This document shows, piece after piece, positions 1 through 64,000 of a stretch of DNA of 64,000 nt (position 1 is the stretch's first letter; the number at the start of each line of letters is the position of its first letter). The stretch covers positions 672,001 through 736,000 of the forward strand of contig CAWBCJ010000029.1 in NCBI GenBank assembly GCA_963787255.1. Reading direction: 5' to 3'. The notes beneath the pieces are model-generated. The model saw only the letters and a program-made list of their open reading frames with translations. It ran no database searches and had not been told where the DNA came from. A program made the translations under genes and the position numbers. Origin of the DNA: Methanobacteriota archaeon. Lineage in GTDB: Archaea; Methanobacteriota; Methanobacteria; Methanobacteriales; Methanobacteriaceae.

Positions 1-531
1 ATGGCCCGCAGTTTCATCACTCATAACCATAACTGGAACTCTATATTTTTCTGCTAAATTGAAGGCTTCCACAGTAAAATCAAAGCACTCCTGTACTGAT
101 GCTGGTGCTAAAGCTATTATTTCATAATCACCATGTGATCCCCACCGTGCTTGCATCATATCACTTTGAGAGGTCATTGTGGGCTGTGCAGTTGAAGGAG
201 AACCTCTCTGTACATCTACAATAACAAGAGGTGTTTCTGTCATGGCAGCATAACCAATATGTTCCTGCATCAAAGAAAAACCAGGTCCAGAGGTCGCTGT
301 CATACATTTCATTCCTCCCCAAACGGCACCTATAACTGCACCAAGTGCTGAAATCTCATCTTCCATTTGTATGAATGATCCACCTTCTTTGGGTAGAAAT
401 ATGGCCATATCTTCTGCAATTTCAGTAGAAGGTGTAATAGGATAACCAGCAAAAAATCTGCAGCCTGCTTTAATGGCTCCTCTTGCACAGGCTTCGTTTC
501 CTTGTATAAAATAATGAGTGATTTTTTCCAT
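1..531 (-). CDS. korA: 2-oxoglutarate/2-oxoacid:ferredoxin oxidoreductase alpha subunit, runs off window start
   Basis: Manual translation from ATG at 531 (RBS GGAG): MEKITHYFIQGNEACARGAIKAGCRFFAGYPITPSTEIAE...QMEDEI...TATSGPGFSLMQE; not in the ORF track because it is truncated by the window edge. Confidence 0.9.
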   Translation of the reverse strand, partial: MEKITHYFIQGNEACARGAIKAGCRFFAGYPITPSTEIAEDMAIFLPKEGGSFIQMEDEISALGAVIGAVWGGMKCMTATSGPGFSLMQEHIGYAAMTETPLVIVDVQRGSPSTAQPTMTSQSDMMQARWGSHGDYEIIALAPASVQECFDFTVEAFNLAEKYRVPVMVMSDETAGH

Positions 532-546
532 TTTAATTCTCCTGAA

Positions 547-762
547 TTATTTTTCTTCTGCTTCAGCTTCATCTACTTTTATAGCCTGATCTGGACACAT
601 AAGAGCGCAAAGATTGCATTTAGTACACTTTTCTTCGTTTTTAGGTACTGGAAGATGTACTCCTTTTTTATCCAGTTCTTTTGACTGTTCGTAAACCTTG
701 CGGGGGCAAAATTCTGTGCAAATGTTGCACCCTTTACATAAATTTTCGTCCACTTTTATCAT
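547..762 (-). CDS. korD: 2x[4Fe-4S] ferredoxin, delta subunit of 2-oxoacid oxidoreductase
   Basis: CKGCNICTEFCP and CTKCNLCALMCP motifs; directly upstream of korA. Confidence 0.85.
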   Translation of the reverse strand: MIKVDENLCKGCNICTEFCPRKVYEQSKELDKKGVHLPVPKNEEKCTKCNLCALMCPDQAIKVDEAEAEEK

Positions 763-1018
763 GGTATCCCTTAATAAAATTTAATTTAAAAGAGCAATTC
801 TATTGAATGAATATATCGTTGATTATATAAATACGCTATTTCTTTGATCACTGTTGTTATAAAAAAAAATCACGTTTTTAATAAGATTTTAAACTATCTC
901 TTGCCCTATGACTTTATTTACATCATCTACACATCTAGTAGCGAATTTCAAATCTTCATACATTGTAAACTATTTAAATTCACCATTAAAATGAAAATTT
1001 CATTAAAAGACATTTATC

Positions 1019-1391
1019 TTATTCATCTGCTTCTTTAACATACATTAAAGGATATTTAAGCTCTTCTATATATTCCATCATTAAAACTGCCTTTTTATCC
1101 TCATATTTTGAAATAACTTTTATATTCATCATTTCCCCACTTAAAGATACATAATCAAACTCACTTTTAGATTCTTCAAGTATTTTTCTATTTATTTTTA
1201 CTTCAACTTCATCAATACAAGGCTGAAGCTCCATGGCAGTTTTTATAGATTTTTCCAAGTTAGGATGCACTTTCTAAATTTACAGGAGTCCCAACAAACT
1301 GATGAAATAGGGCACCCATAGTAATTGCACCTTCAAATATTGCTCTTTCCCTATTTGAAATGTTTTTAAAGTATTTTTCGTCAATATCCAT
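1019..1391 (-). CDS. mptD: Archaeal dihydroneopterin aldolase (DUF381/MptD family), one apparent frameshift near 1262
   Basis: N-terminus MDIDEKYFKNISNRERAIFEGAITMGALFHQFVGTPV from ATG 1391 continues in another frame as LEKSIKTAMELQPCI...LKYPLMYV. Confidence 0.75.
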
Positions 1392-1511
1392 TAAATCACC
1401 GGATAATCTTTCAACCTCTAAAATTAATTATTTTTTAATTATTAATTAATATAGGTTAATTTTTTACATCTTAGTTGAACCGATTTTAAATATTTAGAAA
1501 GTTTCTACAGT

Positions 1512-2249
1512 TTAAAATTCAAACCAACTCTTAATATTGGATATTTCGGATGTTATGTTATTTGGAGGTATTGGAAAGACATATGCATAGATTAGAAACA
1601 GAGTAAGCGCAACAATGGCTAATTAATAAAATTATTTTATCATCATTAACCGGATAGAAGATAGGTTAATATTAATCCAAATCCTAAAAAGAGGCTTATA
1701 TACAAGATGGAATATGGAATTTGAGTATTCGAATCTGGGTTAGTATCGCCCACATAGCTAAATGGATGTACCTCTGTTTGATTGGCCTGAATAATTAGTC
1801 TTCCTTGGTTGATCCCAAAGGGTAACAGGTAATTAAAAATAGAGGTTTTTCCTTGTTCTACAGATAACTATAAGATGCTGGAACAATGTATGACTTAACT
1901 ACATTATACTCAACATTTCCTATGCCTGGCCACGATAAAGTTATATTATCTCCTTTCTTAAGCTTGTCAAGATTTAGAAAAGGAGAACCGTAAAATGTTC
2001 TATGGCCAAATAAAATAACCGTTCCTAATCCTGGTATAGGATGATTCTAGGCTCGTGATATATGCCGTAATCAATGGATTTGTTATTTATGCTTTGATCA
2101 ATCCCAATTGATGGAATTTTTAAGTAAGGAACAGTGGTTTGATTTTCATCAACATTAGTTTCTGCAGCTGCATAATAACTTACTTCAACTAAAAAATAGA
2201 GGGATATTATCAACATCCCTGCTATAATAAAAACTGTAGATAATTTCAT
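1512..2249 (-). CDS. Archaeal sortase (class D/E-like) with N-terminal TM and two C-terminal TM segments; several apparent frameshifts
   Basis: YLKIPSIGID..., then in shifted frames GTVILFGHRTFYGSPFLNLDKLKKGDNITL (catalytic His about 2003), LITCYPLGSTKERLIIQA (catalytic Cys about 1826 and Arg). Confidence 0.8.
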
Positions 2250-2295
2250 GTGTACTATCGTTTTGTCGTTGATTTTATTTGTAATTATCTGTTGC

Positions 2296-3225
2296 TTATC
2301 TCATGAATCTGGCGTAAACTAAACCACCTGCAGCTAATACGCCTCCAATTACAAATAGACCGTATGGAAGTCCTGTTTCTTTGGTTGGTACTGATGGAGT
2401 TGAGGCTGCGCTTGTTTTTGGAATAGATGAAGATGCTTTTCCAGTTCCGGATGATGAAGATGAAGTAGAAGGCCATTGATAGATATAAGTTATTCCCTGT
2501 GATCCGCCTGCAGCTAAATTAAGATCCCATGCAGCGACTTTTCCATTCAGTACAAAGTCTTTGTCTAAAAACGTTACTTTTGGATTACTGTATATCAGTT
2601 TTGAATCAACAGGTACAATTGGGGCTCTTATTATCCCTGAAACAGCATGTGCATCTCTATTTACAACTAATAAACAGAATTTACCTCTCCAGTATTGAAG
2701 ATCTAAATCTGGATTAAGCATTTCTATTTCATTTGGTTGGAACCAAGATGAGCCTAGTCCTGGATCTGGAATTAGGGGCCAGTAAATGTTTGGTTGGGAA
2801 GCCTGATTTAATATAGCAAAAATCAACGGTTGGTCAGTTGAATTTCCAATGGCTCTAAGTTTGAAACTTACAGTTTTTGTTTCACCTGGTTGTATCTTCC
2901 AACCATAATCTCCACCAAGTTCTGGAGAAACAGCATCTATCATTTTAAGTGCTTGAGGGTCTGTCCAGTCAATTACCCAATTAATTGTACCGTTTAAATT
3001 AGCAGTGTATTTTTGACTTATTTTAAAATACTGAACGTGATCTTTGTTATTTTTTATTTTAACAGTTATTACTGAAGCTAGATCAGTCATATATACACTT
3101 ACGTTACTTGGAGTTATCCATGTTTCTGCACCATATGCCACATTATTATTTGATATAATCCCACATGTTACACCTAAAACTGCCAATAAAACTATCAGTC
3201 CCACACTTATCCTATTTAGATCCAT
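2296..3225 (-). CDS. Secreted surface protein with C-terminal sortase-type sorting signal
   Basis: N-terminal signal peptide; Ser/Thr-rich linker; VPTKETG-LP followed by a hydrophobic helix and basic tail (ARFMR); adjacent to the sortase. Confidence 0.75.
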   Translation of the reverse strand: MDLNRISVGLIVLLAVLGVTCGIISNNNVAYGAETWITPSNVSVYMTDLASVITVKIKNNKDHVQYFKISQKYTANLNGTINWVIDWTDPQALKMIDAVSPELGGDYGWKIQPGETKTVSFKLRAIGNSTDQPLIFAILNQASQPNIYWPLIPDPGLGSSWFQPNEIEMLNPDLDLQYWRGKFCLLVVNRDAHAVSGIIRAPIVPVDSKLIYSNPKVTFLDKDFVLNGKVAAWDLNLAAGGSQGITYIYQWPSTSSSSSGTGKASSSIPKTSAASTPSVPTKETGLPYGLFVIGGVLAAGGLVYARFMR

Positions 3226-3299
3226 TATATCCCCTTTTTTTATTTAATCCTGATTTTATAAGATTCCTAATTTTAAGTGGTTATTTATTTTTATTCTTT

Positions 3300-4601
3300 T
3301 TAACCGTATATTGCTGTAAGCTCTTTTATCATCCATTGTGGGGCTTGCTGAGTTGGGACTGTCAATATGACATTGTTCATATTCTGTATAAGGAATATTG
3401 CATTTTCCCTTGGAACTTCTAGCAATATCAAGTACTGTGCATCAAGCTCTCCTAGATTTGAAGCTCTTTCAAAGTCTGATAATCTCCATCCATAAGCATT
3501 TAATGTTGAACTTACCTCGCTTTCATCCCAATTTCTAGAAGCAGCCGCCCTTAAAAGCTGTTCAACGTCATTTGACGCTGATTCACTACGTGCACTAGAT
3601 TGAATTAACGTGTTAATGGCAATGTCTTGAGCATGTGATTTATTAGCTGTAACCACGCCGCTGTCTCTTGCTCTTAAGATTGCAAGAACAGTGGCACCGC
3701 TTATGTTAGGGGTGTTGTTTGAAACGGTTTGATTTGATGTAGTATTCATTAAATAAACATCAACTGAGTTTCCAACATTAATAAGACCTCCTGCTGCCTG
3801 TAATCTTGAAATAATCATTGGAATAGCTATGGTGTCTGGAGTTTTTATTAGCATGTTAGATAAAACGCTTGCATCTGCTTCATTTACTAATTTCTGTGCA
3901 TCTACAACTTTCATTATTATATTCTTTTGACTACTTGCAGAATAAACTATCATAACTCTGCCATAGGGATCTTTTTGAGTTTCAATCTGTTGATTTTGAT
4001 ATTCTCTCCAGGCCTGTGTTGCAGGGCCAAGTACATCAACAGCAAGTGCCTGTTCTGGAGTTTCTGCGCTATCTATCTGAAGTCTAAGGTCTATTCCTCT
4101 AGGATCTGTTGCTAAAGCTCCTGTGAAGTATGTATTTACTTCATTAATCTTTGTTTGTTTTGCGCTTCCTAGTGCATCTTGATAAGGTGCATAAACTAAA
4201 AAATAATAACCGGCTCCAACAAGTACGATAAGAATAATTGCAAAAACTGCCGCACCTACAATTGTTCTTTGATCATCGTCAGGGATTCTTTTTCCAAAAC
4301 CACCCATACCTCCTTTTTCGGGTTTTTTGCGGTCTGACCTCTTTTGTGGAGGTTTAAGCCTTGGTTTTTCGCCAGGTTTGGCCATAGGCTTTGGTATTGG
4401 CCGTGGTATCTTTCTTTCGGGAGGGGCTTTCTTTTCATCTTTTTTTTCAGTATCCTTTTTGCCAGATACTTTGCTAACCATGCCCTTAAGACGCCCTCCT
4501 ATATCGGAATTACTCTTCTTTTTGTTATTTCCACGAAGATCAGGAGTATCTTTATCTTCGTCGCTTTTTTTTCCTCTTATTTTATCTAACATGTGGACCA
4601 C
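3300..4601 (-). CDS. DUF515-family single-pass membrane protein with CpaB/RcpC-like C-terminal region
   Basis: Lys/Pro-rich cytoplasmic N-terminus, one TM (IVGAAVFAIILIVLVGAGYYFLV), motif ISRLQAAGGLINVGNSVDVY. Confidence 0.7.
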   Translation of the reverse strand: MVHMLDKIRGKKSDEDKDTPDLRGNNKKKSNSDIGGRLKGMVSKVSGKKDTEKKDEKKAPPERKIPRPIPKPMAKPGEKPRLKPPQKRSDRKKPEKGGMGGFGKRIPDDDQRTIVGAAVFAIILIVLVGAGYYFLVYAPYQDALGSAKQTKINEVNTYFTGALATDPRGIDLRLQIDSAETPEQALAVDVLGPATQAWREYQNQQIETQKDPYGRVMIVYSASSQKNIIMKVVDAQKLVNEADASVLSNMLIKTPDTIAIPMIISRLQAAGGLINVGNSVDVYLMNTTSNQTVSNNTPNISGATVLAILRARDSGVVTANKSHAQDIAINTLIQSSARSESASNDVEQLLRAAASRNWDESEVSSTLNAYGWRLSDFERASNLGELDAQYLILLEVPRENAIFLIQNMNNVILTVPTQQAPQWMIKELTAIYG

Positions 4602-5292
4602 TTCTTAGGAATCTGGTGTATAAATCTATAATTGGTACTGCTAATAAGTATAGTAGCATAACGATGAATAAAAGCTTTGTGGGAAAATATGCGATAATTG
4701 ATGAAATGCTTTGGGGTAAAAGTGCTGCAATAATTAATATGCTCCCTGCAACTAATGTTTTAACACCTTTGAATTTTGGATATTTTACTGTGCTAATCAT
4801 TAACAGTGAAACCAGGATCATGATAATAAGTGCTAAATCACTGTTGAAAAATCCTGAAAGGTAAAAAGATCCCAATATCAGTGCGGTTGAGGGGATTGGT
4901 AAACCAATAAAATGTTTATCTGAGGGATCCGTGATTACATTGAACCTGGAAAGTCTCAGTATACCGCAAATAACTATCAGGAGTGCTACAATGATACTAA
5001 AGTAGGGTATTCCAAAGTTTATACTAGTTGAGTATAAAAGCATCGCTGGTGCTACTCCAAATGAGATAATATCTGATAAAGAATCAATATTTTTTCCAAA
5101 TCCGCATTCATCTTCTCTGTTTAATTTTCTAGCAACCCAGCCGTCCATTGCGTCGAAAATAACTGCTAGTAACATAAATTTGGCAGCAAGCATAAAATTG
5201 CCCATTGATATCATTACTATAGATAGAAATCCTGAAGATGCGTTAGCAATTGAAACTAAATCTGCAATAGATGTATAAGATCTGATATTCAT
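4582..5292 (-). CDS. pssA: Archaetidylserine synthase (CDP-alcohol phosphatidyltransferase)
   Basis: DAMDGWVAR...FGKNIDSLSDIISFG CDP-alcohol phosphotransferase motif; RLSRFN; next to psd. Confidence 0.9.
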   Translation of the reverse strand: MNIRSYTSIADLVSIANASSGFLSIVMISMGNFMLAAKFMLLAVIFDAMDGWVARKLNREDECGFGKNIDSLSDIISFGVAPAMLLYSTSINFGIPYFSIIVALLIVICGILRLSRFNVITDPSDKHFIGLPIPSTALILGSFYLSGFFNSDLALIIMILVSLLMISTVKYPKFKGVKTLVAGSILIIAALLPQSISSIIAYFPTKLLFIVMLLYLLAVPIIDLYTRFLRSGPHVR

Positions 5293-5546
5293 GTTAACCC
5301 ACGATCAATCATTGACAATTGGTATAAATATACTTATGTAGGATTGTCCAGAATTAAAAAGCCAAATTGATGGCTTAGAGAATATTATTAATATTTTAAG
5401 CCAAATTTTTATTATTAAATTGTTGGTTTTGCATGGGCATTATATAAATCAACTTTTCAAAAGAAAGCAAAAAGTAGCAACGAAAATCATTAAAAAAATA
5501 CCGTAATTTAGTTTTTTGTTACTTGAAATCATTTATTTCTTAAAAA

Positions 5547-6221
5547 TTAGTCATCTATCATTTTTGCAATTATAGTTTCCGCTGCTTTAGGTTTGTCCCC
5601 TTCTTCAACCATTAATTTGCAATTTTTGTATGGTAATATTAAATCGACCCTGGAGCCAAATCTAATCATCCCTAAACGTTCCCCAATCTCAACTTCATCT
5701 CCTACATTAACATATTGCACAATACGTCTTGCTACAAACCCTGCAATCTGAATAACGCCAAATTTTCCGAATTTAGAATCTATTACCACTAAATTTTTTT
5801 CATTTTCCTTTTCAATATCTCCTTTTGCAATTTTAAATTTTCCAGGACAGTATATGGCATCTACTATTTTCCCTGAAATCGGAATTCTATTTACATGAAC
5901 ATCGAAGGGAGACATGAAAGTGCTTACTCGAATTCCTTTTTCTCCTTTATCTAAAACATGTTCCATTAGATGATGGTCGTATTCTACAATCTCTATTTTA
6001 TCTATTTGTCCTTTTAATATTCTGCCATCTGCAGGAGCTACAATAACTCCCTCCCCTTCAGGTACATTTCTTTTGGGATCTCTAAAAAATTGCATTAGAA
6101 ATGCAATAATTGAAAAAATTATGAAACTCAATAAGAAATATCCAAACAGAAGTGGTAAAATTGCTAAAGTTAAGAGCACTCCTACCTTTTTTAAAGTTCC
6201 TTTAACGAACATTTGTATCAC
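5547..6221 (-). CDS. psd: Archaetidylserine/phosphatidylserine decarboxylase proenzyme
   Basis: FFRDPKR, APADG, FMSPFDVHVNR and the RFGSRVD self-cleavage motif. Confidence 0.9.
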   Translation of the reverse strand: MIQMFVKGTLKKVGVLLTLAILPLLFGYFLLSFIIFSIIAFLMQFFRDPKRNVPEGEGVIVAPADGRILKGQIDKIEIVEYDHHLMEHVLDKGEKGIRVSTFMSPFDVHVNRIPISGKIVDAIYCPGKFKIAKGDIEKENEKNLVVIDSKFGKFGVIQIAGFVARRIVQYVNVGDEVEIGERLGMIRFGSRVDLILPYKNCKLMVEEGDKPKAAETIIAKMIDD

Positions 6222-6645
6222 AAGTTTGTAAATTTGAATAATAATGAATTTTACTAAATATTTTTGTTTATTTATCTTTAATAGGTTTTTTTCACTTTTA
6301 TTATATGTTATATATAATATGAATAGTTTTTTAAATCCATTAACTGTTTAATACAATTACTACAACAAAAACAAAAACCTTTAAATATCTTTTTGTTAAA
6401 ATAATATTATTTAATTATCCTTTTTGCATCTTTTTAATCTATTAATATGCATTTAAGTTACTATTTTATCATTTTATAAAAGTTTATATAAGCATTCATC
6501 TTATAATTTGTCATATATTATAATATAAAAGATTTATAAATTTATACTGTATATTACATATAATGGATTCAAATATATCCCCAGTATCTAAAATATTATT
6601 ATTAAACTAAAATAACGGATCTTTACCATGAAGACGTGGTAGTTT

Positions 6646-7275
6646 ATGATTGAAAATAAAATTAAAACATTAAGACAGGCTGCAAAGGTATCCACTGTGC
6701 AGGATTCAGATAAAATATGGTGTGTTATAGCAGGTAATGAAGAAATGGTTAATAATATTGCCTATGAAGCCATAGTAAACAAAGAAAGAGTTAAAGTACT
6801 GTTTAGAGAGCATATTACCTCGAGAGAATCTTTCGTTACCAAAAAATTTGATTTTATCATGTTATATGGTGAAACCAGTAAAATTAGGGATCTGAGCTCT
6901 ATATCTAAAGAAAACGGTGGAGCATACCTTAAGATAGCCCCATATTACGTTAAGGAAGAATCTAATCTAATGCTGGTTGTAGGGCCTGAAGACAGCATTA
7001 AGAAGTTTCTAGGCGATATTGAAAAAAGCACAGTTAAGGCTTCTTTCCTTTTAGAAGATAAAACAACCGGTTTTATAGAATCTGATGTTTATATAACTCG
7101 ATGGATGCCTAATTTCGTTCGAAATGTGGCGGATCCATTATTTAAAATGGCGGATGTCGCATTATCAACAGTTCTAATATCAACTGAGGAAGAACACATC
7201 GAGAAAATCAAAGAAACAGCTAAGAATAATAAAATATTTGCTATAAGATTTAAAGATATTTTGAAGGAGGAATAA
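6646..7275 (+). CDS. Hypothetical protein, first gene of the mreB operon
   Basis: 209-aa ORF with RBS-like GTGG; stop 1 nt before the mreB start. Confidence 0.7.
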   Translation: MIENKIKTLRQAAKVSTVQDSDKIWCVIAGNEEMVNNIAYEAIVNKERVKVLFREHITSRESFVTKKFDFIMLYGETSKIRDLSSISKENGGAYLKIAPYYVKEESNLMLVVGPEDSIKKFLGDIEKSTVKASFLLEDKTTGFIESDVYITRWMPNFVRNVADPLFKMADVALSTVLISTEEEHIEKIKETAKNNKIFAIRFKDILKEE

Positions 7276-7276
7276 A

Positions 7277-8350
7277 ATGAATCTTTTTGGAAAAAAGAAG
7301 GAAGAAGAAGAAATAAAGAAGGAAGGAATGGATAATACATTGGGAATTGATTTAGGTACACTTAACACTGTCGTTGCAAAACCATCAGGAGATAAATTTG
7401 ATCTTTATAAAATACCATCAGTAGTTGCCGTTAAAAAAGAAGATCCTTCATACGTGCTTGCAGTAGGTAACGATGCTAAATCTATGCTTGGAAGAACTCC
7501 GGAAGATATTGTAGCTGTAAGGCCTCTTAGAAAAGGAGTTATAGAAAGCGTGGCTCAAGCAGAAGCTCTATTAATCTACGCAATGGATAAAGGTGCAGGA
7601 GAGTCCATGGAACATATCGATAGGATTGTTATAGGTATTCCTGGAGACGCATCAGAAGTTGAAAAAAACGCTGTTGAGGAAATTGGTAGAAAAGCAGGGG
7701 CTAGTTATGTTTTAGTTATAAGTGAAGGGCTTGCAGCAGCCATAGGTGCAGGATTACCAATTGCAGAAGCATCAGGTACTATGGTTATTGACATAGGTGC
7801 AGGTTCAAGTGATATTGTTGTTATTTCACTTGGCGGAATTACAGATATCGAAACTGTAAGGCTTGGTGGAGATAACATTGATGATAATATCGTGGATAAA
7901 GTTAAAGAAATGTTCAAAGTTGAAATAGGAATTCACGAAGCTGAAAAAGCTAAAATGGAAGTAGGAATGGTGAATTCAGGTTCAGATCTTGAAATCGTAA
8001 AAACTACAGTAATTGGTAAGGATATGGAAACTAACAAGCCAAGAGAAGTGGAAATAGATTCAAAATTAGTTGCAGACGCTGCAGAACCTGTTGTTGCAAA
8101 ACTTATTGAAGCATTAGCACTAATTTTAGAAAGAATGTCTCCAGAACTTATATCTGGAGTTTACAGGGAGACAGTAGTTGTAGGTGGAACATCACAGCTT
8201 AGAGGATTAAAAGAAAGGATATTTGATGAAGTAGGCATCCCTGTTGAAATTTCAGATGATCCTATGACAGTTGTTGCTAAAGGAGCTGCCATTGTGGCTG
8301 CAGAGCCAAGGGCACTTGAACCAGAAGTACGTTTAAAAGCAATGAAATAA
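7277..8350 (+). CDS. mreB: Rod shape-determining actin homologue MreB
   Basis: LGIDLGTLNT, RPLRKGVI, AAAIGAGLPI, MVIDIGAGSSDI, VVGGTSQL. Confidence 0.9.
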   Translation: MNLFGKKKEEEEIKKEGMDNTLGIDLGTLNTVVAKPSGDKFDLYKIPSVVAVKKEDPSYVLAVGNDAKSMLGRTPEDIVAVRPLRKGVIESVAQAEALLIYAMDKGAGESMEHIDRIVIGIPGDASEVEKNAVEEIGRKAGASYVLVISEGLAAAIGAGLPIAEASGTMVIDIGAGSSDIVVISLGGITDIETVRLGGDNIDDNIVDKVKEMFKVEIGIHEAEKAKMEVGMVNSGSDLEIVKTTVIGKDMETNKPREVEIDSKLVADAAEPVVAKLIEALALILERMSPELISGVYRETVVVGGTSQLRGLKERIFDEVGIPVEISDDPMTVVAKGAAIVAAEPRALEPEVRLKAMK

Positions 8351-8402
8351 ATTTCCTTTTTTTATACCTTTTTTTATTTTAACGAAATTTTTTAAAGATA
8401 AC

Positions 8403-9014
8403 ATGAAAATAATAGGCATAGACGAGGCAGGAAGAGGACCAGTAATAGGCCCTCTTGTTGTTGGTGGGGTTGCAGTTGAAGAAGAAAAACTGGAAAAACT
8501 AGAAAAGCTCCAGTTAAAGGATTCTAAAAGGTTAACTCCTGGAAGAAGGAAAGTAATGGCAAGAAGAATAGATAAGATAGCAGAATGCCATACAGTCCAC
8601 ATACAGGCCATGGATATAGATAATTTAAGGGCTAAAAACATCAATTTAAATGAAATTGAAAAAATTGCCATTAAAAAAGTTATTGGAATGTCTAATCCCG
8701 ATGTAGCTTACATAGATTGTCTAGATGTCAAACCTCAAAGATTTTGCAACGAAATGGAACTTTTTAGAGATGGTCTTAAAGTTATAGCCGAGCATAAAGC
8801 TGAGGATAAATATCCTATTGTCGCGGCGGCTTCCATTGTTGCTAAAGTCGAACGAGACATGGAAATTGAAAAACTAAAAAAAGAATACAGAGATATAGGA
8901 TCTGGATATCCAAGCGATCCTAAAACAATTGCATTTTTAAAGAGATTTTCCTATGAAAATCTACCTGATTTTGTTAGAAAGTCATGGGCTACGGTAAAAA
9001 AGAATCAGAAGTAA
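8403..9014 (+). CDS. rnhB: Ribonuclease HII
   Basis: GIDEAGRGPVIGPLVV, KDSK, AAASIVAKVERD, GSGYPSDP. Confidence 0.95.
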   Translation: MKIIGIDEAGRGPVIGPLVVGGVAVEEEKLEKLEKLQLKDSKRLTPGRRKVMARRIDKIAECHTVHIQAMDIDNLRAKNINLNEIEKIAIKKVIGMSNPDVAYIDCLDVKPQRFCNEMELFRDGLKVIAEHKAEDKYPIVAAASIVAKVERDMEIEKLKKEYRDIGSGYPSDPKTIAFLKRFSYENLPDFVRKSWATVKKNQK

Positions 9015-9112
9015 TCAGTATCATTAAATAACGAAAAGAAATACTAAAAACTGAATATACAGTAATTAAACAGATATCATGTCATAAAAAAATCAGCGGG
9101 AACTTAGATACA

Positions 9113-9952
<840 letters not shown>

Positions 9953-9969
9953 TTTCAGGAAGTAATCCC

Positions 9970-10368
9970 ATGGCTATGGACGTAAACAAGTATAGAAACA
10001 AATTACGAAATAATAACCCACGTTTCAACATGGTTCCATTTATTGATATTATTTTTACGATTCTAATTTTTTTAATGGTTACAAGCAGCTTCGGCGCTGC
10101 AGATCAAACCCAATCTGTTTCTGGAAAACCACAAGTATCACAGCAAACTGGTGGACCGTCTGAATATTATTTAATCCCAGTTGCAGGTTTAAAAAAGGTA
10201 ACGGTTAATGGAATAGACATGTCAAGCTATATAAGGAATGGTGCAATTGCAGTTCATACAACTGTAATTGATGAGGGTGAAATAATAATAAGGCCTAAAA
10301 ATGGAGAAATTATTATAACTACTCCTACTAATTTTCCTCCAAATGAGGCAGTAAAGGCATCAATATGA
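9970..10368 (+). CDS. exbD: ExbD/TolR-family protein
   Basis: NMVPFIDIIFTILIFLMVT with the conserved TM Asp; follows exbB. Confidence 0.8.
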   Translation: MAMDVNKYRNKLRNNNPRFNMVPFIDIIFTILIFLMVTSSFGAADQTQSVSGKPQVSQQTGGPSEYYLIPVAGLKKVTVNGIDMSSYIRNGAIAVHTTVIDEGEIIIRPKNGEIIITTPTNFPPNEAVKASI

Positions 10369-10460
10369 TAATTTAAATAAATCTAAATCATAAATATGGT
10401 TATGGCTGAATAGATTTAACTATTATAATTATGTAATAGGTATTCAAAGGTGTAAAAAAA

Positions 10461-11063
10461 ATGTATCTTGGAAGAATATTAGCAGTGGGAAGTACAGAAA
10501 TGGGAAATTTCGTTGCATACAGAGTTTCAAGCAGGTCTTTTCCTAATAGAATGGTAAAAACGTTTGAAGAAAGGGCTGCGATTGTGCCCAAGGAAGGACA
10601 TGAGAAGGATGTTTTTAAAAATCCTTACATTGCCTATAACTGTATAAGAATTGTAGATGATATTGCAGTAGTATCAAACGGTGCTCATACAGATATAATT
10701 GCCGAAAAAATAGCTTCGGGCATGAATATCCGTGATTCAATTGCATTAACATTACTTACTATGGATTATGAGAAAGATGACTTCAACACTCCCCGAATTG
10801 CAGGAGCGACAACTTTAGGTGGAGATTCTTATATTGGAATAGTTACTCATGAAGATTTAATAGTTGAAAAAGTTAGAGCTGATGAAGCCTGTTATATTTC
10901 AACATACGAACATACCAAGCCAAATTATGTTGAATTTATATGCAGTGATGCAGAGGATGCCGCCAGATTCATATATGACGGTGGAAAATTTGAAGAATTT
11001 ACTAATCCTGTGGATTCAGTGGCTGCATTTGCAGATAAGAGATGGGAAATCAAATCTCTTTAA
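10461..11063 (+). CDS. purO: Archaeal IMP cyclohydrolase
   Basis: MYLGR...[40 protein letters not shown]. Confidence 0.92.
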
Positions 11064-11091
11064 TTTACTTCTTTTATTTTTAGGTGGATAA

Positions 11092-11853
11092 ATGGAAATA
11101 AGGGTCATTGGAATAGAAAATATCCCTCTTGTAGATGAAGGAGATGATATCGCTGCCTTGATATTAAACGCAATCTCAGACGAAAGTATCGAAGTTGAAA
11201 ACGACGATGTTATCGTTATAGCTGAAACAATAATATCCAAGGCAGAAGGAAATAAAATCATCCTTGAATCTATTGAACCCAGCTTAAAAGCATTAGAAAT
11301 AGCGGAAAAAACAGGAAAGGATCCTCAACTTGTAGAAGCAATTATCGAAAAATCAAATGAAATAATAAAAGTAGGGCCTGATTTTATAATTTCTGAAACA
11401 AAACATGGATTTGTATGCGCAAATGCGGGAATAGACGAATCAAATGTTGAAAAGGGCATTGCAACCCCAATTCCAGAGGATCCAGATAAAAGCGCTGAAA
11501 TTATAAGAAAAAAAATAGAAAAAACAGTTCAAAAAGAAATAGTTGTCATAATATCTGATACACAGGGAAGAGCATTTAGAGAAGGTGCTATTGGAACGGC
11601 TGTTGGAATATCGGGCATGGTTCCGTTGTGGGATAGGAAAGGAGAAAAAGATTTATACGATAGAGAACTTCAAACCACAAGCATTGCAGTTGCAGATGAA
11701 TTAGCATCAGCAGCATCTATTTTAATGGGGCAGGCTGATGAAGGGATACCTATTGTCATTATACGTGGAGTTAGCTACGTTCAAAGCTTAAGAAACAACA
11801 AAGGAACATCTAAAGATTTAATAAGACCTAAAAAATATGATGTTTTTAGATAA
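11092..11853 (+). CDS. cofE: Coenzyme F420-0:L-glutamate ligase
   Basis: [52 protein letters not shown]. Confidence 0.93.
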
Positions 11854-11927
11854 AATAACTTAACTTATATTATTTGCTTTAATTATTCACGGCTAGAAGT
11901 TTATTAAAAAATTTAAAAGAGGATTAA

Positions 11928-12824
11928 ATGATATCAGTACTTTCTGGCGGAACTGGAACGCCAAAATTAATTCAGGGAATGCTTGAAATACTTGATCCTG
12001 GTGATCTAAATATAATTGTAAATACTGTAGAAAATACATATATATCCGGAAACTATATAGCACCAGACATAGACACTGTGATGTATACTCTTGCCGGAAT
12101 TATTAATGAAAATACATGGTACGGTATCAAAGATGATACATTTATAACCCATGAAACATTAAAAAAAATCAGGCATGAGGAAGTTTTAAGAATTGGAGAC
12201 AAAGATCGCGCCATAAAAATTCAAAAAACAATGTTAATGGAGAGATATCCTCTTTCTAAGGTTGTGGATATTCAAAGAAAGAATTTGGGCGTTAAATCAA
12301 AGATCATTCCCATGAGTGATGATCAATCACATATCAAGATCATAACAGGCGAAGGAGAAATGGGTTTCCACAAATTTCTGGTTGAAAAAAGGGGAATGCC
12401 GGAAGTTGAAGACGTGATATACAATAACGTGGAACCTTCAGAAGATTTAATCAATACAATTGAATCTTCAGACATGGTTGTAATAGGGCCATCCAATCCC
12501 ATAACATCTATAGGGCCTATAATATCAATAAAAGGCGTCAAAAAAGCGCTTAAAAACGTTTATGTCGTTGCAGTTTCACCTATTATTGGTGGAAAACCTG
12601 TAAGCGGACCTGCAGCAAAGTTCATGAATGCATTGGACATTGAGGTGTCTAGCAGGGGAGTCGCATCACTTTACCAGGAATTTCTAGACAAGTTTATTAT
12701 AGATGTTGAGGATACTGAATCCAAGAAAAAAATAGAAAAACTAATATCTGATGTTAGTATAACAAAAACAAACATGAAGACCATCAATGATAAAGTTAAT
12801 TTAGCAAGATGTATTTTTGGGTGA
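11928..12824 (+). CDS. cofD: 2-phospho-L-lactate transferase
   Basis: [44 protein letters not shown]. Confidence 0.93.
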
Positions 12825-12830
12825 AATTGT

Positions 12831-13586
12831 ATGATACAAATGACTTTAATTCAAATCGATAATTACGGTCCATGGACTGTTACACCGGCGCCAAGGGCTG
12901 AAGCAGACCTTCAAATTTTACAAGCAGAACTTTACGCGGATCTTCAAAGACAATTTGCTGCCAAAGGTGGACTTGTTTTCTTCACCCGTTTTGACAATAT
13001 GCTTGCAATCACCAACAACGTGGACGTGGAAGATCACCTTAGAATTCAGAAATCAATTGGAAACAGATACCCTATAACTGTGAGTATGGGTGTGGGAGCA
13101 GCTGAAACACCTTATGAAGCTCAAAGAAATGCCACCGCAGCTCTTCAAAACTATGGGGGGGCGCAATCTGAAGATAGAACTGAGATTCTAGCAATAGATG
13201 GTCTTGTAAACAAGGAGAACAGCTTTGTTCAAATTGCTCATATTGATATAAATGGAATTACAGATTCCTTAACTGATATTATTCCTGCTTATGATACTTC
13301 TTTTATTGTAAATAGAGTTCAGCACTTTTTAATGAAAAAGTTAATTGAGAAAGGATCGCTTTTATTTTTCATAGGTGGGGATAACTTCATGTCTCCATGT
13401 AACGGTCTTAAACCAGAGGGAATTTTAAAAATAATTGAAGAAATTGAAGATGAAACTAATATAGCACTTAAAGCAGGTGTTGGAAAGGCTCCAACTGCTG
13501 AAAAAGCTGCTAATCTGGCGGATCTTGCTCTTGAAGAGATACGGGGTGGTTTCACATATGATCTTGTCCATGTCATGAAGGAGTAG
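12831..13586 (+). CDS. gch3: GTP cyclohydrolase III
   Basis: [30 protein letters not shown]. Confidence 0.92.
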
Positions 13587-13676
13587 ATATTCTTTATTAT
13601 TTTCCACATTTTTTATTACATTTATCAAATATTTTATGAAGTTCGGGAGTGGGATTCTATTAAAGTTTTAGCGCCA

Positions 13677-14399
13677 ATGGCAGGAATAACCGACGGGAAC
13701 TTCTGCAAAAAAATAGCCAATCAAGGCTTTGATGTAATGACAATTGGCGGCTACAATTTAGATAAAAAAACCATAGAAGCGGGCCGTAAAATTATTCAAA
13801 GAGGAAGGCATGAATTTGATATAGAAGAAGAGAATATAATATATTCTATTAAAAAGGAAGCAGCTTTAATAAAAAATTCATGGAAGGGTATTGTATCTGC
13901 AAACTTGCGTTCAACATCTCCCCAAAAAATAGTTGAAATATCAAAATTACCTGAAATCGATGTTGTAGAGATTAATGCACACTGCAGGCAACCGGAAATA
14001 ACAGAAATCGGTTGCGGACAAGCGCTTCTTTATGATACTGAAAGATTATATGATTATACAAAAACTGTAGTTGAAAATGCAGATAGCAAAGTATCAGTCA
14101 AAATCAGGGCAAACATTGAAAATGTAGACGATATAAACATTTCAAAGGCTATTCAAGAAGCAGGTGCAGATTTCCTGCACGTAGATGCCATGAAGCCAGG
14201 ATACAACTATGCAGACTACGAATTGATAAAATCAATTAAAGAAAAAACTGAAATATTTTTAATAGGCAACAATTCTATCCGCGATTTAGAATCTGCACAA
14301 AAAATGATTTCTGCAGGTGCAGATGGAATTTCAATTGCAAGAGCGGTAATGAATGGAAAAATTCCATTTGATCTTTCCAAAATAAAATTTTTAATATAA
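13677..14399 (+). CDS. Dihydrouridine-synthase-like TIM-barrel protein (MJ0144 family); true start probably a few codons upstream (IKVLAPMAGITD)
   Basis: APMAGITD, EINAHCRQPE, GCGQALL, IGNNSI, SIARA. Confidence 0.8.
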   Translation: MAGITDGNFCKKIANQGFDVMTIGGYNLDKKTIEAGRKIIQRGRHEFDIEEENIIYSIKKEAALIKNSWKGIVSANLRSTSPQKIVEISKLPEIDVVEINAHCRQPEITEIGCGQALLYDTERLYDYTKTVVENADSKVSVKIRANIENVDDINISKAIQEAGADFLHVDAMKPGYNYADYELIKSIKEKTEIFLIGNNSIRDLESAQKMISAGADGISIARAVMNGKIPFDLSKIKFLI

Positions 14400-14450
14400 A
14401 CCTTGAGATCATATATAATAATTGCAAACTATAATTTCGAAGGTGATTGC

Positions 14451-16046
14451 ATGTCTTTTATAGAATTAGAAAATGTCACTAAAACATTTAAAGGTATAGA
14501 CGTTTTAAAAAATTTGAATATTACCATAAATGAAGGCAAAGTATTGGGTATTTTAGGTAGAAGCGGCGCTGGAAAATCTGTATTGATAAACATGCTTCGT
14601 GGAACGAAGGAATACAAACCAGACAGCGGTAAAATTATTTATAATATTGCATTATGTCATAAATGTGTTTTAGTGGAAGCTCCTTCGAAAATAGGACAAA
14701 AATGCACATGCGGCGGCGAATTTGAAGCAGAACGTGTTGATCTTTGGAATACTGATAGAAAAATATACGCCGCAGTTAGAAGAAGGATTTCTATCATGCT
14801 CCAGCGAACATTTGCACTTTATGAAGATGACAGTGTTATTGACAATGTTTTAAAGTCCATTGACCATCACGATGACGAAGAAGGCATGTACATGGCCATA
14901 GATCTTCTTGAAATGACTCAGATGACCCACAGGATAACTCACATCGCAAGGGACCTGAGTGGTGGTGAAAAACAAAGAGTGGTACTTGCAAGACAAATAG
15001 CAAAAGAACCCATGATATTTCTTGCAGATGAGCCTACAGGTACTCTTGATCCAAAAACTGCCGAACTTATACATCATGCACTCCTTGAAGGTGTAAAAGA
15101 AAAAGGCACAACCATGATCATAACTTCTCACTGGCCAGAAGTCATGAGAAAACTTTCTGATCACGTAATATGGCTCGAAAAGGGTGAAATAGTTGACGAA
15201 GGCGATCCTGAATCTGTTGTAAAGAGATTTTTAGATCAAGTTCCACTGCCTAAAAAATCAGAAGATTACCAGACTGGTGGGCCAATGATCAAGCTTGAAG
15301 ACGTCAAAAAGCACTATTACTCCATAGAAAGAGGTGTAGTAAAAGCTGTTGATGGAATAGACCTTGTTGTTGATGAGGGAGAGATTTTCGGTATTGTGGG
15401 ATTAAGCGGAGCCGGTAAAACAACATTATCAAGAATTTTATATGGATTAACAGAACCAAGTATGGGAAACATAATTGTTAAGCTTGGAGACGACTGGGTG
15501 GACATGACTGAATCTGGCCCATTTGGAAGGGGAAGAATTAAGCCTTACTTGGGAATTCTTCACCAGGAATACAGTCTTTATCCTCACAGAACTGTTTTAG
15601 GGAATTTAACTGAAGCGATTAGTTTGGAACTTCCTGCAGAATTTGCAAAAATGAAAGCAACATACGTTCTTAAAGCGGTTGGTTTTGACGAAGAATATGC
15701 AGCTAGTCTTTTAAGCAAATATCCTGATGAATTAAGCGGTGGAGAACGTCACAGGGTGGCATTAGCCCAAGTTTTAATAAAAGAACCTAATATTATTATT
15801 CTTGATGAACCTACCGGAACAATGGACCCAATAACAAGGGTTCAAGTCACAGATTCCATACGAAAGGCGAGAGACGAATTAAGTCAAACTTTTTTAATTA
15901 TATCACACGACATGGACTTCGTGCTTGATGTCTGCGATAGAGCAGCACTCATGAGGGGTGGAAAAATCCTGAAAATTGGAGATCCAAATTCCATTGTGGA
16001 AGATTTGACACCAACTGAAAAGCATAAAATGCTTACAGACGAATAA
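14451..16046 (+). CDS. atwA: Methyl-coenzyme M reductase system component A2 (dual ABC ATPase)
   Basis: Two ABC domains ([27 protein letters not shown]) with Zn-finger insert CHKC...CTCGG; RBS GGTGA before ATG 14451. Confidence 0.93.
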
Positions 16047-16089
16047 TTTCTTTTTTAAGATAACAATTGAATAAATTTGGAGGAATATA

Positions 16090-16569
<480 letters not shown>

Positions 16570-16592
16570 AGATTTTACTGGAGTTTTTAAAT

Positions 16593-17210
16593 ATGGGCTG
16601 GACCCCTCTTTTCCTGCAGATGAAAAATAAAAACGTTTTAGTTGTTGGTGCAGGAGAAGTAGGCGGCAGGAGAGCGCGTAGATTTATTGAAGCCGGCGCT
16701 AATGTTACTATAATTGGAAGGAAGACCTCAGAAGAACTTAGCGAACTGGGAGCTGCTATTAAACCTGTTCAGGAAGTTAAAGAATGGGTTGAATGGTCTG
16801 ATATTGTGATTGTAGCCACTGGAGACCATGAATTGAATGAAAATGTGGCAGAATTAGCTGCGCATAAACTTTTAAACCGTGCTGATTATCCTGAAGAAGG
16901 AAATTTAATTGTTCCATCTTCTTTTTTTATAGGAGATGTGCAGTTATGCATATTTACTGGTGGAAAGAGCCCTCTTATGGCTCGAGAGTTAAGAAAAAAG
17001 ATAGAAAAAGTAATAAAAGAGGAAGATATCTTACAACTTGAACTTCAAAATTTCACCAGAAATATTTTAAAAGAAAAGATCCATGACCAGAAAAAGCGTA
17101 GAGATTATCTATATGAAATACTAAATGATGAAAATATAAGTAAATTATTAGAGGAAGGAGATCTGGAAGGCGCTAAAAAATACATAAAATATCATTTAAA
17201 GTCCAGATAA
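16593..17210 (+). CDS. sirC: Precorrin-2 dehydrogenase (SirC/CysG N-terminal type)
   Basis: PLF...[32 protein letters not shown]; before hemA. Confidence 0.85.
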
Positions 17211-17252
17211 TCAAATATTTATAAATATTACCTTGATTTTAGGGGTGATAAA

Positions 17253-18454
17253 ATGATTCTGAATATAAGAATCGACCATAAAACAGCGGATATTTGCACA
17301 ATTGAAAAATCTACTCGTCAAATGGACGAGCTCTTTGAAAAAATAAAGAGTGAATGTATTGTAGATGAGTATATTCAGATAAAAACATGCAATCGCGCCG
17401 AACTGTATATTTTTCTAGACAATATTAACCATAATAACATTGATTTTGATAATTTTATAGTTGAAACCGATGACGATGCCTTAAAACATCTTCTTAGATT
17501 GTCATGTGGCTTAGAATCCATGATAATAGGTGAGGATCAAATATTAGGACAAATAAAAGAGGCCAGAAAAAAAGCATTTCTACAGGTTGCTGCGGCCAAA
17601 TTTTAGATACTATTTTTACTAAAGCCATCCATGTTGGCCAGTCTGTAAGAAAAAGGACAAATATTAACAAGGGATCTATTTCTATTGGTTCTGCAGCGGT
17701 TGAACTTGCAGAGTCAGTTCACGGCGACTTGAAATGTAAAAAAGTCCTTGTTATAGGTGCTGGAAAAATGGGAACTCTGGTTGCAAAGGCTCTGGCGGAA
17801 AAACACCTTAAAGCAATTGTAGTGGCAAACAGGACATATGACCGAGCTAAGTGTCTTGCAAAGGAACTTGGAGGGTCAGCAATACATTTTGATAGACTTG
17901 ATGAATCCATGAGTGATGCTGATGTTATAATAAGTGCTACAGGAGCACCTCACGCTATTTTAAATCGTGATAAGGTTAAAAATGCAGTTCCGCATGAAAA
18001 TCTCCATAAACTGGTGATGGTGGATATTGCTAATCCGCGGGACATTGACGAAGATGTTAAAGAATTAGGTGTTAAATTATTTAATATTGATGATTTAAGG
18101 GGAATAGCAGATAAAAATAAGGAAATGAGGGAGTCTGAAGCTCTTGAAGCTGAAAAAATTATTGAAGAAGAAATTTTCCTTCTTAAAAAGTCTTTAAAAC
18201 ATCTTGAAGTTGAATCTCTTATTTCAAATATAAGGGGCAAGGCAGAGAAAATAAGGATTCATGAAACAGAAAAGGCAGTTAAGATGATGGGAGATATTAA
18301 CGGTAAAGAAAAAATAATTGACGACCTCACACACGTTATGATTGATAAAATCTTCTCTGATATCATAAAGAACATTAAAACTGCAGCTGAAAATGATGAT
18401 AAAAAAATAATTGAAACTGCAGAATGTCTTTTTGCAAGAGAAAATAGTAAATGA
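17253..18454 (+). CDS. hemA: Glutamyl-tRNA reductase, split by one apparent frameshift near 17585
   Basis: [24 protein letters not shown], then [22 protein letters not shown]. Confidence 0.9.
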
Positions 18455-18591
18455 AGTAATTAAATTATTTTTGTTTAGTTTTATCCTTTTTACTAAACTA
18501 TTATGTATTACTACGTTTAGAAATAGTGTTTAAAGCGGATGTACTTAAATAAATCATTTAAGGAACTATTTTTCATACAAAAGTAAAATAA

Positions 18592-19269
18592 TTAAATTAA
18601 ATTAAATAACAGTATTAAAGAGCTACTAATAAACTCAGAATTCCTTTTTTCAAGACTTCCTTTTTTAACAGGATGTGAATTAATGATAGAGTCATGTATT
18701 GCATTATAAGATGCACTTGTACCGTTATTCAAATCATTTTGAATGTCAGAATTATTTTTTGATTTTAGCCAATCATTCCAGTTGGTTTTACCATTTATAC
18801 TCGCTTTGTTCATTGCTGAATGTAAATCATCATTTGATTGAATTACTCCGGGAGTTAAAAAACTGGCTTTTGTCTCATATAATGTGTGATTGGGTCCGCT
18901 GGCACCAGCACAGTGTGGGGCAGAAAAACTATCTGTAATATAATGGGAAGCTACGCCGTAGCAGTAACTGGCATAGTAGTAATCGCCAATTTCGTAGTAA
19001 TATTGTCCTTTATTCAGCCATTCTTCAGCTTTATCATAACTATTAGGGTAACTGTGGTATTTAAAATCAAAGAATTTAAAATCAGGATCCATTGAACCTT
19101 CTTTCATAGCATCTAAACTTAAATTTTGTTGAATGTCTGAAGGTAAGGAATTATAGTTATTTTCCACTATTTCTTCATGGGTATTCCAGTTCCAAGCTGA
19201 AGCAGCAGGAATTTGAACAAAAAATGCTCCGATTAAAAAAAGACATATTATTATTACTGTTTTATTCAT
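18592..19269 (-). CDS. Secreted zinc-dependent phospholipase C / S1-P1 nuclease family protein
   Basis: Signal peptide cleaved before W (AWNWNTH), PD motif, SHYITDSFSAPH, HTLYE Zn ligands. Confidence 0.8.
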   Translation of the reverse strand: MNKTVIIICLFLIGAFFVQIPAASAWNWNTHEEIVENNYNSLPSDIQQNLSLDAMKEGSMDPDFKFFDFKYHSYPNSYDKAEEWLNKGQYYYEIGDYYYASYCYGVASHYITDSFSAPHCAGASGPNHTLYETKASFLTPGVIQSNDDLHSAMNKASINGKTNWNDWLKSKNNSDIQNDLNNGTSASYNAIHDSIINSHPVKKGSLEKRNSEFISSSLILLFNLI

Positions 19270-19365
19270 GATTTCACATTATTTAAGATTTATTTTAAAT
19301 TTATTAGTATAATGAACTTATCTTGAAAGGAAACATTTATACTTTATGTATCAAAAAGAATTTAT

Positions 19366-19393
19366 ATAACTATCGTTATATAACAATTGTAAT
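19366..19393. promoter_or_regulatory. Two abutting copies of 14-bp palindromic operator (ATAACTATCGTTAT, ATAACAATTGTAAT) overlapping the TATA box of the GMC gene
   Basis: Read directly; TTTATATA at 19361-19368 overlaps the first copy. Confidence 0.75.
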
Positions 19394-19418
19394 AAAATTT
19401 TTTTAATTAATTTATAGA

Positions 19419-20756
19419 GTGAAATTTATGACTTTTGACGTTGCAGTAATCGGAACAGGCGCTGGAGGCGCCACAGCAGCAAGGGAATTATCAAAAAAAG
19501 GACTTAAGGTCTTAATTTTGGAAAAAGGAAAACGCCACAAAACAGGTACATCCGCAAATCACATTAAAAACATCCCTATAAAACTAAAAATGGATTTAAT
19601 AGATAAAAATGAAGAAAATCTTGATTTTATCCAGCTTCCTGCAGAATTGATGTACATAGAAGATGTTGGAGGTACAACTCCAGTATCTCTTGCCAACGCA
19701 TGTTATGCTTGTAGTACATGTTATGCAAATTCTGCAACAACACAATTCCAAATCCACGACCTTGATCTCTTTAAAGAACTAATAGAAGCAAGTGGAGATT
19801 TAAAAGTTAACCCGTTTCCAGCAGATTTAATGGGACCTGCAACACGTAAAATAGTAGAATGTGGAGAAAGCCTCGGATTTTTCATGGAGCCTATGCCCAA
19901 ATTCATTGATTTTTCTAAATGTGATAGCTGTGGGCAGTGTATTCAAGGTTGTACAAGGGATGCAAAATGGGACTCAACACACTTTGTAAATGAAGCAGTA
20001 GCAAAAGGTGCAACTTTAATTTCAGATTTTAAAGTCACAAGAATTATCTCAGAAAATGGAGATGTAAAAGGAATAGAAGGCATATTTGGAGATAAAACAA
20101 AATATTTTGAAGTTAAAAAAGTTATAATTGCTTCAGGAGCATTAAATACTCCTCAAATTTTAAAAAATTCAGGAATTACAAAAAATGTAGGTGAAGGCTT
20201 ATTCTGTGATCTTTTTATAACCATTGGAGGATATTTAAAAGATATAAATTATTATAAAGAAATTCCTATGGGCGTAAAATCAGAATTCGGACCTTATTTT
20301 TTATCACCTCACTTTTCAAATCAGCTGATTGAATTACTGGAAAATAAGGGAGTCAACGCTAATCCTGAAGATATCGTTGGAATAATGGTTAAAATAGCAG
20401 ATGAAGCTAATGGAAAGGTTAATGAAGATAAATCAATTGAAAAAACACTTACTAAAAGAGATTTAGACCTTCTAAAAGAAGGATATGAAAAGAGCGTTAA
20501 AATACTTGTTGAAATGGGTGTAGATCCATCTTCTATAGTTGCAACGCCTATAAGAGGTGCACATCCTGGTGGAACCGCAGCAATGGGTAGTGTAGTTGAT
20601 AATAACTTAGAAACTGAAATTAAAGGACTATATGTAGCTGATGCCAGTGTAATTCCCCAAGCCCCGGGAAGACCTCCAATTTTAACTATAACTGCACTGG
20701 CAAAAAGACTTGCTAAAAACATCTCTAACGGCATGAAAGTAAAAATAGAGAACTAA
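19419..20756 (+). CDS. GMC-family FAD oxidoreductase with Cys-rich Fe-S motifs
   Basis: IGTGAGG...LILEKG, VGGTT, CYACSTC, CDSCGQCIQGC, ASGALNTPQIL, HPGGTAAMG, VADASVIP...PPILTI. Confidence 0.85.
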   Translation: MKFMTFDVAVIGTGAGGATAARELSKKGLKVLILEKGKRHKTGTSANHIKNIPIKLKMDLIDKNEENLDFIQLPAELMYIEDVGGTTPVSLANACYACSTCYANSATTQFQIHDLDLFKELIEASGDLKVNPFPADLMGPATRKIVECGESLGFFMEPMPKFIDFSKCDSCGQCIQGCTRDAKWDSTHFVNEAVAKGATLISDFKVTRIISENGDVKGIEGIFGDKTKYFEVKKVIIASGALNTPQILKNSGITKNVGEGLFCDLFITIGGYLKDINYYKEIPMGVKSEFGPYFLSPHFSNQLIELLENKGVNANPEDIVGIMVKIADEANGKVNEDKSIEKTLTKRDLDLLKEGYEKSVKILVEMGVDPSSIVATPIRGAHPGGTAAMGSVVDNNLETEIKGLYVADASVIPQAPGRPPILTITALAKRLAKNISNGMKVKIEN

Positions 20757-20770
20757 AAAAACGTTTATAT

Positions 20771-21808
20771 GTGATGAAAATGGAAAATATAACCGAAAAT
20801 AGGTATTCAAGACAGGCAATTTTACACAACATTGGTAAAGAGGGTCAGGAAATACTGGGGAAAAGTCATGTTATCATTATAGGATGTGGGGCACTGGGAA
20901 CAGTGGCTGCAAATAATCTTGCGCGTGCAGGAGTAGGTAAAATCTCCATTTTAGACAGGGATTTTGTTGAACTAAACAACCTTCAGCGCCAGATGCTCTT
21001 CGATCAAAATGACGTAGGGGAACCAAAAGCAATAGCGGCAACCAGAAAACTGCAGTTAATTAATTCAGATATAGAAATAGTTCCCTTAGTTAAGGATTTA
21101 AACCATACTAACATCGATGAAATAATTAAGGATACAGATCTTGTTCTGGACGGAACAGATAACATCCAGACAAGAATGCTCCTTAACGATGTTTGCGTAA
21201 AGGAAAAAATTCCCTGGATTTACACCGGAGCAATTGGAACATCGGGCATGACAATGAATATTCTTCCGGATGCTGCATGTATCCGCTGTCTATATCCAAG
21301 CATTCCTAAACCCGGATCACTTCCAACATGCGATACAATGGGAGTTTTAAACACTGTAACAGTCATTATGGGTTCAATGGCCAGTACAGAGGCGATAAAA
21401 ATACTTCTTGGAAAAGCAAAACCTCGAAATAAACAGGACAGCAGCTTAATAGTCTATGATGCATGGAATAACTCATTCGACGAAATACTTGTAAGAAAAA
21501 ACGAAGAATGTGCATGCTGCATAGATGGAAGTTTCGATTATTTAAATGCTGAAGATAGAGAAGTTATTAGTTCGCTTTGCGGTCGAAATGCTATCCAAAT
21601 AACTCCTGCAGATGCAAAAGAGTTAGATTTACACGAATTAGCATCTAAACTTGAACATTTAGGCAATATCAAATGTGCAGATTTTATATTACTTTTTAAG
21701 ACCCAAAATTATGAAATATCTGTATTTCGTGATGGAAGAGCAATAATTAAAGGAACTGATAGTGAAAAAGTGGCAAGATCAATTTATGCAAGATTTATCG
21801 GTACTTAA
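20771..21808 (+). CDS. MoeB/ThiF E1-like adenylyltransferase
   Basis: RYSRQ, IGCGALG, DRDFVELNNLQRQ, DGTDN, CIRC, TCDTMGV, CACC, C-terminal LCGRNAIQI domain. Confidence 0.9.
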   Translation: MMKMENITENRYSRQAILHNIGKEGQEILGKSHVIIIGCGALGTVAANNLARAGVGKISILDRDFVELNNLQRQMLFDQNDVGEPKAIAATRKLQLINSDIEIVPLVKDLNHTNIDEIIKDTDLVLDGTDNIQTRMLLNDVCVKEKIPWIYTGAIGTSGMTMNILPDAACIRCLYPSIPKPGSLPTCDTMGVLNTVTVIMGSMASTEAIKILLGKAKPRNKQDSSLIVYDAWNNSFDEILVRKNEECACCIDGSFDYLNAEDREVISSLCGRNAIQITPADAKELDLHELASKLEHLGNIKCADFILLFKTQNYEISVFRDGRAIIKGTDSEKVARSIYARFIGT

Positions 21809-21918
21809 TATTTCAAAATATGAGATAATGTGTTCATTTAGGAAATTGGTTTTAATATATATACTTAAAGGGTCAAGTATTATAAGATCAAATTTTCGAG
21901 GAATTATTTTAATTTAAT

Positions 21919-22542
21919 ATGCGAGGTACAAACGAGATGAAAACCCTTAAAATAGGTGAAAATACCTTTGAACTTGCAGAAATCATTATTAATGACTTAA
22001 AAGCATCAGAAAATATTGGAATTCTTAAATGCATCCAGTGCGGTATGTGCACATCAGTCTGTCCCGCAGCAAGACATACAGACTATGACTCACGAGAACT
22101 GGTTAAAAGAGTTCTAGATAAAGACGAAAGTTTAATTTCAGACCCCATAATTTGGGATTGTTTTTACTGCTACACCTGCCACAGCGTATGCCCTGTAAAT
22201 AATAGCCCATGCGAAATAAACCAAATAATAAGACAGAAAGCTATTGATAATGGAAACGGAAAATCCAAAATAGCCCCTTTTTCGGCATACGGCGATAGTT
22301 TCCTTGAATTTGGACTTGGAGCAATTCCAAACGATTTCTTCGACGACTTGTTAAAAGATTATGGAAAGGAATGGCTTGAATTAAAGATTAATTTGGAGGA
22401 TATCCGGGAAGAATTAGGTCTTGGCCCGATATTACTGCCAGAAAAGGATGTAAATGATATTAACAAAATTTTGGAGAAAACAGGATTCACTAAAAGACTG
22501 GATAGAATAAGGCGGTGTAAAGATGAAGAAAATACCAGATAA
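21919..22542 (+). CDS. hdrC: Heterodisulfide reductase subunit C-like 2x[4Fe-4S] protein
   Basis: KCIQCGMCTSVCP and WDCFYCYTCHSVCP; overlaps the hdrB start. Confidence 0.85.
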   Translation: MRGTNEMKTLKIGENTFELAEIIINDLKASENIGILKCIQCGMCTSVCPAARHTDYDSRELVKRVLDKDESLISDPIIWDCFYCYTCHSVCPVNNSPCEINQIIRQKAIDNGNGKSKIAPFSAYGDSFLEFGLGAIPNDFFDDLLKDYGKEWLELKINLEDIREELGLGPILLPEKDVNDINKILEKTGFTKRLDRIRRCKDEENTR

Positions 22543-23470
22543 GGAAATTTTACTCTTTAAAAGCTGCCTTGTAAATGTTGAATATCCGGGAGTAGAATCA
22601 TCAACCAAATTTCTATTCGATAAACTGGGAATAGAATACATTACAAGTGAAAGACAGTCCTGCTGCACTGGTTTAGGACATTACGCGGATTTATTTGACC
22701 AATTTTCAACAACTACACTTTCAGCAAGAAACTTTGGAATTGCAAGAGAAGAAGAACACAAAAATATAGCCACACTATGTGCTACCTGTTATGCAATACT
22801 AAAAAAATCAGCCAATATTTTAAATAAAAAAGAAGATGTTAGAAAAAAGGTAAATACGATTTTCGACGATACAGAAATTCCTAATTTGAAATATAATGCA
22901 GATGATATGGATTCAAGAGATAATATTTTCCATGTAGCTGAAATTCTTTATAATAAGGCCGAAGAAATTGAAAATCTTGTAGAAATAGATTTATCAGGCT
23001 TTAAAGTGGCTGCACATCACGCCTGCCATTATTGTAAAGTTCATCATAATGATACTATTGGAAATGTGAGAAATCCAATGGTTATAGAAACCCTTGCTAA
23101 AGCATGCGGTGTGGAAACAGTGGACTGGTATGATCGCAAAACAAATACCTGTGGTAACGGCTTCAGGCAGCGTTACATGAATAAAGATTTATCATTTTCC
23201 ATAACAGCAGAAAAGCTGCTTAGTTTAAAGGAGAATGAAGTTGATATTTTACTTCACATGTGTCCAAATTGTCAGCTGCAATTTGACAGAAACCAGAAAG
23301 TCATTGGAGAATCAATGGATACTGAATTCAATATTATGTGCCTTAACATTTCTCAATTTATAGCTCTTGCTCTTGGAGCCGACCCTTACAAAGTTGTAGG
23401 GATTCAGACACACTCAGTTCCTATAGAACCTATTTTAAAGAAAATAAAGCAGATTAACCTATGTTTATGA
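22523..23470 (+). CDS. hdrB: Heterodisulfide reductase subunit B-like protein (divergent CCG domains)
   Basis: SCLV, SCCTG, LCATC, HHACHYC, NTCGNG, MCPNCQLQFD. Confidence 0.85.
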   Translation: MKKIPDKEILLFKSCLVNVEYPGVESSTKFLFDKLGIEYITSERQSCCTGLGHYADLFDQFSTTTLSARNFGIAREEEHKNIATLCATCYAILKKSANILNKKEDVRKKVNTIFDDTEIPNLKYNADDMDSRDNIFHVAEILYNKAEEIENLVEIDLSGFKVAAHHACHYCKVHHNDTIGNVRNPMVIETLAKACGVETVDWYDRKTNTCGNGFRQRYMNKDLSFSITAEKLLSLKENEVDILLHMCPNCQLQFDRNQKVIGESMDTEFNIMCLNISQFIALALGADPYKVVGIQTHSVPIEPILKKIKQINLCL

Positions 23471-23479
23471 GGTAAGACA

Positions 23480-25855
23480 TTGAATAACTATAATTTTTCA
23501 AGATATGCACCAAAAAGCAGTATAGATATTGGTGTTTTTTTATGCCGTTGTGGAGGAAATATTTCCGATACAGTTGACATTGAAAGGCTTAAGTCTTCAA
23601 TAGACGCTAAAGTAGTGAAGGATTTCGAAAATCTCTGCTCAATCAAGTGCCAGAAGAATATCAGGGATATTATACTGGAAGAAGATTTAGACCGGGCAGT
23701 AATTGCAGCATGTTCACCGATTACTCACGAAAAAACCTTTAGAAACCATGTAGCTCCTCTAAATCCATATCTTTTAGAAATGGCCAATATAAGAGAACAG
23801 TGTTCATGGGTGCATTCTGATGTGGATAAGGCAACGGAAAAGGCAATATCACTTACGGGTGCTGCCATTGAACGGGTTAAATACGCCAGACCACTGGACA
23901 CAATAGTTCGAAAAACCAAAAAAAGCGTCGCTGTAATAGGTGGTGGAATATCTGGAATAACTACCGCGCTTTCAATGGCAAAACAGGGCATTAAAGTATA
24001 CATAATTGAAGAAAAGCCTACAGTCGGTGGAAATATGATAAAAATAGGCAAAGTATTCTCTCCAGAAAAACTTGCAGAAGAATGTGCGCTGTGTCTTTTC
24101 AATCCACTGATAAATGAGGCAGTACAGCATAAAAATATTGAAATGATCACCAATGCAGAGCTTAAATCATCCGAAAGGAAAGCTGGAAACTTTAACTTGA
24201 TTGTCGAAAGAAAACCAAGTTTTGTTAAGGAAGATAGATGTACAGCATGCGGTAACTGTGCGGAAGTCTGTCCAGTGGATGTTCCAAATGAATGGAACGA
24301 AAAATTGATGCTGAGAAAGGCTATTTACAAACCGTTCCCGCAGTCAGTTCCTGACGTATACACAATTGATGAAGAACACTGTATTAAGTGTGGAAAATGC
24401 CAGAAAGTCTGTACAATGGATGCTATTAATCTTTCGATGAAAGGGGAAATTATGCCTCTTAACGTTGGTTCTGTGGTTATAGCCACTGGCCATAAAGGAT
24501 TTAACCTTACAAAACGTCCTGAATATGGATATGCAAGATATGATGATGTAATAACTCAAATGGAGCTTGCGAGGATAATGGGGGTTAATGGACCGACAAA
24601 TGGTAAATTACTCCAACCTTCAACTGGTAAAATTCCAAGAAGAGTGGTTATGGTTCAATGCGCAGGTTCCAGGGACGAAAAGCCTGAAGGAAAACGATAC
24701 TGTTCAAAAGTTTGCTGCATGGTGGCTTTAAAGCATGCAAACTTTATCAAACGTTACTATCCAGATACAGAAGTTATAATCTGTTATACGGATATGAGAA
24801 CCCCGGGAATGTATGAAAATTATTTTAGACATGCACAATCAAAGGAGATTAAACTAATAAGGGGAAGACCTGGAGAAATAGCTAAGAAAGGGGAAAATCT
24901 CGTTGTCAGAGTTGAAGATACTTTGAAAGGGGAACAATTGGAAATAGAAACTGACATGGTTGTTTTATCTGAGGCAATGGAGCCTTCAGAGGGAACATTA
25001 AAAGTAGCAGAAACATTGAATGTCGGTCTTACCGAAGATCTCTTCGTAAAAGAGAAACATCCAAAGATAAAGCCAGTTAGCACAGATATAGAGGGAATCT
25101 ATGTTTGTGGAACTGCACAGGGTCCAAAAGATATTACTGATAGCGTTTCCCAGGCAAACGCAGCGGCATCTAAGGTTTCAGAAATTATGAATGGGGGATT
25201 AGAGATAGAACCGACCATAGCAGTTATTGACCCTTCCAACTGTCAAATCTGTGGGGACTGTGTAACAGCATGTAAATATAAAGCTATTTACATGCAAGAT
25301 GAGCGTATATCAGTTGATGCTATTGCCTGTACTGGCTGTGGAATATGTATGTCCAAATGTAAGCATGAAGCAGTTGAAATTATGGGCCAAACAGATAGTC
25401 AACTGTATGCAATGATTTCTGGTATGTTGAAGGGCAAAAAAGATGGTGAAAGGAGAATACTGGCATTTGTAGATTATATAGGCTACGTAGCATCTGATAA
25501 CATAGGAATAAACAGGATATCCTATCCACAATCAGTTAGAATCATTAGAATTTCATCAATTAACCGTTTAATGCCGAAACATATTATATATGCATTTGAA
25601 AACGGCGCAGATGGAATATTTTTGGGTGAATATCCTGATGATATAATGTATCCGAGTATTCAAGAAAAAGTGCAACAATTCCGCTCTGCACTTATAAAAA
25701 ATAGTATAGATCCAGATAGATTGATGTATTACAAGGTTTACGCACCGTACTTTAGAGGATTGGCCAATAAATTCTATGAATTTGATAAACAGGTTAGTAA
25801 TGCCCTTGATAAGCTTGAAGCGGTGTTATACAAAGCTTCTTCTAAAGATTTATAA
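23480..25855 (+). CDS. hdrA: Heterodisulfide reductase subunit A-like flavoprotein fused to a Cys-less MvhD-like domain
   Basis: GVFLCRCGGNI, ACSP, NIREQCSWVH, IGGGISG, inserted 2x[4Fe-4S] domain, QCAGSRD...YCSKVCC, QGPKDI, C-terminal ferredoxin, then RILAFVDYIG...VRIIRISSINR...GADGIFLGE. Confidence 0.88.
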   Translation: MNNYNFSRYAPKSSIDIGVFLCRCGGNISDTVDIERLKSSIDAKVVKDFENLCSIKCQKNIRDIILEEDLDRAVIAACSPITHEKTFRNHVAPLNPYLLEMANIREQCSWVHSDVDKATEKAISLTGAAIERVKYARPLDTIVRKTKKSVAVIGGGISGITTALSMAKQGIKVYIIEEKPTVGGNMIKIGKVFSPEKLAEECALCLFNPLINEAVQHKNIEMITNAELKSSERKAGNFNLIVERKPSFVKEDRCTACGNCAEVCPVDVPNEWNEKLMLRKAIYKPFPQSVPDVYTIDEEHCIKCGKCQKVCTMDAINLSMKGEIMPLNVGSVVIATGHKGFNLTKRPEYGYARYDDVITQMELARIMGVNGPTNGKLLQPSTGKIPRRVVMVQCAGSRDEKPEGKRYCSKVCCMVALKHANFIKRYYPDTEVIICYTDMRTPGMYENYFRHAQSKEIKLIRGRPGEIAKKGENLVVRVEDTLKGEQLEIETDMVVLSEAMEPSEGTLKVAETLNVGLTEDLFVKEKHPKIKPVSTDIEGIYVCGTAQGPKDITDSVSQANAAASKVSEIMNGGLEIEPTIAVIDPSNCQICGDCVTACKYKAIYMQDERISVDAIACTGCGICMSKCKHEAVEIMGQTDSQLYAMISGMLKGKKDGERRILAFVDYIGYVASDNIGINRISYPQSVRIIRISSINRLMPKHIIYAFENGADGIFLGEYPDDIMYPSIQEKVQQFRSALIKNSIDPDRLMYYKVYAPYFRGLANKFYEFDKQVSNALDKLEAVLYKASSKDL

Positions 25856-25887
25856 GCAATCTCTCAAAAATCAAAGATTTTTGCTAG

Positions 25888-26506
25888 CTACGATTTTTCA
25901 TGGATTGGAAGTGTAAAATAAAAAGTCGAACCCTTAACCAACTCTGATTCCACCCAAACACGACCACCATGGCGATCAATAATTCTTTTTACAATTGAAA
26001 GTCCAATTCCAGTTCCTTGATATTCTTCATTTGTGTGGAGCCTTTGGAATATGGTGAAAATTTGATCTTGATATGGGGAATTTATTCCAATTCCATTATC
26101 TTCTTGATCCTCTGCTAAAGCTTGAAAGAATAAATCAATGGGTCTTCTAAAACCATGAGGTTCTGAAGGTTTAATAAGGCCTAATACACCATTTACAATT
26201 CCTATGTCATTATTTGGGGGGATGACATACACTTTATTTGGTTTAACTGGCATGATTATCTTGAATTTCAAGTACTTCCATATCAGTATATCTTGCAATT
26301 AATTCTGCCATAGTGCTTTTATGTGTGGGATCTTAGATGTTGAATCAAAACAAATCCCATACCTGTATCTACTGAGGCATATTACTAAATAATTTCTCTA
26401 AAGCTTCCAGCCCACCTGCAGATGAACCAATACCTACTATGGGAAATTTGCCTTTTTCTTTGGAATTGACTTTTGATTTATTTAGAGTTTTATTCTGATT
26501 TTCCAC
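25888..26506 (-). pseudogene. Remnant of a CheB/CheR-type sensor histidine kinase: CheB N-terminus joined to a HATPase C-terminus by internal deletion
   Basis: FPIVGIGSSAGGLEAL...IQHL.PTHKS...VYVIPPN...[15 protein letters not shown] directly followed by EDNGIGI...FQRLH...[13 protein letters not shown]...GSTFYFTLP; also frameshifted. Confidence 0.8.
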
Positions 26507-26754
26507 ATTAATTCCCCTTTAAGCTTAATTTGAATTAATTAGCTTCATTTAAACCTTTTTAGTGAATTGGATAAATAATTGAAATTTAATAAATTATTAT
26601 ATGTTATAATTCAACTGATTAATAATAGTATTCTAAGTAAAAAATAGAGTTATAAACAAATTTTAAACTATTTAGGCTAGATATGAACATTATTTAGTAA
26701 GATTAAGGATTTCATTTAATAATGGCTCATTATGCATGAAAGTTTAATTAGGCA

Positions 26755-27135
26755 ATGATTATTATTAACAATTTTTTTATAATTATTGAAACATATAGTA
26801 TATTCATGCCTCAAAAAGATTATAAAAAAATAATGGAAGAAAGCAACAAGCAGAAAAAAATCGAAGAAGAATTAAATAAAACTCGTATTAGTATAATTAG
26901 GACCATTAAAGACAGGAAAAGAGTTGAAATGGAATATTTGGATGCAGTAAAAAAACAAATGGGATACTGGAAAAGCCAAATAGAAAATACTGATCCTGAA
27001 AAAGATAAAGAAAGATATAATGTAATTAAAAAGAATATTGAAATGGAAAAAGCACATATTAAACAAATTCAAGATGAATTAAATAGAATAAACGAAGAAC
27101 TTAAAATGGCAAATGAATATCAAAAAATTAAATAA
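26755..27135 (+). CDS. Small charged coiled-coil hypothetical protein (likely start ATG 26806)
   Basis: Lys/Glu-rich helical ORF; no recognisable motif. Confidence 0.55.
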   Translation: MIIINNFFIIIETYSIFMPQKDYKKIMEESNKQKKIEEELNKTRISIIRTIKDRKRVEMEYLDAVKKQMGYWKSQIENTDPEKDKERYNVIKKNIEMEKAHIKQIQDELNRINEELKMANEYQKIK

Positions 27136-27173
27136 ACCATCAATAACTAATTATATTAACTATATTGGATAAT

Positions 27174-28116
27174 TTATATTGGATAATAATGGGTCGGCTC
27201 AGGGTGAACTTTTTTAATAAATTGTGTATTAAAAATATTTTCTTCTTTTAAATTTCCCTGCATGTAACCCAATTCATTTAATATAGGGATAAATTTGAGT
27301 GTAGATTCAATATACTCTTTTGAAATGCTTGCACAGTATTTTGGAGACACATTATACGTTTTAAGCACAAAATCTTTACTAACTACTCCAACTTCTTTTA
27401 AAACAATCTCTGCTGCTTTTTCAGGCTGTGTTCTTATTAAATTGGAAGCATCTTCGTGGGCTTTAAGGAAATCTATTATAAATTCTGGTGATTCATTGAT
27501 TAATTCTTCTTTTACAACTATTCCATAGCTTGGATTGTATGGCCAGAGTTTATTTGGAGGAATTACAACTTTAGAATCAAATCTGTTTGAAATAACTGTT
27601 GCAAGGGAAGGTGTTCCAACACCAGCAGCAATTTTACCCTCATCTATTGCATCGGGGATAAAATCTGCCCAATGGAAAATTTTCTAATGTTTATATTAAA
27701 ATCTTTGGTAATTTCATGTATAATTACATCGTGAATGCACCCTTTAGTTGGAGTTCCAATAGTCTTACCTTCAAACTGCTTTAAAACAGCTTCTAAACTT
27801 CCCAATTCCTCAAAAGATTTATAGAATTTGGGAGCAACCATTACAGTGCCTTCTACATGCCCTCCTCCGATGCATTTAATTTTTAAGCCATTTTCAATTC
27901 CTATCATAACTGGAGGAAGACCTATATAACCCACATCAATGTTTTCAGATTTGAATGCTTCTATCATTGCAGGTCCTGTTGCAAATAAAGACCATTTTAA
28001 ATCGTAATCATTTAAATATTTGGTAAATTACTATTTTTTAAGATAAATGATGTGTGATATATTGTTGAAAGGTAACCTATACGGATTTTAATTCCTCCTT
28101 TTTCTTTACATTTCAT
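27174..28116 (-). CDS. SsuA/TauA/NMT1-like solute-binding-fold protein without signal peptide; two apparent frameshifts
   Basis: IRIGYLSTIYHTSF...FATGPAMIEAF...DVGYIGLPPVMIG...GGHVEGT...GCIHD...WPYNPSYGIVV...FLKAHEDA...SPKYCASI. Confidence 0.75.
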
Positions 28117-28119
28117 AAA

Positions 28120-28133
28120 TTAACAATTGTTAT
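28120..28133. promoter_or_regulatory. Palindromic operator TTAACAATTGTTAT immediately upstream of the solute-binding-fold gene
   Basis: Read directly; 4 nt from start codon at 28116. Confidence 0.7.
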
Positions 28134-28164
28134 ATTTCAATAAAATAAAAAAAAAAAGGTATTT

Positions 28165-28440
28165 CTAGCCACCAGCTATAGTCTGGAAGATTACAATTTC
28201 ATCATCATCTTTCACTTCGCTTTCAAGGCCTCCTCCAGATTGTGCATCTTCTCCATTAACGAGAATTTTCATATAATCTCTTAATTCACCATTTTTATCA
28301 AATAAAGCATCTTTAAATTCATTTCCATACTTTTCAGTTAAAATATCAATTAAATCTGCAATATTTCCATTGTGATCAATATTTACAGATCTTTCTCCTG
28401 TGATATCTCTAAAACGTGCTAAAAACTTAATTTCTACCAT
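28165..28440 (-). CDS. MoaD/CysO/SAMP-like ubiquitin-fold sulfur carrier
   Basis: 91 aa, VEIKFLARFRDITG...ILVNG...C-terminal IAGG. Confidence 0.9.
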   Translation of the reverse strand: MVEIKFLARFRDITGERSVNIDHNGNIADLIDILTEKYGNEFKDALFDKNGELRDYMKILVNGEDAQSGGGLESEVKDDDEIVIFQTIAGG

Positions 28441-28553
28441 AATATGTCTCCTGATACGTTTAAATTTAAAAATATTTATTAATATGATTTATTTTATATT
28501 TAAATCAATATTGGTCTATTTATAATCTAACTTTTAAGGTTAACTTTTGCTCT

Positions 28554-28567
28554 ATAACTATTGTTAT
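28554..28567. promoter_or_regulatory. Palindromic operator ATAACTATTGTTAT between the divergent sulfur-carrier and hydrolase genes
   Basis: Read directly. Confidence 0.7.
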
Positions 28568-28719
28568 AATCCAGGTTATAAATTTTACTCATGAACATAG
28601 ATTCTATTGTTAGTGCTCCTGATTTTTTTGATACTGGATAAGCAAAAATTAAGATCATTATTTTAGCATGAGTAAAGTTATTACAAACAAAATATAACTT
28701 ATTAATATAAAGAACTGTA

Positions 28720-29697
28720 ATGGATGTGAAAAATATGACCCGTAAGATGGAATTGGAAAATGAAGTGTTGATACACGAGGACAAGGTCATTCGTCGTGAA
28801 ATAAGTTTTCCCAGCCAAAATGTACAGCTTAAAGGCTGGATTTATTTACCTGCAGATAGGGCGAGAAAGAAAAGCCCAGGGATAGTAACAGCCAACGCTT
28901 TAACGGCGGTCAAAGAGATTACATTACCGGGCTATGCCGAACGCTTTGCAGCAGCGGGTTTCGTAACTCTGGTATTTGACTACAGATTTTGGGGTGAAAG
29001 CGAAGGAGAACCCCGCAACCAGATAATACCCTACGAAATGCAGCAAGACCTGAAGAATGCCATCACATGGCTCGCTGAACAGCCAGAAGTTGATGCAGAT
29101 CGCATAGGAGGATGGGGTGTCTCTTTGGGTGGTGCACACATGCTTTATCTATCTGCATTCGAACGCCGGCTCAAAGCTGTAGTGGCCACGGCCACATCGG
29201 TTAATGGTATTGATACTTCAGAAATGATGATGGGAAAAGAAGCCATGCAGCAAATGATGCTCCAGCTGGCTCAGGATCGGGTGATGAGATATAAAACCGG
29301 CGCGCCTGCCACCTATAAAACTGCCTGGGGAAAATTTGGCGAAGATGTTCTATTCCCGGTGGAAGAGGCTCTGGATTTCTACATGAATGCTAAAAACACC
29401 ATAGCCCCAAACTTTGAAAATCGCGTCACTGTTCAGTCCATGGAGAATTTGAACGAATACAACCCAGACTTTGCCATCCACATGGCATCGCCTACTGCGG
29501 TACTTATTGTGCATGCTGAGCACGATGTTATACCTGTAGAGTTGGTACGTGATGTGTATGAGCGTGCCGAGGAGCCCAAGAAACTTGTGGTGAAAGACTG
29601 TAAACACACGGACCTTTATGATAAGGAGCCATGGATTACAGAATCATCAGATGAAGCTATTGGATGGTTTAGAAAATATTTAGTGAGTGTACCATGA
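28720..29697 (+). CDS. Alpha/beta hydrolase (YcjY/peptidase S15-like), visibly GC-richer than flanks
   Basis: FDYRFWGESEGEPR, DRIGGWGVSLGG nucleophile elbow, HAEHD, HTDLYD. Confidence 0.85.
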   Translation: MDVKNMTRKMELENEVLIHEDKVIRREISFPSQNVQLKGWIYLPADRARKKSPGIVTANALTAVKEITLPGYAERFAAAGFVTLVFDYRFWGESEGEPRNQIIPYEMQQDLKNAITWLAEQPEVDADRIGGWGVSLGGAHMLYLSAFERRLKAVVATATSVNGIDTSEMMMGKEAMQQMMLQLAQDRVMRYKTGAPATYKTAWGKFGEDVLFPVEEALDFYMNAKNTIAPNFENRVTVQSMENLNEYNPDFAIHMASPTAVLIVHAEHDVIPVELVRDVYERAEEPKKLVVKDCKHTDLYDKEPWITESSDEAIGWFRKYLVSVP

Positions 29698-29895
29698 ACT
29701 GGCCTTTTTCACTGGTTTTTGGAGCATTTAAATAGTTTATGTATTGGTTGACTAAATATAATCTTTAAATCCTCAAATTAATTAATAATTTATGGGGTGG
29801 TTTAAATTATTTTAATTGACTGAATCTTTAAATAATTTATTTTTACAAAACTGTTATATATTCACGATTGTTATAAATATTGGTAGGTGATTTAA

Positions 29896-30294
29896 ATGGT
29901 AATGACAGAAGAAATGATGGATGCAGTTGAAAAGGATAATGTAGTATTTTTTGCAACTGCAACTAAAGAAGGAGTGCCTAATGTTGTCCCAATTGGATTT
30001 GCAAGGCCAATTGACAATAAAACAATCATGATTGTGGACAATTACTTGAATAAGACTCGTAAAAATCTTGAAGATAACCCAAAAGCAAGTTTAGTACCAA
30101 GAGATGCTTCAAAGTGCCCTTATCAATTCAAAGGAACAGTTGAAATCTTAACTTCTGGAAAAATATTTGATGATGCAGTAGATTGGGCAACAAGTGTAAT
30201 GAGCAAACTCGCGCCTAAAGCAGCAGTTATACTAAACGTGGAAGAGATTTATACAGTGCAACCAGGTCCTGATGCAGGTTCAAAAGTGGATTAA
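29896..30294 (+). CDS. Pyridoxamine 5'-phosphate oxidase-like FMN-binding split-barrel protein
   Basis: FATATKEGVPNVVPI, DNYLNKTRKNLEDNP, YQFKG, EEIYTVQPGPDAG. Confidence 0.85.
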   Translation: MVMTEEMMDAVEKDNVVFFATATKEGVPNVVPIGFARPIDNKTIMIVDNYLNKTRKNLEDNPKASLVPRDASKCPYQFKGTVEILTSGKIFDDAVDWATSVMSKLAPKAAVILNVEEIYTVQPGPDAGSKVD

Positions 30295-30376
30295 TTTTTA
30301 AAATTATTTTTATTTTTCTTAAATCTAAAATAAGATGTATGGTTTAAAATAAAATTTTAATTAAGAAATTTTTAAG

Positions 30377-30733
30377 GTGATTTTAATATCAGCAAGAGTA
30401 GCTATTGCAAGTAGCGATGGAAAGTTTGTAAATCAGCATTTTGGTAGAGCGCAGCAGTTTTTAATTGTAGATATTAATGATGACGGCAGTTATGAATTTT
30501 TAGAAATTAGAGAGAATACTCCTTCATGTCATGTTGAAGGACATGATTCTTCAATTGAAGATACATTAGATTTAATTTCTGACTGTGATGGAGTATTAGT
30601 AAGTCAGGTTGGTCCTGGAGCAGCCGATAAGTTAATAGAAAGGGGAATTCAGCCCATAATAATACCAATGTTAATAGATGAGGCTATAAAGAAGGTTTAT
30701 TCGTTAATGCAGGAAAAAGATGATGAAAATTAA
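30377..30733 (+). CDS. NifB/NifX-family Fe-S/metallocluster-binding protein
   Basis: RVAIASSDGKFVNQHFGRAQQF, DCDGVLVSQVGPGA. Confidence 0.85.
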   Translation: MILISARVAIASSDGKFVNQHFGRAQQFLIVDINDDGSYEFLEIRENTPSCHVEGHDSSIEDTLDLISDCDGVLVSQVGPGAADKLIERGIQPIIIPMLIDEAIKKVYSLMQEKDDEN

Positions 30734-30761
30734 TGGAACTAAAATTTTTTAATCACATAAT

Positions 30762-30882
30762 ATAACGATCGTTAATTTTATATATGATGTTCTTTACTAA
30801 ATGAATATAACTATAGTTATATTATGGCATCCTCAGCCAATAAAATGTATAATCTGTAACAATGTTATATAACTATAGTTAT
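30762..30882. promoter_or_regulatory. Cluster of operators upstream of cysK: 30762-30775 ATAACGATCGTTAA, 30807-30820 ATAACTATAGTTAT, 30869-30882 ATAACTATAGTTAT (plus 13-bp GTAACAATGTTAT at 30856)
   Basis: Read directly. Confidence 0.8.
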
Positions 30883-30937
30883 ATATTACATAAAAAACAA
30901 TAGAAAAAATAGATATAGTATTACAATGGTGAGAAAT

Positions 30938-31926
30938 ATGGTAAAAATACCAGAATTAAAAAGAGGAATAGCAAATAATGTAACAGAACTGATAGGAAAT
31001 ACTCCTCTTGTAAGGTTAAACAGAATTACCGAAGGGACAGACGCAGAGGTTGTAGCAAAGCTTGAATCATTCAACCCTTTAAGCAGCGTAAAAGACAGAA
31101 TAGGAGTTGCAATGATAGAATACGGGGAAGAACAGGGACTTATTAATAAAGATTCAGTTCTTAGTAGAACCTACAAGTGGAAATACCGGTATTGCACTTG
31201 CATTTGTTGCAGCAGCTAAAGGATACAAACTTATTCTTACAATGCCCGATACAATGTCCATAGAAAGAAGAAAGTTGCTTGCACTTCTCGGTGCCGAAAT
31301 TGTATTAACTCCTGGTGCAAATGGAATGAAAGGGGCTGTAGCCAAAGGCAGAAGAACTATCCGAAAGTATACCTAATGCAGTAATGCCTCAACAGTTTAA
31401 AAACCCTGCAAACCCAAAAATCCACAGGGAAACAACTGCACATGAAATATTAAGAGATACAGATGGTAAAGTAGATATATTAGTTGCAGGTGTAGGTACT
31501 GGTGGAACAATAACAGGTATTGCAGAAGTTTTAAAAGAAAAAAACCCTGATTTTAAGGCAGTAGCAGTCGAACCAATATCCTCTCCAGTATTATCTGGAG
31601 GAAAACCCGGACCGCATAAAATTCAGGGAATAGGGGCAGGATTTGTTCCTGATATTCTTAGAACGGATTTAATAGATGAAATCATTCAAGTAAAGGACGA
31701 AGACGCTGCAAGTACATTATTAAGACTTGCAAGAGAAGAAGGAATACTTGCAGGTATATCATCAGGGGCTGCAACATGGGCTGCCATTGAACTTGCAAAA
31801 AGAGAAGAAAATGAAGGTAAAAGGATAGTAGTAATTCTACCAGATACAGGAGAAAGATACTTAAGTATGGACTGGGTATTTGAAGAAGTTTTCCATACCT
31901 ACAATCAAAAGGATTTCTCCAACTAA
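30938..31926 (+). CDS. cysK: Cysteine synthase A (O-acetylserine sulfhydrylase), two apparent frameshifts
   Basis: [23 protein letters not shown], (EPTSGNTG in shifted frame), [37 protein letters not shown]. Confidence 0.9.
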
Positions 31927-31994
31927 GGTCATAGAATATCCATTTATTTCTATTTTTATTTTTCAACGAAAATTCCTGAAATGGAGGCGTGCAA

Positions 31995-32710
31995 ATGTTT
32001 GAACGAGTAAAAGAAGACATAGAAATGGTAATGTTAAGAGATCCGGCTGCAAGAAGCAAGTTAGAAATATTTTTTACATATCCTGGACTTCACGCCATAT
32101 GGCTTTATAAAATAGCTAACTGGTTATGGATTCGCAATCATCATTTTTACCGGTGGCTTAATTTCGGCTATTACTCGCTTTTTTACAGGAATAGAGATAC
32201 ATCCTGGAGCAAAAATAGGAAGAAGAGTATTCATCGACCACGGAATGGGTGTCGTAATTGGAGAAACTGCAGAAGTTGGAGATGATGTTTTAATTTATCA
32301 GGGTGTTGTTCTGGGTGGAACAAGCCTTGGAAAGGAAAAAAAGGCACCCTACCATTGGAAGTGGGGTTGTAATAGGTTCTGGAGCTAAAGTTATTGGTAA
32401 TATTGAAATAGGAGACTGCTCGAAGATAGGAGCAGGTTCTGTAGTCTTAAAATCAGCTCCAATGGGGTCTACAGTTGTTGGAATTCCTGGACGAAATGTA
32501 AAAGAAGAGCGTAAATGCGCTATAGATCTGGATCATGGAGAGTTACCAGATCCTGTTGCAGAAGTGATTAAACTTATTTTAGACCGCCAAGATGAAATGG
32601 AAAGCCAGATAAGAGCATTAGGAATATCAACATCTACCATAAAAATGAATGAACTTTTTGAGAGAAAATCAGAAATTGAAGAAATATTCTCAGAAGGTGC
32701 AGGCATATAA
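31995..32710 (+). CDS. cysE: Serine O-acetyltransferase, apparent frameshifts
   Basis: [36 protein letters not shown] (shifted frame), [22 protein letters not shown]; C-terminus FSEGAGI. Confidence 0.9.
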
Positions 32711-32848
32711 TATCATTTTTTTATTTTATTAGTAATTATATTAGCCTTAAAATTACATTTTAAGTTCATAAATTAGCTTTAAAACATAAATAAACAGTAA
32801 TAAACTAAAATTTAATAAAATAATGTAAGCAAAAAAATATAAGTTAAT

Positions 32849-32862
32849 ATAACACTAGTTAT
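32849..32862. promoter_or_regulatory. Palindromic operator ATAACACTAGTTAT upstream of the HTH regulator (autoregulation candidate)
   Basis: Read directly. Confidence 0.7.
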
Positions 32863-32966
32863 ATTAATTCAATTTAAAGAGTTTATTTAAATTTTACAAA
32901 TTCAGTTTAAAAGAGGGAAATAATCAATTGATAACATTTAAATTTCCAAATTATAATTAAACGGGC

Positions 32967-33404
32967 GTGATAGAAGTGAGACCACCATGTGAAATAGTTG
33001 TATGGTACGTAATTCCAAGTATACGGTCTGAATTGGCTAAAGAATTACTTAATTTAGGTATGAAACAAAAACAAATTTCTGAACTGCTGGATATTACTCA
33101 ACCTGCAGTATCACAGTATATAAGTGATAAAAGGGGACACGGAATTAAATTTGATGAAAATACTCAAAACATGATCAAAACTTTTGCAAGAGATTTAATG
33201 GAACAAAATCTGGAACAAGGGAGATGTAATACGCGAATATGTGAGATATGCAAGCACGTTAAAGCAGAAGAGGTTGTATGTCAACTGCATAAAGAAAAAG
33301 ATAACATTCCTGCAGGTTGTAATGCATGTATGGGATCAAAAAGGAATATAGATACCTGGATTACTGTATCTAATGGGTTCTTTTCTATTTATCCTCTAAA
33401 TTGA
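32967..33404 (+). CDS. XRE-like HTH transcriptional regulator (COG2522 / ThiR-N-terminal-like) with Cys-rich C-terminus
   Basis: RPPCEIVVWYVIPSIRSELAKEL...GMKQKQISELLDITQPAVSQYISDKRG; CEIC, CQLH, CNAC. Confidence 0.85.
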   Translation: MIEVRPPCEIVVWYVIPSIRSELAKELLNLGMKQKQISELLDITQPAVSQYISDKRGHGIKFDENTQNMIKTFARDLMEQNLEQGRCNTRICEICKHVKAEEVVCQLHKEKDNIPAGCNACMGSKRNIDTWITVSNGFFSIYPLN

Positions 33405-34768
33405 TGCCTAATATCTCTTAATCTGCTTCTTATTTCATCTGCAAGCTCATAATTCTTATTTTCACGGAGCTTTTCCCTTACATCAACCAGAATATTGACT
33501 AATTCATCATTGCGAATCTCCTTTGCAGGATTCAACTGAAAAATTAAGTCCCAAAATATCTCCGAATTCATTAAGTAATTCTTTTATTTCTTTAAATACA
33601 TTTTTAGAGATATTTTCTTCACTTATTCCTTTATTTATTTCTCTTATGAAATTAAAAAGTGCTGAAAGTGCAATAGGTGTATTAAAATCATTATCCATTG
33701 CATCCAAGAATTCATTTTTGGTATTTTCCAGCATTTTAAGGTATTCATTATTAGAATCACTATTTTTAGTTATATCCATTTCAAGGAATTCATCAACAGT
33801 TTCCATTAATTTATAAATTCTTTTCAAGCTATTCTGTGACTGCTGTAGAGCTTCATCGCTGAAGTCAATTGGACTTCTGTAATGAGTGGAAAGAACAAAA
33901 AATCTAAAGACCTGCGGGTCATATTCAGTGAGTAATTCTTCAATTGTAATAAAATTTCCAAGTGATTTGGACATTTTCTCCCCGCTGACATTTAAAAAGC
34001 CCGTATGCATCCAGTATTTAACCATTGGCTTTTTACCTGTTGCAGATTCCATCTGCGCGATTTCTGCCTCATGATGCGGGAAAATAAGATCTAATCCTCC
34101 ACCGTGAATGTCAAATTGGCCTCCAAAATAGGTTTCAGATATTGCAGTGTCTTCAATGTGCCATCCCGGTCTTCCATCGTCCCCATGGAGAAGCCCATGA
34201 TGGTTTGTCATCTCTCTTTTTCCAGAGTGCAAAATCTCCAGGATTTCTTTTTGTAGTATCTGGATTAACTCGATGAACATTTAGGTCTTCAATATTTCTA
34301 TTTGAGAGCTTTCCAAAGTCTTCAAAACGAGATTCATCAAAATAAATGCCAGTTGGAGGTTTCATAGGCAAAACTTTTCTTTATCAATGTTTGAATTTGA
34401 TTAATAATTTCGTTAAGGTGTTCCAGTGCCCTTGCATAATAATTAACGTTAGTTACACCTAATAATTCCATATCATGGAAATAGAGTTCTTCAAATTCCT
34501 TAGCAAGTTTTAATGGTTCAACACCAAGTTCATTTGCTCTTTTAATGATTTTATCGTCAATATCAGTGATATTTTGTAAATAAAAAATGCTGTACCCTTT
34601 ATATTTTAGATATCTTGCAATAATATCAAAAGCAATATAGGTTCTTCCATGACCAATATGTGATTTATCGTAAACTGTTGGCCCACATACAAACATTTTT
34701 ATTCTGTTTTCGTTTATAGGCGTGAATTCTTCCTTTTTACGGGTCATTGTATTGTATACTTTTATCAT
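33385..34768 (-). CDS. cysS: Cysteinyl-tRNA synthetase (class I), several apparent frameshifts
   Basis: VCGPTVYD..HIGH, NITDIDDK, DFALWK, GRPGWHIE, DIHGGGLDLIFPHHEAE, KMSKSLGN, DNDFNTP, ADEIRSRL. Confidence 0.92.
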
Positions 34769-35029
34769 AGGGCATCAAACTCGAAATTACTTAGAATTTC
34801 TTAAATTTGTTATAATCATCTTATATATGAAAATTAATATTGAAGTTGGATTTATATTCTTGTATTTTTAAAAGATGGTCAATTTTTATAATAAACTACA
34901 TTTGTTCAGTTTTTAAGATAAGATTTATTATAATAGATTATAATTAAATTAATTTAGAAAAATATCTAATTATTATTGATTATTTTCTCCTTCTGCAGCG
35001 AACAAACGAATTTTGTGAGCGAGGACTTT

Positions 35030-35066
35030 TTTGATCAATCCTTTTTTTCAAGGAAAAAAGGTTGAG
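35030..35066. repeat. Short palindromic element TTGATCAATCCTTTTTTTC-AAG-GAAAAAAGGTTG abutting the tRNA-Cys 3' end (terminator or repeat element)
   Basis: Inverted repeat read directly; shares a TGATCAA-CCTTT...AAAGGTTG core with the element at 38405-38430. Confidence 0.5.
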
Positions 35067-35137
35067 GGCCGAGATTGGGATTTGAACCCAAGTATCATGG
35101 TTTGCAGCCATGCACCTCGCCTCTCGGTCATCTCGGC
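35067..35137 (-). tRNA. tRNA-Cys(GCA), 71 nt, no intron, CCA not encoded
   Basis: GCCGAGA TG ACCG AGAGGCG AGGT G CATGG CT GCA AA CCATG ATAC TTGGG TTCAAAT CCCAA TCTCGGC C folds into a full cloverleaf. Confidence 0.95.
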
Positions 35138-35166
35138 AAATATATTTAATTGCGTTAGTTACTAAG

Positions 35167-35180
35167 TTAACAATTGTTAT
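35167..35180. promoter_or_regulatory. Palindromic operator TTAACAATTGTTAT overlapping the TATA box of the tRNA-Cys promoter
   Basis: Minus strand reads TTTATATAACAATTGTTAA, 30 nt upstream of the mature tRNA 5' end. Confidence 0.75.
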
Positions 35181-35334
35181 ATAAATACTTTGCTCCACTT
35201 GATCATTATTGTGTAACTTATCATAGATTTATTTTTAGATAATACTGTATTTACAAGAATGTTAGATAAAAACGGTTTTTAATTGTAGAAACATCACTCG
35301 TAAACTTTAAATAAGAAGAAAGTAGTTAAATATT

Positions 35335-35348
35335 ATAACAATTGTTAT
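35335..35348. promoter_or_regulatory. Perfect palindromic operator ATAACAATTGTTAT upstream of metY
   Basis: Read directly; follows TTAAATAT. Confidence 0.75.
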
Positions 35349-35502
35349 AAAAAATATGTTTATAAATTTTCATAGATTCAAACTTGAAATACTTATTTAC
35401 ATCTTCAAATACAAAATTGGGCAGTATAGAGCGATTTTAGGCTTCATTTAGAATCTATAGGTTATAGAATGCCAATAAAAACAAATTTATTGGAGGAATT
35501 AA

Positions 35503-36810
35503 ATGACAGAAGAAAAAAAGAAAGAATATGGATTAAGCACACTTGGATTACACGTAGGACAGGAAGAAGCATGCCCTGCAACAGGAGCAAGGGCAGTACC
35601 TATCTACCAAACATCATCATATGTTTTCAATGATGCAGAACATGCGGCAAATCTTTTTGCCTTAAAAGAATTTGGGAATATTTACACCCGTATAATGAAC
35701 CCTACAAATGATGTTTTTGAAAAAAGAATAGCTGCAGTTGAGGGAGGAAATGGAGCTTTAGCAGTGGCTTCTGGTCAAGCTGCAAACACCTATGCATTGT
35801 TAAACCTCAGTTTACCCGGTGATGAAATAGTTTCTGCAAATAACCTTTATGGTGGAACATATCAATTATTTAATTACACTTTTCCAGAATTAGGGCGAAA
35901 AGTGAATTTTGTAGAATCAACTGATCTTAAGGCAATTAAAAATGCAATTACAGACAAAACAAAAGCAATTTTCGCTGAATCAATAGGTAACCCTAAGTTA
36001 GATATACCTGATTACAAAGGAATAGCAGAAATTGCTCATAATGCAGGAATTCCTTTTGTAGTTGATAATACAACAGGAGTAGGGCTTGTAAAACCTATAG
36101 AACACGGAGCAGATATAACAACACTTTCTGCAACAAAATTCATTGGAGGACATGGTACATCCATTGGCGGGGTAATTGTTGATTCTGGAAACTTTAATTG
36201 GGGTAATGGTAATTTCCCTATTTTAACTGACCCTGATCCAAGTTATCATGGCCTAAAATTCTGGGAAACATTCGGAGATTTCCCGGGACTTGGAAATGTT
36301 GCTTACATAATGAGAGCAAGAGTAAGGCTCCTTCGTGACATGGGGGCAGCTTTAAGTCCTTTCAATGGGTTCCTATTTTTACAGGGACTTGAAACACTGG
36401 ATTTAAGAGTTAAGAAACATTCAGAAAATGCATTTGAAGTTGCAAAATTCTTAAAAGATCACCCTTCAGTAAATTGGGTAACTTATCCCGGATTTGAAGA
36501 TGATCCGGCCCATGAACTAGCTTCTAAATATTTAAACGGAGGATACGGGGCTTTAATAGGATTTGGTATCAGAGGCGGACTTGAAGCCGGTAAAAAGTTC
36601 ATTGAAAATACTGAACTCTTATCCCATCTTGCAAACATTGGAGATGCAAAGAGTCTGGTTATTCACCCTGCTTCAACAACGCATCAACAGTTAACTCCCG
36701 AGCAACAGGCAGAAACAGGAGTTACAGAAGACTTTGTAAGGCTTTCCATTGGTCTTGAAAACGTTGAAGATATAATTGCAGATATAGATCAGGCATTATC
36801 TAAAATATAA
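35503..36810 (+). CDS. metY: O-acetylhomoserine aminocarboxypropyltransferase (sulfhydrylase)
   Basis: [33 protein letters not shown] (PLP Lys), [21 protein letters not shown]. Confidence 0.93.
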
Positions 36811-36866
36811 CTGAAAAATTTTGATAGTCCAAAAATCTAATAATAAAACTGGACATATCCAATATT

Positions 36867-38351
36867 ATGGGATTTAGAAAAATGAAAAAGGAATCAGTTG
36901 GACTCGCTAAAACGCAGTACTATAATCTTTCTGAGGATTTAACACTGGAAGGTGGAGGTAAGCTTAAAGAAGCTACAATAGCCTATGAAACCTACGGTAA
37001 ATTAAATAAGGAAAAAAGTAATGCGATTTTAATCTGTCATGCGCTTTCGGGAGATGCTCACGTTGCTGGATGGCACGATGGAGACCGAAAACCCGGCTGG
37101 TGGGACAGTATAATCGGTCCCGGAAAATGTCTGGATACAGATAAGTATTTTATAATCTGTTCCAATGTTATTGGGGGCTGTAAAGGTTCTACTGGCCCTT
37201 CTTCAACTAATCCTGAAACTAATGAACCATATGGGCTTGATTTTCCAATTATAACCATTTCGGACATGGTTGATGCCCAAAAGAAGTTAATTGATCACCT
37301 TTCTATAAAACAGCTCTTTGCAATTGTGGGCGGATCAATGGGAGGAATGCAGGTACTTCAATGGTGCGTTTCTTATCCAGATATGGTAAAATTAGCTATT
37401 CCTATAGCTACGGCAGCTAATTCTGCCCCACAACAAATTGCTTTTAATGAAGTAGGTAGAAGGGCAATTATATCTGATCCAAAATGGAATGGTGGTTCTT
37501 ATTACTCTGGAGAAGTTCCTAAGGAGGGATTAGGCCTTGCCAGGATGATAGGGCATATTACATACCTTAGTTATGAGTCAATGTACCAGAAGTTCGGTAG
37601 AAGACTTCAGGATAAGGAAAAATACAGTTTTGACTTTTCACTTGATTTTCAGGTGGAAAGCTATCTCCACTATCAGGGAGAATCCTTTGTTAAAAGATTC
37701 GATGCTAATTCATATCTCTACATAACAAAAGCAATAGATTATTTCGACCTTACAAAGAATGGGTCTCTTTCTGAAGGATTTGAAGATGTAGGGGCAAAAT
37801 TCCTGGTTATTTCAGTGGATTCTGACTGGCTTTACCCTCCAGCACAATCAAAAGAGATTGTAATGGCATTAACAGCAAATAACATAGATGTAAGCTATCA
37901 TGAGCTTAAATCTCCCTACGGGCATGATGCGTTCCTTCTAGAAGAGGGCCAATTAAATTACATTGTAAGTGGATTTCTCTCAGATATTCTCGTAGGGGAC
38001 GTAATGGCAACCGAAGTAACTAAAATCGGTGAAGAATCAAGTATGGATGAAGCAGCAAGGCTTATGCTTGAAAATAAAGTCACTCATTTACCTGTAGTTT
38101 CAGATGGTGATAAATTAATAGGAATTGTGACTGCATGGGATATTTCAAAGGCTGTTGCCTTAAAATGCAGTAAATTAGACGAAATAATGACGAAAGGAGT
38201 CATAGTGTCTAAACCTGACGACCAAATAGAAAAAGCAGCAGAGAAGATGAAAAAATACAATATTTCCTCCCTTCCTGTTGTGGATGATAATCAAAAAGTT
38301 ATTGGAATTATAACAACTGATCACATAAGCACGCTAATAACACGAGACTAA
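36867..38351 (+). CDS. metX: Homoserine O-acetyltransferase fused to a C-terminal CBS pair
   Basis: [38 protein letters not shown]; CBS domains HLPVV...GIVT and SLPVVD...GIIT. Confidence 0.92.
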
Positions 38352-38395
38352 TGGAAAAAACTTATCATAATTAATGTTCATATTAAAATTAAGAA

Positions 38396-38454
38396 TTTAT
38401 GAGGATGCAACCTTTGGAAAGGTTGATCATTCATAAAGATTGATCATCCATAAA
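38396..38454. repeat. Inverted repeat (CAACCTTT-GG-AAAGGTTG within a longer imperfect hairpin) plus 15-bp direct repeat TTGATCATYCATAAA between metX and iscS
   Basis: Read directly: core 38408-38425; direct repeats at 38423-38437 and 38440-38454. Confidence 0.55.
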
Positions 38455-38506
38455 ATTCGTTTATATATTAATTTACAGTAAAAAAAATAATTTATGAGGT
38501 GAAATA

Positions 38507-39679
38507 ATGATTTATATGGATCATTCAGCTACATCACCAGTTGATCCTAAAGTTTTTGAAGCAATGAAGCCTTATTTTGTGGAAGAATTTGGAAATGCTT
38601 CTACATTATACTCTCTTGGAAGAGATGCAAGAAAAGCAATGGAAAATGCAAGAGCACAGGTTGCTTCACTTATAGGAGCAAAAACTGAAGAAATTATTTT
38701 TACAAGTGGTGGAACAGAATCTGATAACATCGCCATTAAAGGTACAGCTTACAGATTAAAAGATAAAGGAAATCATATAGTAACAAGTGCTATAGAGCAC
38801 CCTGCAGTTGAAGAAACGTGTATATATTTAGAGAAAAATGGTTTTGAGGTCACATATCTTCCTGTTTACGAAGAAGGGATTGTTAGGGTATCTGATTTAG
38901 AAGATGCAATAACTGATAAAACTATTTTAATCACAATCATGCATGCAAACAACGAAATTGGTACAATCCAGCCAATAGCAGAAATTGGTAAAATAGCAAG
39001 GGAAAAAAAGATTTATTTCCACACAGATGCAGTACAGACTGTTGGAAAAATACCGGTAGTTGTTGAAGAATTAAATGTGGACATGCTTTCACTTTCAGCA
39101 CATAAAGTTTATGGCCCAAAGGGAATAGGTGCACTTTACGTTAAAAAAGGAGTTAGATTAGAGCCTATTGTCCACGGCGGTGGCCATGAAAAGGGTTTAA
39201 GGCCTGGAACAGAAAATGTATCAGGAATTGTTGGTCTAGGTAAAGCATGTGAAATTGCAGAAAAAAACCTCACCGATAATGCGAAATATATAACAAATTT
39301 GAGGAACAAATTAATAAAAGGAGTACTGGATTCGGTAGAACAATCTTATCTAAATGGACATCCCACAATGAGACTACCTAATAATGTAAACTTCAGATTT
39401 ACAGGTATCGAAGGTGAATCGCTGGTATTACACCTTGATTCTAAAGGAATAGCAGGTTCAACTGGTTCTGCATGTTCTTCAAAGAAATTAGAGCCATCAC
39501 ACGTTTTAACAGCAATTGGTCTGAAGGAAGTTGACGCTCATGGATCACTGCGTCTAACACTTGGAAAAGACAACACTGAAGAAGATGTTGAACATGCGAT
39601 AAAATCAATTCAAGAAGTGGTTGAAACCCTTAGAAAACTCTCTCCTCTCTGGTGTGCGGTGCCAGATACAAAAACATGA
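38507..39679 (+). CDS. iscS: Cysteine desulfurase (IscS/NifS type)
   Basis: IYMDHSAT, FTSGGTESDN, HTDAVQ, SAHKVYGPKG, GSACSS. Confidence 0.93.
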   Translation: MIYMDHSATSPVDPKVFEAMKPYFVEEFGNASTLYSLGRDARKAMENARAQVASLIGAKTEEIIFTSGGTESDNIAIKGTAYRLKDKGNHIVTSAIEHPAVEETCIYLEKNGFEVTYLPVYEEGIVRVSDLEDAITDKTILITIMHANNEIGTIQPIAEIGKIAREKKIYFHTDAVQTVGKIPVVVEELNVDMLSLSAHKVYGPKGIGALYVKKGVRLEPIVHGGGHEKGLRPGTENVSGIVGLGKACEIAEKNLTDNAKYITNLRNKLIKGVLDSVEQSYLNGHPTMRLPNNVNFRFTGIEGESLVLHLDSKGIAGSTGSACSSKKLEPSHVLTAIGLKEVDAHGSLRLTLGKDNTEEDVEHAIKSIQEVVETLRKLSPLWCAVPDTKT

Positions 39680-39716
39680 AAATAAAGTTAATTTATGTGT
39701 ATTAGAGGTTGATTAT

Positions 39717-40127
39717 ATGTATAGTGATAAAGTAATGGAACATTTTCAAAACCCCCGGAATGTTGGCGAAATAGAAGATGCAGACGGTGTTGGAACAGTA
39801 GGAAACCCAACATGTGGAGATCTGATGACGATCTACATTAAAGTAAAAGACGACGTAATTGAAGATATTAAATTTAAAACCTTCGGCTGCGGCGCAGCCA
39901 TTGCAACAAGCAGTATGGTAACTGAAATGGCAATGGGAAAAACAGTAGATGAAGCCTTAAAAATCACAAGAAACGATGTCGCAGATAAACTGGAAGGGCT
40001 TCCACCAGTTAAAATGCACTGTTCTAACCTTGCAGCCGATGCATTACATGCTGCAATTGATAATTACAGGGGAAATAAAGGGGAAAAGACAGAAAAGCAT
40101 ATCTGTACAACGTGCGAAGAAGAATAA
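39717..40127 (+). CDS. iscU: Fe-S scaffold IscU/NifU-N (minimal two-gene Fe-S system)
   Basis: MYSDKVMEHFQNPRNVG, GNPTCGD, FGCGAAIA, LPPVKMHCSNLA; RBS GAGGT. Confidence 0.93.
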   Translation: MYSDKVMEHFQNPRNVGEIEDADGVGTVGNPTCGDLMTIYIKVKDDVIEDIKFKTFGCGAAIATSSMVTEMAMGKTVDEALKITRNDVADKLEGLPPVKMHCSNLAADALHAAIDNYRGNKGEKTEKHICTTCEEE

Positions 40128-40142
40128 ATTCTTTTTTATAAT

Positions 40143-40580
40143 TTAAATTAATTCTATTTTATCTCCTTTTTTTATATTCCCGCTTTTAATTACTCTTGCA
40201 AATATGCCTTCTTTTGGCATTATGCAATCTCCAGCTTGATGATAGATTGCACAACGTGTATGGCACTCTTTACCAATTTGAGTAACTTCAAGAATTACTT
40301 CTTCTCCTACAAGTAGCTTTGTGCCTATTGGTAAAGCAGTTAGATCAATTCTTTCAGTAGTTAGATTTTCTGCAAAATCTCCAGGATTAACATTTAAGCC
40401 CATTTCACGCATTTTATCAATACTTTCTATTGCAAGTAAACTAATCTGTCTATGAGTGCTGGAATCTGCATGAGCATCGCCATCGATGCCGTAATTTTCT
40501 TCAATAACCGCCTTTTCAACGTTGTTTTTTTTAACTTGTTTTCTATCACTTGTAGAAATTGCTATTATTTTTGCAGTCAT
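40143..40580 (-). CDS. MOSC domain protein (putative sulfur carrier)
   Basis: GDAHA..HRQISLL, PGDFAENLT, TQIGKECHTRCAI...CIMPKEGIF. Confidence 0.88.
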   Translation of the reverse strand: MTAKIIAISTSDRKQVKKNNVEKAVIEENYGIDGDAHADSSTHRQISLLAIESIDKMREMGLNVNPGDFAENLTTERIDLTALPIGTKLLVGEEVILEVTQIGKECHTRCAIYHQAGDCIMPKEGIFARVIKSGNIKKGDKIELI

Positions 40581-40646
40581 AATATCTTTTTTTAAAATAA
40601 GAGTAAAATAGAAAAAAGAAGTAGGCATTGAATCCTTTCTTGTGTA

Positions 40647-41462
40647 TTATTTAGCTATTGCAGCTTCGCTGGTTTTAACTTTGCTGTTTTTAAGTTTCTC
40701 TATAATTAATTCAGCAACCTTTTCACCAGAAAGAAGCATTCCTCCGAAGGTAGGGCCCATTCTTGGCTGGCCGTAGGCGGTTGCAACTGACATTCCAGTC
40801 ACATAGAGTCCGGGGAAGATTTCTTTTGTATGTTCAACGATGGCATCTTCTGATTTTTCAACCCACATTCCGCCGAATCCTTTGATATCTACAAGCCCAC
40901 GCTCTTCTAAAGATTTTACAACAACTGCATCATGACCAGTTGCATCAATTACAATTTTTGACTCGATTGCAACGGGATCTACACATGTTATGGCTCTTGG
41001 AAGTGCAGATACTGGTGTCCAGTTCATAACAATACCATTTACGTGTTCATCTCTTAAAACGACGTCGTCGAATTTTGTCATATTAATTACTTTCGCACCT
41101 GCGTCCAGTGCGCTTGCTATGAGTTTTGAACATGCGTGAGGTCCGTCTGTGACATATAATCCGTCTTTTACTTTTTTGTATGGTACACCAATTTCGTCTA
41201 ATATCTTTTGACCTGGTTCTCTTACAGTTAGTTTGTTCATGAGGTAACCGCCTATCCAGAAACCTCCGCCTAGATAATTGTTGCTTTCTATAAGGAGTGT
41301 TTTTACGCCTGCTTCGCCGAGTTTTTTTGCAGCTACAAGTCCGCTGGGGCCTGCTCCAACGATAATTACGTCACTTTCTATATATTCTATAAATTCGTTT
41401 GCAAATCCTTCAACAATGGCTTTTGTCACATCTTTTTCTGATATCTTTGAAAAAATTTTCAT
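40647..41462 (-). CDS. thi4: Thi4 thiazole synthase, Cys-type (TCVDP)
   Basis: [45 protein letters not shown]. Confidence 0.92.
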
Positions 41463-41483
41463 AGTTAATCCTCGTCAATTTAC

Positions 41484-41511
41484 TTAACAATAGTTATATA
41501 ACAATTGTTAC
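41484..41511. promoter_or_regulatory. Two abutting operators (TTAACAATAGTTAT, ATAACAATTGTTAC) directly downstream of the thi4 TATA box
   Basis: Minus strand TTTATAAGTAACAATTGTTATATAACTATTGTTAA. Confidence 0.78.
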
Positions 41512-41591
41512 TTATAAATTTTATGAATGTTCCCTAAAAAACAAAAATAGATTATAAATAATAAAAAAAAGGTAAAAAGAGAAATTAGAGC

Positions 41592-42743
41592 TTATTTCGC
41601 TCTGGTTTTAATGGATGAAACAACTTCTTCAACCTTTTCTTCAAAATCAATATCTTCTAGAACATCTAAAAACTGTTCTAGATCTGCATTGGTTTCAGGA
41701 TATTTTGGAACTGCTGTACATCCTGGCGCTGGAAGAATTGATATTTCGAAGGTACCTATTTTTTTACCTATATTTTCAATTTCAATCTTATCCATACCAA
41801 TTAAAGGACTTAAAACAGGCATTTTGGTAACGTACCTTGTAGCAAGTAAATTAGGGAGTGTTTGGGAAGCTACCTGTCCTAAACTACTTCCATCAATAAT
41901 TGCAAGTGCTTCTTCCTTTTTAGCAATTTCTTCTGCTATACGGTACATTCCACTTTTACATAGGACGCAGGTAAGGCGAACAGGCGCATCTTCAACGCAT
42001 GATTTTAGATAATCTCCATAATCTGCCTCCAAAAACTTCAATTTTGATGGAGCGTATTCTGAGAGTTTTTCAATGATCTTAAGAACCTTTGCATTTGACC
42101 CTCCGGTGTAGGGATAGTTGTTAAAATGAAGAACTATGACTTCACATCCTCTTTTCATCATTAAAAAGGCAGATACAGGGGAATCAATACCTCCAGAAAC
42201 TAGAGCTATCACTTTTCCCTGAGTTCCCACTGGAAGGCCTCCAATTCCCTGTATTTTTTCATGGAAAATGTAAGTTTTATTTTCCCTTACCTCCACAAAG
42301 AATTTAAAATCAGGTTTACTTAAATTAACAGGAGCACCTGTTTTTTTAACGATTACTGAGCCGCAGAATCCGGCCATCTCCTGACTTGTAAATTCATGAG
42401 TTCCTACTCTTCTCCCACGCACTGCAAATGATTTAGTTCCATCAAATAATCCTTCAGAAATTAGATCATCAACATATTTGTTTAAAGTTTCTTCTATACT
42501 ATCAAAATCAGTTTCAGTAGAAACTGCAGGGCTGTATGAAACTACACCGATTGCCTTACTTAAAGCAGCATTTGCTTCTTTAAAATTCTTTGGAAATAAA
42601 AATATCCTTCCCTGATTAATCTCTATTTTGCAGTCAAGCTTTTTTTTAATGTTAGAAATGAGCTTATTTTCAAATCTACGCCTTACTTTTGGGCTTTTAA
42701 CTCCAATTTCTCCGTATCTTACAATTATTAAATCATAATCCAT
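41592..42743 (-). CDS. thiI: tRNA 4-thiouridine synthase, methanogen Fe-S type without rhodanese domain
   Basis: RYGEIGVK, THUMP domain, GGLPVGTQG, SGGIDSPV, CVLC, LGQVASQT, PGC. Confidence 0.93.
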   Translation of the reverse strand: MDYDLIIVRYGEIGVKSPKVRRRFENKLISNIKKKLDCKIEINQGRIFLFPKNFKEANAALSKAIGVVSYSPAVSTETDFDSIEETLNKYVDDLISEGLFDGTKSFAVRGRRVGTHEFTSQEMAGFCGSVIVKKTGAPVNLSKPDFKFFVEVRENKTYIFHEKIQGIGGLPVGTQGKVIALVSGGIDSPVSAFLMMKRGCEVIVLHFNNYPYTGGSNAKVLKIIEKLSEYAPSKLKFLEADYGDYLKSCVEDAPVRLTCVLCKSGMYRIAEEIAKKEEALAIIDGSSLGQVASQTLPNLLATRYVTKMPVLSPLIGMDKIEIENIGKKIGTFEISILPAPGCTAVPKYPETNADLEQFLDVLEDIDFEEKVEEVVSSIKTRAK

Positions 42744-42940
42744 TTAAATTTCTCCTTTGGATTTTTTAAAATTTCATTTATTTAATTTAACGATTTACTT
42801 TTTAGTTCGTAATATTCCATTTATTTTAGTAAAATGATGAAATGAGCATTAAAAATGTTATTGATATTATTAGTCAAATTTATGTGTTATATCTTGTAAA
42901 TAGTTGATATTTTTTGGGGGTAAATAAAAAAATAATAAGT

Positions 42941-42965
42941 AAAGGTTAATAACTTTTTAACCTTT
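42941..42965. terminator. Hairpin AAAGGTTAA...TTAACCTTT just downstream of the cystathionine lyase/synthase stop
   Basis: Inverted repeat followed on the minus strand by T-rich runs. Confidence 0.4.
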
Positions 42966-42976
42966 TAGAATTGATT

Positions 42977-44110
42977 TTAAGCCCTCGAAAGTCCTTTGCT
43001 CAGGTCTTCAATTAAATCAGCAGAATCTTCCAGTCCAACGGAAAGCCTGATAAGGTCATCTGTAATTCCTGCACTTTTTCGAGCTTCTTCTTTCATTGAA
43101 GCGTGGCTCATTGTTGCGGCGTGTTCAACAAGTGAATCTGCTCCACCTAATGACTCCGCAAGGGAGAATATTTCTAAACTGTTTAGGAAATTTCTCAAAT
43201 CACCTTTGAGTTTAAATGATACTATTCCTCCAAATCCTTTCATCTGTTTTTTAGCTATTTCATGTCCTTTATGGGATGTAAGGCCGGGATAAAATACTTC
43301 ACTTACTTTAGGGTGTTCTAGTAGATATTCTGCTACTTCGTGAGCATTTGTGGCATGTTTGTCCATTCTAAGGGGGAGTGTTTTTAAACCTCTAAGCACT
43401 AACCATGAATCAAATGGTGCTGCATTTGTTCCAAGTCCGTTAAGGTTGAAATGAACTTTTTCTGCTAATTCTTCTGTTGTTGTTATTACAGCGCCGCCAA
43501 TAACATCTGAATGTCCGTTTATGTATTTAGTTGTTGAATGCATTACAATGTCGATTCCAAAGTCAATTGGCTTTAAAAAGTAGGGACTGGAGAATGTATT
43601 GTCGGTTACAGTAAGTAAATTGTGCTCTTTTGCGATTTTTGAGATTAACGCAAGGTCTGTAATGTTTAGAAGTGGATTTGAAGGTGTTTCTACCCATATG
43701 AGTTTAGTATTGGATTTTATTGCATTCTTTATTTTTTCCTCATCGTCAAGTCTTATAAATGTGAATTCAATTCCAAATTTGGTCATTATTTCTGAAAATA
43801 ACCTGAAAGTACCTCCGTAAAGGTCATCACATGCAATTACGTGATCACCAGCTTTTAGAATATGTATTACGGTTGTAATTGCGGCCATTCCACTTGAAAA
43901 TGCAAATCCTGCGTTTCCTCCTTCAAGATCTGCAAGGGCATCTTCCAGGGCGCTTCTTGTAGGATTACTTGTTCTTGAATAATCGTGCTTTTTGGGTTTT
44001 CTATAGTCATCAAAGATGAATGTTGACGTTTGCCAGATTGGTGTTGATATTGCACCGGTTGCAGGGCACGGCTGCCTGCCTGAGTGCACTGATTTTGTAT
44101 TAAACTTCAT
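42977..44110 (-). CDS. Cystathionine gamma-lyase/synthase family PLP enzyme (MetB/MetC/MccB)
   Basis: GAISTPIWQTSTF, YSRTSNPTR, SSGMAA, ETPSNP, DNTF, STTKYINGHSD, AESLGG, RLSVGLE. Confidence 0.9.
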   Translation of the reverse strand: MKFNTKSVHSGRQPCPATGAISTPIWQTSTFIFDDYRKPKKHDYSRTSNPTRSALEDALADLEGGNAGFAFSSGMAAITTVIHILKAGDHVIACDDLYGGTFRLFSEIMTKFGIEFTFIRLDDEEKIKNAIKSNTKLIWVETPSNPLLNITDLALISKIAKEHNLLTVTDNTFSSPYFLKPIDFGIDIVMHSTTKYINGHSDVIGGAVITTTEELAEKVHFNLNGLGTNAAPFDSWLVLRGLKTLPLRMDKHATNAHEVAEYLLEHPKVSEVFYPGLTSHKGHEIAKKQMKGFGGIVSFKLKGDLRNFLNSLEIFSLAESLGGADSLVEHAATMSHASMKEEARKSAGITDDLIRLSVGLEDSADLIEDLSKGLSRA

Positions 44111-44200
44111 ATTTTCCTCCTTATTCTATAAACATTAAGATTCAACTTTTAAAAAATTCGTATTTAACTCCTGTGGATTTTAAAAAAGCAACATGTTATA

Positions 44201-44228
44201 TTAACAATTGTTATATAACTATTGTTAT
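44201..44228. promoter_or_regulatory. Two abutting operators (TTAACAATTGTTAT, ATAACTATTGTTAT), with a degenerate third at 44188-44199, upstream of the cystathionine lyase/synthase
   Basis: Read directly. Confidence 0.8.
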
Positions 44229-44261
44229 ATGTTTTTCGGTTTTTAAACTCTAAATTAAATT

Positions 44262-45023
44262 TCATGACCTGTAAATTAATGCAACAAACCTTGAATAAAA
44301 CATAAGGATGTACGGTGCAATTACAAGTTGTGCTATTACAAAACCAATTATATTGACAGATTCAATTATTTCTTTTAATATAGGTCCCCCGATCACTACC
44401 ACGCCTAAAATTACAAAAAAGTATCCAATCAACAATCTTTTTAAACCTATCCTCATGATTTTTCTAGTTATCTCAATAAAACTAAAGGCTTGTTTAAAAT
44501 GACCGCCTTTAGACGCCATGTGAGGTATTGCAACTGTAAATAGTACGTCTGCAATAAATCCTAAAAGAAATCCAATAATTAAAATTAAAATAAGAGTATC
44601 ATCCGGCAGAGCAGGCATTCCTATATTTATTTCAGTAAAAAAATCGTCTAAGATTGCAAGAAAGATTATTGCAGGTATTAAAAAGTATATAAATCCAATA
44701 ATTATTTCATTTAGGCCGTGTTTAAACATATGAATAAAATTATTAAATTTTGGGAGTGTTTTAATTCCTAACAAGCTTTTTTCAATGACATTGAAAGTAT
44801 AACCTGCTTCTAGGATTGTAAAAAGGAGTACTATTATAAAAAATAGCAATATGGCTAATAATAAGCCAACATCACCAAAAAAATCGTCCAGAAAAAAGTA
44901 AAAATCATTGTACTGACTGAACAAAAAACTGCTAATTAAAATCATCAATCCCAACAAAAAAAACTGTTTTAATCCAGAAAATGGATATTTTGCTGCATCA
45001 TACAGGATTTCATATATTTTCAT
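44262..45023 (-). CDS. DUF4013-like integral membrane protein
   Basis: AAKYPFS, GY..VIEKSL...LPKFNNF..MFKHGL pattern; 6 TM segments. Confidence 0.75.
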   Translation of the reverse strand: MKIYEILYDAAKYPFSGLKQFFLLGLMILISSFLFSQYNDFYFFLDDFFGDVGLLLAILLFFIIVLLFTILEAGYTFNVIEKSLLGIKTLPKFNNFIHMFKHGLNEIIIGFIYFLIPAIIFLAILDDFFTEINIGMPALPDDTLILILIIGFLLGFIADVLFTVAIPHMASKGGHFKQAFSFIEITRKIMRIGLKRLLIGYFFVILGVVVIGGPILKEIIESVNIIGFVIAQLVIAPYILMFYSRFVALIYRS

Positions 45024-45230
45024 TGCTACTCCTTAAGACGATAATTAAATTAATGTGATTTTCTTATGCTCTATTGGAGTTTATGGTGCTTAAATGTTTT
45101 TATAAAATCAAAAATAGCACTTTATTCTATTTTCAGTCATTAATTAACATTTTTATTTGTTAAATATAAAAAATAAAATTTAATATTGCTTTTAGTAAAA
45201 AAATAAAAATTGATTAAAAAAATTATTTAA

Positions 45231-46370
45231 TCATGCAAACATATCTTTTGGTTCATTTTTTTCCTTTTTATGCAGTTTAAGTGCATATTCCATGTGTTCC
45301 CATGTTAACTTGGGATCGTCATTGGAAATTGCCTTGTGAAGCGCTGTTTTCAGAACTCTCTCTTTTATATCTCTTCCAGAAAGCCCTTTGGTTTCATTTG
45401 CAAGCCTTTCAATGTTTACATCTACTTTGTAAGGCATTGTTTGAATGTATTTTGCAAGCATTGCCTTTCTCTGTTCTTTATCTGGAATTTCAAATTCTAT
45501 CTCTTCTTCAAAACGGCTCCTTATTGCGAAATCAAGAAGGTTAGGATTATTAGTCGCACCTATGGTCACAACACCATAATTCTGTTCTATGCCATCCATT
45601 TCGGTTAGTAAAGCATTGACAACTTCTGAAACGTCTCCTCGAAGTGATTGATACTTTCTATCAAGGCCTATGGCGTCCATTTCATCTATAAATATAACTG
45701 CCGGTGCTGATTGTGCAGCAATTTCAAAAAGCTCGTGTATTTGTCTTGCACCGTCACCAACATGTTCCCCTATAAGTCTTGTTGCTTTAACTAAGAATAA
45801 AGGCACTTCAAGCTCGTTGGTAAGTGATTTAGCAAGCATGGTTTTTCCTGTGCCTGGCTGTCCATAAAAAAGAACATTACGCGGAGCCCATTCTTTGAAT
45901 TTATCTGGCTCCTGCAGGTACTTCATTATTATCTTACATTTGGTTTTGGCGCGTTCCTGTCCAATTACGTCGGCCATTTTCAGATTATTTTCTATTTTTT
46001 TATCTTCTTTGTCCCCTTCGCTCTCCATTAAGAGTATTGAAGTATTTATAGTTATCTGGGAATTATTTGGATGTGCAGTAATAATTTTGAATGCAAAATC
46101 TGGCAGTAACTTTTGATCAAAGAGAAAAGAGCCTTCATTTACTATATAACCTTCCCACTGTTCTCGAGCATAGAGTTCGAAAAGCTCCTTGTCGAATATT
46201 TCTATTTTTGGATTTTCAACTAGATTACAAAGGAAAGGATAACCGATTGATTTTAAAACCACTACTTTGGCCTCTTTTTTCGGTCCACTTGTACTTTGTG
46301 GCGTTTTTTTCTCTGCTATATATGAATCGGATACTATATTGTTAAATTTCACTAATACACCTTCCAGCAT
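45231..46370 (-). CDS. Archaeal AAA+ ATPase (COG1223-like)
   Basis: YAREQW N-domain, [41 protein letters not shown]. Confidence 0.85.
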
Positions 46371-46620
46371 TAAATAAATGCTTTCAAATTAATTTTTATG
46401 TCAAAAAAATCGTAGTTAATATAATATTTGTACATTTTCATTTAATGATATGTGCAGTAATTAATAAAAACTTTGGCCTTAATAAATCTTACAAAAAATT
46501 AATATTTTACATTTTCAAAAATAAATTTATTGCAAAAACCATAATATCAGTCAATGTATTCAATCAGTACATCTAAAACCGACTCTGTATTTTGGCTTTA
46601 TTTACAATTTTATTGCAAAA

Positions 46621-47457
46621 TTATTTTGGAATGTTGATAAATTCTTTTTTCATCTCGAGAGCGTCAATATCTAAAAGGGGAGTTTCACATATCATGGTGA
46701 GATTGTAGCCATTTTCAGAGATCAATTCAAGTAATGGAGTTAAAGGAGGTCCATAATTTTCATCTGCAAGTATATGATGCTTCCGCTCGCCGGCATCTGT
46801 ATATTCTATTTTTGTAAAGTGAGAATGAAGAGTTGAAAGTCCTAACTCTGCTTCAATTTTATCAAATATAGCTTTATAATCTTCTTGGGATCTAATACTT
46901 CCTCCAGATCGTGCATGCAAGTGTGCAAAGTCTACAGTTGGCGCAAAATTGTCAAATGATTGACAAATATTTATTAATTCTTCCAGAGAACCAAACTGTG
47001 ATTTTTTACCAGTTGTTTCCGGTGCAAAAGTGTAATTCTTTATTCCATCGCTTTCACATTTCTCTAAAAGCTCTTCTATGGCTTTTTTACACTTTTCCAT
47101 TGCCTCTTTTGGGGAATATTTTGTATAAAATCCCATATGAAAAACTATTCTGTATGCATTCAGCCAATCAGCAGCGTGGGCTGATTGAACAAGCCGAATT
47201 ATTGATTTTTCAATAGTTTCATCCTTCTGGGAGCATAAATTAATGTAATAAGGGGCATGCATGGAAACTAAAATATCATTTTTCTCTGCATTTTCTTTAA
47301 GTTTCAAACCCGGCTGTTTTGATATTCTAACGCCGTATGTGGCCTGATATTCAAAAGCATCGAGCCCCATCTCTTTTATATAATCACAAACGTTCTCTGT
47401 TTTTCCTTTGTAGCCCTTTGGTCTTCCTGCCGGTCCAAATCTTACTTGTGGTTTCAT
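46621..47457 (-). CDS. nfo: Endonuclease IV-family TIM-barrel protein
   Basis: [53 protein letters not shown]. Confidence 0.85.
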
Positions 47458-47513
47458 TATATCACTATTTTTATTTTTAAATTAAGTAACATGTAGAATT
47501 ACGGGGTAACTAG

Positions 47514-48344
47514 TTATATTATTCTATTTTTTATTTCATATTTTTTGCATAACTTATTTGTCCTTAAAGCAAGCTCTTTTTGATACTTTTGGTGGGGATA
47601 GAAATTATTTCCAAATAACTTTTTAGTTTTTTCTAAAAGTTCAGGAAAATGAGTTTCAAGAGTTTTATAATAAACAGTCTTACAGTCAGTTGGTCCCTCT
47701 CCAAATAATGTTAAACCAGCAGTTAAAATAGAATCAGCACCATAATTTTTAGCTAAAACCACCATTTTCTCCATCTGTTTTTGTGAATCCGATAAAAACG
47801 GTAAAACAGGCATGAAACATACTCCTGTCCGGAATCCTTCATCCTTAAACTTTTTCATGGTTTCCAACCGTTCTTTTGGCGTTGGAGCGTTCGGTTCAAA
47901 AATTTTAGCCAGTTTTTCATCAGGAGTAGAAAACGAAAAAGATATTATGGCACCATCTCTTAACCGGGTCTTTAAATCTGGAGGTAAAATGGCATTTTCA
48001 TTAATTTTCTTTAAAACATCCATATCTCTTAAAACTAACTTAGATCTTGTTAAAATGCTAACTGGAAATTTAAATCTGGCTATTATCTGTAATAAGGACC
48101 TTGTTAGTTTTAATTCTTTTTCAATTTCAGGATAAGGCTCAGTAGATGATGCAATTACAATAATTCCATATTCATTGTTTTTTGTCATCCTTCTCAATTG
48201 TTTTTTCAGAATTTCAGCTGCATTTGCCTTAACCTTGAGTTTATGAGTAGCATCACCCCCATAATGACTTCCCCTAATATAGCAATATAAACAGTTAAAT
48301 GAGCATCCTGAAAATGGATTTAAGGTATAATCACTTAAAAACAA
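47514..48344 (-). CDS. Radical SAM protein, spore photoproduct lyase-like family; open frame extends upstream to about 48450
   Basis: LNPFSGCSFNCLYCY, STEPYPEIE, LTRSKLVLRD, FEPNAPTPKERL. Confidence 0.85.
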   Translation of the reverse strand: MFLSDYTLNPFSGCSFNCLYCYIRGSHYGGDATHKLKVKANAAEILKKQLRRMTKNNEYGIIVIASSTEPYPEIEKELKLTRSLLQIIARFKFPVSILTRSKLVLRDMDVLKKINENAILPPDLKTRLRDGAIISFSFSTPDEKLAKIFEPNAPTPKERLETMKKFKDEGFRTGVCFMPVLPFLSDSQKQMEKMVVLAKNYGADSILTAGLTLFGEGPTDCKTVYYKTLETHFPELLEKTKKLFGNNFYPHQKYQKELALRTNKLCKKYEIKNRII

Positions 48345-48489
48345 TGAGTCACGCTTTTTATGTTTGTTTAAAATAGACTTTACCTGAACTTCACTTACGG
48401 ATTTTTTAGCCAGATTTTTTCCAAAAAAATCAGTTAAAGTAGTGTTGCTAATTTTATCAAAACCATAATATTATTTTTGATATAAAAAG

Positions 48490-48843
48490 TTAATTTGACT
48501 TATTAAGCTCAATAGACTCTTCTAAAAGCTTTTTTATGTACTCATCATCAATCTCAGACATGGCTTTAATTTTAACATGCCTTAGTTTCTTTCCAGTACC
48601 CTCAAGAAGACTTTTAGGATCTTGAAGTTCTGTGCCACGCCAAAATTCAAGGTTCACATGATTTTTATGCATTAAAATAGCACAAACATATCCATTCTTT
48701 CCGTATACAAGATTTTTCCATTTTATGATCTCATCCATGTCTGGAAACATCTCTAAAATAAGATTACGCAATTTAAGGGCAAGCGCACTCATTTCAGAGT
48801 TGTAATTTTCTAAATATTCATTTATATCCACCCTTTTAGGCAT
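48490..48843 (-). CDS. DUF1801 (YdhG-like) protein
   Basis: LRNLILE...EIIKW, HVNLEFWRG..L.DPKSLLEGTGKKLRHVKI. Confidence 0.8.
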   Translation of the reverse strand: MPKRVDINEYLENYNSEMSALALKLRNLILEMFPDMDEIIKWKNLVYGKNGYVCAILMHKNHVNLEFWRGTELQDPKSLLEGTGKKLRHVKIKAMSEIDDEYIKKLLEESIELNKSN

Positions 48844-49014
48844 GATTTCACCTATTTAATTTAGTAAATTACATAAGTATAAAATTTTAGTTTCCTGACC
48901 AATTAATAGGCAATTTTCAACTTCACTAAATGTCCCTAAATGACGCATTATTCTCATGTACCTAACCTCTTCAACTTTAAGAAATTCAGTGATGTTTAAC
49001 TACTTTTTCAAGTA

Positions 49015-50151
49015 TTAGTATGGATCCCAGTCTTTAACTTCTTTATATTCTGGAAAATCACCGTATTCATATGTATCGAACATCTGACCCCAATTTGTCT
49101 TTTTATATTCTCCAATTTTCTTTTTACCCGTTGTAGGATACCATAATTTGTCGTGATAAAATTCTGAAGCAAATATAAAGGTTTTAAAGAGTGGTGAGTT
49201 GAATAAGATGTTGTGCAGCCACTTAATATTCATAGTACTTTTCCTTATTCGTTGATCCCACTTAACAACAGGACTTCTGCTTGTTTGAAATTTAAAATTC
49301 ATATTTTTTAAATCTCCCTTTTCCATTCCAACTATTTCAATCTGGTCAACATCTCCCATTCCCAGACCTTTATCGTGGGCCATTTTAATATAATCTATTT
49401 TTAATGGATCAAATCCCATTATTTTAGCTGCAAGAGCGTCTATCGCAACTTGATCTTCGCTTGCAAGAATTACATTTCCACAGAAAGGCTCCATTGTTCT
49501 TGGACCTGCACCATTTCCACAAACACATCCATCCATCACTGAAAATATTCCTTTGTGAATTTCTTTTTGAATTGAAAGCAAATCAACAAGGACTTCATGT
49601 ATCTTTTTATGGGCATGGTGCCTATATTTCGGAATTAAACCTCCAAAGGCATTTTTCATAGCTCCTGTGGTTGTAGTGTGGCCATGGGTTTTCACTGTTG
49701 GAAAATGAATTATATTAGAGCCGTAAAACATTTTGGGGACCCATACTTCTCCAAATATTTCATTCATGGCTAGCATTTCAGACTTTGGTTCATGAGAGAT
49801 CCATTCAACATCTGTCAGTGGCTGAAAATCTATTTTATGCTGATTTAAAAGAGGTAACCATTTATTGTAATATGCCCCTTTCCATGGATGAGTAACCACG
49901 GTCTGATTCTCTACAGCCACAATATCCTCGTATTTGTCGGTTTTTAATGCATTTAATACTCCTTCCAGCTGCCAGGGTGGTGTTGAACAAGCAGGATAAT
50001 AGAGGGTCCATGAAAGATTAAGCTTTAAAATAGTCTTATAATTTTTAGATAATGATTTTTCGTAATCTGCTTCGCGCATAATCTGGTTATAATCGTTGAT
50101 AACTGTTTCTGGTGATGTTTTCATCACCGTGACTTTTGACACTAATTTCAC
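49015..50151 (-). CDS. DUF362-family protein
   Basis: ILKLNLSW, PTVKTHGHTTTTGAMKNAFGG, SVMDG..GNGAGP, DQVAIDA..AKIMGFDP..IDYI. Confidence 0.8.
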   Translation of the reverse strand: MKLVSKVTVMKTSPETVINDYNQIMREADYEKSLSKNYKTILKLNLSWTLYYPACSTPPWQLEGVLNALKTDKYEDIVAVENQTVVTHPWKGAYYNKWLPLLNQHKIDFQPLTDVEWISHEPKSEMLAMNEIFGEVWVPKMFYGSNIIHFPTVKTHGHTTTTGAMKNAFGGLIPKYRHHAHKKIHEVLVDLLSIQKEIHKGIFSVMDGCVCGNGAGPRTMEPFCGNVILASEDQVAIDALAAKIMGFDPLKIDYIKMAHDKGLGMGDVDQIEIVGMEKGDLKNMNFKFQTSRSPVVKWDQRIRKSTMNIKWLHNILFNSPLFKTFIFASEFYHDKLWYPTTGKKKIGEYKKTNWGQMFDTYEYGDFPEYKEVKDWDPY

Positions 50152-50158
50152 CTCGTTA

Positions 50159-51091
50159 TTAATTTGAAGTTTCTTTAATAATTCTTTTTTTGAAAATTAA
50201 GTATACAAGGAATCCTAGGATTGCACCGTACCAGAGAGTTCCAAATCTTATTATTATGGCTACACCTACAGAAATTGTGGCTGTTAGTCCGAAATATTGC
50301 AGTAATCCTGAAAATGTTGCTTCTGCAACTCCAAGGCCGCCTGGAATCATGCTTACCGCACCTGCAAGTGATGCAAAGCTGAATATAAATGTTGATATTA
50401 ATACGCTGATGGATTCTCCAAAGCCGATGATAACAAAATAAAGAGCTAGGCATTCAAAAAACCATGCAAAAGCACTTAAAAATGACATCAAAGACATATT
50501 TTTAGGATTCATCACCTTTTCAAATGTTGTGTGCATTGTTTTAATGTCTTTAGAATATTTACCTGCCCTACCTTCAAGAATACTTATTATTTTGCCGGAA
50601 ATCCTTTTTGACTTTATTGTTATAAAAAATCCGATAAATAGCAATATAAGGATAATCAAAATGTAGGATCCTTCTTTATAATAAAGGATTCCAAGTGCAG
50701 AAAGTATTATCAGACCAGTTAAGTCTGTAACCCGGTCTATGATTACAACAGGAACTGTTTTACTTAAACTTTCACCATTTATGTCTTTTATAAGCCATCC
50801 TTTCCATATTTCTCCTACTTTTGCAGGGGTTATAATCATTCCCAGACCGCTGAAGAATACGAATAAATTATCTTTAAGGTTTAAATGCACATCAACACTT
50901 TTAAGGAAATAATTCCACTTTAAAAACCGGATAAAATAGGCTATGGTGGTTAAAATTATCATTAAAATGAAAAATATCCAGTTGAAATGCTTAATTGCAG
51001 ATAATAGATTTCCAAAATCCGCATATATACCCATTATTAAGTAAATAGCCACTGCAAAAAGAATAATCAGCCAGAACTTGTTTTTCGTCAT
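50159..51091 (-). CDS. Flippase-like membrane protein (UPF0104 / LPG synthase TM / AglD2-like)
   Basis: RFLKW, ITPAKVGE, DRVTD, SMIPGGLGVAE, IIIRFGTLW. Confidence 0.85.
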   Translation of the reverse strand: MTKNKFWLIILFAVAIYLIMGIYADFGNLLSAIKHFNWIFFILMIILTTIAYFIRFLKWNYFLKSVDVHLNLKDNLFVFFSGLGMIITPAKVGEIWKGWLIKDINGESLSKTVPVVIIDRVTDLTGLIILSALGILYYKEGSYILIILILLFIGFFITIKSKRISGKIISILEGRAGKYSKDIKTMHTTFEKVMNPKNMSLMSFLSAFAWFFECLALYFVIIGFGESISVLISTFIFSFASLAGAVSMIPGGLGVAEATFSGLLQYFGLTATISVGVAIIIRFGTLWYGAILGFLVYLIFKKRIIKETSN

Positions 51092-51145
51092 TGATTCACC
51101 ATCTTGGTTAAAACACCATAATTGCTCAAAAATGTTGATAGTAGA

Positions 51146-51778
51146 TTAAAAATATTTTCTCCTCAATTTCACTATCTTTGTTAGCACATGGTTTAATGGA
51201 GTTGATCTTTTTCCAAATACTTGTAGGTCATTTTTTAAAATAGCATTTTTGATGTCATCTTTTTCTATTATCACGCCAGCATTTCCAATTTCATTGGCAA
51301 AATGAGCATCGCTTCCACCAGTAACTCCAAAATTGTTTTTTTTAGCAAATAATTCTGCTTTCTTGTTGTATTTGTTATCTACACACCGTGAATTGAATAT
51401 TTCAATGTTATTTACTAGTTTATAATCTTCTTTTTTTAAAGATGCGGATTTACGCAGTTCATCAAATGGATGGGGGACAATTATTAGGCCATTTTGAGCT
51501 TTAATTTCATCTATAACATCATAAAAATTATTTGATTTTATTTCTTCTGATAAAAAGAGCCCAATTATTTCTCCTTTTGATGTTGATACTTCTGAACCGA
51601 TTATAACTTTAAAATCATCGGTTTCATATTTTTTTGCTTCTATTCCTCCTTTAATGGTATCGTGATCAGTTACTGCAATTCCTGAAAGGCCTCTTTTTCT
51701 TGCAACTTTGACTATTTTTTCTGGATTAAGAAATCCATCAGGGGAATGTTTTGAGTGAGAGTGAAGGTCATATTTCAT
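51146..51778 (-). CDS. PHP-domain phosphoesterase
   Basis: DLHSHSKHSPDG, AVTDHDT, GSEV, PHPFD, GGSDAHF. Confidence 0.88.
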   Translation of the reverse strand: MKYDLHSHSKHSPDGFLNPEKIVKVARKRGLSGIAVTDHDTIKGGIEAKKYETDDFKVIIGSEVSTSKGEIIGLFLSEEIKSNNFYDVIDEIKAQNGLIIVPHPFDELRKSASLKKEDYKLVNNIEIFNSRCVDNKYNKKAELFAKKNNFGVTGGSDAHFANEIGNAGVIIEKDDIKNAILKNDLQVFGKRSTPLNHVLTKIVKLRRKYF

Positions 51779-51789
51779 ATATTTAACTC

Positions 51790-53486
51790 CTAAAATTGTT
51801 TGGGACCCTGGAAAATTAATTCATTATTCTTAATTTGATTATCTTTAATATCTGAATAGTATATTTTTTTACCATCAGGCAAGTTAATGGTGTTTATCTT
51901 GATTTGAGATGTGATTTGGGGGAAGTAATTTGATTTGTCGCTTATTATCCATATAATTTTTTCTGTCGGATGTGTTTAATGGAATTTTGAATACATTAGA
52001 ATCTGCCCATTTGTTGGTGTGGTTTTCACCGTACCATGGGGATGTTATGAATCCTTCAGCCTCTATTAAATAATAAATTTGATAATTGGGCAAATAATAC
52101 ATGGCTTTACGCCAGCTGAAGCCTTCATTCCCTCTGTTTATCTCCCCTATGACGATAATGGTGTTATCTTGATTAGATCCAGGAACTTTTGATATGGCAT
52201 CAAGATAAACCTGAGTGCTGTGGTCATTTGAATTTATTTTCTCATTATTATACATGAATGACGTGTCAATTCCCCATAAAACTCCTTCATAAGTATTCAT
52301 ACTGCTGATTGGAGTTTCCCAAAGTTTCTCTTCGTTTATATTATATGGGAACAGGAAGAATGCTGAGTTAAATATTATAATAACTGCAAGCAATATTGCT
52401 AGCCATTTTTTTGGGGAATAATTATCATATTTATCAATTAAACATTTAGAAAGCTCGTTTACAAAGTATGCTAAAATAATGGCCAGAACAGGCACATATA
52501 CAAGCATATATCCCGGTTTAGCTAAATGTACTAGAATATAAACAAGTGAAGCAGGCAATATCCATAAACTGATAAATATTATCTTTGGATTTTTAATATT
52601 AAGACGGAATAAATGTATAGGGCCTATGCCCTGATATTTATTGTATAATGTTATCAAAATGATTCCAATAAATGTTAATCCTAGACCCGCTCCATGCAAG
52701 ATATGCTCCAATGGCTGAAAGTCGATTGACAATGCTTGATCCAAAGATAAGGGAAGATCTGGGGAAGCACATTTGGTATAAAGTAGCAGATGCATGGGAA
52801 TATTGCTCATAGCCTCCTGAAAAAATGATAGTAGGAATGAACCAGACTAAAACGGTAGGTATGAGCACTAATAATGCTTTTAAAAATCTTAAAGGATCTC
52901 TATTTTTATAGAATAGGCAGAATAACCATAATGGAAACATAAATACTATTAAATCTTGCCTAAAACCGCCTGCAAGGCCAAGAGCAAGTATAGAAGGATA
53001 AAAATACTTTTCTTTTCCCTTAAATACTCCATAGGATAAAAATGCAATTAGAGAAGCAAAAAATGCTTCGCTTGGATAAATTGTGGCTATTTCTCCATAA
53101 TACCAGAACAATGGGTTAAATATCAGCAAAATGGAAGCTATAACAGCAACTTGCATTGAAAACATTTCCTTAGCAAGGAAATAAATCAATACAACTGTTA
53201 GAACGCTAAAGAGAATGCTAATAAATATCATTGTATTATTGGGGTCGCTGAAAAGCGTATTTAGAGCTTTTCCAAGACCTACATAGAATATATAGCCTGG
53301 AGGGTGGGGCTGGTGGTTTAAAATATTGAAATTTTCAAATCCAAGTGCGTAATTAATGGAATCCCATTCGTAAAGGTATTTGCTTACAAAGGGAATTCTT
53401 GTAATTACTACCAAAATACTTAAAAGTGCAGAAATGAGTACATCCATACTTCGTGAACTTAAATTTAGATGAAATTTATTTGACAT
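51790..53486 (-). CDS. GT-C fold integral membrane glycosyltransferase (DUF2723/ArnT/PMT-like), two apparent frameshifts
   Basis: EWDSINYALG acidic first loop, HPPGYIFY, FNPLFWYY, multiple TMs, extracytoplasmic C-domain; joins ORFs 52638-53486 and 51884-52810 plus a tail to the stop at 51790. Confidence 0.75.
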
Positions 53487-53488
53487 CT

Positions 53489-54367
53489 TTAAAATACTCC
53501 TAAAAACTGAAATATGCTATTTCCATATAGTACAAGTACAACCAGCAGTATCCAGAGGGTTATACTTAGGAGCATTCCTTTATCTTTAAAAAGCATTTCA
53601 GGCTCTCCACCAAAGTTTTCGGCATGAACAAGGTATATGTATCTGAAAAGACCGTAAAATGCAAAAGGAATTGTAAGCATGATGAAAATTTTACCGGTAA
53701 AGAATGTATAAAGTGAGTATGACATGATTAAAGCACTGGTTGTAATATTTGTCATCTGATCAAGCATTTCAGTTGAATATCCATCTAAAATTTTCCTGTG
53801 ATTTGCTGCATTATCTCCTAATAATACTAACTCATGTCTACGCTTTCCGATCCCTAAAAATAATGCTAGAAGGAATGCACATATTATAAGCCATGGTGAA
53901 ACAAGCACTCCTACAGCTAAACATCCGGCAATAGCTCTTAAAACAAAACCAGTTGATATTACCAATATGTCTACTATAATAAGGTGCTTTAGAAATAGCG
54001 AATAGACTAATAACAGTATAAAGAAAGTTAAGGCCGTAACTAAGAATAGTAAATTGATTAAGTAGGAAATACTAAAAGATACAGCTACTAATAATATAAC
54101 TGAGAAGATTGCATAATTTATATTTAATTTACCTGAAGCAATAGGTCTTTGACGTTTTTTAGGATGATTTTTATCCTTTTCAACATCAAGAATGTCATTA
54201 ATCACATATATGCTGCCTGAAAGTGCACAGAAAATTGCAAACGCACTGATTGCATCGATCCAGAGATTAAAATTTAAAAGGTTTAATGAAAACACAATTC
54301 CAATGAATATAACTAAATTTTTGTACCATTGTCTTGGACGCATTGAAATTATCAGTTCTTTTATCAT
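53489..54367 (-). CDS. UbiA-family polyprenyl-phosphate 5-phosphoribosyltransferase (DPPR synthase-like)
   Basis: MRPRQWYKN, YVINDILDVEKDKNHPKKRQRPIASG, YSLFLKH..IVD, GFVLRAIAG, KRRHEL...R..L.GYS, GLFRY, GEPE. Confidence 0.88.
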   Translation of the reverse strand: MIKELIISMRPRQWYKNLVIFIGIVFSLNLLNFNLWIDAISAFAIFCALSGSIYVINDILDVEKDKNHPKKRQRPIASGKLNINYAIFSVILLVAVSFSISYLINLLFLVTALTFFILLLVYSLFLKHLIIVDILVISTGFVLRAIAGCLAVGVLVSPWLIICAFLLALFLGIGKRRHELVLLGDNAANHRKILDGYSTEMLDQMTNITTSALIMSYSLYTFFTGKIFIMLTIPFAFYGLFRYIYLVHAENFGGEPEMLFKDKGMLLSITLWILLVVLVLYGNSIFQFLGVF

Positions 54368-54552
54368 TTGTATCCCTGTAACTATTTGAAATTGTTAAAT
54401 TGATTTTTATAAAAAAATTAAACCATCAATTATATAGAAAATATGTCCATTCAATCTAATAAATAATGCTTCTTAAAATGAGCTAGCTTATTAGCATTAT
54501 TAAAAAATAATAAAGTTTATTATAAAAAATGAGATGAGTATTAATTCTTTAA

Positions 54553-55569
54553 TTAAAGAATTCCCATTGCTTTATTTGTTTTTTCGATGGATTTTTCAGG
54601 ATCATCTTCCATTTCAAGCATGGCTCTTATTGCATCTACATTTTCGGGTACAACATCTGATTCTTGATGAATGGCCTGCATGTAGTAGAGTTCCCCATCT
54701 ACAATATTCAATGATTCTTCCCAAACACCGATTTCAAATAAGTCATTCCTGGAACGACCTAATTCTTTAGCATATTCCATAAATTCAGCTGTTGAGCCAA
54801 GACCTTCGCTTGCTTTAAGTAGAAGAACTCTTGGAGTTTTATTTAAAGTATCTTTAATATCCTCAATACTGACTTGAGATTCCAGTTCAACCATTAAATT
54901 GTGCTGGTGCATTAATGTTGTAGGCACTAGAAGAGCCATTGTAGTGATATTCAGGTCGTACATCACGGTTTGAACGTCAGGCCCGTGGTGTGATGGCACT
55001 GTCGGTGGATTTGGAACTATGGCGTTAATTGGTCCTTTTTTAACCTGTCTGGGATCAGCACCCCTTCTCACCATTACTGCTCTAACTTTTTTAATTCCGC
55101 AGAGGTTATCAATTGGCTTTAAGGTTCTACAAAGTCCTGTGGTGTTACAAGATACTACTCTTGCGTAATCTTTTCCTATGACGTCTTTATAATTTGAGAA
55201 TGAGTTGAATGAGAGCCCTATATTATCGTGTTTTTCTCCGCCCTGAAATGTACTTTTTAATCCTATTTTTTCGTAAATATTTTCCTTATTTTTGGCACCA
55301 ATGCCTTCGGGGGTACAATCTACAACCAAGTCAAGCTTTTCAAAGAGTTCTTCTGCAGTACCAGTTACTTTAATTCCCGCATCTTCAAATGAACTTTCTC
55401 TTTCAGGAACGCTTATATAAAGGTTGTAACCTTTCTCTACAGCCATTCTAGCCTCATAATCAGGGTTTCTTTTGGTAACCCCTATAATTTTCATGTCATC
55501 TTGCTTTGATACAGCGTCTGCTACTCTTTTACCTATTGTTCCATAGCCATTTATTCCAACGGATTTCAT
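54553..55569 (-). CDS. gap: Archaeal (type II) glyceraldehyde-3-phosphate dehydrogenase
   Basis: [54 protein letters not shown]. Confidence 0.95.
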
Positions 55570-56126
55570 AAATTAACCTCCTTATTTGCAAGTTCTGCAA
55601 TGATGCCTTCAAGATATATCCTTGTGGATATCTCAAATAAGGCTCCAAAAGGTGTTAAAGGCTCGTATTCGCCAGCCACTCTTCTTTCTATGTAATTTTT
55701 GGTTTTTGCTTTTATTCTACCCGGTATTTCAATTACAAGATCGGATATGTGGGCAATTGGCGAACCAGTAAAAGAAGTTATGGATATAATTTTTGCACCG
55801 TTTTGCAGTGCTTTTTTTGTAATAGTTAAAGTTGGTTCGGTTTCCCCAGATCCAGATATGGTTATGAGAACGCTTCCATCATCAATTTCAGGAACAATGG
55901 TCTCACTTATTACATATACATCCCGGCGAATTTCACTTAGTCTTGAAGCAAAAGCTTTTCCAACAAGTTCTGATTCCCCAAATCCACATATAAAAACTTT
56001 TGAAGCATTACACAAATAATTTTCCATTAGTTTTATATCATTATCATCAATATCAATGGATTTAATGTGGGATGTTATTTCTTCAAGTACGAGCCTCAAC
56101 ATAAAAACACCAGTTCTACATATCAT
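55566..56126 (-). CDS. SIS-domain protein similar to 6-phospho-3-hexuloisomerase (divergent)
   Basis: [34 protein letters not shown]; canonical GxGRSG reads GFGESE. Confidence 0.75.
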
Positions 56127-56385
56127 TAATATAATTCTGGCATTATAAAATAGTTACGGTTTAAAAACAAAAAAGTGAGATTTATTCTGATTTTCAAGGA
56201 TTAATGCACTAATTTAGGTTAATCGTGATAGTTAAGGTGATATTAACTATATATGGGGGCTTAAATATCTTATTTTATTTAAATAGAATGTATTAATGTA
56301 ATTTTTACATTCTATCCACATTTTTTGTGAATAATATCATTGTATTTAATTAAAAATAATGAAGATTAAGCTTCAAAATTTAAAA

Positions 56386-57315
56386 TTAGCATTTGCCTGT
56401 AAAGAAAGGTTCTCTATCTTGCACTGCTTTTAAAAATAATTTTTTAAGTTCATCATCAGTATAACCAAGATGCATGGGCTCTAGAAGGTCAACTAAATTA
56501 TCATTCCGGAGCAAACATGGTTTAATCTTTCCTTCAGGAGTTATTCTAAGTCTTGTGCAGTTTTTACAGAATTGTGTGTTGTCCATAGGTTTAACAACTT
56601 CAATTTCCCCACCTTCAACGAAATACTTTTTTCTGTCCTGCATGAAATGCCTTGTTTTAACATCATCAGCTATTTTAGTAAGTTCTTCTTCAACTTCGTC
56701 CATGTCAAAGTGATATTCATCATAAAAACCATTATCAGGACAATTATCTGTTTTTAAAAGTTCTATGAGCTGCAAAACAGCATTATTTTCTTTACAAAAC
56801 TGGAACATGTCCCATATTTCATGATCATTAATTCCTTTCATAACAACCATGTTAACTTTAACAGGATAAAGTCCTATTTCTGACGCTTTCTTTATTCCTT
56901 CTTTGGCGTTTTTAATGTAATCTCTTTTAGTTATAAAGCGGTATGTTTCAGGATTCAATGTATCAAAACTCACATTGACACGATTAAGCCCTGCAGATTT
57001 TAATTGTTCAGCATATTCTCCAAGAAGGGTTCCATTTGTGGTTAAAGCTATATCCTTAAATCCAATTGTTTCTAATTTCTCCACAATTTCAACAATGTCA
57101 TTTCTTATTAATGGTTCCCCTCCAGAAAGCCTTATTTTCAAAACTCCAATGTCTGCTGCTATTTTAGCAACTCTATAAATCTCATCTGGGGTCATTTCAT
57201 AGCTTTGAGGAATTATCCCGTCATGATGGCAATAAAAGCATCTAACATTGCAGCGATTGGTAATTGAAATTCTAAGGGAAATAATGGGTCTTTGAAACTT
57301 ATCAGCCACTGTCAT
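56386..57315 (-). CDS. moaA: GTP 3',8-cyclase (molybdenum cofactor biosynthesis)
   Basis: [51 protein letters not shown]. Confidence 0.93.
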
Positions 57316-57479
57316 CCTTATTTTATCTCCTAAATTGTAATTTTTGAAAATTATATAATTTGATTAGGAGTTATTGAATATAAATTCAATAGTTAAGTAG
57401 TTGACAATATTTAAAAAATAATTAAAAAAAAAGAATAGTTGGAAACATTTTAGTTTCCTAAAAACAATAACATGTTTTT

Positions 57480-58535
57480 TTACATTGCGTCTAACTTCTC
57501 GGGTAAATAGGTATCTACTACATATTCGAGACCATATTTAGAAAAGGACTGCTGTTCTGCCTTTTTACCAATTTTAAGCATCTTCTTAATTTCGGTTTTC
57601 CACTGCTCATCCCTATAACGAGGGTCTTTAAGCAGTTCTTTAAGTCTTAAAACATCTATATCTTTTAATGGATCGGTTGGAAGGTCGTAATTAATTATAT
57701 CGCTTGCTGTAACACCTAAAAACTTTGCATCAGGCGTTGCCAGGTCGTGATTAACATGTGCAAGCTTTGCACTTCCTGAAATTATAACCATGGCAATGTG
57801 GAATCCCCATGGATCTCCGTCATTACAGATGTAAACAGGTAAGTTAAGCTCTTCATTAACCCTTTTCAAGAACCTTCTAGTTGCTCTTGCTGCCTGGCCC
57901 TTGAGTCCAACAATAAGCGTGTCAAATTTTTTATACGCCTGTTCTTGAACCAACCTGTGGAACATACCCATGGTTTCAACTGCAATTACTCTTTTCACGT
58001 CGTGATCCACAAATTTAACATCATCAATGGTAGGAGATATAGTATAACCGGACTTACCGGATTTTATTGCGTTAATTTCAACGTCATCTTCCTGAATGAT
58101 AAGGTCACCATAAACAGATGCTCCATCCTCTTCAGGCATTAAACCAAGGTCTTCCCGGGACATTCCCAGTGTAACTTCCAGATCTTCTCCAACGATGTTT
58201 GATTCCTGCTGGTCGCCGAAATCAACATCCCATCCTTCTGAAACGTAATAAAGCTCCCTTAAAGTCGCTGTTTTATTGGTTCTTATGAGATCTTTACAGA
58301 AATTGGCCATATAGACCATCTGAGCTATTTTTTTTATTTGTTTAACATTACCAAGGGATCTTTGACCATATCTGTCTCCAAGGACGTAGTATCTCTTTGC
58401 ATCGTCGTAAACTAGATTTGAAGTTCCTCTGGACGGTACTTTAATTGAAGGAACGTTTGTATTGTTCACATCCTCTATTATTTGCTCACCTAGCCCTTTG
58501 AGCTTGTTTATCGCAATATCTCTTCTATTTAGCAT
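57480..58535 (-). CDS. top6A: DNA topoisomerase VI subunit A
   Basis: [32 protein letters not shown]. Confidence 0.95.
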
Positions 58536-60126
58536 TAATATCCCCTATTATCTTTGGTTTCCTTGTTACTTTAGCTAATATTTCCTCGTATTCCGGGACG
58601 TCTGCCTCAGCTAGTAAGGCAGCTTCTTTTAATATTACAGGTACATAAGTTTCAAATACTTTTGAACGCATTGCCTCTTCTTTGGCGGCTTTTTTGGCGT
58701 TTAAATATTTCTGCAGGCTTCTTGCAATTTTCATGGTAGCATGTCGTACTTCTTGCATTATCTCCTCTTCAGGGGCAACGCTCTGCTTTCCTGTAGACAT
58801 GTAAGGCACGTGAGTAGACACAATATTTGCAAATACGGTTATTGGAGCGTTCTCAAGATCCTTTATTCCATAACGTTTCCAATCTATACTTTTGAGCGCT
58901 TCAGTTATACCGCAGCTTCCCTGATCAAATGTAAGTGGAACTCTATTTGCAAAACGCATGATTTCTGCCTTTTTCTGCTCGCCGATAACCCTTCCAGCTT
59001 TTCCGCCGTATGCAATTCCTGCTTCAATTACAAAGGATACCCCACCTTTGTATGTTTTAGGTTTTCTGGTGATTGTTTTTACATATTCTGGCTCGAGTAT
59101 TTCTCTCATACCCTTTTCAATCTGTTCTTCGCCCATTGGGATTAATCCGGCTGTTGGGGGAGCCATGAAGTCCATTTTTTGGAATAATTCAACAATTCTT
59201 TCGGCTTCTTCCCATTTCATGTCTTTCGGACGCTTATTGAAATCGATTCCAGTAATTTCTTCAATTTCATCTATTCTTTTATTGGACATTCTGGAAAGTG
59301 AACTTGTAAGAAGGCTTCTAAATCTCCGCTTATCTGTGTGTTTTGCCATGAAGATTAAATCATCTGCTGTTACTCCTTTTGGGTGAGGGAGCACTTCTTT
59401 TGGCATTGGGGGAATTTCATTAGTAGCCCTATCAAATATGTATTTGTGGCCAGTTGGATCTTTAAATATGATTCTAGTATGGGGGTTGGCAATCATGGTT
59501 CTTCTAATGTATTCAAATGCTCCCTGTTCGCTTAGGGAATATGAAACATCTTTAAAGTGAAGTTCTATGCCTACACCTGTTGAATCCAATTTAATTTCTT
59601 TTTTATCTAATATAAGCCCCTGGTTCTTTTTGACATCCATTTTGAATGTCATTCCCACTCCCTTGATCCTATTTCCTTCTTTATATCCTGAAGTAATTTT
59701 AACGGGCATTCCAGTGGTCATTTGTGATAATAAAACACATCCACTACAACCCAACCCTTGTTGCCCTCTTGACTGGATATTTCTGAATTTAGAGCCAGCA
59801 AACATGGTACAATACACTTTAGTAAGGAAATCTTCAGGTATACCCGGTCCATTATCCTGATGATGTAAAATGTAATGATCTTTGTCCACTCGTTTAAGGT
59901 CTATTGTTATTTCTGGTAAAATACCTGCTTCTTCAGCAGCATCAAGACTGTTGGTGATTAGCTCATGAAAAACAATGGTTAATGATCTTATTTTACCCGA
60001 AAAACCCAGCATTTGCTTGTTTCTTCTGAAAAATTCAGATGCTGTTAGTTCTTTAAACTCTTCAAAGAGCTCCGATGCTTCTCTTTCCACAGAAATTTCT
60101 TTTTCCAAAGATAATTCTTTTTCCAA
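58525..60126 (-). CDS. top6B: DNA topoisomerase VI subunit B
   Basis: [42 protein letters not shown]. Confidence 0.95.
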
Positions 60127-60198
60127 AGTTAGCCTCCTTTAATACATTTTCGAATTAGTTATTATGTTTTAATTTTGAATTTATTAATCAAATGATAA

Positions 60199-60765
60199 TT
60201 ATTCCTTAATTACAATATTTTCAAATTCTTTTCTTTTCAATTCCTGTTTTTTTCTTTCTAAAAAGGAATATACGCTTTTATGTCTTACACCATCCAGTAT
60301 CATCTGAACAGCTTCTTTTGCAATTTGTATTCGTTCCATATCACCAATAAGTGCTACTGTTTTACCGTATACAGAAACGTCAACACCGGTCATTTCCTTG
60401 ATTATTTCTTTTGTTCTTCCTTCTTTACCTATAATTCTGCCTTTCTGCCGCAATATGGCTTTTTTTGATTTTCCAACAAAATCGGGTAAATTAATTATAT
60501 CAAGAATAGTTTCATCGTCAAGTAATTTAAGAGCTGTTTCGGGACTGAATCCTCTCCCTATAGCTTTTACAATATATCGGACTTTCCACACAGCCAGTGG
60601 ATCTTCCATTTTTTCAGTAGGAATAATGGTGATGGTGCCGGTTTCACTATCTATATCCAGCTTTATACTAGTCATATTTTCAATATGTTCTTTTGTAGCT
60701 CCGTCTTTTCCAATTAGGACTCCAACTCTTTCTTTTGGAATCTTAAGATATTCAGTGTTTGGCAT
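60199..60765 (-). CDS. KH-domain RNA-processing protein (Pno1/Dim2-like)
   Basis: [41 protein letters not shown]. Confidence 0.9.
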
Positions 60766-60813
60766 TTTTTCACCTCATAAATTATATTACGATATCTATT
60801 ATAATATACTTTT

Positions 60814-61590
60814 CTATCCAGATAAACCTGTAATTTCGCTTTTTATCTCTTCAAAAGATACTTTAACTTTTAATTTTTTAAAATCTTTTACAATATTCCA
60901 TATGTCTCTATTTAGAAGTTCCTCAGAGATGGGATGATCTCGGATCATTCCCTGTGAAATGTCGATAATTACAGGATCATCATTTTGAATCAGAATGTTG
61001 TAACTTGAAAGATCTCCATGCACAAGTCCTGCATCCTGGTATAAAATTTTCATGTAGTTAACTATTTTATTTAAAAGTTCTTGAGGGTCTGAAATATCCG
61101 AATGCCTCATAGGAAGTGCTGCGTTACCCTCATCGTCACCAATAAATTCCATTACCAACACGTTATTTTTAGATGCAATTGGTTTAGGAACTCTCACACC
61201 AGCGTCTTCTGCGCGTTGAAGGTTTCTAAATTCTTTAGTGACCCATGCATTAATAAGTTGCCGTTTATTTGTTGTTCTAACCTGGAATCGCGGGTCTCCC
61301 TGTATATAGGTCTGCATTTTCTTAAAATCAGATGTTGTAACCCTGTATATTTTTACTGCTACAAAATCATCATTATCATCGGCACCTTTAAATACATTGG
61401 CTTCTTTTCCTGTACTTATTGCGCCGTTTAGACTATGAATATTCCCCATTTTTGCGAGTTTATAAAGCGTCTTTAAAGTAATTGAATCAAATACTTCGCT
61501 TCCAACTCTTCTATCTTCCACGCTTTTAATTCTTTTTTCAGACAACATTTTTCGTAAAATATCATCTGCTTTCGATATTTTGGAATCCAT
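60814..61590 (-). CDS. rio1: RIO1 serine/threonine kinase
   Basis: [40 protein letters not shown]. Confidence 0.93.
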
Positions 61591-61701
61591 TGTAACTCAC
61601 AGCATGGTTTTAATTAAATATATAAATTAAAATTAAAATTACAAAAAGCATCAATACTTTAAGTTAAAATCAATTTGATGATTTTAAAATTTATTGGGAG
61701 A

Positions 61702-62016
61702 TTATAAGTTAAGATAACCCCTACGTTCAAGCCAATTTGCTTCTGTTCTTGTGTATCTCCATATAACATCTGCTTTTTCATCGCTCTGGAAATCCCATGG
61801 TTTTACAAGAACTACATCTCCTTCCCTTATCCATATTCTTTTTTTCATTTTTCCGGGAATTCTGGAAAGTCTTGTTATCCCATCGGCACATCTTACCCTT
61901 AATTTACCATGACCTAAAATTTGCTCAACTACTCCAGGTATCTCTCCCTTTCTGGGGGATCTTACCCTTCTCATTTCTTGAGTTCCTTGACCCTGTTTTC
62001 CACGTCCTCTCCTCAA
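61702..62016 (-). CDS. eif1a: Translation initiation factor aIF-1A
   Basis: [29 protein letters not shown]...WRYT. Confidence 0.95.
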
Positions 62017-62465
62017 ATACTCTCCTCCTTAAATTAAAAATTTTTATGATATATTGTATTTATAATAAATTAAGATGAATATATAAATACTTAGTTTTTA
62101 TGTCCTGTTCATCAGACGTTTTTTGACGAATCAGGCAATTTTCGCAGTAAAATAATCATCTATTTAATATAATAAATTATATGTCCATCATAATATATAA
62201 AACAGTCTAATCAAATTATTAAAATAAAAATTATTTTCACCCTTTATTTTAACCGAATTTTTTAGGAAATTCTATAATAAGCAATTAACATACTATATGG
62301 AACCAATTTCATATATACATAATTAATTTTTTTTACCTATTTTTCTTAAAAAACTATAAAATAAATGTATAAAAGAGGAAATACAAAAAAAATGACTGTT
62401 AATTGGATAATTTAAAAGACATTATCTCGATTATTAAATTCATTAAAGATAAAACTGTGGTTTAA

Positions 62466-63683
62466 ATGGGAACGGAATTCTTAAAAATAACAGATTCAGA
62501 GGACGTGCAAAATTTAATAAAAAACATCCCCTTTAAAAGAAAAACTGAAGAAATATTATTGAAAAGCGCCCATAGAAGGGTACTTGCAGAAGATATACAT
62601 GCTGCTATTGATCTTCCGCCATTTAATAGAGTTTCAATGGACGGATACGCTGTTAAAGCCGAAAATACATTCGGCGCTTCTGAAGATGATCCTGCAGTTT
62701 TGAAACTTGTAGAAACAGTAAGAGCCGGTGAATCGGCATCAAAAAAAGTTGAAAAAGGAACATGTATTGAGGTTAGCACCGGAGCGCCTATGCCTGAAGG
62801 TGCTGATGGAGTAGTAATGGTCGAATTTACAGAAAATAAGCAAGGAAATATCAATATTTATAGAAGTGTTGCAATAGGCCAGTATATTGCACCTAAAGGT
62901 TCTGATATAACTAAAGGAAATCTTCTTTTAACAGCCGGTACTTTGCTAACTCATGATAAAATAGGAGTTTTAGCCGCAGTTGGAATTGGTGAAGTGAATG
63001 TTTTTAAAAAGCCAAAGATTGCAGTAATTTCCACAGGTAATGAGATAATTGAATATGATGAGCAGCTAGAATACAGCAAAATATATGATATAAACTCTCA
63101 GACAATTGCAAATGCTGTAAAATCATGTGGATGCATCCCAATATATTCTGGTATTGTTAAAGACGATTATGAACATCTCAAAAATAATTTAGAACAACAT
63201 ATGGATGCTGATGTGATAATCACTTCTGGCGGAACATCTGCTGGTGCTGGAGATGTTTTAAGATCGGTTTTAGACGATATGGGTGAGGTATTTGTACATG
63301 GAATAGCAGTAAAGCCGGGTAAGCCTACTCTAGTTGGAATGATTAATGATAAACCTTTTTTTGGACTTCCAGGGTATCCTGCAGCAGCATTGATAGTTTT
63401 TCATGTTTTTGTAGCTCCTTATTTGCGAAAAATGGCATCAAGAAAGATTTTTAGAAAATCAGATATCTTAAAACTTAAAATATCCCGAAGATATCATTCA
63501 TCAAGGGGAAGACATCAATATGTTCTTGTTAAAATTGAAGGAGATGTTGCACATCCTATTTTAAAAGATTCGGGAGCTATAACTGCAATTGCAGAAGCTG
63601 ATGGTTATTTTGAAATACCTAAAAATGTAGAAATGGTTGCAGAAGGAACAGAAATTGAAGTAGTACTTTTAGAAGGACAATAA
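62466..63683 (+). CDS. moeA: Molybdopterin molybdenumtransferase
   Basis: [48 protein letters not shown]. Confidence 0.93.
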
Positions 63684-63837
63684 TAGTATTAAATTAGTTT
63701 AAACTCTTCAAATTAATTAATGATTAAAAAATTCATTTCTCCATTTAAATCCTGCTTTATATCCTCATAAAATCCAAAAATATTCTCTAAATCCATTTAC
63801 TCTTTTTTTTGGTTAAATCCTTAAAATAAGTGTAAAT

Positions 63838-64000
63838 TTACAAGTTCAGATTGTTTATTTCAATTTTAATATCTTCGTCACTCTTTTTGCCACTGTTTGC
63901 TATTGCAAATGTTTTTATCACGTTACCGCCATTAGCTTCAACTTTGGTTTTAATCAAATTGAGTGCATTTTTAAAATTTGATCCACCAAGTGTTACAAAT
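63838..64000 (-). CDS. C-terminal fragment of a probable flavodoxin-like protein, runs off window end
   Basis: FVTLGGSNFKNALNLIKTKVEANGGNVIKTFAI... open to the stop at 63838. Confidence 0.45.
   Translation of the reverse strand, partial: FVTLGGSNFKNALNLIKTKVEANGGNVIKTFAIANSGKKSDEDIKIEINNLNL

Follow-up and report, generated by a model that had tools for sequence, protein, structure and literature searches.

Several described regulators invite comparison with the locus analysed here. In Bacillus subtilis, control by CymR and CysK follows O-acetylserine logic. SurR, the sulfur-response regulator of the Thermococcales, recognizes the site GTT-N3-AAC and controls genes for hydrogenases and sulfur reduction in response to elemental sulfur. 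NrpR is the nitrogen repressor of methanogens; its palindromic operators, at times arranged in tandem, are located downstream of the TATA box, and a metabolite relieves repression. ThiR, the archaeal thiamine regulator, joins a DNA-binding domain to a ThiN domain, and ThiN-fusion proteins of this type were reportedly described as repressors in 2017 work in J Bacteriol. In Firmicutes (S. aureus), CymR together with CysK is presented as the master regulator of cysteine metabolism, with the tails of both CysE and CymR entering the CysK active site, according to a preprint (bioRxiv 10.1101/2024.09.19.614015). Here, we analyse a 64,000-nucleotide stretch of Methanobacteriota DNA (the window) and propose that a short palindrome within it is probably the operator of a sulfur/cysteine regulon in Methanobacterium and its relatives, read by the protein encoded at 32967-33404 acting as a repressor. 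The first-pass annotation of this DNA had called the regulon apparently undescribed; no description of such a palindrome or regulon was found in the literature searched.

The palindrome, WTAACNNNNGTTAW (WTAAC-N4-GTTAW), has 12 exact matches in the 64-kb window by pattern search (19366, 28120, 28554, 30762, 30807, 30869, 32849, 35167, 35335, 41484, 44201 and 44215) against 0.57 expected (sd 0.71, largest 2), and none of 100 dinucleotide shuffles of the window reached 12 copies. Further copies at 19380, 41498 and 29861 carry one mismatch each, and one at 30856 keeps its half-sites unchanged around a 3-base spacer. All 12 exact copies are intergenic, as had been claimed, although DNA outside the ORF calls makes up only 16.8% of the window (10,744 bases, 24.5% G+C). 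Markov models trained on this intergenic DNA itself, and hence AT-matched, predict 0.23 (order 1, largest 2 in 100 simulations) or 0.28 (order 3, largest 1) copies there. When a weight matrix trained on 79 related loci only, with the window left out, was run over the window, the top 14 matches (15.5-25.0 bits) were the 12 exact copies plus 19380 and 41498, which are exactly the roughly 14 sites of the first-pass annotation. Its two weaker copies were also found: 29861 ranks 15th at 8.2 bits, followed by a next best of 5.2 bits, and 30856 is the spacer variant. The window flanks outside 19366-44228 held none of the top matrix sites, which bears out the earlier impression that no strong copy occurs in the housekeeping flanks.

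The 79 related loci, 1.19 Mb in total, were retrieved via peptide patterns of the candidate regulator that include its recognition helix, so that specificity is judged on the 64-kb window plus 1.19 Mb around one gene. They hold 326 exact palindromes, with at least one in 66 of the 79, and 286 of the copies are intergenic against 3.4-6.6 expected; the remaining 13 loci are without an exact site, some being short and some Methanobrevibacter- or Methanosphaera-like. When TAAC-Nx-GTTA was counted with spacers from N0 to N8, the totals were 12, 25, 21, 51, 360, 10, 19, 13 and 22, the 4-base spacer being the only one strongly enriched. Positions left free by the pattern are themselves non-random across 335 sites (central dinucleotide AT in 89%, outer flanks T/A in 75%), giving the full consensus tATAAC-nATn-GTTATa. 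This element shares with the SurR system an archaeal setting, a link to sulfur, a palindrome made of GTT/AAC-like half-sites, and probable switching through cysteines. However, as first noted from the sequence, it is distinct from the SurR site in both half-site order and spacer (360 copies with N4 versus 51 with N3), the candidate regulator belongs to a different protein family, and its predicted targets lie in cysteine and methionine synthesis.

Within the window, every operator precedes genes with a predicted place in sulfur metabolism. A tandem pair at 19366..19393 (19366 exact, 25.0 bits; 19380 with one mismatch, 15.5 bits) lies 26 bases upstream of a predicted target row on the plus strand (19419..25855) encoding a GMC-type flavoprotein, a ThiF/MoeB E1-like adenylyltransferase and HdrC-like, HdrB-like (CCG) and HdrA/FlpD-like proteins; the GMC gene is preceded by a tandem pair in related loci L007 and L065 too. 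The site at 28120..28133 (20.7 bits) is 153 bases upstream of what had been called a solute-binding-fold gene (27967-27186, minus strand), a target that stands with its operator but is now identified as SsuA-like and carries one frameshift. That at 28554..28567 (18.3 bits) is 114 bases upstream of a gene for a MoaD/SAMP-type sulfur carrier (28440-28165, minus strand), which diverges from an alpha/beta-hydrolase gene across the same spacer. The degenerate operator at 29861..29874, with a TTCAC half-site, directly follows a TTATATA box and precedes PNPOx-like (29896) and NifX-like (30377) genes; of 14 PNPOx promoters compared, a set that includes that of the window, 10 have a strong site at the equivalent place. 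The cysK promoter module (30762..30882) combines operators at 30762, 30807 and 30869 with the 30856 variant and, at 30826, a conserved GGCATCCTCAGCC element, ahead of cysK (30926-31926) and cysE (31989-32710), both on the plus strand. A site at 32849..32862 (15.8 bits) lies 104 bases upstream of the candidate regulator gene, suggesting putative autoregulation. On the far side of that gene, the operator at 35167..35180 (20.5 bits) overlaps the TTTATATA box of the tRNA-Cys promoter and ends 30 bases short of the mature 5' end of tRNA-Cys(GCA) (35137-35066), which heads a minus-strand pair with cysS (34768-33507), in keeping with the earlier inference that even a tRNA is a target. Another at 35335..35348 (22.6 bits) is 154 bases upstream of metY (35503), followed by metX-CBS (36867). 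Finally, tandem pairs are found at 41484..41511, flanked on one side by a TTTATAA box and on the other by the start of thi4 (sulfide-dependent thiazole synthase; 41462-40647, minus strand), and at 44201..44228 (19.0 and 25.0 bits), 91 bases upstream of a cystathionine gamma-lyase/synthase-type gene (44110-42977, minus strand). The 14-bp periodicity noticed earlier is seen in three abutting pairs (19366/19380, 41484/41498 and 44201/44215). Overall, site-to-site distances of 14 bases occurred 36 times and of 28 bases 8 times.

The same gene families carry the palindrome in relatives. Among related loci with the gene in question, a site precedes cysK in 47 of 54, the MoaD/SAMP family in 34 of 35, tRNA-Cys-cysS in 14 of 16, metY in 12 of 13, thi4 in 7 of 7, PNPOx in 17 of 21, the SsuA-like family in 11 of 18 and the NifX-like family in 16 of 39. 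By comparison, 11 neighbour families present in at least 15 loci each, including Asn synthase, homoserine dehydrogenase, CTP synthase and MurT, had none. The first-pass claim that the motif marks sulfur genes therefore extends to their orthologues. Further targets are seen in relatives, namely nitrogenase-like genes (nitrogenase-like D, 11 of 12 loci), a PatB-type C-S lyase (6 of 9) and EamA (4 of 4). It could be imagined that palindromes of this kind have no regulatory role and are instead dispersed repeats, hairpins or terminators, or arise simply from AT-rich, TATA-like DNA, as the motif is AT-rich, overlaps TATA-like sequence and has outer bases resembling a TATA box. Yet fewer than 0.3 copies are expected in the intergenic DNA of the window under AT-matched models, enrichment is confined to one spacer length, housekeeping promoters of the same loci are free of sites, predicted hairpins are weak (0 to -4.9 kcal/mol), Rfam gives no family match, and the sites precede genes rather than follow them, which makes this explanation exceedingly improbable.

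The position of the operators within promoters suggests how an operator of a sulfur regulon could work. At thi4, PNPOx, cysK and tRNA-Cys the layout is a TATA-like box, one or more operators, 6-32 bases and then the ATG or tRNA. In archaea, an operator overlapping or following the TATA box with little room before the start is the usual arrangement for a repressor. Since the operators abut or overlap TATA boxes ahead of the start codon or tRNA 5' end, often as 14-bp tandems, the architecture would fit repression. It also resembles that of NrpR, likewise the regulator of a methanogen nutrient regulon with palindromic, sometimes tandem operators after the TATA box, but nutrient, protein family and operator sequence all differ. 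Some archaeal regulators activate or repress depending on the position of their site, and about half of the sites described here lie 80-300 bases upstream of called ORF starts (e.g. those of metY, the MoaD-like and the SsuA-like genes), which could reflect either activation or miscalled ORF starts. We regard it as rather unlikely that the regulator binds the palindrome mainly as an activator, or as an activator distally and a repressor proximally: the three spaced sites of the cysK promoter would suit such a scheme, but the proximal cysK site and the operators of thi4, PNPOx and tRNA-Cys follow or overlap the TATA-like box and leave little room, and the title of one paper calls ThiN-fusion relatives repressors.

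The most likely reader of the palindrome is the helix-turn-helix protein encoded at 32967..33404 on the plus strand (P0001), a protein of 125-130 residues, with 145 aa called in the window and 124-136 aa in orthologues. A helix-turn-helix is followed by a helical Cys/His-rich domain, with a Cys/His/Cys/Cys motif (C105, H108, C118 and C121) and a cysteine triad (C8, C92 and C95). Its match to HTH_3 (PF01381; residues 24-56, E 7.8e-5) is borderline, its score of 23.1 bits barely exceeding the cut-off of 23, and Pfam and NCBIfam gave nothing besides; ESM Atlas neighbours are archaeal clusters with HTH_3 in 41-50% of members, and no solved structure matching the fold was found. The C105/H108/C118/C121 motif is nearly universal (98 of 117 sequences), and the triad residues co-vary, all three being present in 53 of 117 sequences and C8 alone in none. 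One relative forms a fusion with a NifS-type cysteine desulfurase.

Gene order ties this protein to the operator. In 80 copies of the regulator, cysE is directly upstream in 68, cysK, cysE and the regulator are colinear in 58, a site lies at most 250 bases upstream of the regulator itself in 28, and an operator is present at the regulator, cysE or cysK promoter in 60; of the cysK promoters, 50 of the 53 testable cases carry a site. As the loci were chosen by the regulator, this co-occurrence is partly built in, and 20 of the 80 copies are without a site at any of the three promoters, some of them in loci that are short or Methanobrevibacter- or Methanosphaera-like. Both points would suit an operator that is real but read by another factor encoded elsewhere, the protein beside cysE having a different job. 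The frequency of the cysK-cysE row and of operator-bearing promoters speaks against this, as do the half-site centres, whose separation of 9 bases, roughly a helical turn, is compatible with a dimeric helix-turn-helix protein, and the observation that no other DNA-binding family recurs near sites in the related loci. In addition, the domain family of the regulator includes regulators of thi4 (ThiR architecture). We therefore assign a low probability to a different reader.

The relationship to ThiR-type proteins deserves separate consideration. A profile search found a Halococcoides ThiN-fusion protein (P0275, ThiN (PF10120) at residues 139-294) at E 6e-17, and by BLASTP it matches the regulator at E 1e-15, with 29% identity over 133 columns. 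Homology extends over the whole N-terminal domain, from the helix-turn-helix through the Cys-x2-His...Cys-x2-Cys part. ThiR and the present protein also have in common their nature as small archaeal regulators, an expected binding to palindromes and thi4 as a target, here a predicted one. With a shared DNA-binding domain and a tandem operator before thi4 at all seven loci, a ThiR-like thiamine regulon might be envisaged instead of a sulfur regulon. However, the Methanobacterium regulator has no C-terminal ThiN ligand domain and possesses the C8/C92/C95 triad, which the ThiN-fusion relative lacks (Q8 type). Its predicted targets also appear to differ from the thiamine regulon of ThiR: the recurring ones other than thi4 are Cys/Met or sulfur genes, most targets belonging to cysteine, methionine and sulfur-carrier functions, no further thiamine gene recurs among targets in the related loci, and thiI in the window has no operator of its own by matrix scan. 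A thiamine regulon is accordingly very unlikely.

CymR offers a functional rather than a structural parallel to the proposed sulfur regulator. The predicted targets here, like those of CymR, are cysK, cysE and Cys/Met genes. The regulators nearest the window end in DYCI, a tail with a final Ile that resembles the CysE and CymR tails entering the CysK active site and may dock on CysK; CysE in the same loci ends in GAGI. This end is invariant in the clade nearest the window but limited to it, occurring in 47 of the 120 close homologues and in 15 of the 79 loci, the tails of other clades being His/Cys-rich. The archaeal protein has an HTH_3-type fold in place of the Rrf2 fold of the bacterial CymR, and no Rrf2 match was obtained in Pfam or NCBIfam.

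From the motif, its enrichment and conservation at orthologues, its promoter position and the link to the regulator through gene order and putative autoregulatory sites, we infer binding of the palindrome by the regulator, repression as its mode of action and sulfur status as its signal. A regulator dimer, in keeping with the dimeric repressor inferred in the first-pass annotation, would read both half-sites, a second dimer could occupy an abutting copy 14 bases further, and the bound protein would keep TBP/TFB or RNA polymerase off the promoter. Sulfur shortage would release the regulator from DNA, and genes that use sulfide or scavenge sulfur, namely cysK-cysE, metY-metX, cystathionine lyase, thi4, the MoaD/ThiF-type carriers, the SsuA-like gene and tRNA-Cys-cysS would rise jointly, along with the regulator's own gene; in relatives, the derepressed set would add nitrogenase-like reductases, the PatB C-S lyase and EamA. 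The circuit would be the first switch of sulfur supply to be described in methanogens. Fe-S or thiol-sensing regulators such as IscR, SufR and CstR use three or four cysteines to carry a cluster or change redox state. Here, the C8/C92/C95 triad is a candidate sensor, possibly by way of thiol, Fe-S or metal chemistry, and the DYCI tail docked on CysK may be a second one in the nearest clade. A bolder version, which we advance tentatively and consider doubtful as a whole, would make this protein the master sulfur sensor of the Methanobacteriaceae and have it define a novel class of regulators in which the ThiR DNA-binding domain stands alone. It would sense sulfur status through its own three-cysteine site (an Fe-S cluster or persulfide) and, in the clade of the window, through DYCI-CysK docking convergent with CymR-CysK, co-regulating cysteine/homocysteine and thiazole synthesis, sulfur carriers, tRNA-Cys-CysRS and, in relatives, nitrogenase-like reductases. 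If true, the link to the nitrogenase-like enzymes would assign these archaeal proteins to organic-sulfur scavenging.

The window copy of these genes is also marked by frameshifts: two +1 frameshifts each in cysK and cysE, at least three in cysS, that of the SsuA-like gene, and a frameshifted regulator tail after residue ~125, where the ancestral DYCI end is found in another frame. These may reflect either a decaying circuit or a faulty assembly.

The 14-bp palindrome WTAAC-N4-GTTAW and the sulfur regulon that it marks are, with high probability, real and conserved. A pattern search of the window returned 12 exact matches against 0.57 expected, a number reached by none of 100 dinucleotide shuffles. 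They lie at 19366, 28120, 28554, 30762, 30807, 30869, 32849, 35167, 35335, 41484, 44201 and 44215, exactly where the first-pass annotation had placed them; allowing one mismatch adds 19380, 41498 and 29861. Given an AT-rich motif in a window of 31-39% G+C, the enrichment test was redone on intergenic DNA alone (10,744 bases, 16.8% of the window, 24.5% G+C). All 12 exact copies fall in this DNA, as had been claimed, and they do not reflect an AT-rich background, as first- and third-order Markov models trained on the window's intergenic DNA expect 0.23 and 0.28 copies. A weight matrix trained solely on sites of other genomes and then run over the window ranks as its top 14 positions (15.5-25.0 bits) the same 14 strong sites that had been picked by eye; rank 15 goes to the weak copy at 29861 with 8.2 bits, followed by a score of 5.2. 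The other weak site, at 30856-30868, has the usual half-sites with a spacer of 3 bases. The flanks, which hold housekeeping genes, had been described as lacking a strong copy, and the matrix indeed gives no match outside 19366-44228. A reading of the palindromes as hairpins or terminators was rejected, as they form only weak hairpins (0 to -4.9 kcal/mol). They match no Rfam family, the sole Rfam match in the window being the tRNA.

An alignment of the neighbouring HTH protein with its close homologues (A2) was used to fetch 79 loci from one-genome-per-species contigs, mostly of Methanobacterium with a few Methanobrevibacter- or Methanosphaera-like ones; the loci were thus selected via the regulator itself (55-84% identity), by peptide patterns that include its recognition helix. 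These 1.19 Mb contain 326 exact sites, with at least one in 66 of the 79 loci. By our own ORF calls, the expectation for intergenic DNA is 3.4-6.6 sites and 286 are observed; for "coding" DNA it is 7.6-9.1 and 40 are observed, some of these because the ORF starts are over-long. In its full form the consensus reads tATAAC-nATn-GTTATa; the search pattern had left free both its central AT (89%) and its outer T/A (75%). The 4-base spacer dominates, with 360 pairs of half-sites against 51 for N3 and 10-25 for each other spacer. Among the 51 copies of the TAAC-N3-GTTA variant, 22 lie within 60 bases of a normal site. Three Methanobrevibacter-like loci without any 4-base-spacer site carry TAACTTTGTTA 75-95 bases 5' of cysE (L074 at 7688, L075 at 1091 and L077 at 5850).

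Gene assignments in the window were made from Pfam and NCBIfam. Behind a tandem operator, 19419-25855 encodes a GMC-type flavoprotein, a ThiF/MoeB-type (E1-like) adenylyltransferase and HdrC/HdrB/HdrA-FlpD-like proteins. On the minus strand follow an SsuA-like gene (27967-27186) and a MoaD/SAMP-type carrier (28440-28165); the latter and the row at 19419-25855 resemble a system for activating sulfur carriers that is linked to a heterodisulfide-reductase-like module. The window also holds PNPOx-like and NifX-like genes, cysK and cysE, the HTH_3 protein that is our candidate regulator (32967-33404), tRNA-Cys(GCA) followed by cysS (35137-33507, minus strand), metY, metX-CBS, nifS, nifU, a gene for a MOSC protein, thi4, thiI and a gene for a cystathionine gamma-lyase/synthase-type enzyme. 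Thi4 matches the sulfide-dependent thiazole synthase model (271.6 bits, cut-off 148.3).

Conservation before orthologues was counted as loci with a site from -90 to +350 bases of the ORF start among loci having the gene and its upstream DNA. The motif recurs before cysK (47/54), MoaD/SAMP (34/35), metY (12/13), thi4 (7/7) and tRNA-Cys in the related genomes. Sites also precede PNPOx (17/21), NifX-like (16/39), SsuA-like (11/18), nitrogenase-like D/K (11/12), PatB-family C-S lyase (6/9), EamA (4/4), nitroreductase (3/3), NifU (3/13) and nifS (2/17) genes. None was counted for 11 neighbour families present in at least 15 loci each, among them asparagine synthase, homoserine dehydrogenase, phosphoglycerate mutase, CTP synthase, peptidase A24 and MurT.

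The order tRNA-Cys(GCA) then cysS is shared by the window and 16 loci (L002-L014, L016, L062 and L071), with 65-298 bases between the two genes. A site lies within 200 bases 5' of the tRNA in 14 of the 16, one of the two site-less cases having its upstream DNA off the contig; in 11 loci and the window the site ends 13-32 bases from the mature tRNA 5' end. A single sulfur-controlled promoter appears to serve both the tRNA and its synthetase. In relatives, genes for nitrogenase-like D, K and H proteins, absent from the window, stand between the operator module and cysK (L005 at 3838-7716, and also L011, L012, L014, L019-L024, L054 and L057). They score below all Nif, Vnf, Anf and Cfb cut-offs, except for the NifH-like gene, which reaches 394.2 against 394.35. 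Standing under a sulfur operator, they may take part in organic-sulfur cleavage in the manner of MAR or ISR. The accessible part of a review of nitrogenase-like systems (Chem Rev 2026) names no archaeal regulator.

The promoters are laid out in a regular manner. In 7 of the 8 thi4 promoters shown, a TTTATAA/CTTATAT box is followed by the tandem GTAACAATTGTTAT-ATAACTATTGTTAA, 6-22 bases and the ATG, and in 10 of the 14 PNPOx promoters shown TTATATA is followed directly by the operator, about 10 bases, GGTGA and the ATG; in the window's PNPOx promoter the operator is the degenerate 29861 site. Before tRNA-Cys the operator overlaps the TATA box (AAAGTATTTAT-ATAACAATTGTTAA). Tandem offsets among the related sites are 14 bases 36 times and 28 bases 8 times. 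Such a layout is that of archaeal repressors which block TBP/TFB or the polymerase. Roughly half of the sites are 80-300 bases away from called ORF starts, so activation at some promoters is possible as well; the oriented TATA count (112 vs 121 of 206) is blurred by TATA-like operator ends and the many tandem sites. A G+C-rich conserved 13-mer, GGCATCCTCAGCC, occupies a fixed position in the promoter module (30826-30838 in the window). It precedes cysK in L004-L008 and nitrogenase-like genes in L005, L011, L012, L014 and L054, and 10 of its 11 copies have operators about 65 and 19 bases upstream and 31-75 bases downstream, the copy in L014 having the two upstream operators alone. It may be the site of a second factor or a leader element.

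The best-supported model is that the neighbouring HTH protein, P0001, reads the operator and acts as a repressor, which we consider probable overall. Of 80 regulator copies, 68 have cysE directly upstream on the same strand, and 58 belong to a colinear cysK-cysE-regulator row. Where the cysK promoter could be tested, it carries a site in 50 of 53 cases; 28 of the 80 copies have a site upstream of the regulator itself, and at least one such link (a site at the regulator, cysE or cysK promoter) exists in 60. One genome has two regulator copies on a single contig (L063 and L065): one sits in an operator-bearing cysK-cysE row, and the other adjoins PNPOx and asparagine synthase in a locus with no exact site. 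HdrR of Methanosarcina and AmzR were considered and set aside as members of unrelated families, as far as the accessible parts of the sources describe them.

P0001 has 145 residues, its orthologues (124-136) being annotated merely as "transcriptional regulator". The family comprises 1,335 clusters at 50% identity (E<=0.001), and its ESM Atlas neighbours are archaeal. C105-H108-C118-C121 is nearly universal among diverse members (98 of 117), in which C8, C92 and C95 co-vary: all three are present in 53, none in 32, C95 only in 30, C92 with C95 in 2 and C8 alone in 0. Q8/Q92 is the common alternative to Cys, and all close orthologues carry the triad. The AlphaFold model is confident (pLDDT 86.7) and has six helices, and a fold search with it against the PDB gave nothing below E 0.4 (best 0.42). 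By sequence, a profile search of the PDB matched the HTH part alone (best 28tn_A, E 9e-8) and the single regulator sequence found no match there; the Cys-rich half had no usable match in the ESM Atlas. Single-sequence searches found no longer fused relatives; a profile search found 13, one of them a ThiN fusion and the rest listed as repetitive HTH arrays and a ligase. In the fusion, from Halococcoides, the regulator domain precedes ThiN and aligns over both the HTH and the Cys/His parts (E 1e-15), an architecture which we take to be that of ThiR, the archaeal thiamine repressor. The DNA-binding domain of ThiR also occurs by itself in a large family, with at least one other predicted regulatory use. 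In a metagenomic protein, P0218 (506 aa), a regulator-like domain of the Q8 type (residues 10-128) is joined to a complete NifS/IscS-type cysteine desulfurase; the fusion is represented by this one cluster and may be a read-through in gene calling.

An invariant DYCI, preceded by a variable linker, closes the regulator in the clade nearest the window (47 of 120 close homologues; 15 of 79 loci, L001-L014 and L016). Among these 15 loci, 13 have the regulator's own operator 63-108 bases upstream and in 14 tRNA-Cys-cysS adjoins the regulator. Disorder is predicted for this tail, in whose place other clades have His/Cys-rich ends; CysE of the DYCI loci ends in GAGI. In Staphylococcus aureus, according to the accessible part of a preprint (bioRxiv 10.1101/2024.09.19.614015), C-terminal peptides of CysE and of the regulator CymR with a strictly conserved final Ile enter the CysK active site. 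Because of this likeness of tails, CysK and O-acetylserine may play the part in the window's clade that they play for CymR. A complex prediction of CysK (A4) with the regulator tail (A5, residues 84-132), run without controls, scored 0.25 with the mark at 0.32 and speaks neither for nor against binding.

Methanogens have an unusually high sulfur need for Fe-S proteins and cofactors. A full-text literature search, covering few subscription journals, found no description of the motif, in keeping with its designation as undescribed, nor of the regulator or a sulfur-assimilation regulon in Methanobacteriales; within the literature searched, no transcription factor for sulfur assimilation is described in methanogens. 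What the present analysis provides is a well-defined, conserved operator together with its target promoters and a named candidate protein. It would bring tRNA-Cys-cysS, MoaD/ThiF-type carriers, the Hdr-like row and the nitrogenase-like genes of relatives under a common sulfur signal, which hints at what these genes may do in methanogens.

Compared with intact relatives, several genes of this copy are frameshifted: cysK and cysE twice each, cysS at least three times, and the SsuA-like gene, hemA, a PMT-type glycosyltransferase gene and the regulator tail once each, DYCI lying in another frame; a histidine-kinase remnant has at least one. At least 12 single-base frameshifts lie in 25888-34780, 17253-18454 and 51884-53486, ten of the twelve or so falling within 26-35 kb. 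They could be decay of regulon members or assembly error in a poorly polished stretch, and the disruption of hemA, in a methanogen, points to error in at least part of them. Every frameshift aligned to the relative L002 as DNA is a +1 insertion, and none of these lies in a homopolymer. The operators of the window are intact despite the frameshifted genes.

Follow-up and report, generated by a model that had tools for sequence, protein, structure and literature searches.

A small helix-turn-helix (HTH) protein is encoded between cysE and cysS, close to a palindrome that recurs ahead of a dozen sulfur-related genes. The question that this locus raises is whether the protein and the palindrome form a repressor–operator pair and, if so, which signal such a repressor would sense. 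We analysed the window, i.e. the whole stretch of 64,000 nucleotides, together with 79 related loci covering ~20 kb around each orthologue of the putative regulator (1.26 Mb in total). An earlier note had described a stand-alone ThiR-like protein with a Cys-rich tail and had proposed it as the cognate sulfur-sensing repressor.

Reading of the sequence together with the list of ORFs places RPPCEIVVWY, ITQPAVSQYISDKRG, CEIC, CQLH and CNAC, in this order, within the 145-residue ORF (Table 1). The HTH, the three Cys motifs and the position between cysE and cysS are thereby all confirmed. The flanking cysE is split (31989-32285 and 32303-32710; Hexapep), and cysS (tRNA-synt_1e) lies on the opposite strand. 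Because relatives begin with MRPPCE, the GTG at 32976 is the probable start, rather than position 32967. Compared with L003 and L008, the window has a surplus base near 33216-33220 and a deficit of one near 33234-33235; the shifted frame at 33220-33234 reads GDVIR, and the closest relative has GDVIRR. The earlier guess that GRCNTR arose from a compensated frameshift pair thus proved correct, and on this comparison its extra Cys is a frameshift artefact. Past a third indel, the frame at 33353-33373 reads YLDYCI followed by a stop, the same as the ...DYCI end of the relatives. The last 16 residues of the mechanically read ORF (TWITVSNGFFSIYPLN) are therefore probably not real protein, and the true gene probably spans 32976-33373. 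Its real C-terminus, DYCI, had been overlooked in the earlier note.

Table 1. Features of the locus in window coordinates, including the predicted operators and the indels of the regulator gene.
Feature	Position	Strand	Remarks
Tandem operators upstream of GMC-oxidoreductase / MoeB-ThiF E1 / Fer4 / CCG / HdrA-like operon (19419-25855)	19364..19395		14-nt register
Operator upstream of ORF 27644-27967	28118..28135		ORF has weak SsuA-like match; motif in 9/14 loci
Operator between SAMP1/MoaD-like gene (28165-28440, -) and hydrolase gene (28720-29697, +)	28552..28569		
Three operators upstream of cysK	30760-30777, 30805-30822, 30867-30884		Core motif and matrix scan
cysK and cysE	30938..32710	+	cysK start probably 30938; 1-base insertions near 31158 and 31342-31347; cysE 31989-32710, split; CysE ends ...EGAGI
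Regulator's own operator	32847..32864		ATATAACACTAGTTATAT, directly downstream of TATA-like AAAAAAATATAAG
ORF as mechanically read	32967..33404	+	145 aa; first 3 and last 16 residues probably not real
Regulator gene as inferred from relatives	32976..33373	+	131 aa in relatives, MRPPCE...DYCI; three small indels here
Compensated frameshift pair	33216..33235	+	One extra base, then one missing; GRCNTR in place of GDVIRR
Third indel	33352..33357	+	Beyond it, the homologous frame is the one ending DYCI and stop (33371-33373)
C-terminal tetrapeptide DYCI and stop, shifted frame	33359..33373	+	Candidate CysK-docking tail
cysS, cysteinyl-tRNA synthetase	33507..34768	-	Split by indels; tRNA-synt_1e
tRNA-Cys (GCA)	35066..35137	-	Directly upstream of cysS, same strand
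Operator abutting BRE/TATA (AAAGTATTTATATA) of tRNA-Cys promoter	35165..35182		Matrix scan
Operator upstream of homocysteine synthase-MetX-NifS-NifU operon (35503-40127)	35333..35350		Motif and matrix scan
Tandem operators upstream of sulfide-dependent thiazole synthase Thi4 (40647-41462, -)	41482..41513		
Tandem operators upstream of cystathionine gamma-synthase/lyase family gene (42977-44110, -)	44199..44230		

Three indels inside 400 nt, with the mechanical ORF open only because two of them offset each other, could mean that the window's copy is a pseudogene in the source organism and its regulon deregulated; if the indels are real, the gene may be non-functional. However, small indels also split cysK, cysE, cysS and the gene for glutamyl-tRNA reductase (17253-17606 / 17729-18454), and several of them fall in short homopolymers (GG to GGG, CC to C). 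Since simultaneous loss of all the split genes would be unlikely in a methanogen, sequencing or assembly error is the simpler explanation, and we regard a genuine pseudogene as improbable.

The domain content of the protein is sparse. HTH_3 (PF01381) scores a marginal 23.1 bits with the window ORF, against a gathering cut-off of 23, and 23.6 bits with P0001. ThiN (PF10120) was not found at E ≤ 1, as the earlier note had claimed, and the protein stops ~10 residues past the last CxxC. Any effector cannot be sensed by ThiN, and no site that could bind thiamine phosphates is apparent. The Rrf2 family is absent among the 14 Pfam hits of the regulator at E ≤ 1, and NCBIfam contained no matching family. 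In a PDB sequence profile search the HTH stretch alone was matched (lambda-repressor-like protein, E 8.6e-07), and PDB sequence searches with the protein and with the family profile gave generic HTH matches only, none of them to the Cys-rich part. The predicted model is confident (mean pLDDT 87.8, pTM 0.81); a Foldseek search with it gave no PDB match at E ≤ 0.001, and Rrf2 structures were absent from both the sequence and the fold search results.

Relatives number 680 at E ≤ 0.001 and are typically 126-132 aa long, those with names being 'transcriptional regulator' entries of Methanobacterium or Methanobacteriaceae. A library clustered at 50% identity contributed 1766 representatives at E ≤ 0.001, mostly of 115-135 aa and matched over their full length. 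Members in the ESM Atlas are labelled 'Archaea', with Thermoproteota, Methanobacteriota, Bathyarchaeota and Nitrososphaerota the commonest. PF10120 is present in all six longer family hits, and P0211 (323 aa, PF10120 at 143-312) matches positions 1-118 of the family profile with an E-value of 3.3e-21. ThiR-type, ThiN-fused proteins have the whole N-terminal module in common with the regulator (HTH with TQPAVS-Y, C5, CxxC, CxxH, CxxC; E ~1e-21), which bears out the proposed ThiR likeness, and in the family tree they form one clade nested among stand-alone forms. The regulator appears to consist of only the DNA-binding module that archaeal ThiR carries before ThiN, namely an XRE-like HTH and, behind it, a helical part rich in Cys and His.

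We then consider the palindrome. The copy in front of the regulator gene, ATAACACTAGTTAT at 32849-32862, has two mismatches to the consensus of the earlier note and an exact TAAC-N4-GTTA core, confirming the operator copy reported there. Within the window the core motif is matched 14 times, whereas 100 dinucleotide shuffles gave 1.20 matches on average and never more than 5. Scanning with a weight matrix (≥12 bits) likewise gave 14 sites, all intergenic, where 20 shuffles gave 0-4. A core match inside cysS, at 34444, was taken as chance, being intragenic and below 12 bits in the matrix scan. The related loci contain 375 exact cores. This amounts to ~6 per 20 kb, where the shuffles of the window would predict ~0.4. 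Neighbouring operators are most often spaced 14 nt apart (40 pairs).

The distribution of the motif follows operon starts. TAAC-N4-GTTA is found upstream of cysK in 61 of 64 loci (L027, L058 and L060 lack an exact match) and upstream of the operon-first genes for OAH sulfhydrylase (21/23 loci), ThiS/SAMP (30/31) and Thi4 (6/7). Upstream of internal operon genes it is rare: MetX 0/13, NifS 1/25, ThiI 0/6, HdrA-like 0/7 and MOSC 0/6. The regulator's own operator is present in 13 of 79 loci, all within the window's clade (L001-L014), and absent in 66. The positive side of the co-occurrence of motif and orthologue, which the earlier note had put forward as a check, is seen at cysK in these 61 of 64 loci and at the regulator gene itself in one clade.

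The genomic setting of the regulator is conserved. At least 71 of the 79 loci have cysE immediately upstream on the same strand, and at least 71 have the regulator following cysK-cysE. This synteny holds in both Methanobacterium and Methanobrevibacter, at protein identities of 58-63%; in Methanobrevibacter the gaps between the genes range from -9 to +11 nt, overlapping or nearly touching, so that cysK-cysE-regulator looks like one operon.

We propose that the regulator binds the 18-bp palindrome wATA-TAAC-N4-GTTA-TATw, presumably as a dimer because the operator is palindromic. Its predicted targets in the window would be cysK-cysE, the regulator gene, tRNA-Cys-cysS, homocysteine synthase-metX-nifS-nifU, the SAMP/MoaD-like carrier, the MoeB/ThiF-HdrA-like operon, thi4 and the cystathionine gamma-synthase family gene. 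The putative operators, often paired 14 nt apart, abut the TATA box or lie a short way downstream of it, and from this position binding should block promoter use. In archaea, an operator abutting TATA or lying between TATA and gene is the usual position for a repressor. At tRNA-Cys, the operator begins within or beside AAAGTATTTATATA in 12 of 14 cases (the window plus 13 loci), with one further case showing one mismatch and one lacking the element. At cysK, AAAGTTTATA(A/T)A is followed 8-14 nt on by two operators in L002, L009, L011, L013, L016, L018 and L064.

The protein–DNA link is one of guilt by association, and with a view limited to ~20 kb around each orthologue the palindrome could be bound by a factor encoded elsewhere, the regulator standing beside cysE for some other reason such as a different small regulon; that most loci lack the regulator's own operator would fit. 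We consider this quite improbable, since the conserved synteny spans both genera, the motif heads the operon containing the regulator gene in 61 of 64 loci, neither the recognition helix (TQPAVSQY) nor the core motif changes across these genera, and the 67 window ORFs scanned contain no other HTH family. Synteny, the cysK operators, the own operator and the lack of a second HTH in the window make the regulator the best candidate for the palindrome-binding protein.

It is also conceivable that the regulator binds these palindromes and activates transcription. In the window's clade the cysK operators lie at about -55, -110 and -150 from the ATG, with no obvious TATA upstream of the proximal one, so an activating upstream site could be imagined there. 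Against this, operators abut or follow recognisable BRE/TATA elements in the tRNA-Cys and cysK promoters described above, and activation seems to us as improbable as an unrelated binding factor. Together, synteny, operator distribution and promoter geometry suggest that pairing of the regulator with this operator, and repression from it, are very likely. The operator half of the earlier claim of a cognate sulfur repressor is thereby strengthened; its other half, a Cys-rich tail that senses sulfur, fared worse.

In an alignment of 16 Methanobacteriaceae sequences seven residues never vary, namely C5, C89, C92, C102, H105, C115 and C118, and the same seven, along with the HTH, are invariant in 7 of 7 ThiN-fused relatives. 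C102, H105, C115 and C118 are near-universal in the family. We counted Cys patterns from the alignment in the 114 family representatives that have no gap at any of these seven positions. C102, C115 and C118 are retained together in 106 of these. The C5/C89/C92 triad is complete in 55, and the remaining 59 have neither C5 nor the C89 and C92 pair, with no mixed cases. In P0182 the triad has been lost independently (Y, T and V in its place), with the other four residues kept. The all-or-none pattern was considered as strong covariation and then downgraded, as only two changes on the family tree explain it and the 114 sequences do not represent independent events.

One reading of this centre is that it senses: the cysteines would hold an Fe-S cluster or other metal, or become persulfidated or oxidised, as in IscR, SufR, NsrR and SurR. 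The holo or reduced form would bind the operators and loss or modification would release them, a scheme compatible with CysK docking (see below). The strict conservation in Methanobacteriaceae, a triad that behaves as a unit apart from the other four residues and was lost alone in P0182, and a predicted regulon that holds nifS-nifU and sulfide-using enzymes would all suit a sensor, and three-Cys sites are typical of Rrf2 Fe-S sensors. Moreover, most orthologues carry no other visible sensor, having no extra domain and, in 59 of 76, no Ile tail. However, the seven residues are just as invariant in the ThiN-fused regulators, which have a ligand domain of their own; the centre is therefore older than any sulfur-specific role and persists without one. 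The triad pattern comes down to about two events, the C-x2-H plus C-x2-C helix-knuckle looks like structural zinc judging from the secondary structure of the model, and no known Fe-S regulator was matched by sequence or fold. We consider a sensing centre unlikely; if there is one, Fe-S, metal or persulfide, the C5/C89/C92 triad would be its candidate seat. The cysteines as a special sulfur-sensing tail, as the earlier note had them, were not borne out: their presence in ThiN-fused relatives, and the near-universality of four of them, point to a metal site that belongs to the DNA-binding module itself. For the universal C102/H105/C115/C118 set, structural zinc is the most likely role.

The C-terminus offers a different candidate for the input. 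All 19 clade members carry DYCI unchanged after a variable linker, and it occurs in 15 of 76 intact orthologues, with two more ending in Ile (TDCI, TEPI); this count sets aside L016 (a fusion), L047 (running off its contig) and L061 (truncated). In the otherwise confident model, tail residues 123-131 have pLDDT <50, i.e. they are disordered. CysE at these loci ends ...EGAGI (57 rows), and CysK retains the TSGNT loop and Q152. According to PMC12895370, ~80% of the energy of CysE–CysK binding comes from the terminal Ile of CysE, similar Ile-ended motifs are carried by CdiA (GYGI), EGL-9 and CymR, and the CysE–CysK complex is dissociated by O-acetylserine and stabilised by sulfide. The same paper cites Tanous et al. 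2008 for CymR of Bacillus subtilis, which represses cysteine metabolism; CysK stabilises the binding of CymR to DNA, and O-acetylserine is the signal for release.

In L016 (10001-10600, 199 aa) the regulator is joined to the C-terminal ~72 residues of CysE and ends ...GAGI, and P0065 (198 aa, 95% identical to the L016 fusion, from a cluster of 13 sequences) is the same fusion of regulator and CysE C-terminus. The L016 locus shows an apparent tandem duplication, cysE - fusion - second plain copy (11398-11790), and the fusion could be an accident of that event. Otherwise, a natural fusion of this kind would speak indirectly for docking.

By analogy with the logic of CymR–CysK in Bacillus, CysK would act as co-repressor on the regulator, and O-acetylserine, signalling sulfur shortage, would release it. 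A predicted complex of CysK, PLP and the regulator scored 0.44, compared to 0.01 for the best of three controls, with agreement between runs in ≥63% of contacts and a partner pLDDT of ≥65; no interface was given. Of 80 solved complexes 58 reached the mark used, as did 2 of 110 mismatched pairs; both of these mismatches passed with scores of ≤0.60, a range in which just 7 of the 80 solved complexes passed. By this calibration the score is weak: a pass at this level is false more often than true, unless the pair was plausible to begin with. Resemblance to solved CysK–peptide complexes may also account for the pass. The docking step falls a little short of an even chance in our estimate. Since the same operators are found in lineages without the DYCI tail, including Methanobrevibacter, whose CysE also lacks the Ile end, CysK docking cannot be the general input of the family. 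Taken as a whole, a repressor of a cysteine/sulfur regulon in Methanobacteriaceae, with CysK input included, is the explanation we lean towards slightly from the comparative evidence.

A wider evolutionary reading is put forward tentatively, with doubts outweighing confidence. Methanobacteriaceae would have built an archaeal counterpart of CymR–CysK from unrelated parts. A ThiN-less ThiR-type module would have gained a CysE-like Ile tail at least twice, as DYCI in the window's clade and as the CysE C-terminus in L016/P0065, and the tail would recruit cysteine synthase as an O-acetylserine/sulfide-sensing co-repressor that gates cysteine, homocysteine and Fe-S synthesis as well as tRNA-Cys-cysS. 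Coupling a transcription factor to CysK through a reused CysE tail would repeat, by convergence, a device known from bacteria.

A full-text search of the non-subscription literature found no sulfur or cysteine regulator of methanogens described. PMC8305020 does not contain 'ThiR' as a whole word, the available portions of PMC13474568 and of an M. maripaludis RB-TnSeq preprint hold nothing on the regulator protein, and 'COG2522' gave an unrelated mention only. If our proposal is right, it supplies a named candidate protein with a defined 18-bp operator and a coherent regulon comprising cysteine and homocysteine synthesis, NifS/NifU, SAMP/E1-type sulfur carriers, thiazole synthase and tRNA-Cys with its synthetase. 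Orthologues occur in cultured strains (e.g. L003, Methanobacterium oryzae DSM 11106) and in rumen and gut Methanobrevibacter, where the assignment is testable. More broadly, the DNA-binding module of ThiR emerges as a widespread stand-alone archaeal family of 1766 representatives, with a built-in Cys/His centre for which PDB sequence and fold searches found no solved structure.

Among known systems, the closest relative is ThiR, reportedly the archaeal thiamine regulator. Besides the N-terminal module, both have palindromic operators, and thi4 is among the predicted targets of the regulator. The two differ in that the regulator has no ThiN ligand domain and in that its predicted regulon is mainly one of cysteine, homocysteine, Fe-S assembly, sulfur carriers and tRNA-Cys/cysS; thi4 is a thiamine-related candidate target here, and thiC and transporters were not seen in the regions examined. 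IscR, SufR, NsrR and the CxxC redox switch SurR of Pyrococcus are likewise small HTH repressors with few conserved Cys, and a regulon with cysteine desulfurase and scaffold genes, as well as a three-Cys set plus CxxC, recalls them. Sequence and fold searches gave no homology, and the sharing of the Cys set with ThiN-fused relatives argues for a structural role.

The likeness to CymR–CysK is one of logic. The regulator of the window's clade ends in Ile and is encoded beside cysK, and CymR is listed, in PMC12895370, among the non-CysE partners of CysK homologues with a C-terminal Ile motif. CymR is an Rrf2 winged-helix protein, whereas the regulator is an XRE-like, ThiR-type module without an Rrf2 match, and its interaction with CysK is a weakly scored prediction. 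The tail itself resembles that of CysE, which plugs CysK, and the GYGI end of CdiA-CT, the latter as given in the same paper: a flexible, Ile-ended peptide with an aromatic residue two positions before the Ile (DYCI versus GYGI), and in a related lineage an actual CysE tail is fused to the regulator. Unlike those proteins, the one that carries the tail here is a putative transcription factor, and its penultimate residue is Cys.

The regulator's open reading frame, as read, encodes PPCE, a helix-turn-helix (HTH) with ITQPAVSQY, then CEIC, CQLH and CNAC, and lies between split cysE and cysS genes. The sequence confirmed this earlier description, with the gene ends corrected. Since relatives of the regulator (126–132 aa) begin MRPPCE, the start is probably GTG at 32976. 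GRCNTR, suspected in the earlier note of being a compensated frameshift pair, is indeed one: the shifted frame gives GDVIR where the nearest relative has GDVIRR, and compared with relatives the window carries an extra base near 33216–33220 and lacks one near 33234–33235. A third indel, near 33352–33357, conceals the true C-terminus, YLDYCI, with its stop at 33371–33373. Because cysK, cysE, cysS and hemA are split alike, partly at short homopolymers, the indels look like sequence errors from an error-prone assembly rather than signs of a decaying genome.

Features of the window and predicted operator targets
Feature	Position	Strand	Remark
hemA	17253-18454		split by 1-2-base indels
GMC-oxidoreductase/MoeB-ThiF/HdrA-like operon	19419-25855	+	operator target
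136-aa ORF	25888-26298	-	
small conserved ORF	27644-27967	-	
operator	28118-28135		upstream of small conserved ORF
cysK	30926-31926		split by 1-2-base indels; operator target (cysK-cysE)
cysE	31989-32710		split by 1-2-base indels
ATAACACTAGTTAT	32849-32862		operator upstream of regulator
regulator ORF as read	32967-33404	+	
regulator, corrected	32976-33373	+	split by 1-2-base indels; operator target
cysS	33507-34768	- (opposite to regulator)	split by 1-2-base indels
tRNA-Cys	35066-35137	-	heads cysS
operator	35165-35182		before tRNA-Cys
SAMP1/MoaD-like gene			operator target
homocysteine synthase-MetX-NifS-NifU operon			operator target
sulfide-dependent thiazole synthase			operator target
cystathionine gamma-synthase family gene			operator target

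The window has 14 copies of the operator core, TAAC-N4-GTTA, where 1.2 are expected and 100 shuffles gave at most 5. A weight matrix made from related loci returned 14 sites of 12 bits or more, all intergenic, against 0–4 in 20 shuffles. The extended consensus is wATA-TAAC-aATt-GTTA-TATw, and sites are most often spaced 14 nt apart (40 pairs). Judged by its sequence distribution, the palindrome is genuine and marks a predicted sulfur regulon. The HdrA-like operon, headed by tandem operators, encodes a GMC-type flavoprotein, a MoeB/ThiF-type E1, and ferredoxin-like, CCG-domain and large HdrA/FlpD-like proteins, and is a candidate system for activating or trafficking sulfur. The small conserved ORF resembles SsuA only weakly (26 bits, well below the cut-off); its operator is present in 9 of 14 loci besides the window. 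The 136-aa ORF, which matches a histidine kinase only at the HATPase_c end and CheB-methylesterase weakly, is probably a fragment.

A genome scan for the regulator gave 79 loci, from Methanobacterium, other Methanobacteriaceae and Methanobrevibacter. At least 71 of these have cysK-cysE ahead of the regulator in the same orientation, and in Methanobrevibacter the regulator overlaps or almost abuts cysE. The co-occurrence of orthologues and motif, put forward earlier as a check, was seen among these loci, all of which carry the gene: of the 64 that include the region up to 250 nt upstream of cysK, 61 have an exact core there (at least two cores in 53). Cores also precede other operon heads (OAH sulfhydrylase 21/23, ThiS/SAMP 30/31, Thi4 6/7), and operon-internal genes mostly have none (MetX 0/13, NifS 1/25, ThiI 0/6, HdrA-like 0/7, MOSC 0/6). 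The regulator's own operator is confined to the window's clade (13/79 loci). No further HTH family was detected among the 67 window ORFs scanned. The earlier proposal of a cognate ThiR-like repressor is well supported by this synteny, the cores at operon heads and the lack of a rival HTH among those ORFs, a standard comparative-genomic case for the regulator as the palindrome's probable cognate protein. Two loci, L065 and L066, have paired tblastn matches to the regulator downstream of cysE (near 9655 and 9992), separated by about 340 nt; these may be tandem duplicates or the parts of a split gene.

At the tRNA-Cys promoter, 12 of 14 operators start within or immediately after AAAGTATTTATATA, a textbook methanogen BRE/TATA; of the other two cases, one shows a single mismatch in this element and one lacks it. 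Upstream of cysK in seven loci (L002, L009, L011, L013, L016, L018, L064), AAAGTTTATA(A/T)A is followed 8–14 nt on by two operators; the cysK geometry of the window's clade is less clear. tRNA-Cys(GCA) lies directly upstream of cysS wherever a locus includes cysS, and tRNA-Cys was found in 25 of the 55 loci scanned. In the window's clade (noted for the window and loci L001–L015) the tRNA-Cys TATA adjoins the operator, and tRNA-Cys and its synthetase therefore appear to belong to the regulon. The best mechanism, which we consider quite likely, is that a dimeric repressor would act at TATA-proximal palindromes.

As to the signal, the restored C-terminus, DYCI, is found behind a variable linker in 19/19 clade members and in 15 of 76 intact orthologues. 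CysE in these same loci terminates in EGAGI, and CysK retains its peptide-binding loop. One report states that the terminal Ile gives most of the CysE–CysK binding energy, that CdiA (GYGI), EGL-9 and CymR use similar C-terminal ends, and that the complex is released by O-acetylserine and stabilised by sulfide (PMC12895370). In another lineage the regulator is fused in frame to the CysE C-terminus, some 72 residues ending in GAGI (L016, 10001–10600); P0065, from a cluster of 13 sequences, is the same fusion, 95% identical. Downstream in L016 lies a plain second regulator copy (11398–11790) with an operator upstream (11206), which looks like tandem duplication of the cysE-3'/regulator segment. 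A predicted complex of CysK, PLP and the regulator (contact agreement at least 63%, partner pLDDT at least 65, no interface given) scored 0.44 against 0.01 for the best control. This is weak support: of 80 solved complexes 58 reach the score mark, as do 2 of 110 mismatched pairs, yet scores of 0.60 or less include just 7 of those solved complexes and both passing mismatches. The score could also reflect memory of solved CysK–peptide complexes. Because most orthologues, all Methanobrevibacter included, have no Ile end and keep their operators, docking would be a clade-specific layer at most. We tentatively suggest, at somewhat less than even chances, that in the window's clade the signal enters via regulator docking onto CysK.

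The main rival, compatible with docking, is signal input through an Fe–S or redox centre at the triad C5/C89/C92, which we regard as somewhat less likely. The regulator's seven conserved positions (the triad, C102, H105, C115 and C118) are invariant in the Methanobacteriaceae set and in 7/7 ThiN-fused proteins. Among 114 representatives, 106 keep Cys at each of C102, C115 and C118 and 96 keep His at H105, while C5 and the C89/C92 pair are jointly present in 55, jointly absent in 59 and never mixed. The triad's distribution on the tree takes about two events, the second in P0182, which lost it and kept the remaining positions. We read this as two putative centres: a Cys3His site present almost throughout the family, where zinc probably has a structural role, and a three-Cys site that is optional. 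Since ThiN-fused relatives retain both, the set does not appear to be a sulfur-specific sensor add-on, and the Cys-rich tail as sulfur sensor, as first conceived, gained no specific support. The predicted model, of high confidence (pLDDT 87.8, pTM 0.81), is all-helical with a disordered tail (123–131), and had no PDB match at E ≤ 0.001.

A profile search of the representative library returned 1766 proteins at E ≤ 0.001 (820 at 1e-10), mostly of about 120–130 aa and matching end to end; similar Atlas clusters are spread across Archaea. Pfam assigned the regulator HTH_3 alone, marginally (23.1 bits, cut-off 23), and no NCBIfam family matched. P0248 (506 aa), a distant member without the three-Cys triad, has a class-V aminotransferase of NifS/cysteine-desulfurase type fused to it, another hint of a tie to sulfur/Fe–S metabolism. 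P0136 (226 aa), with two module copies and no C-terminal CxxH/CxxC part, would amount to a naturally occurring single-chain 'dimer'. Members that carry ThiN at the C-terminus, among them P0211 and 6 of 6 longer matches, align with the whole module; the tree, which is weakly resolved, groups them in a single clade within the stand-alone forms. Given this match, the earlier label 'ThiR-like without ThiN' is correct: the regulator shares with ThiR the whole DNA-binding module, whereas the C-terminal ThiN domain that defines the ThiR architecture was not found in it by Pfam.
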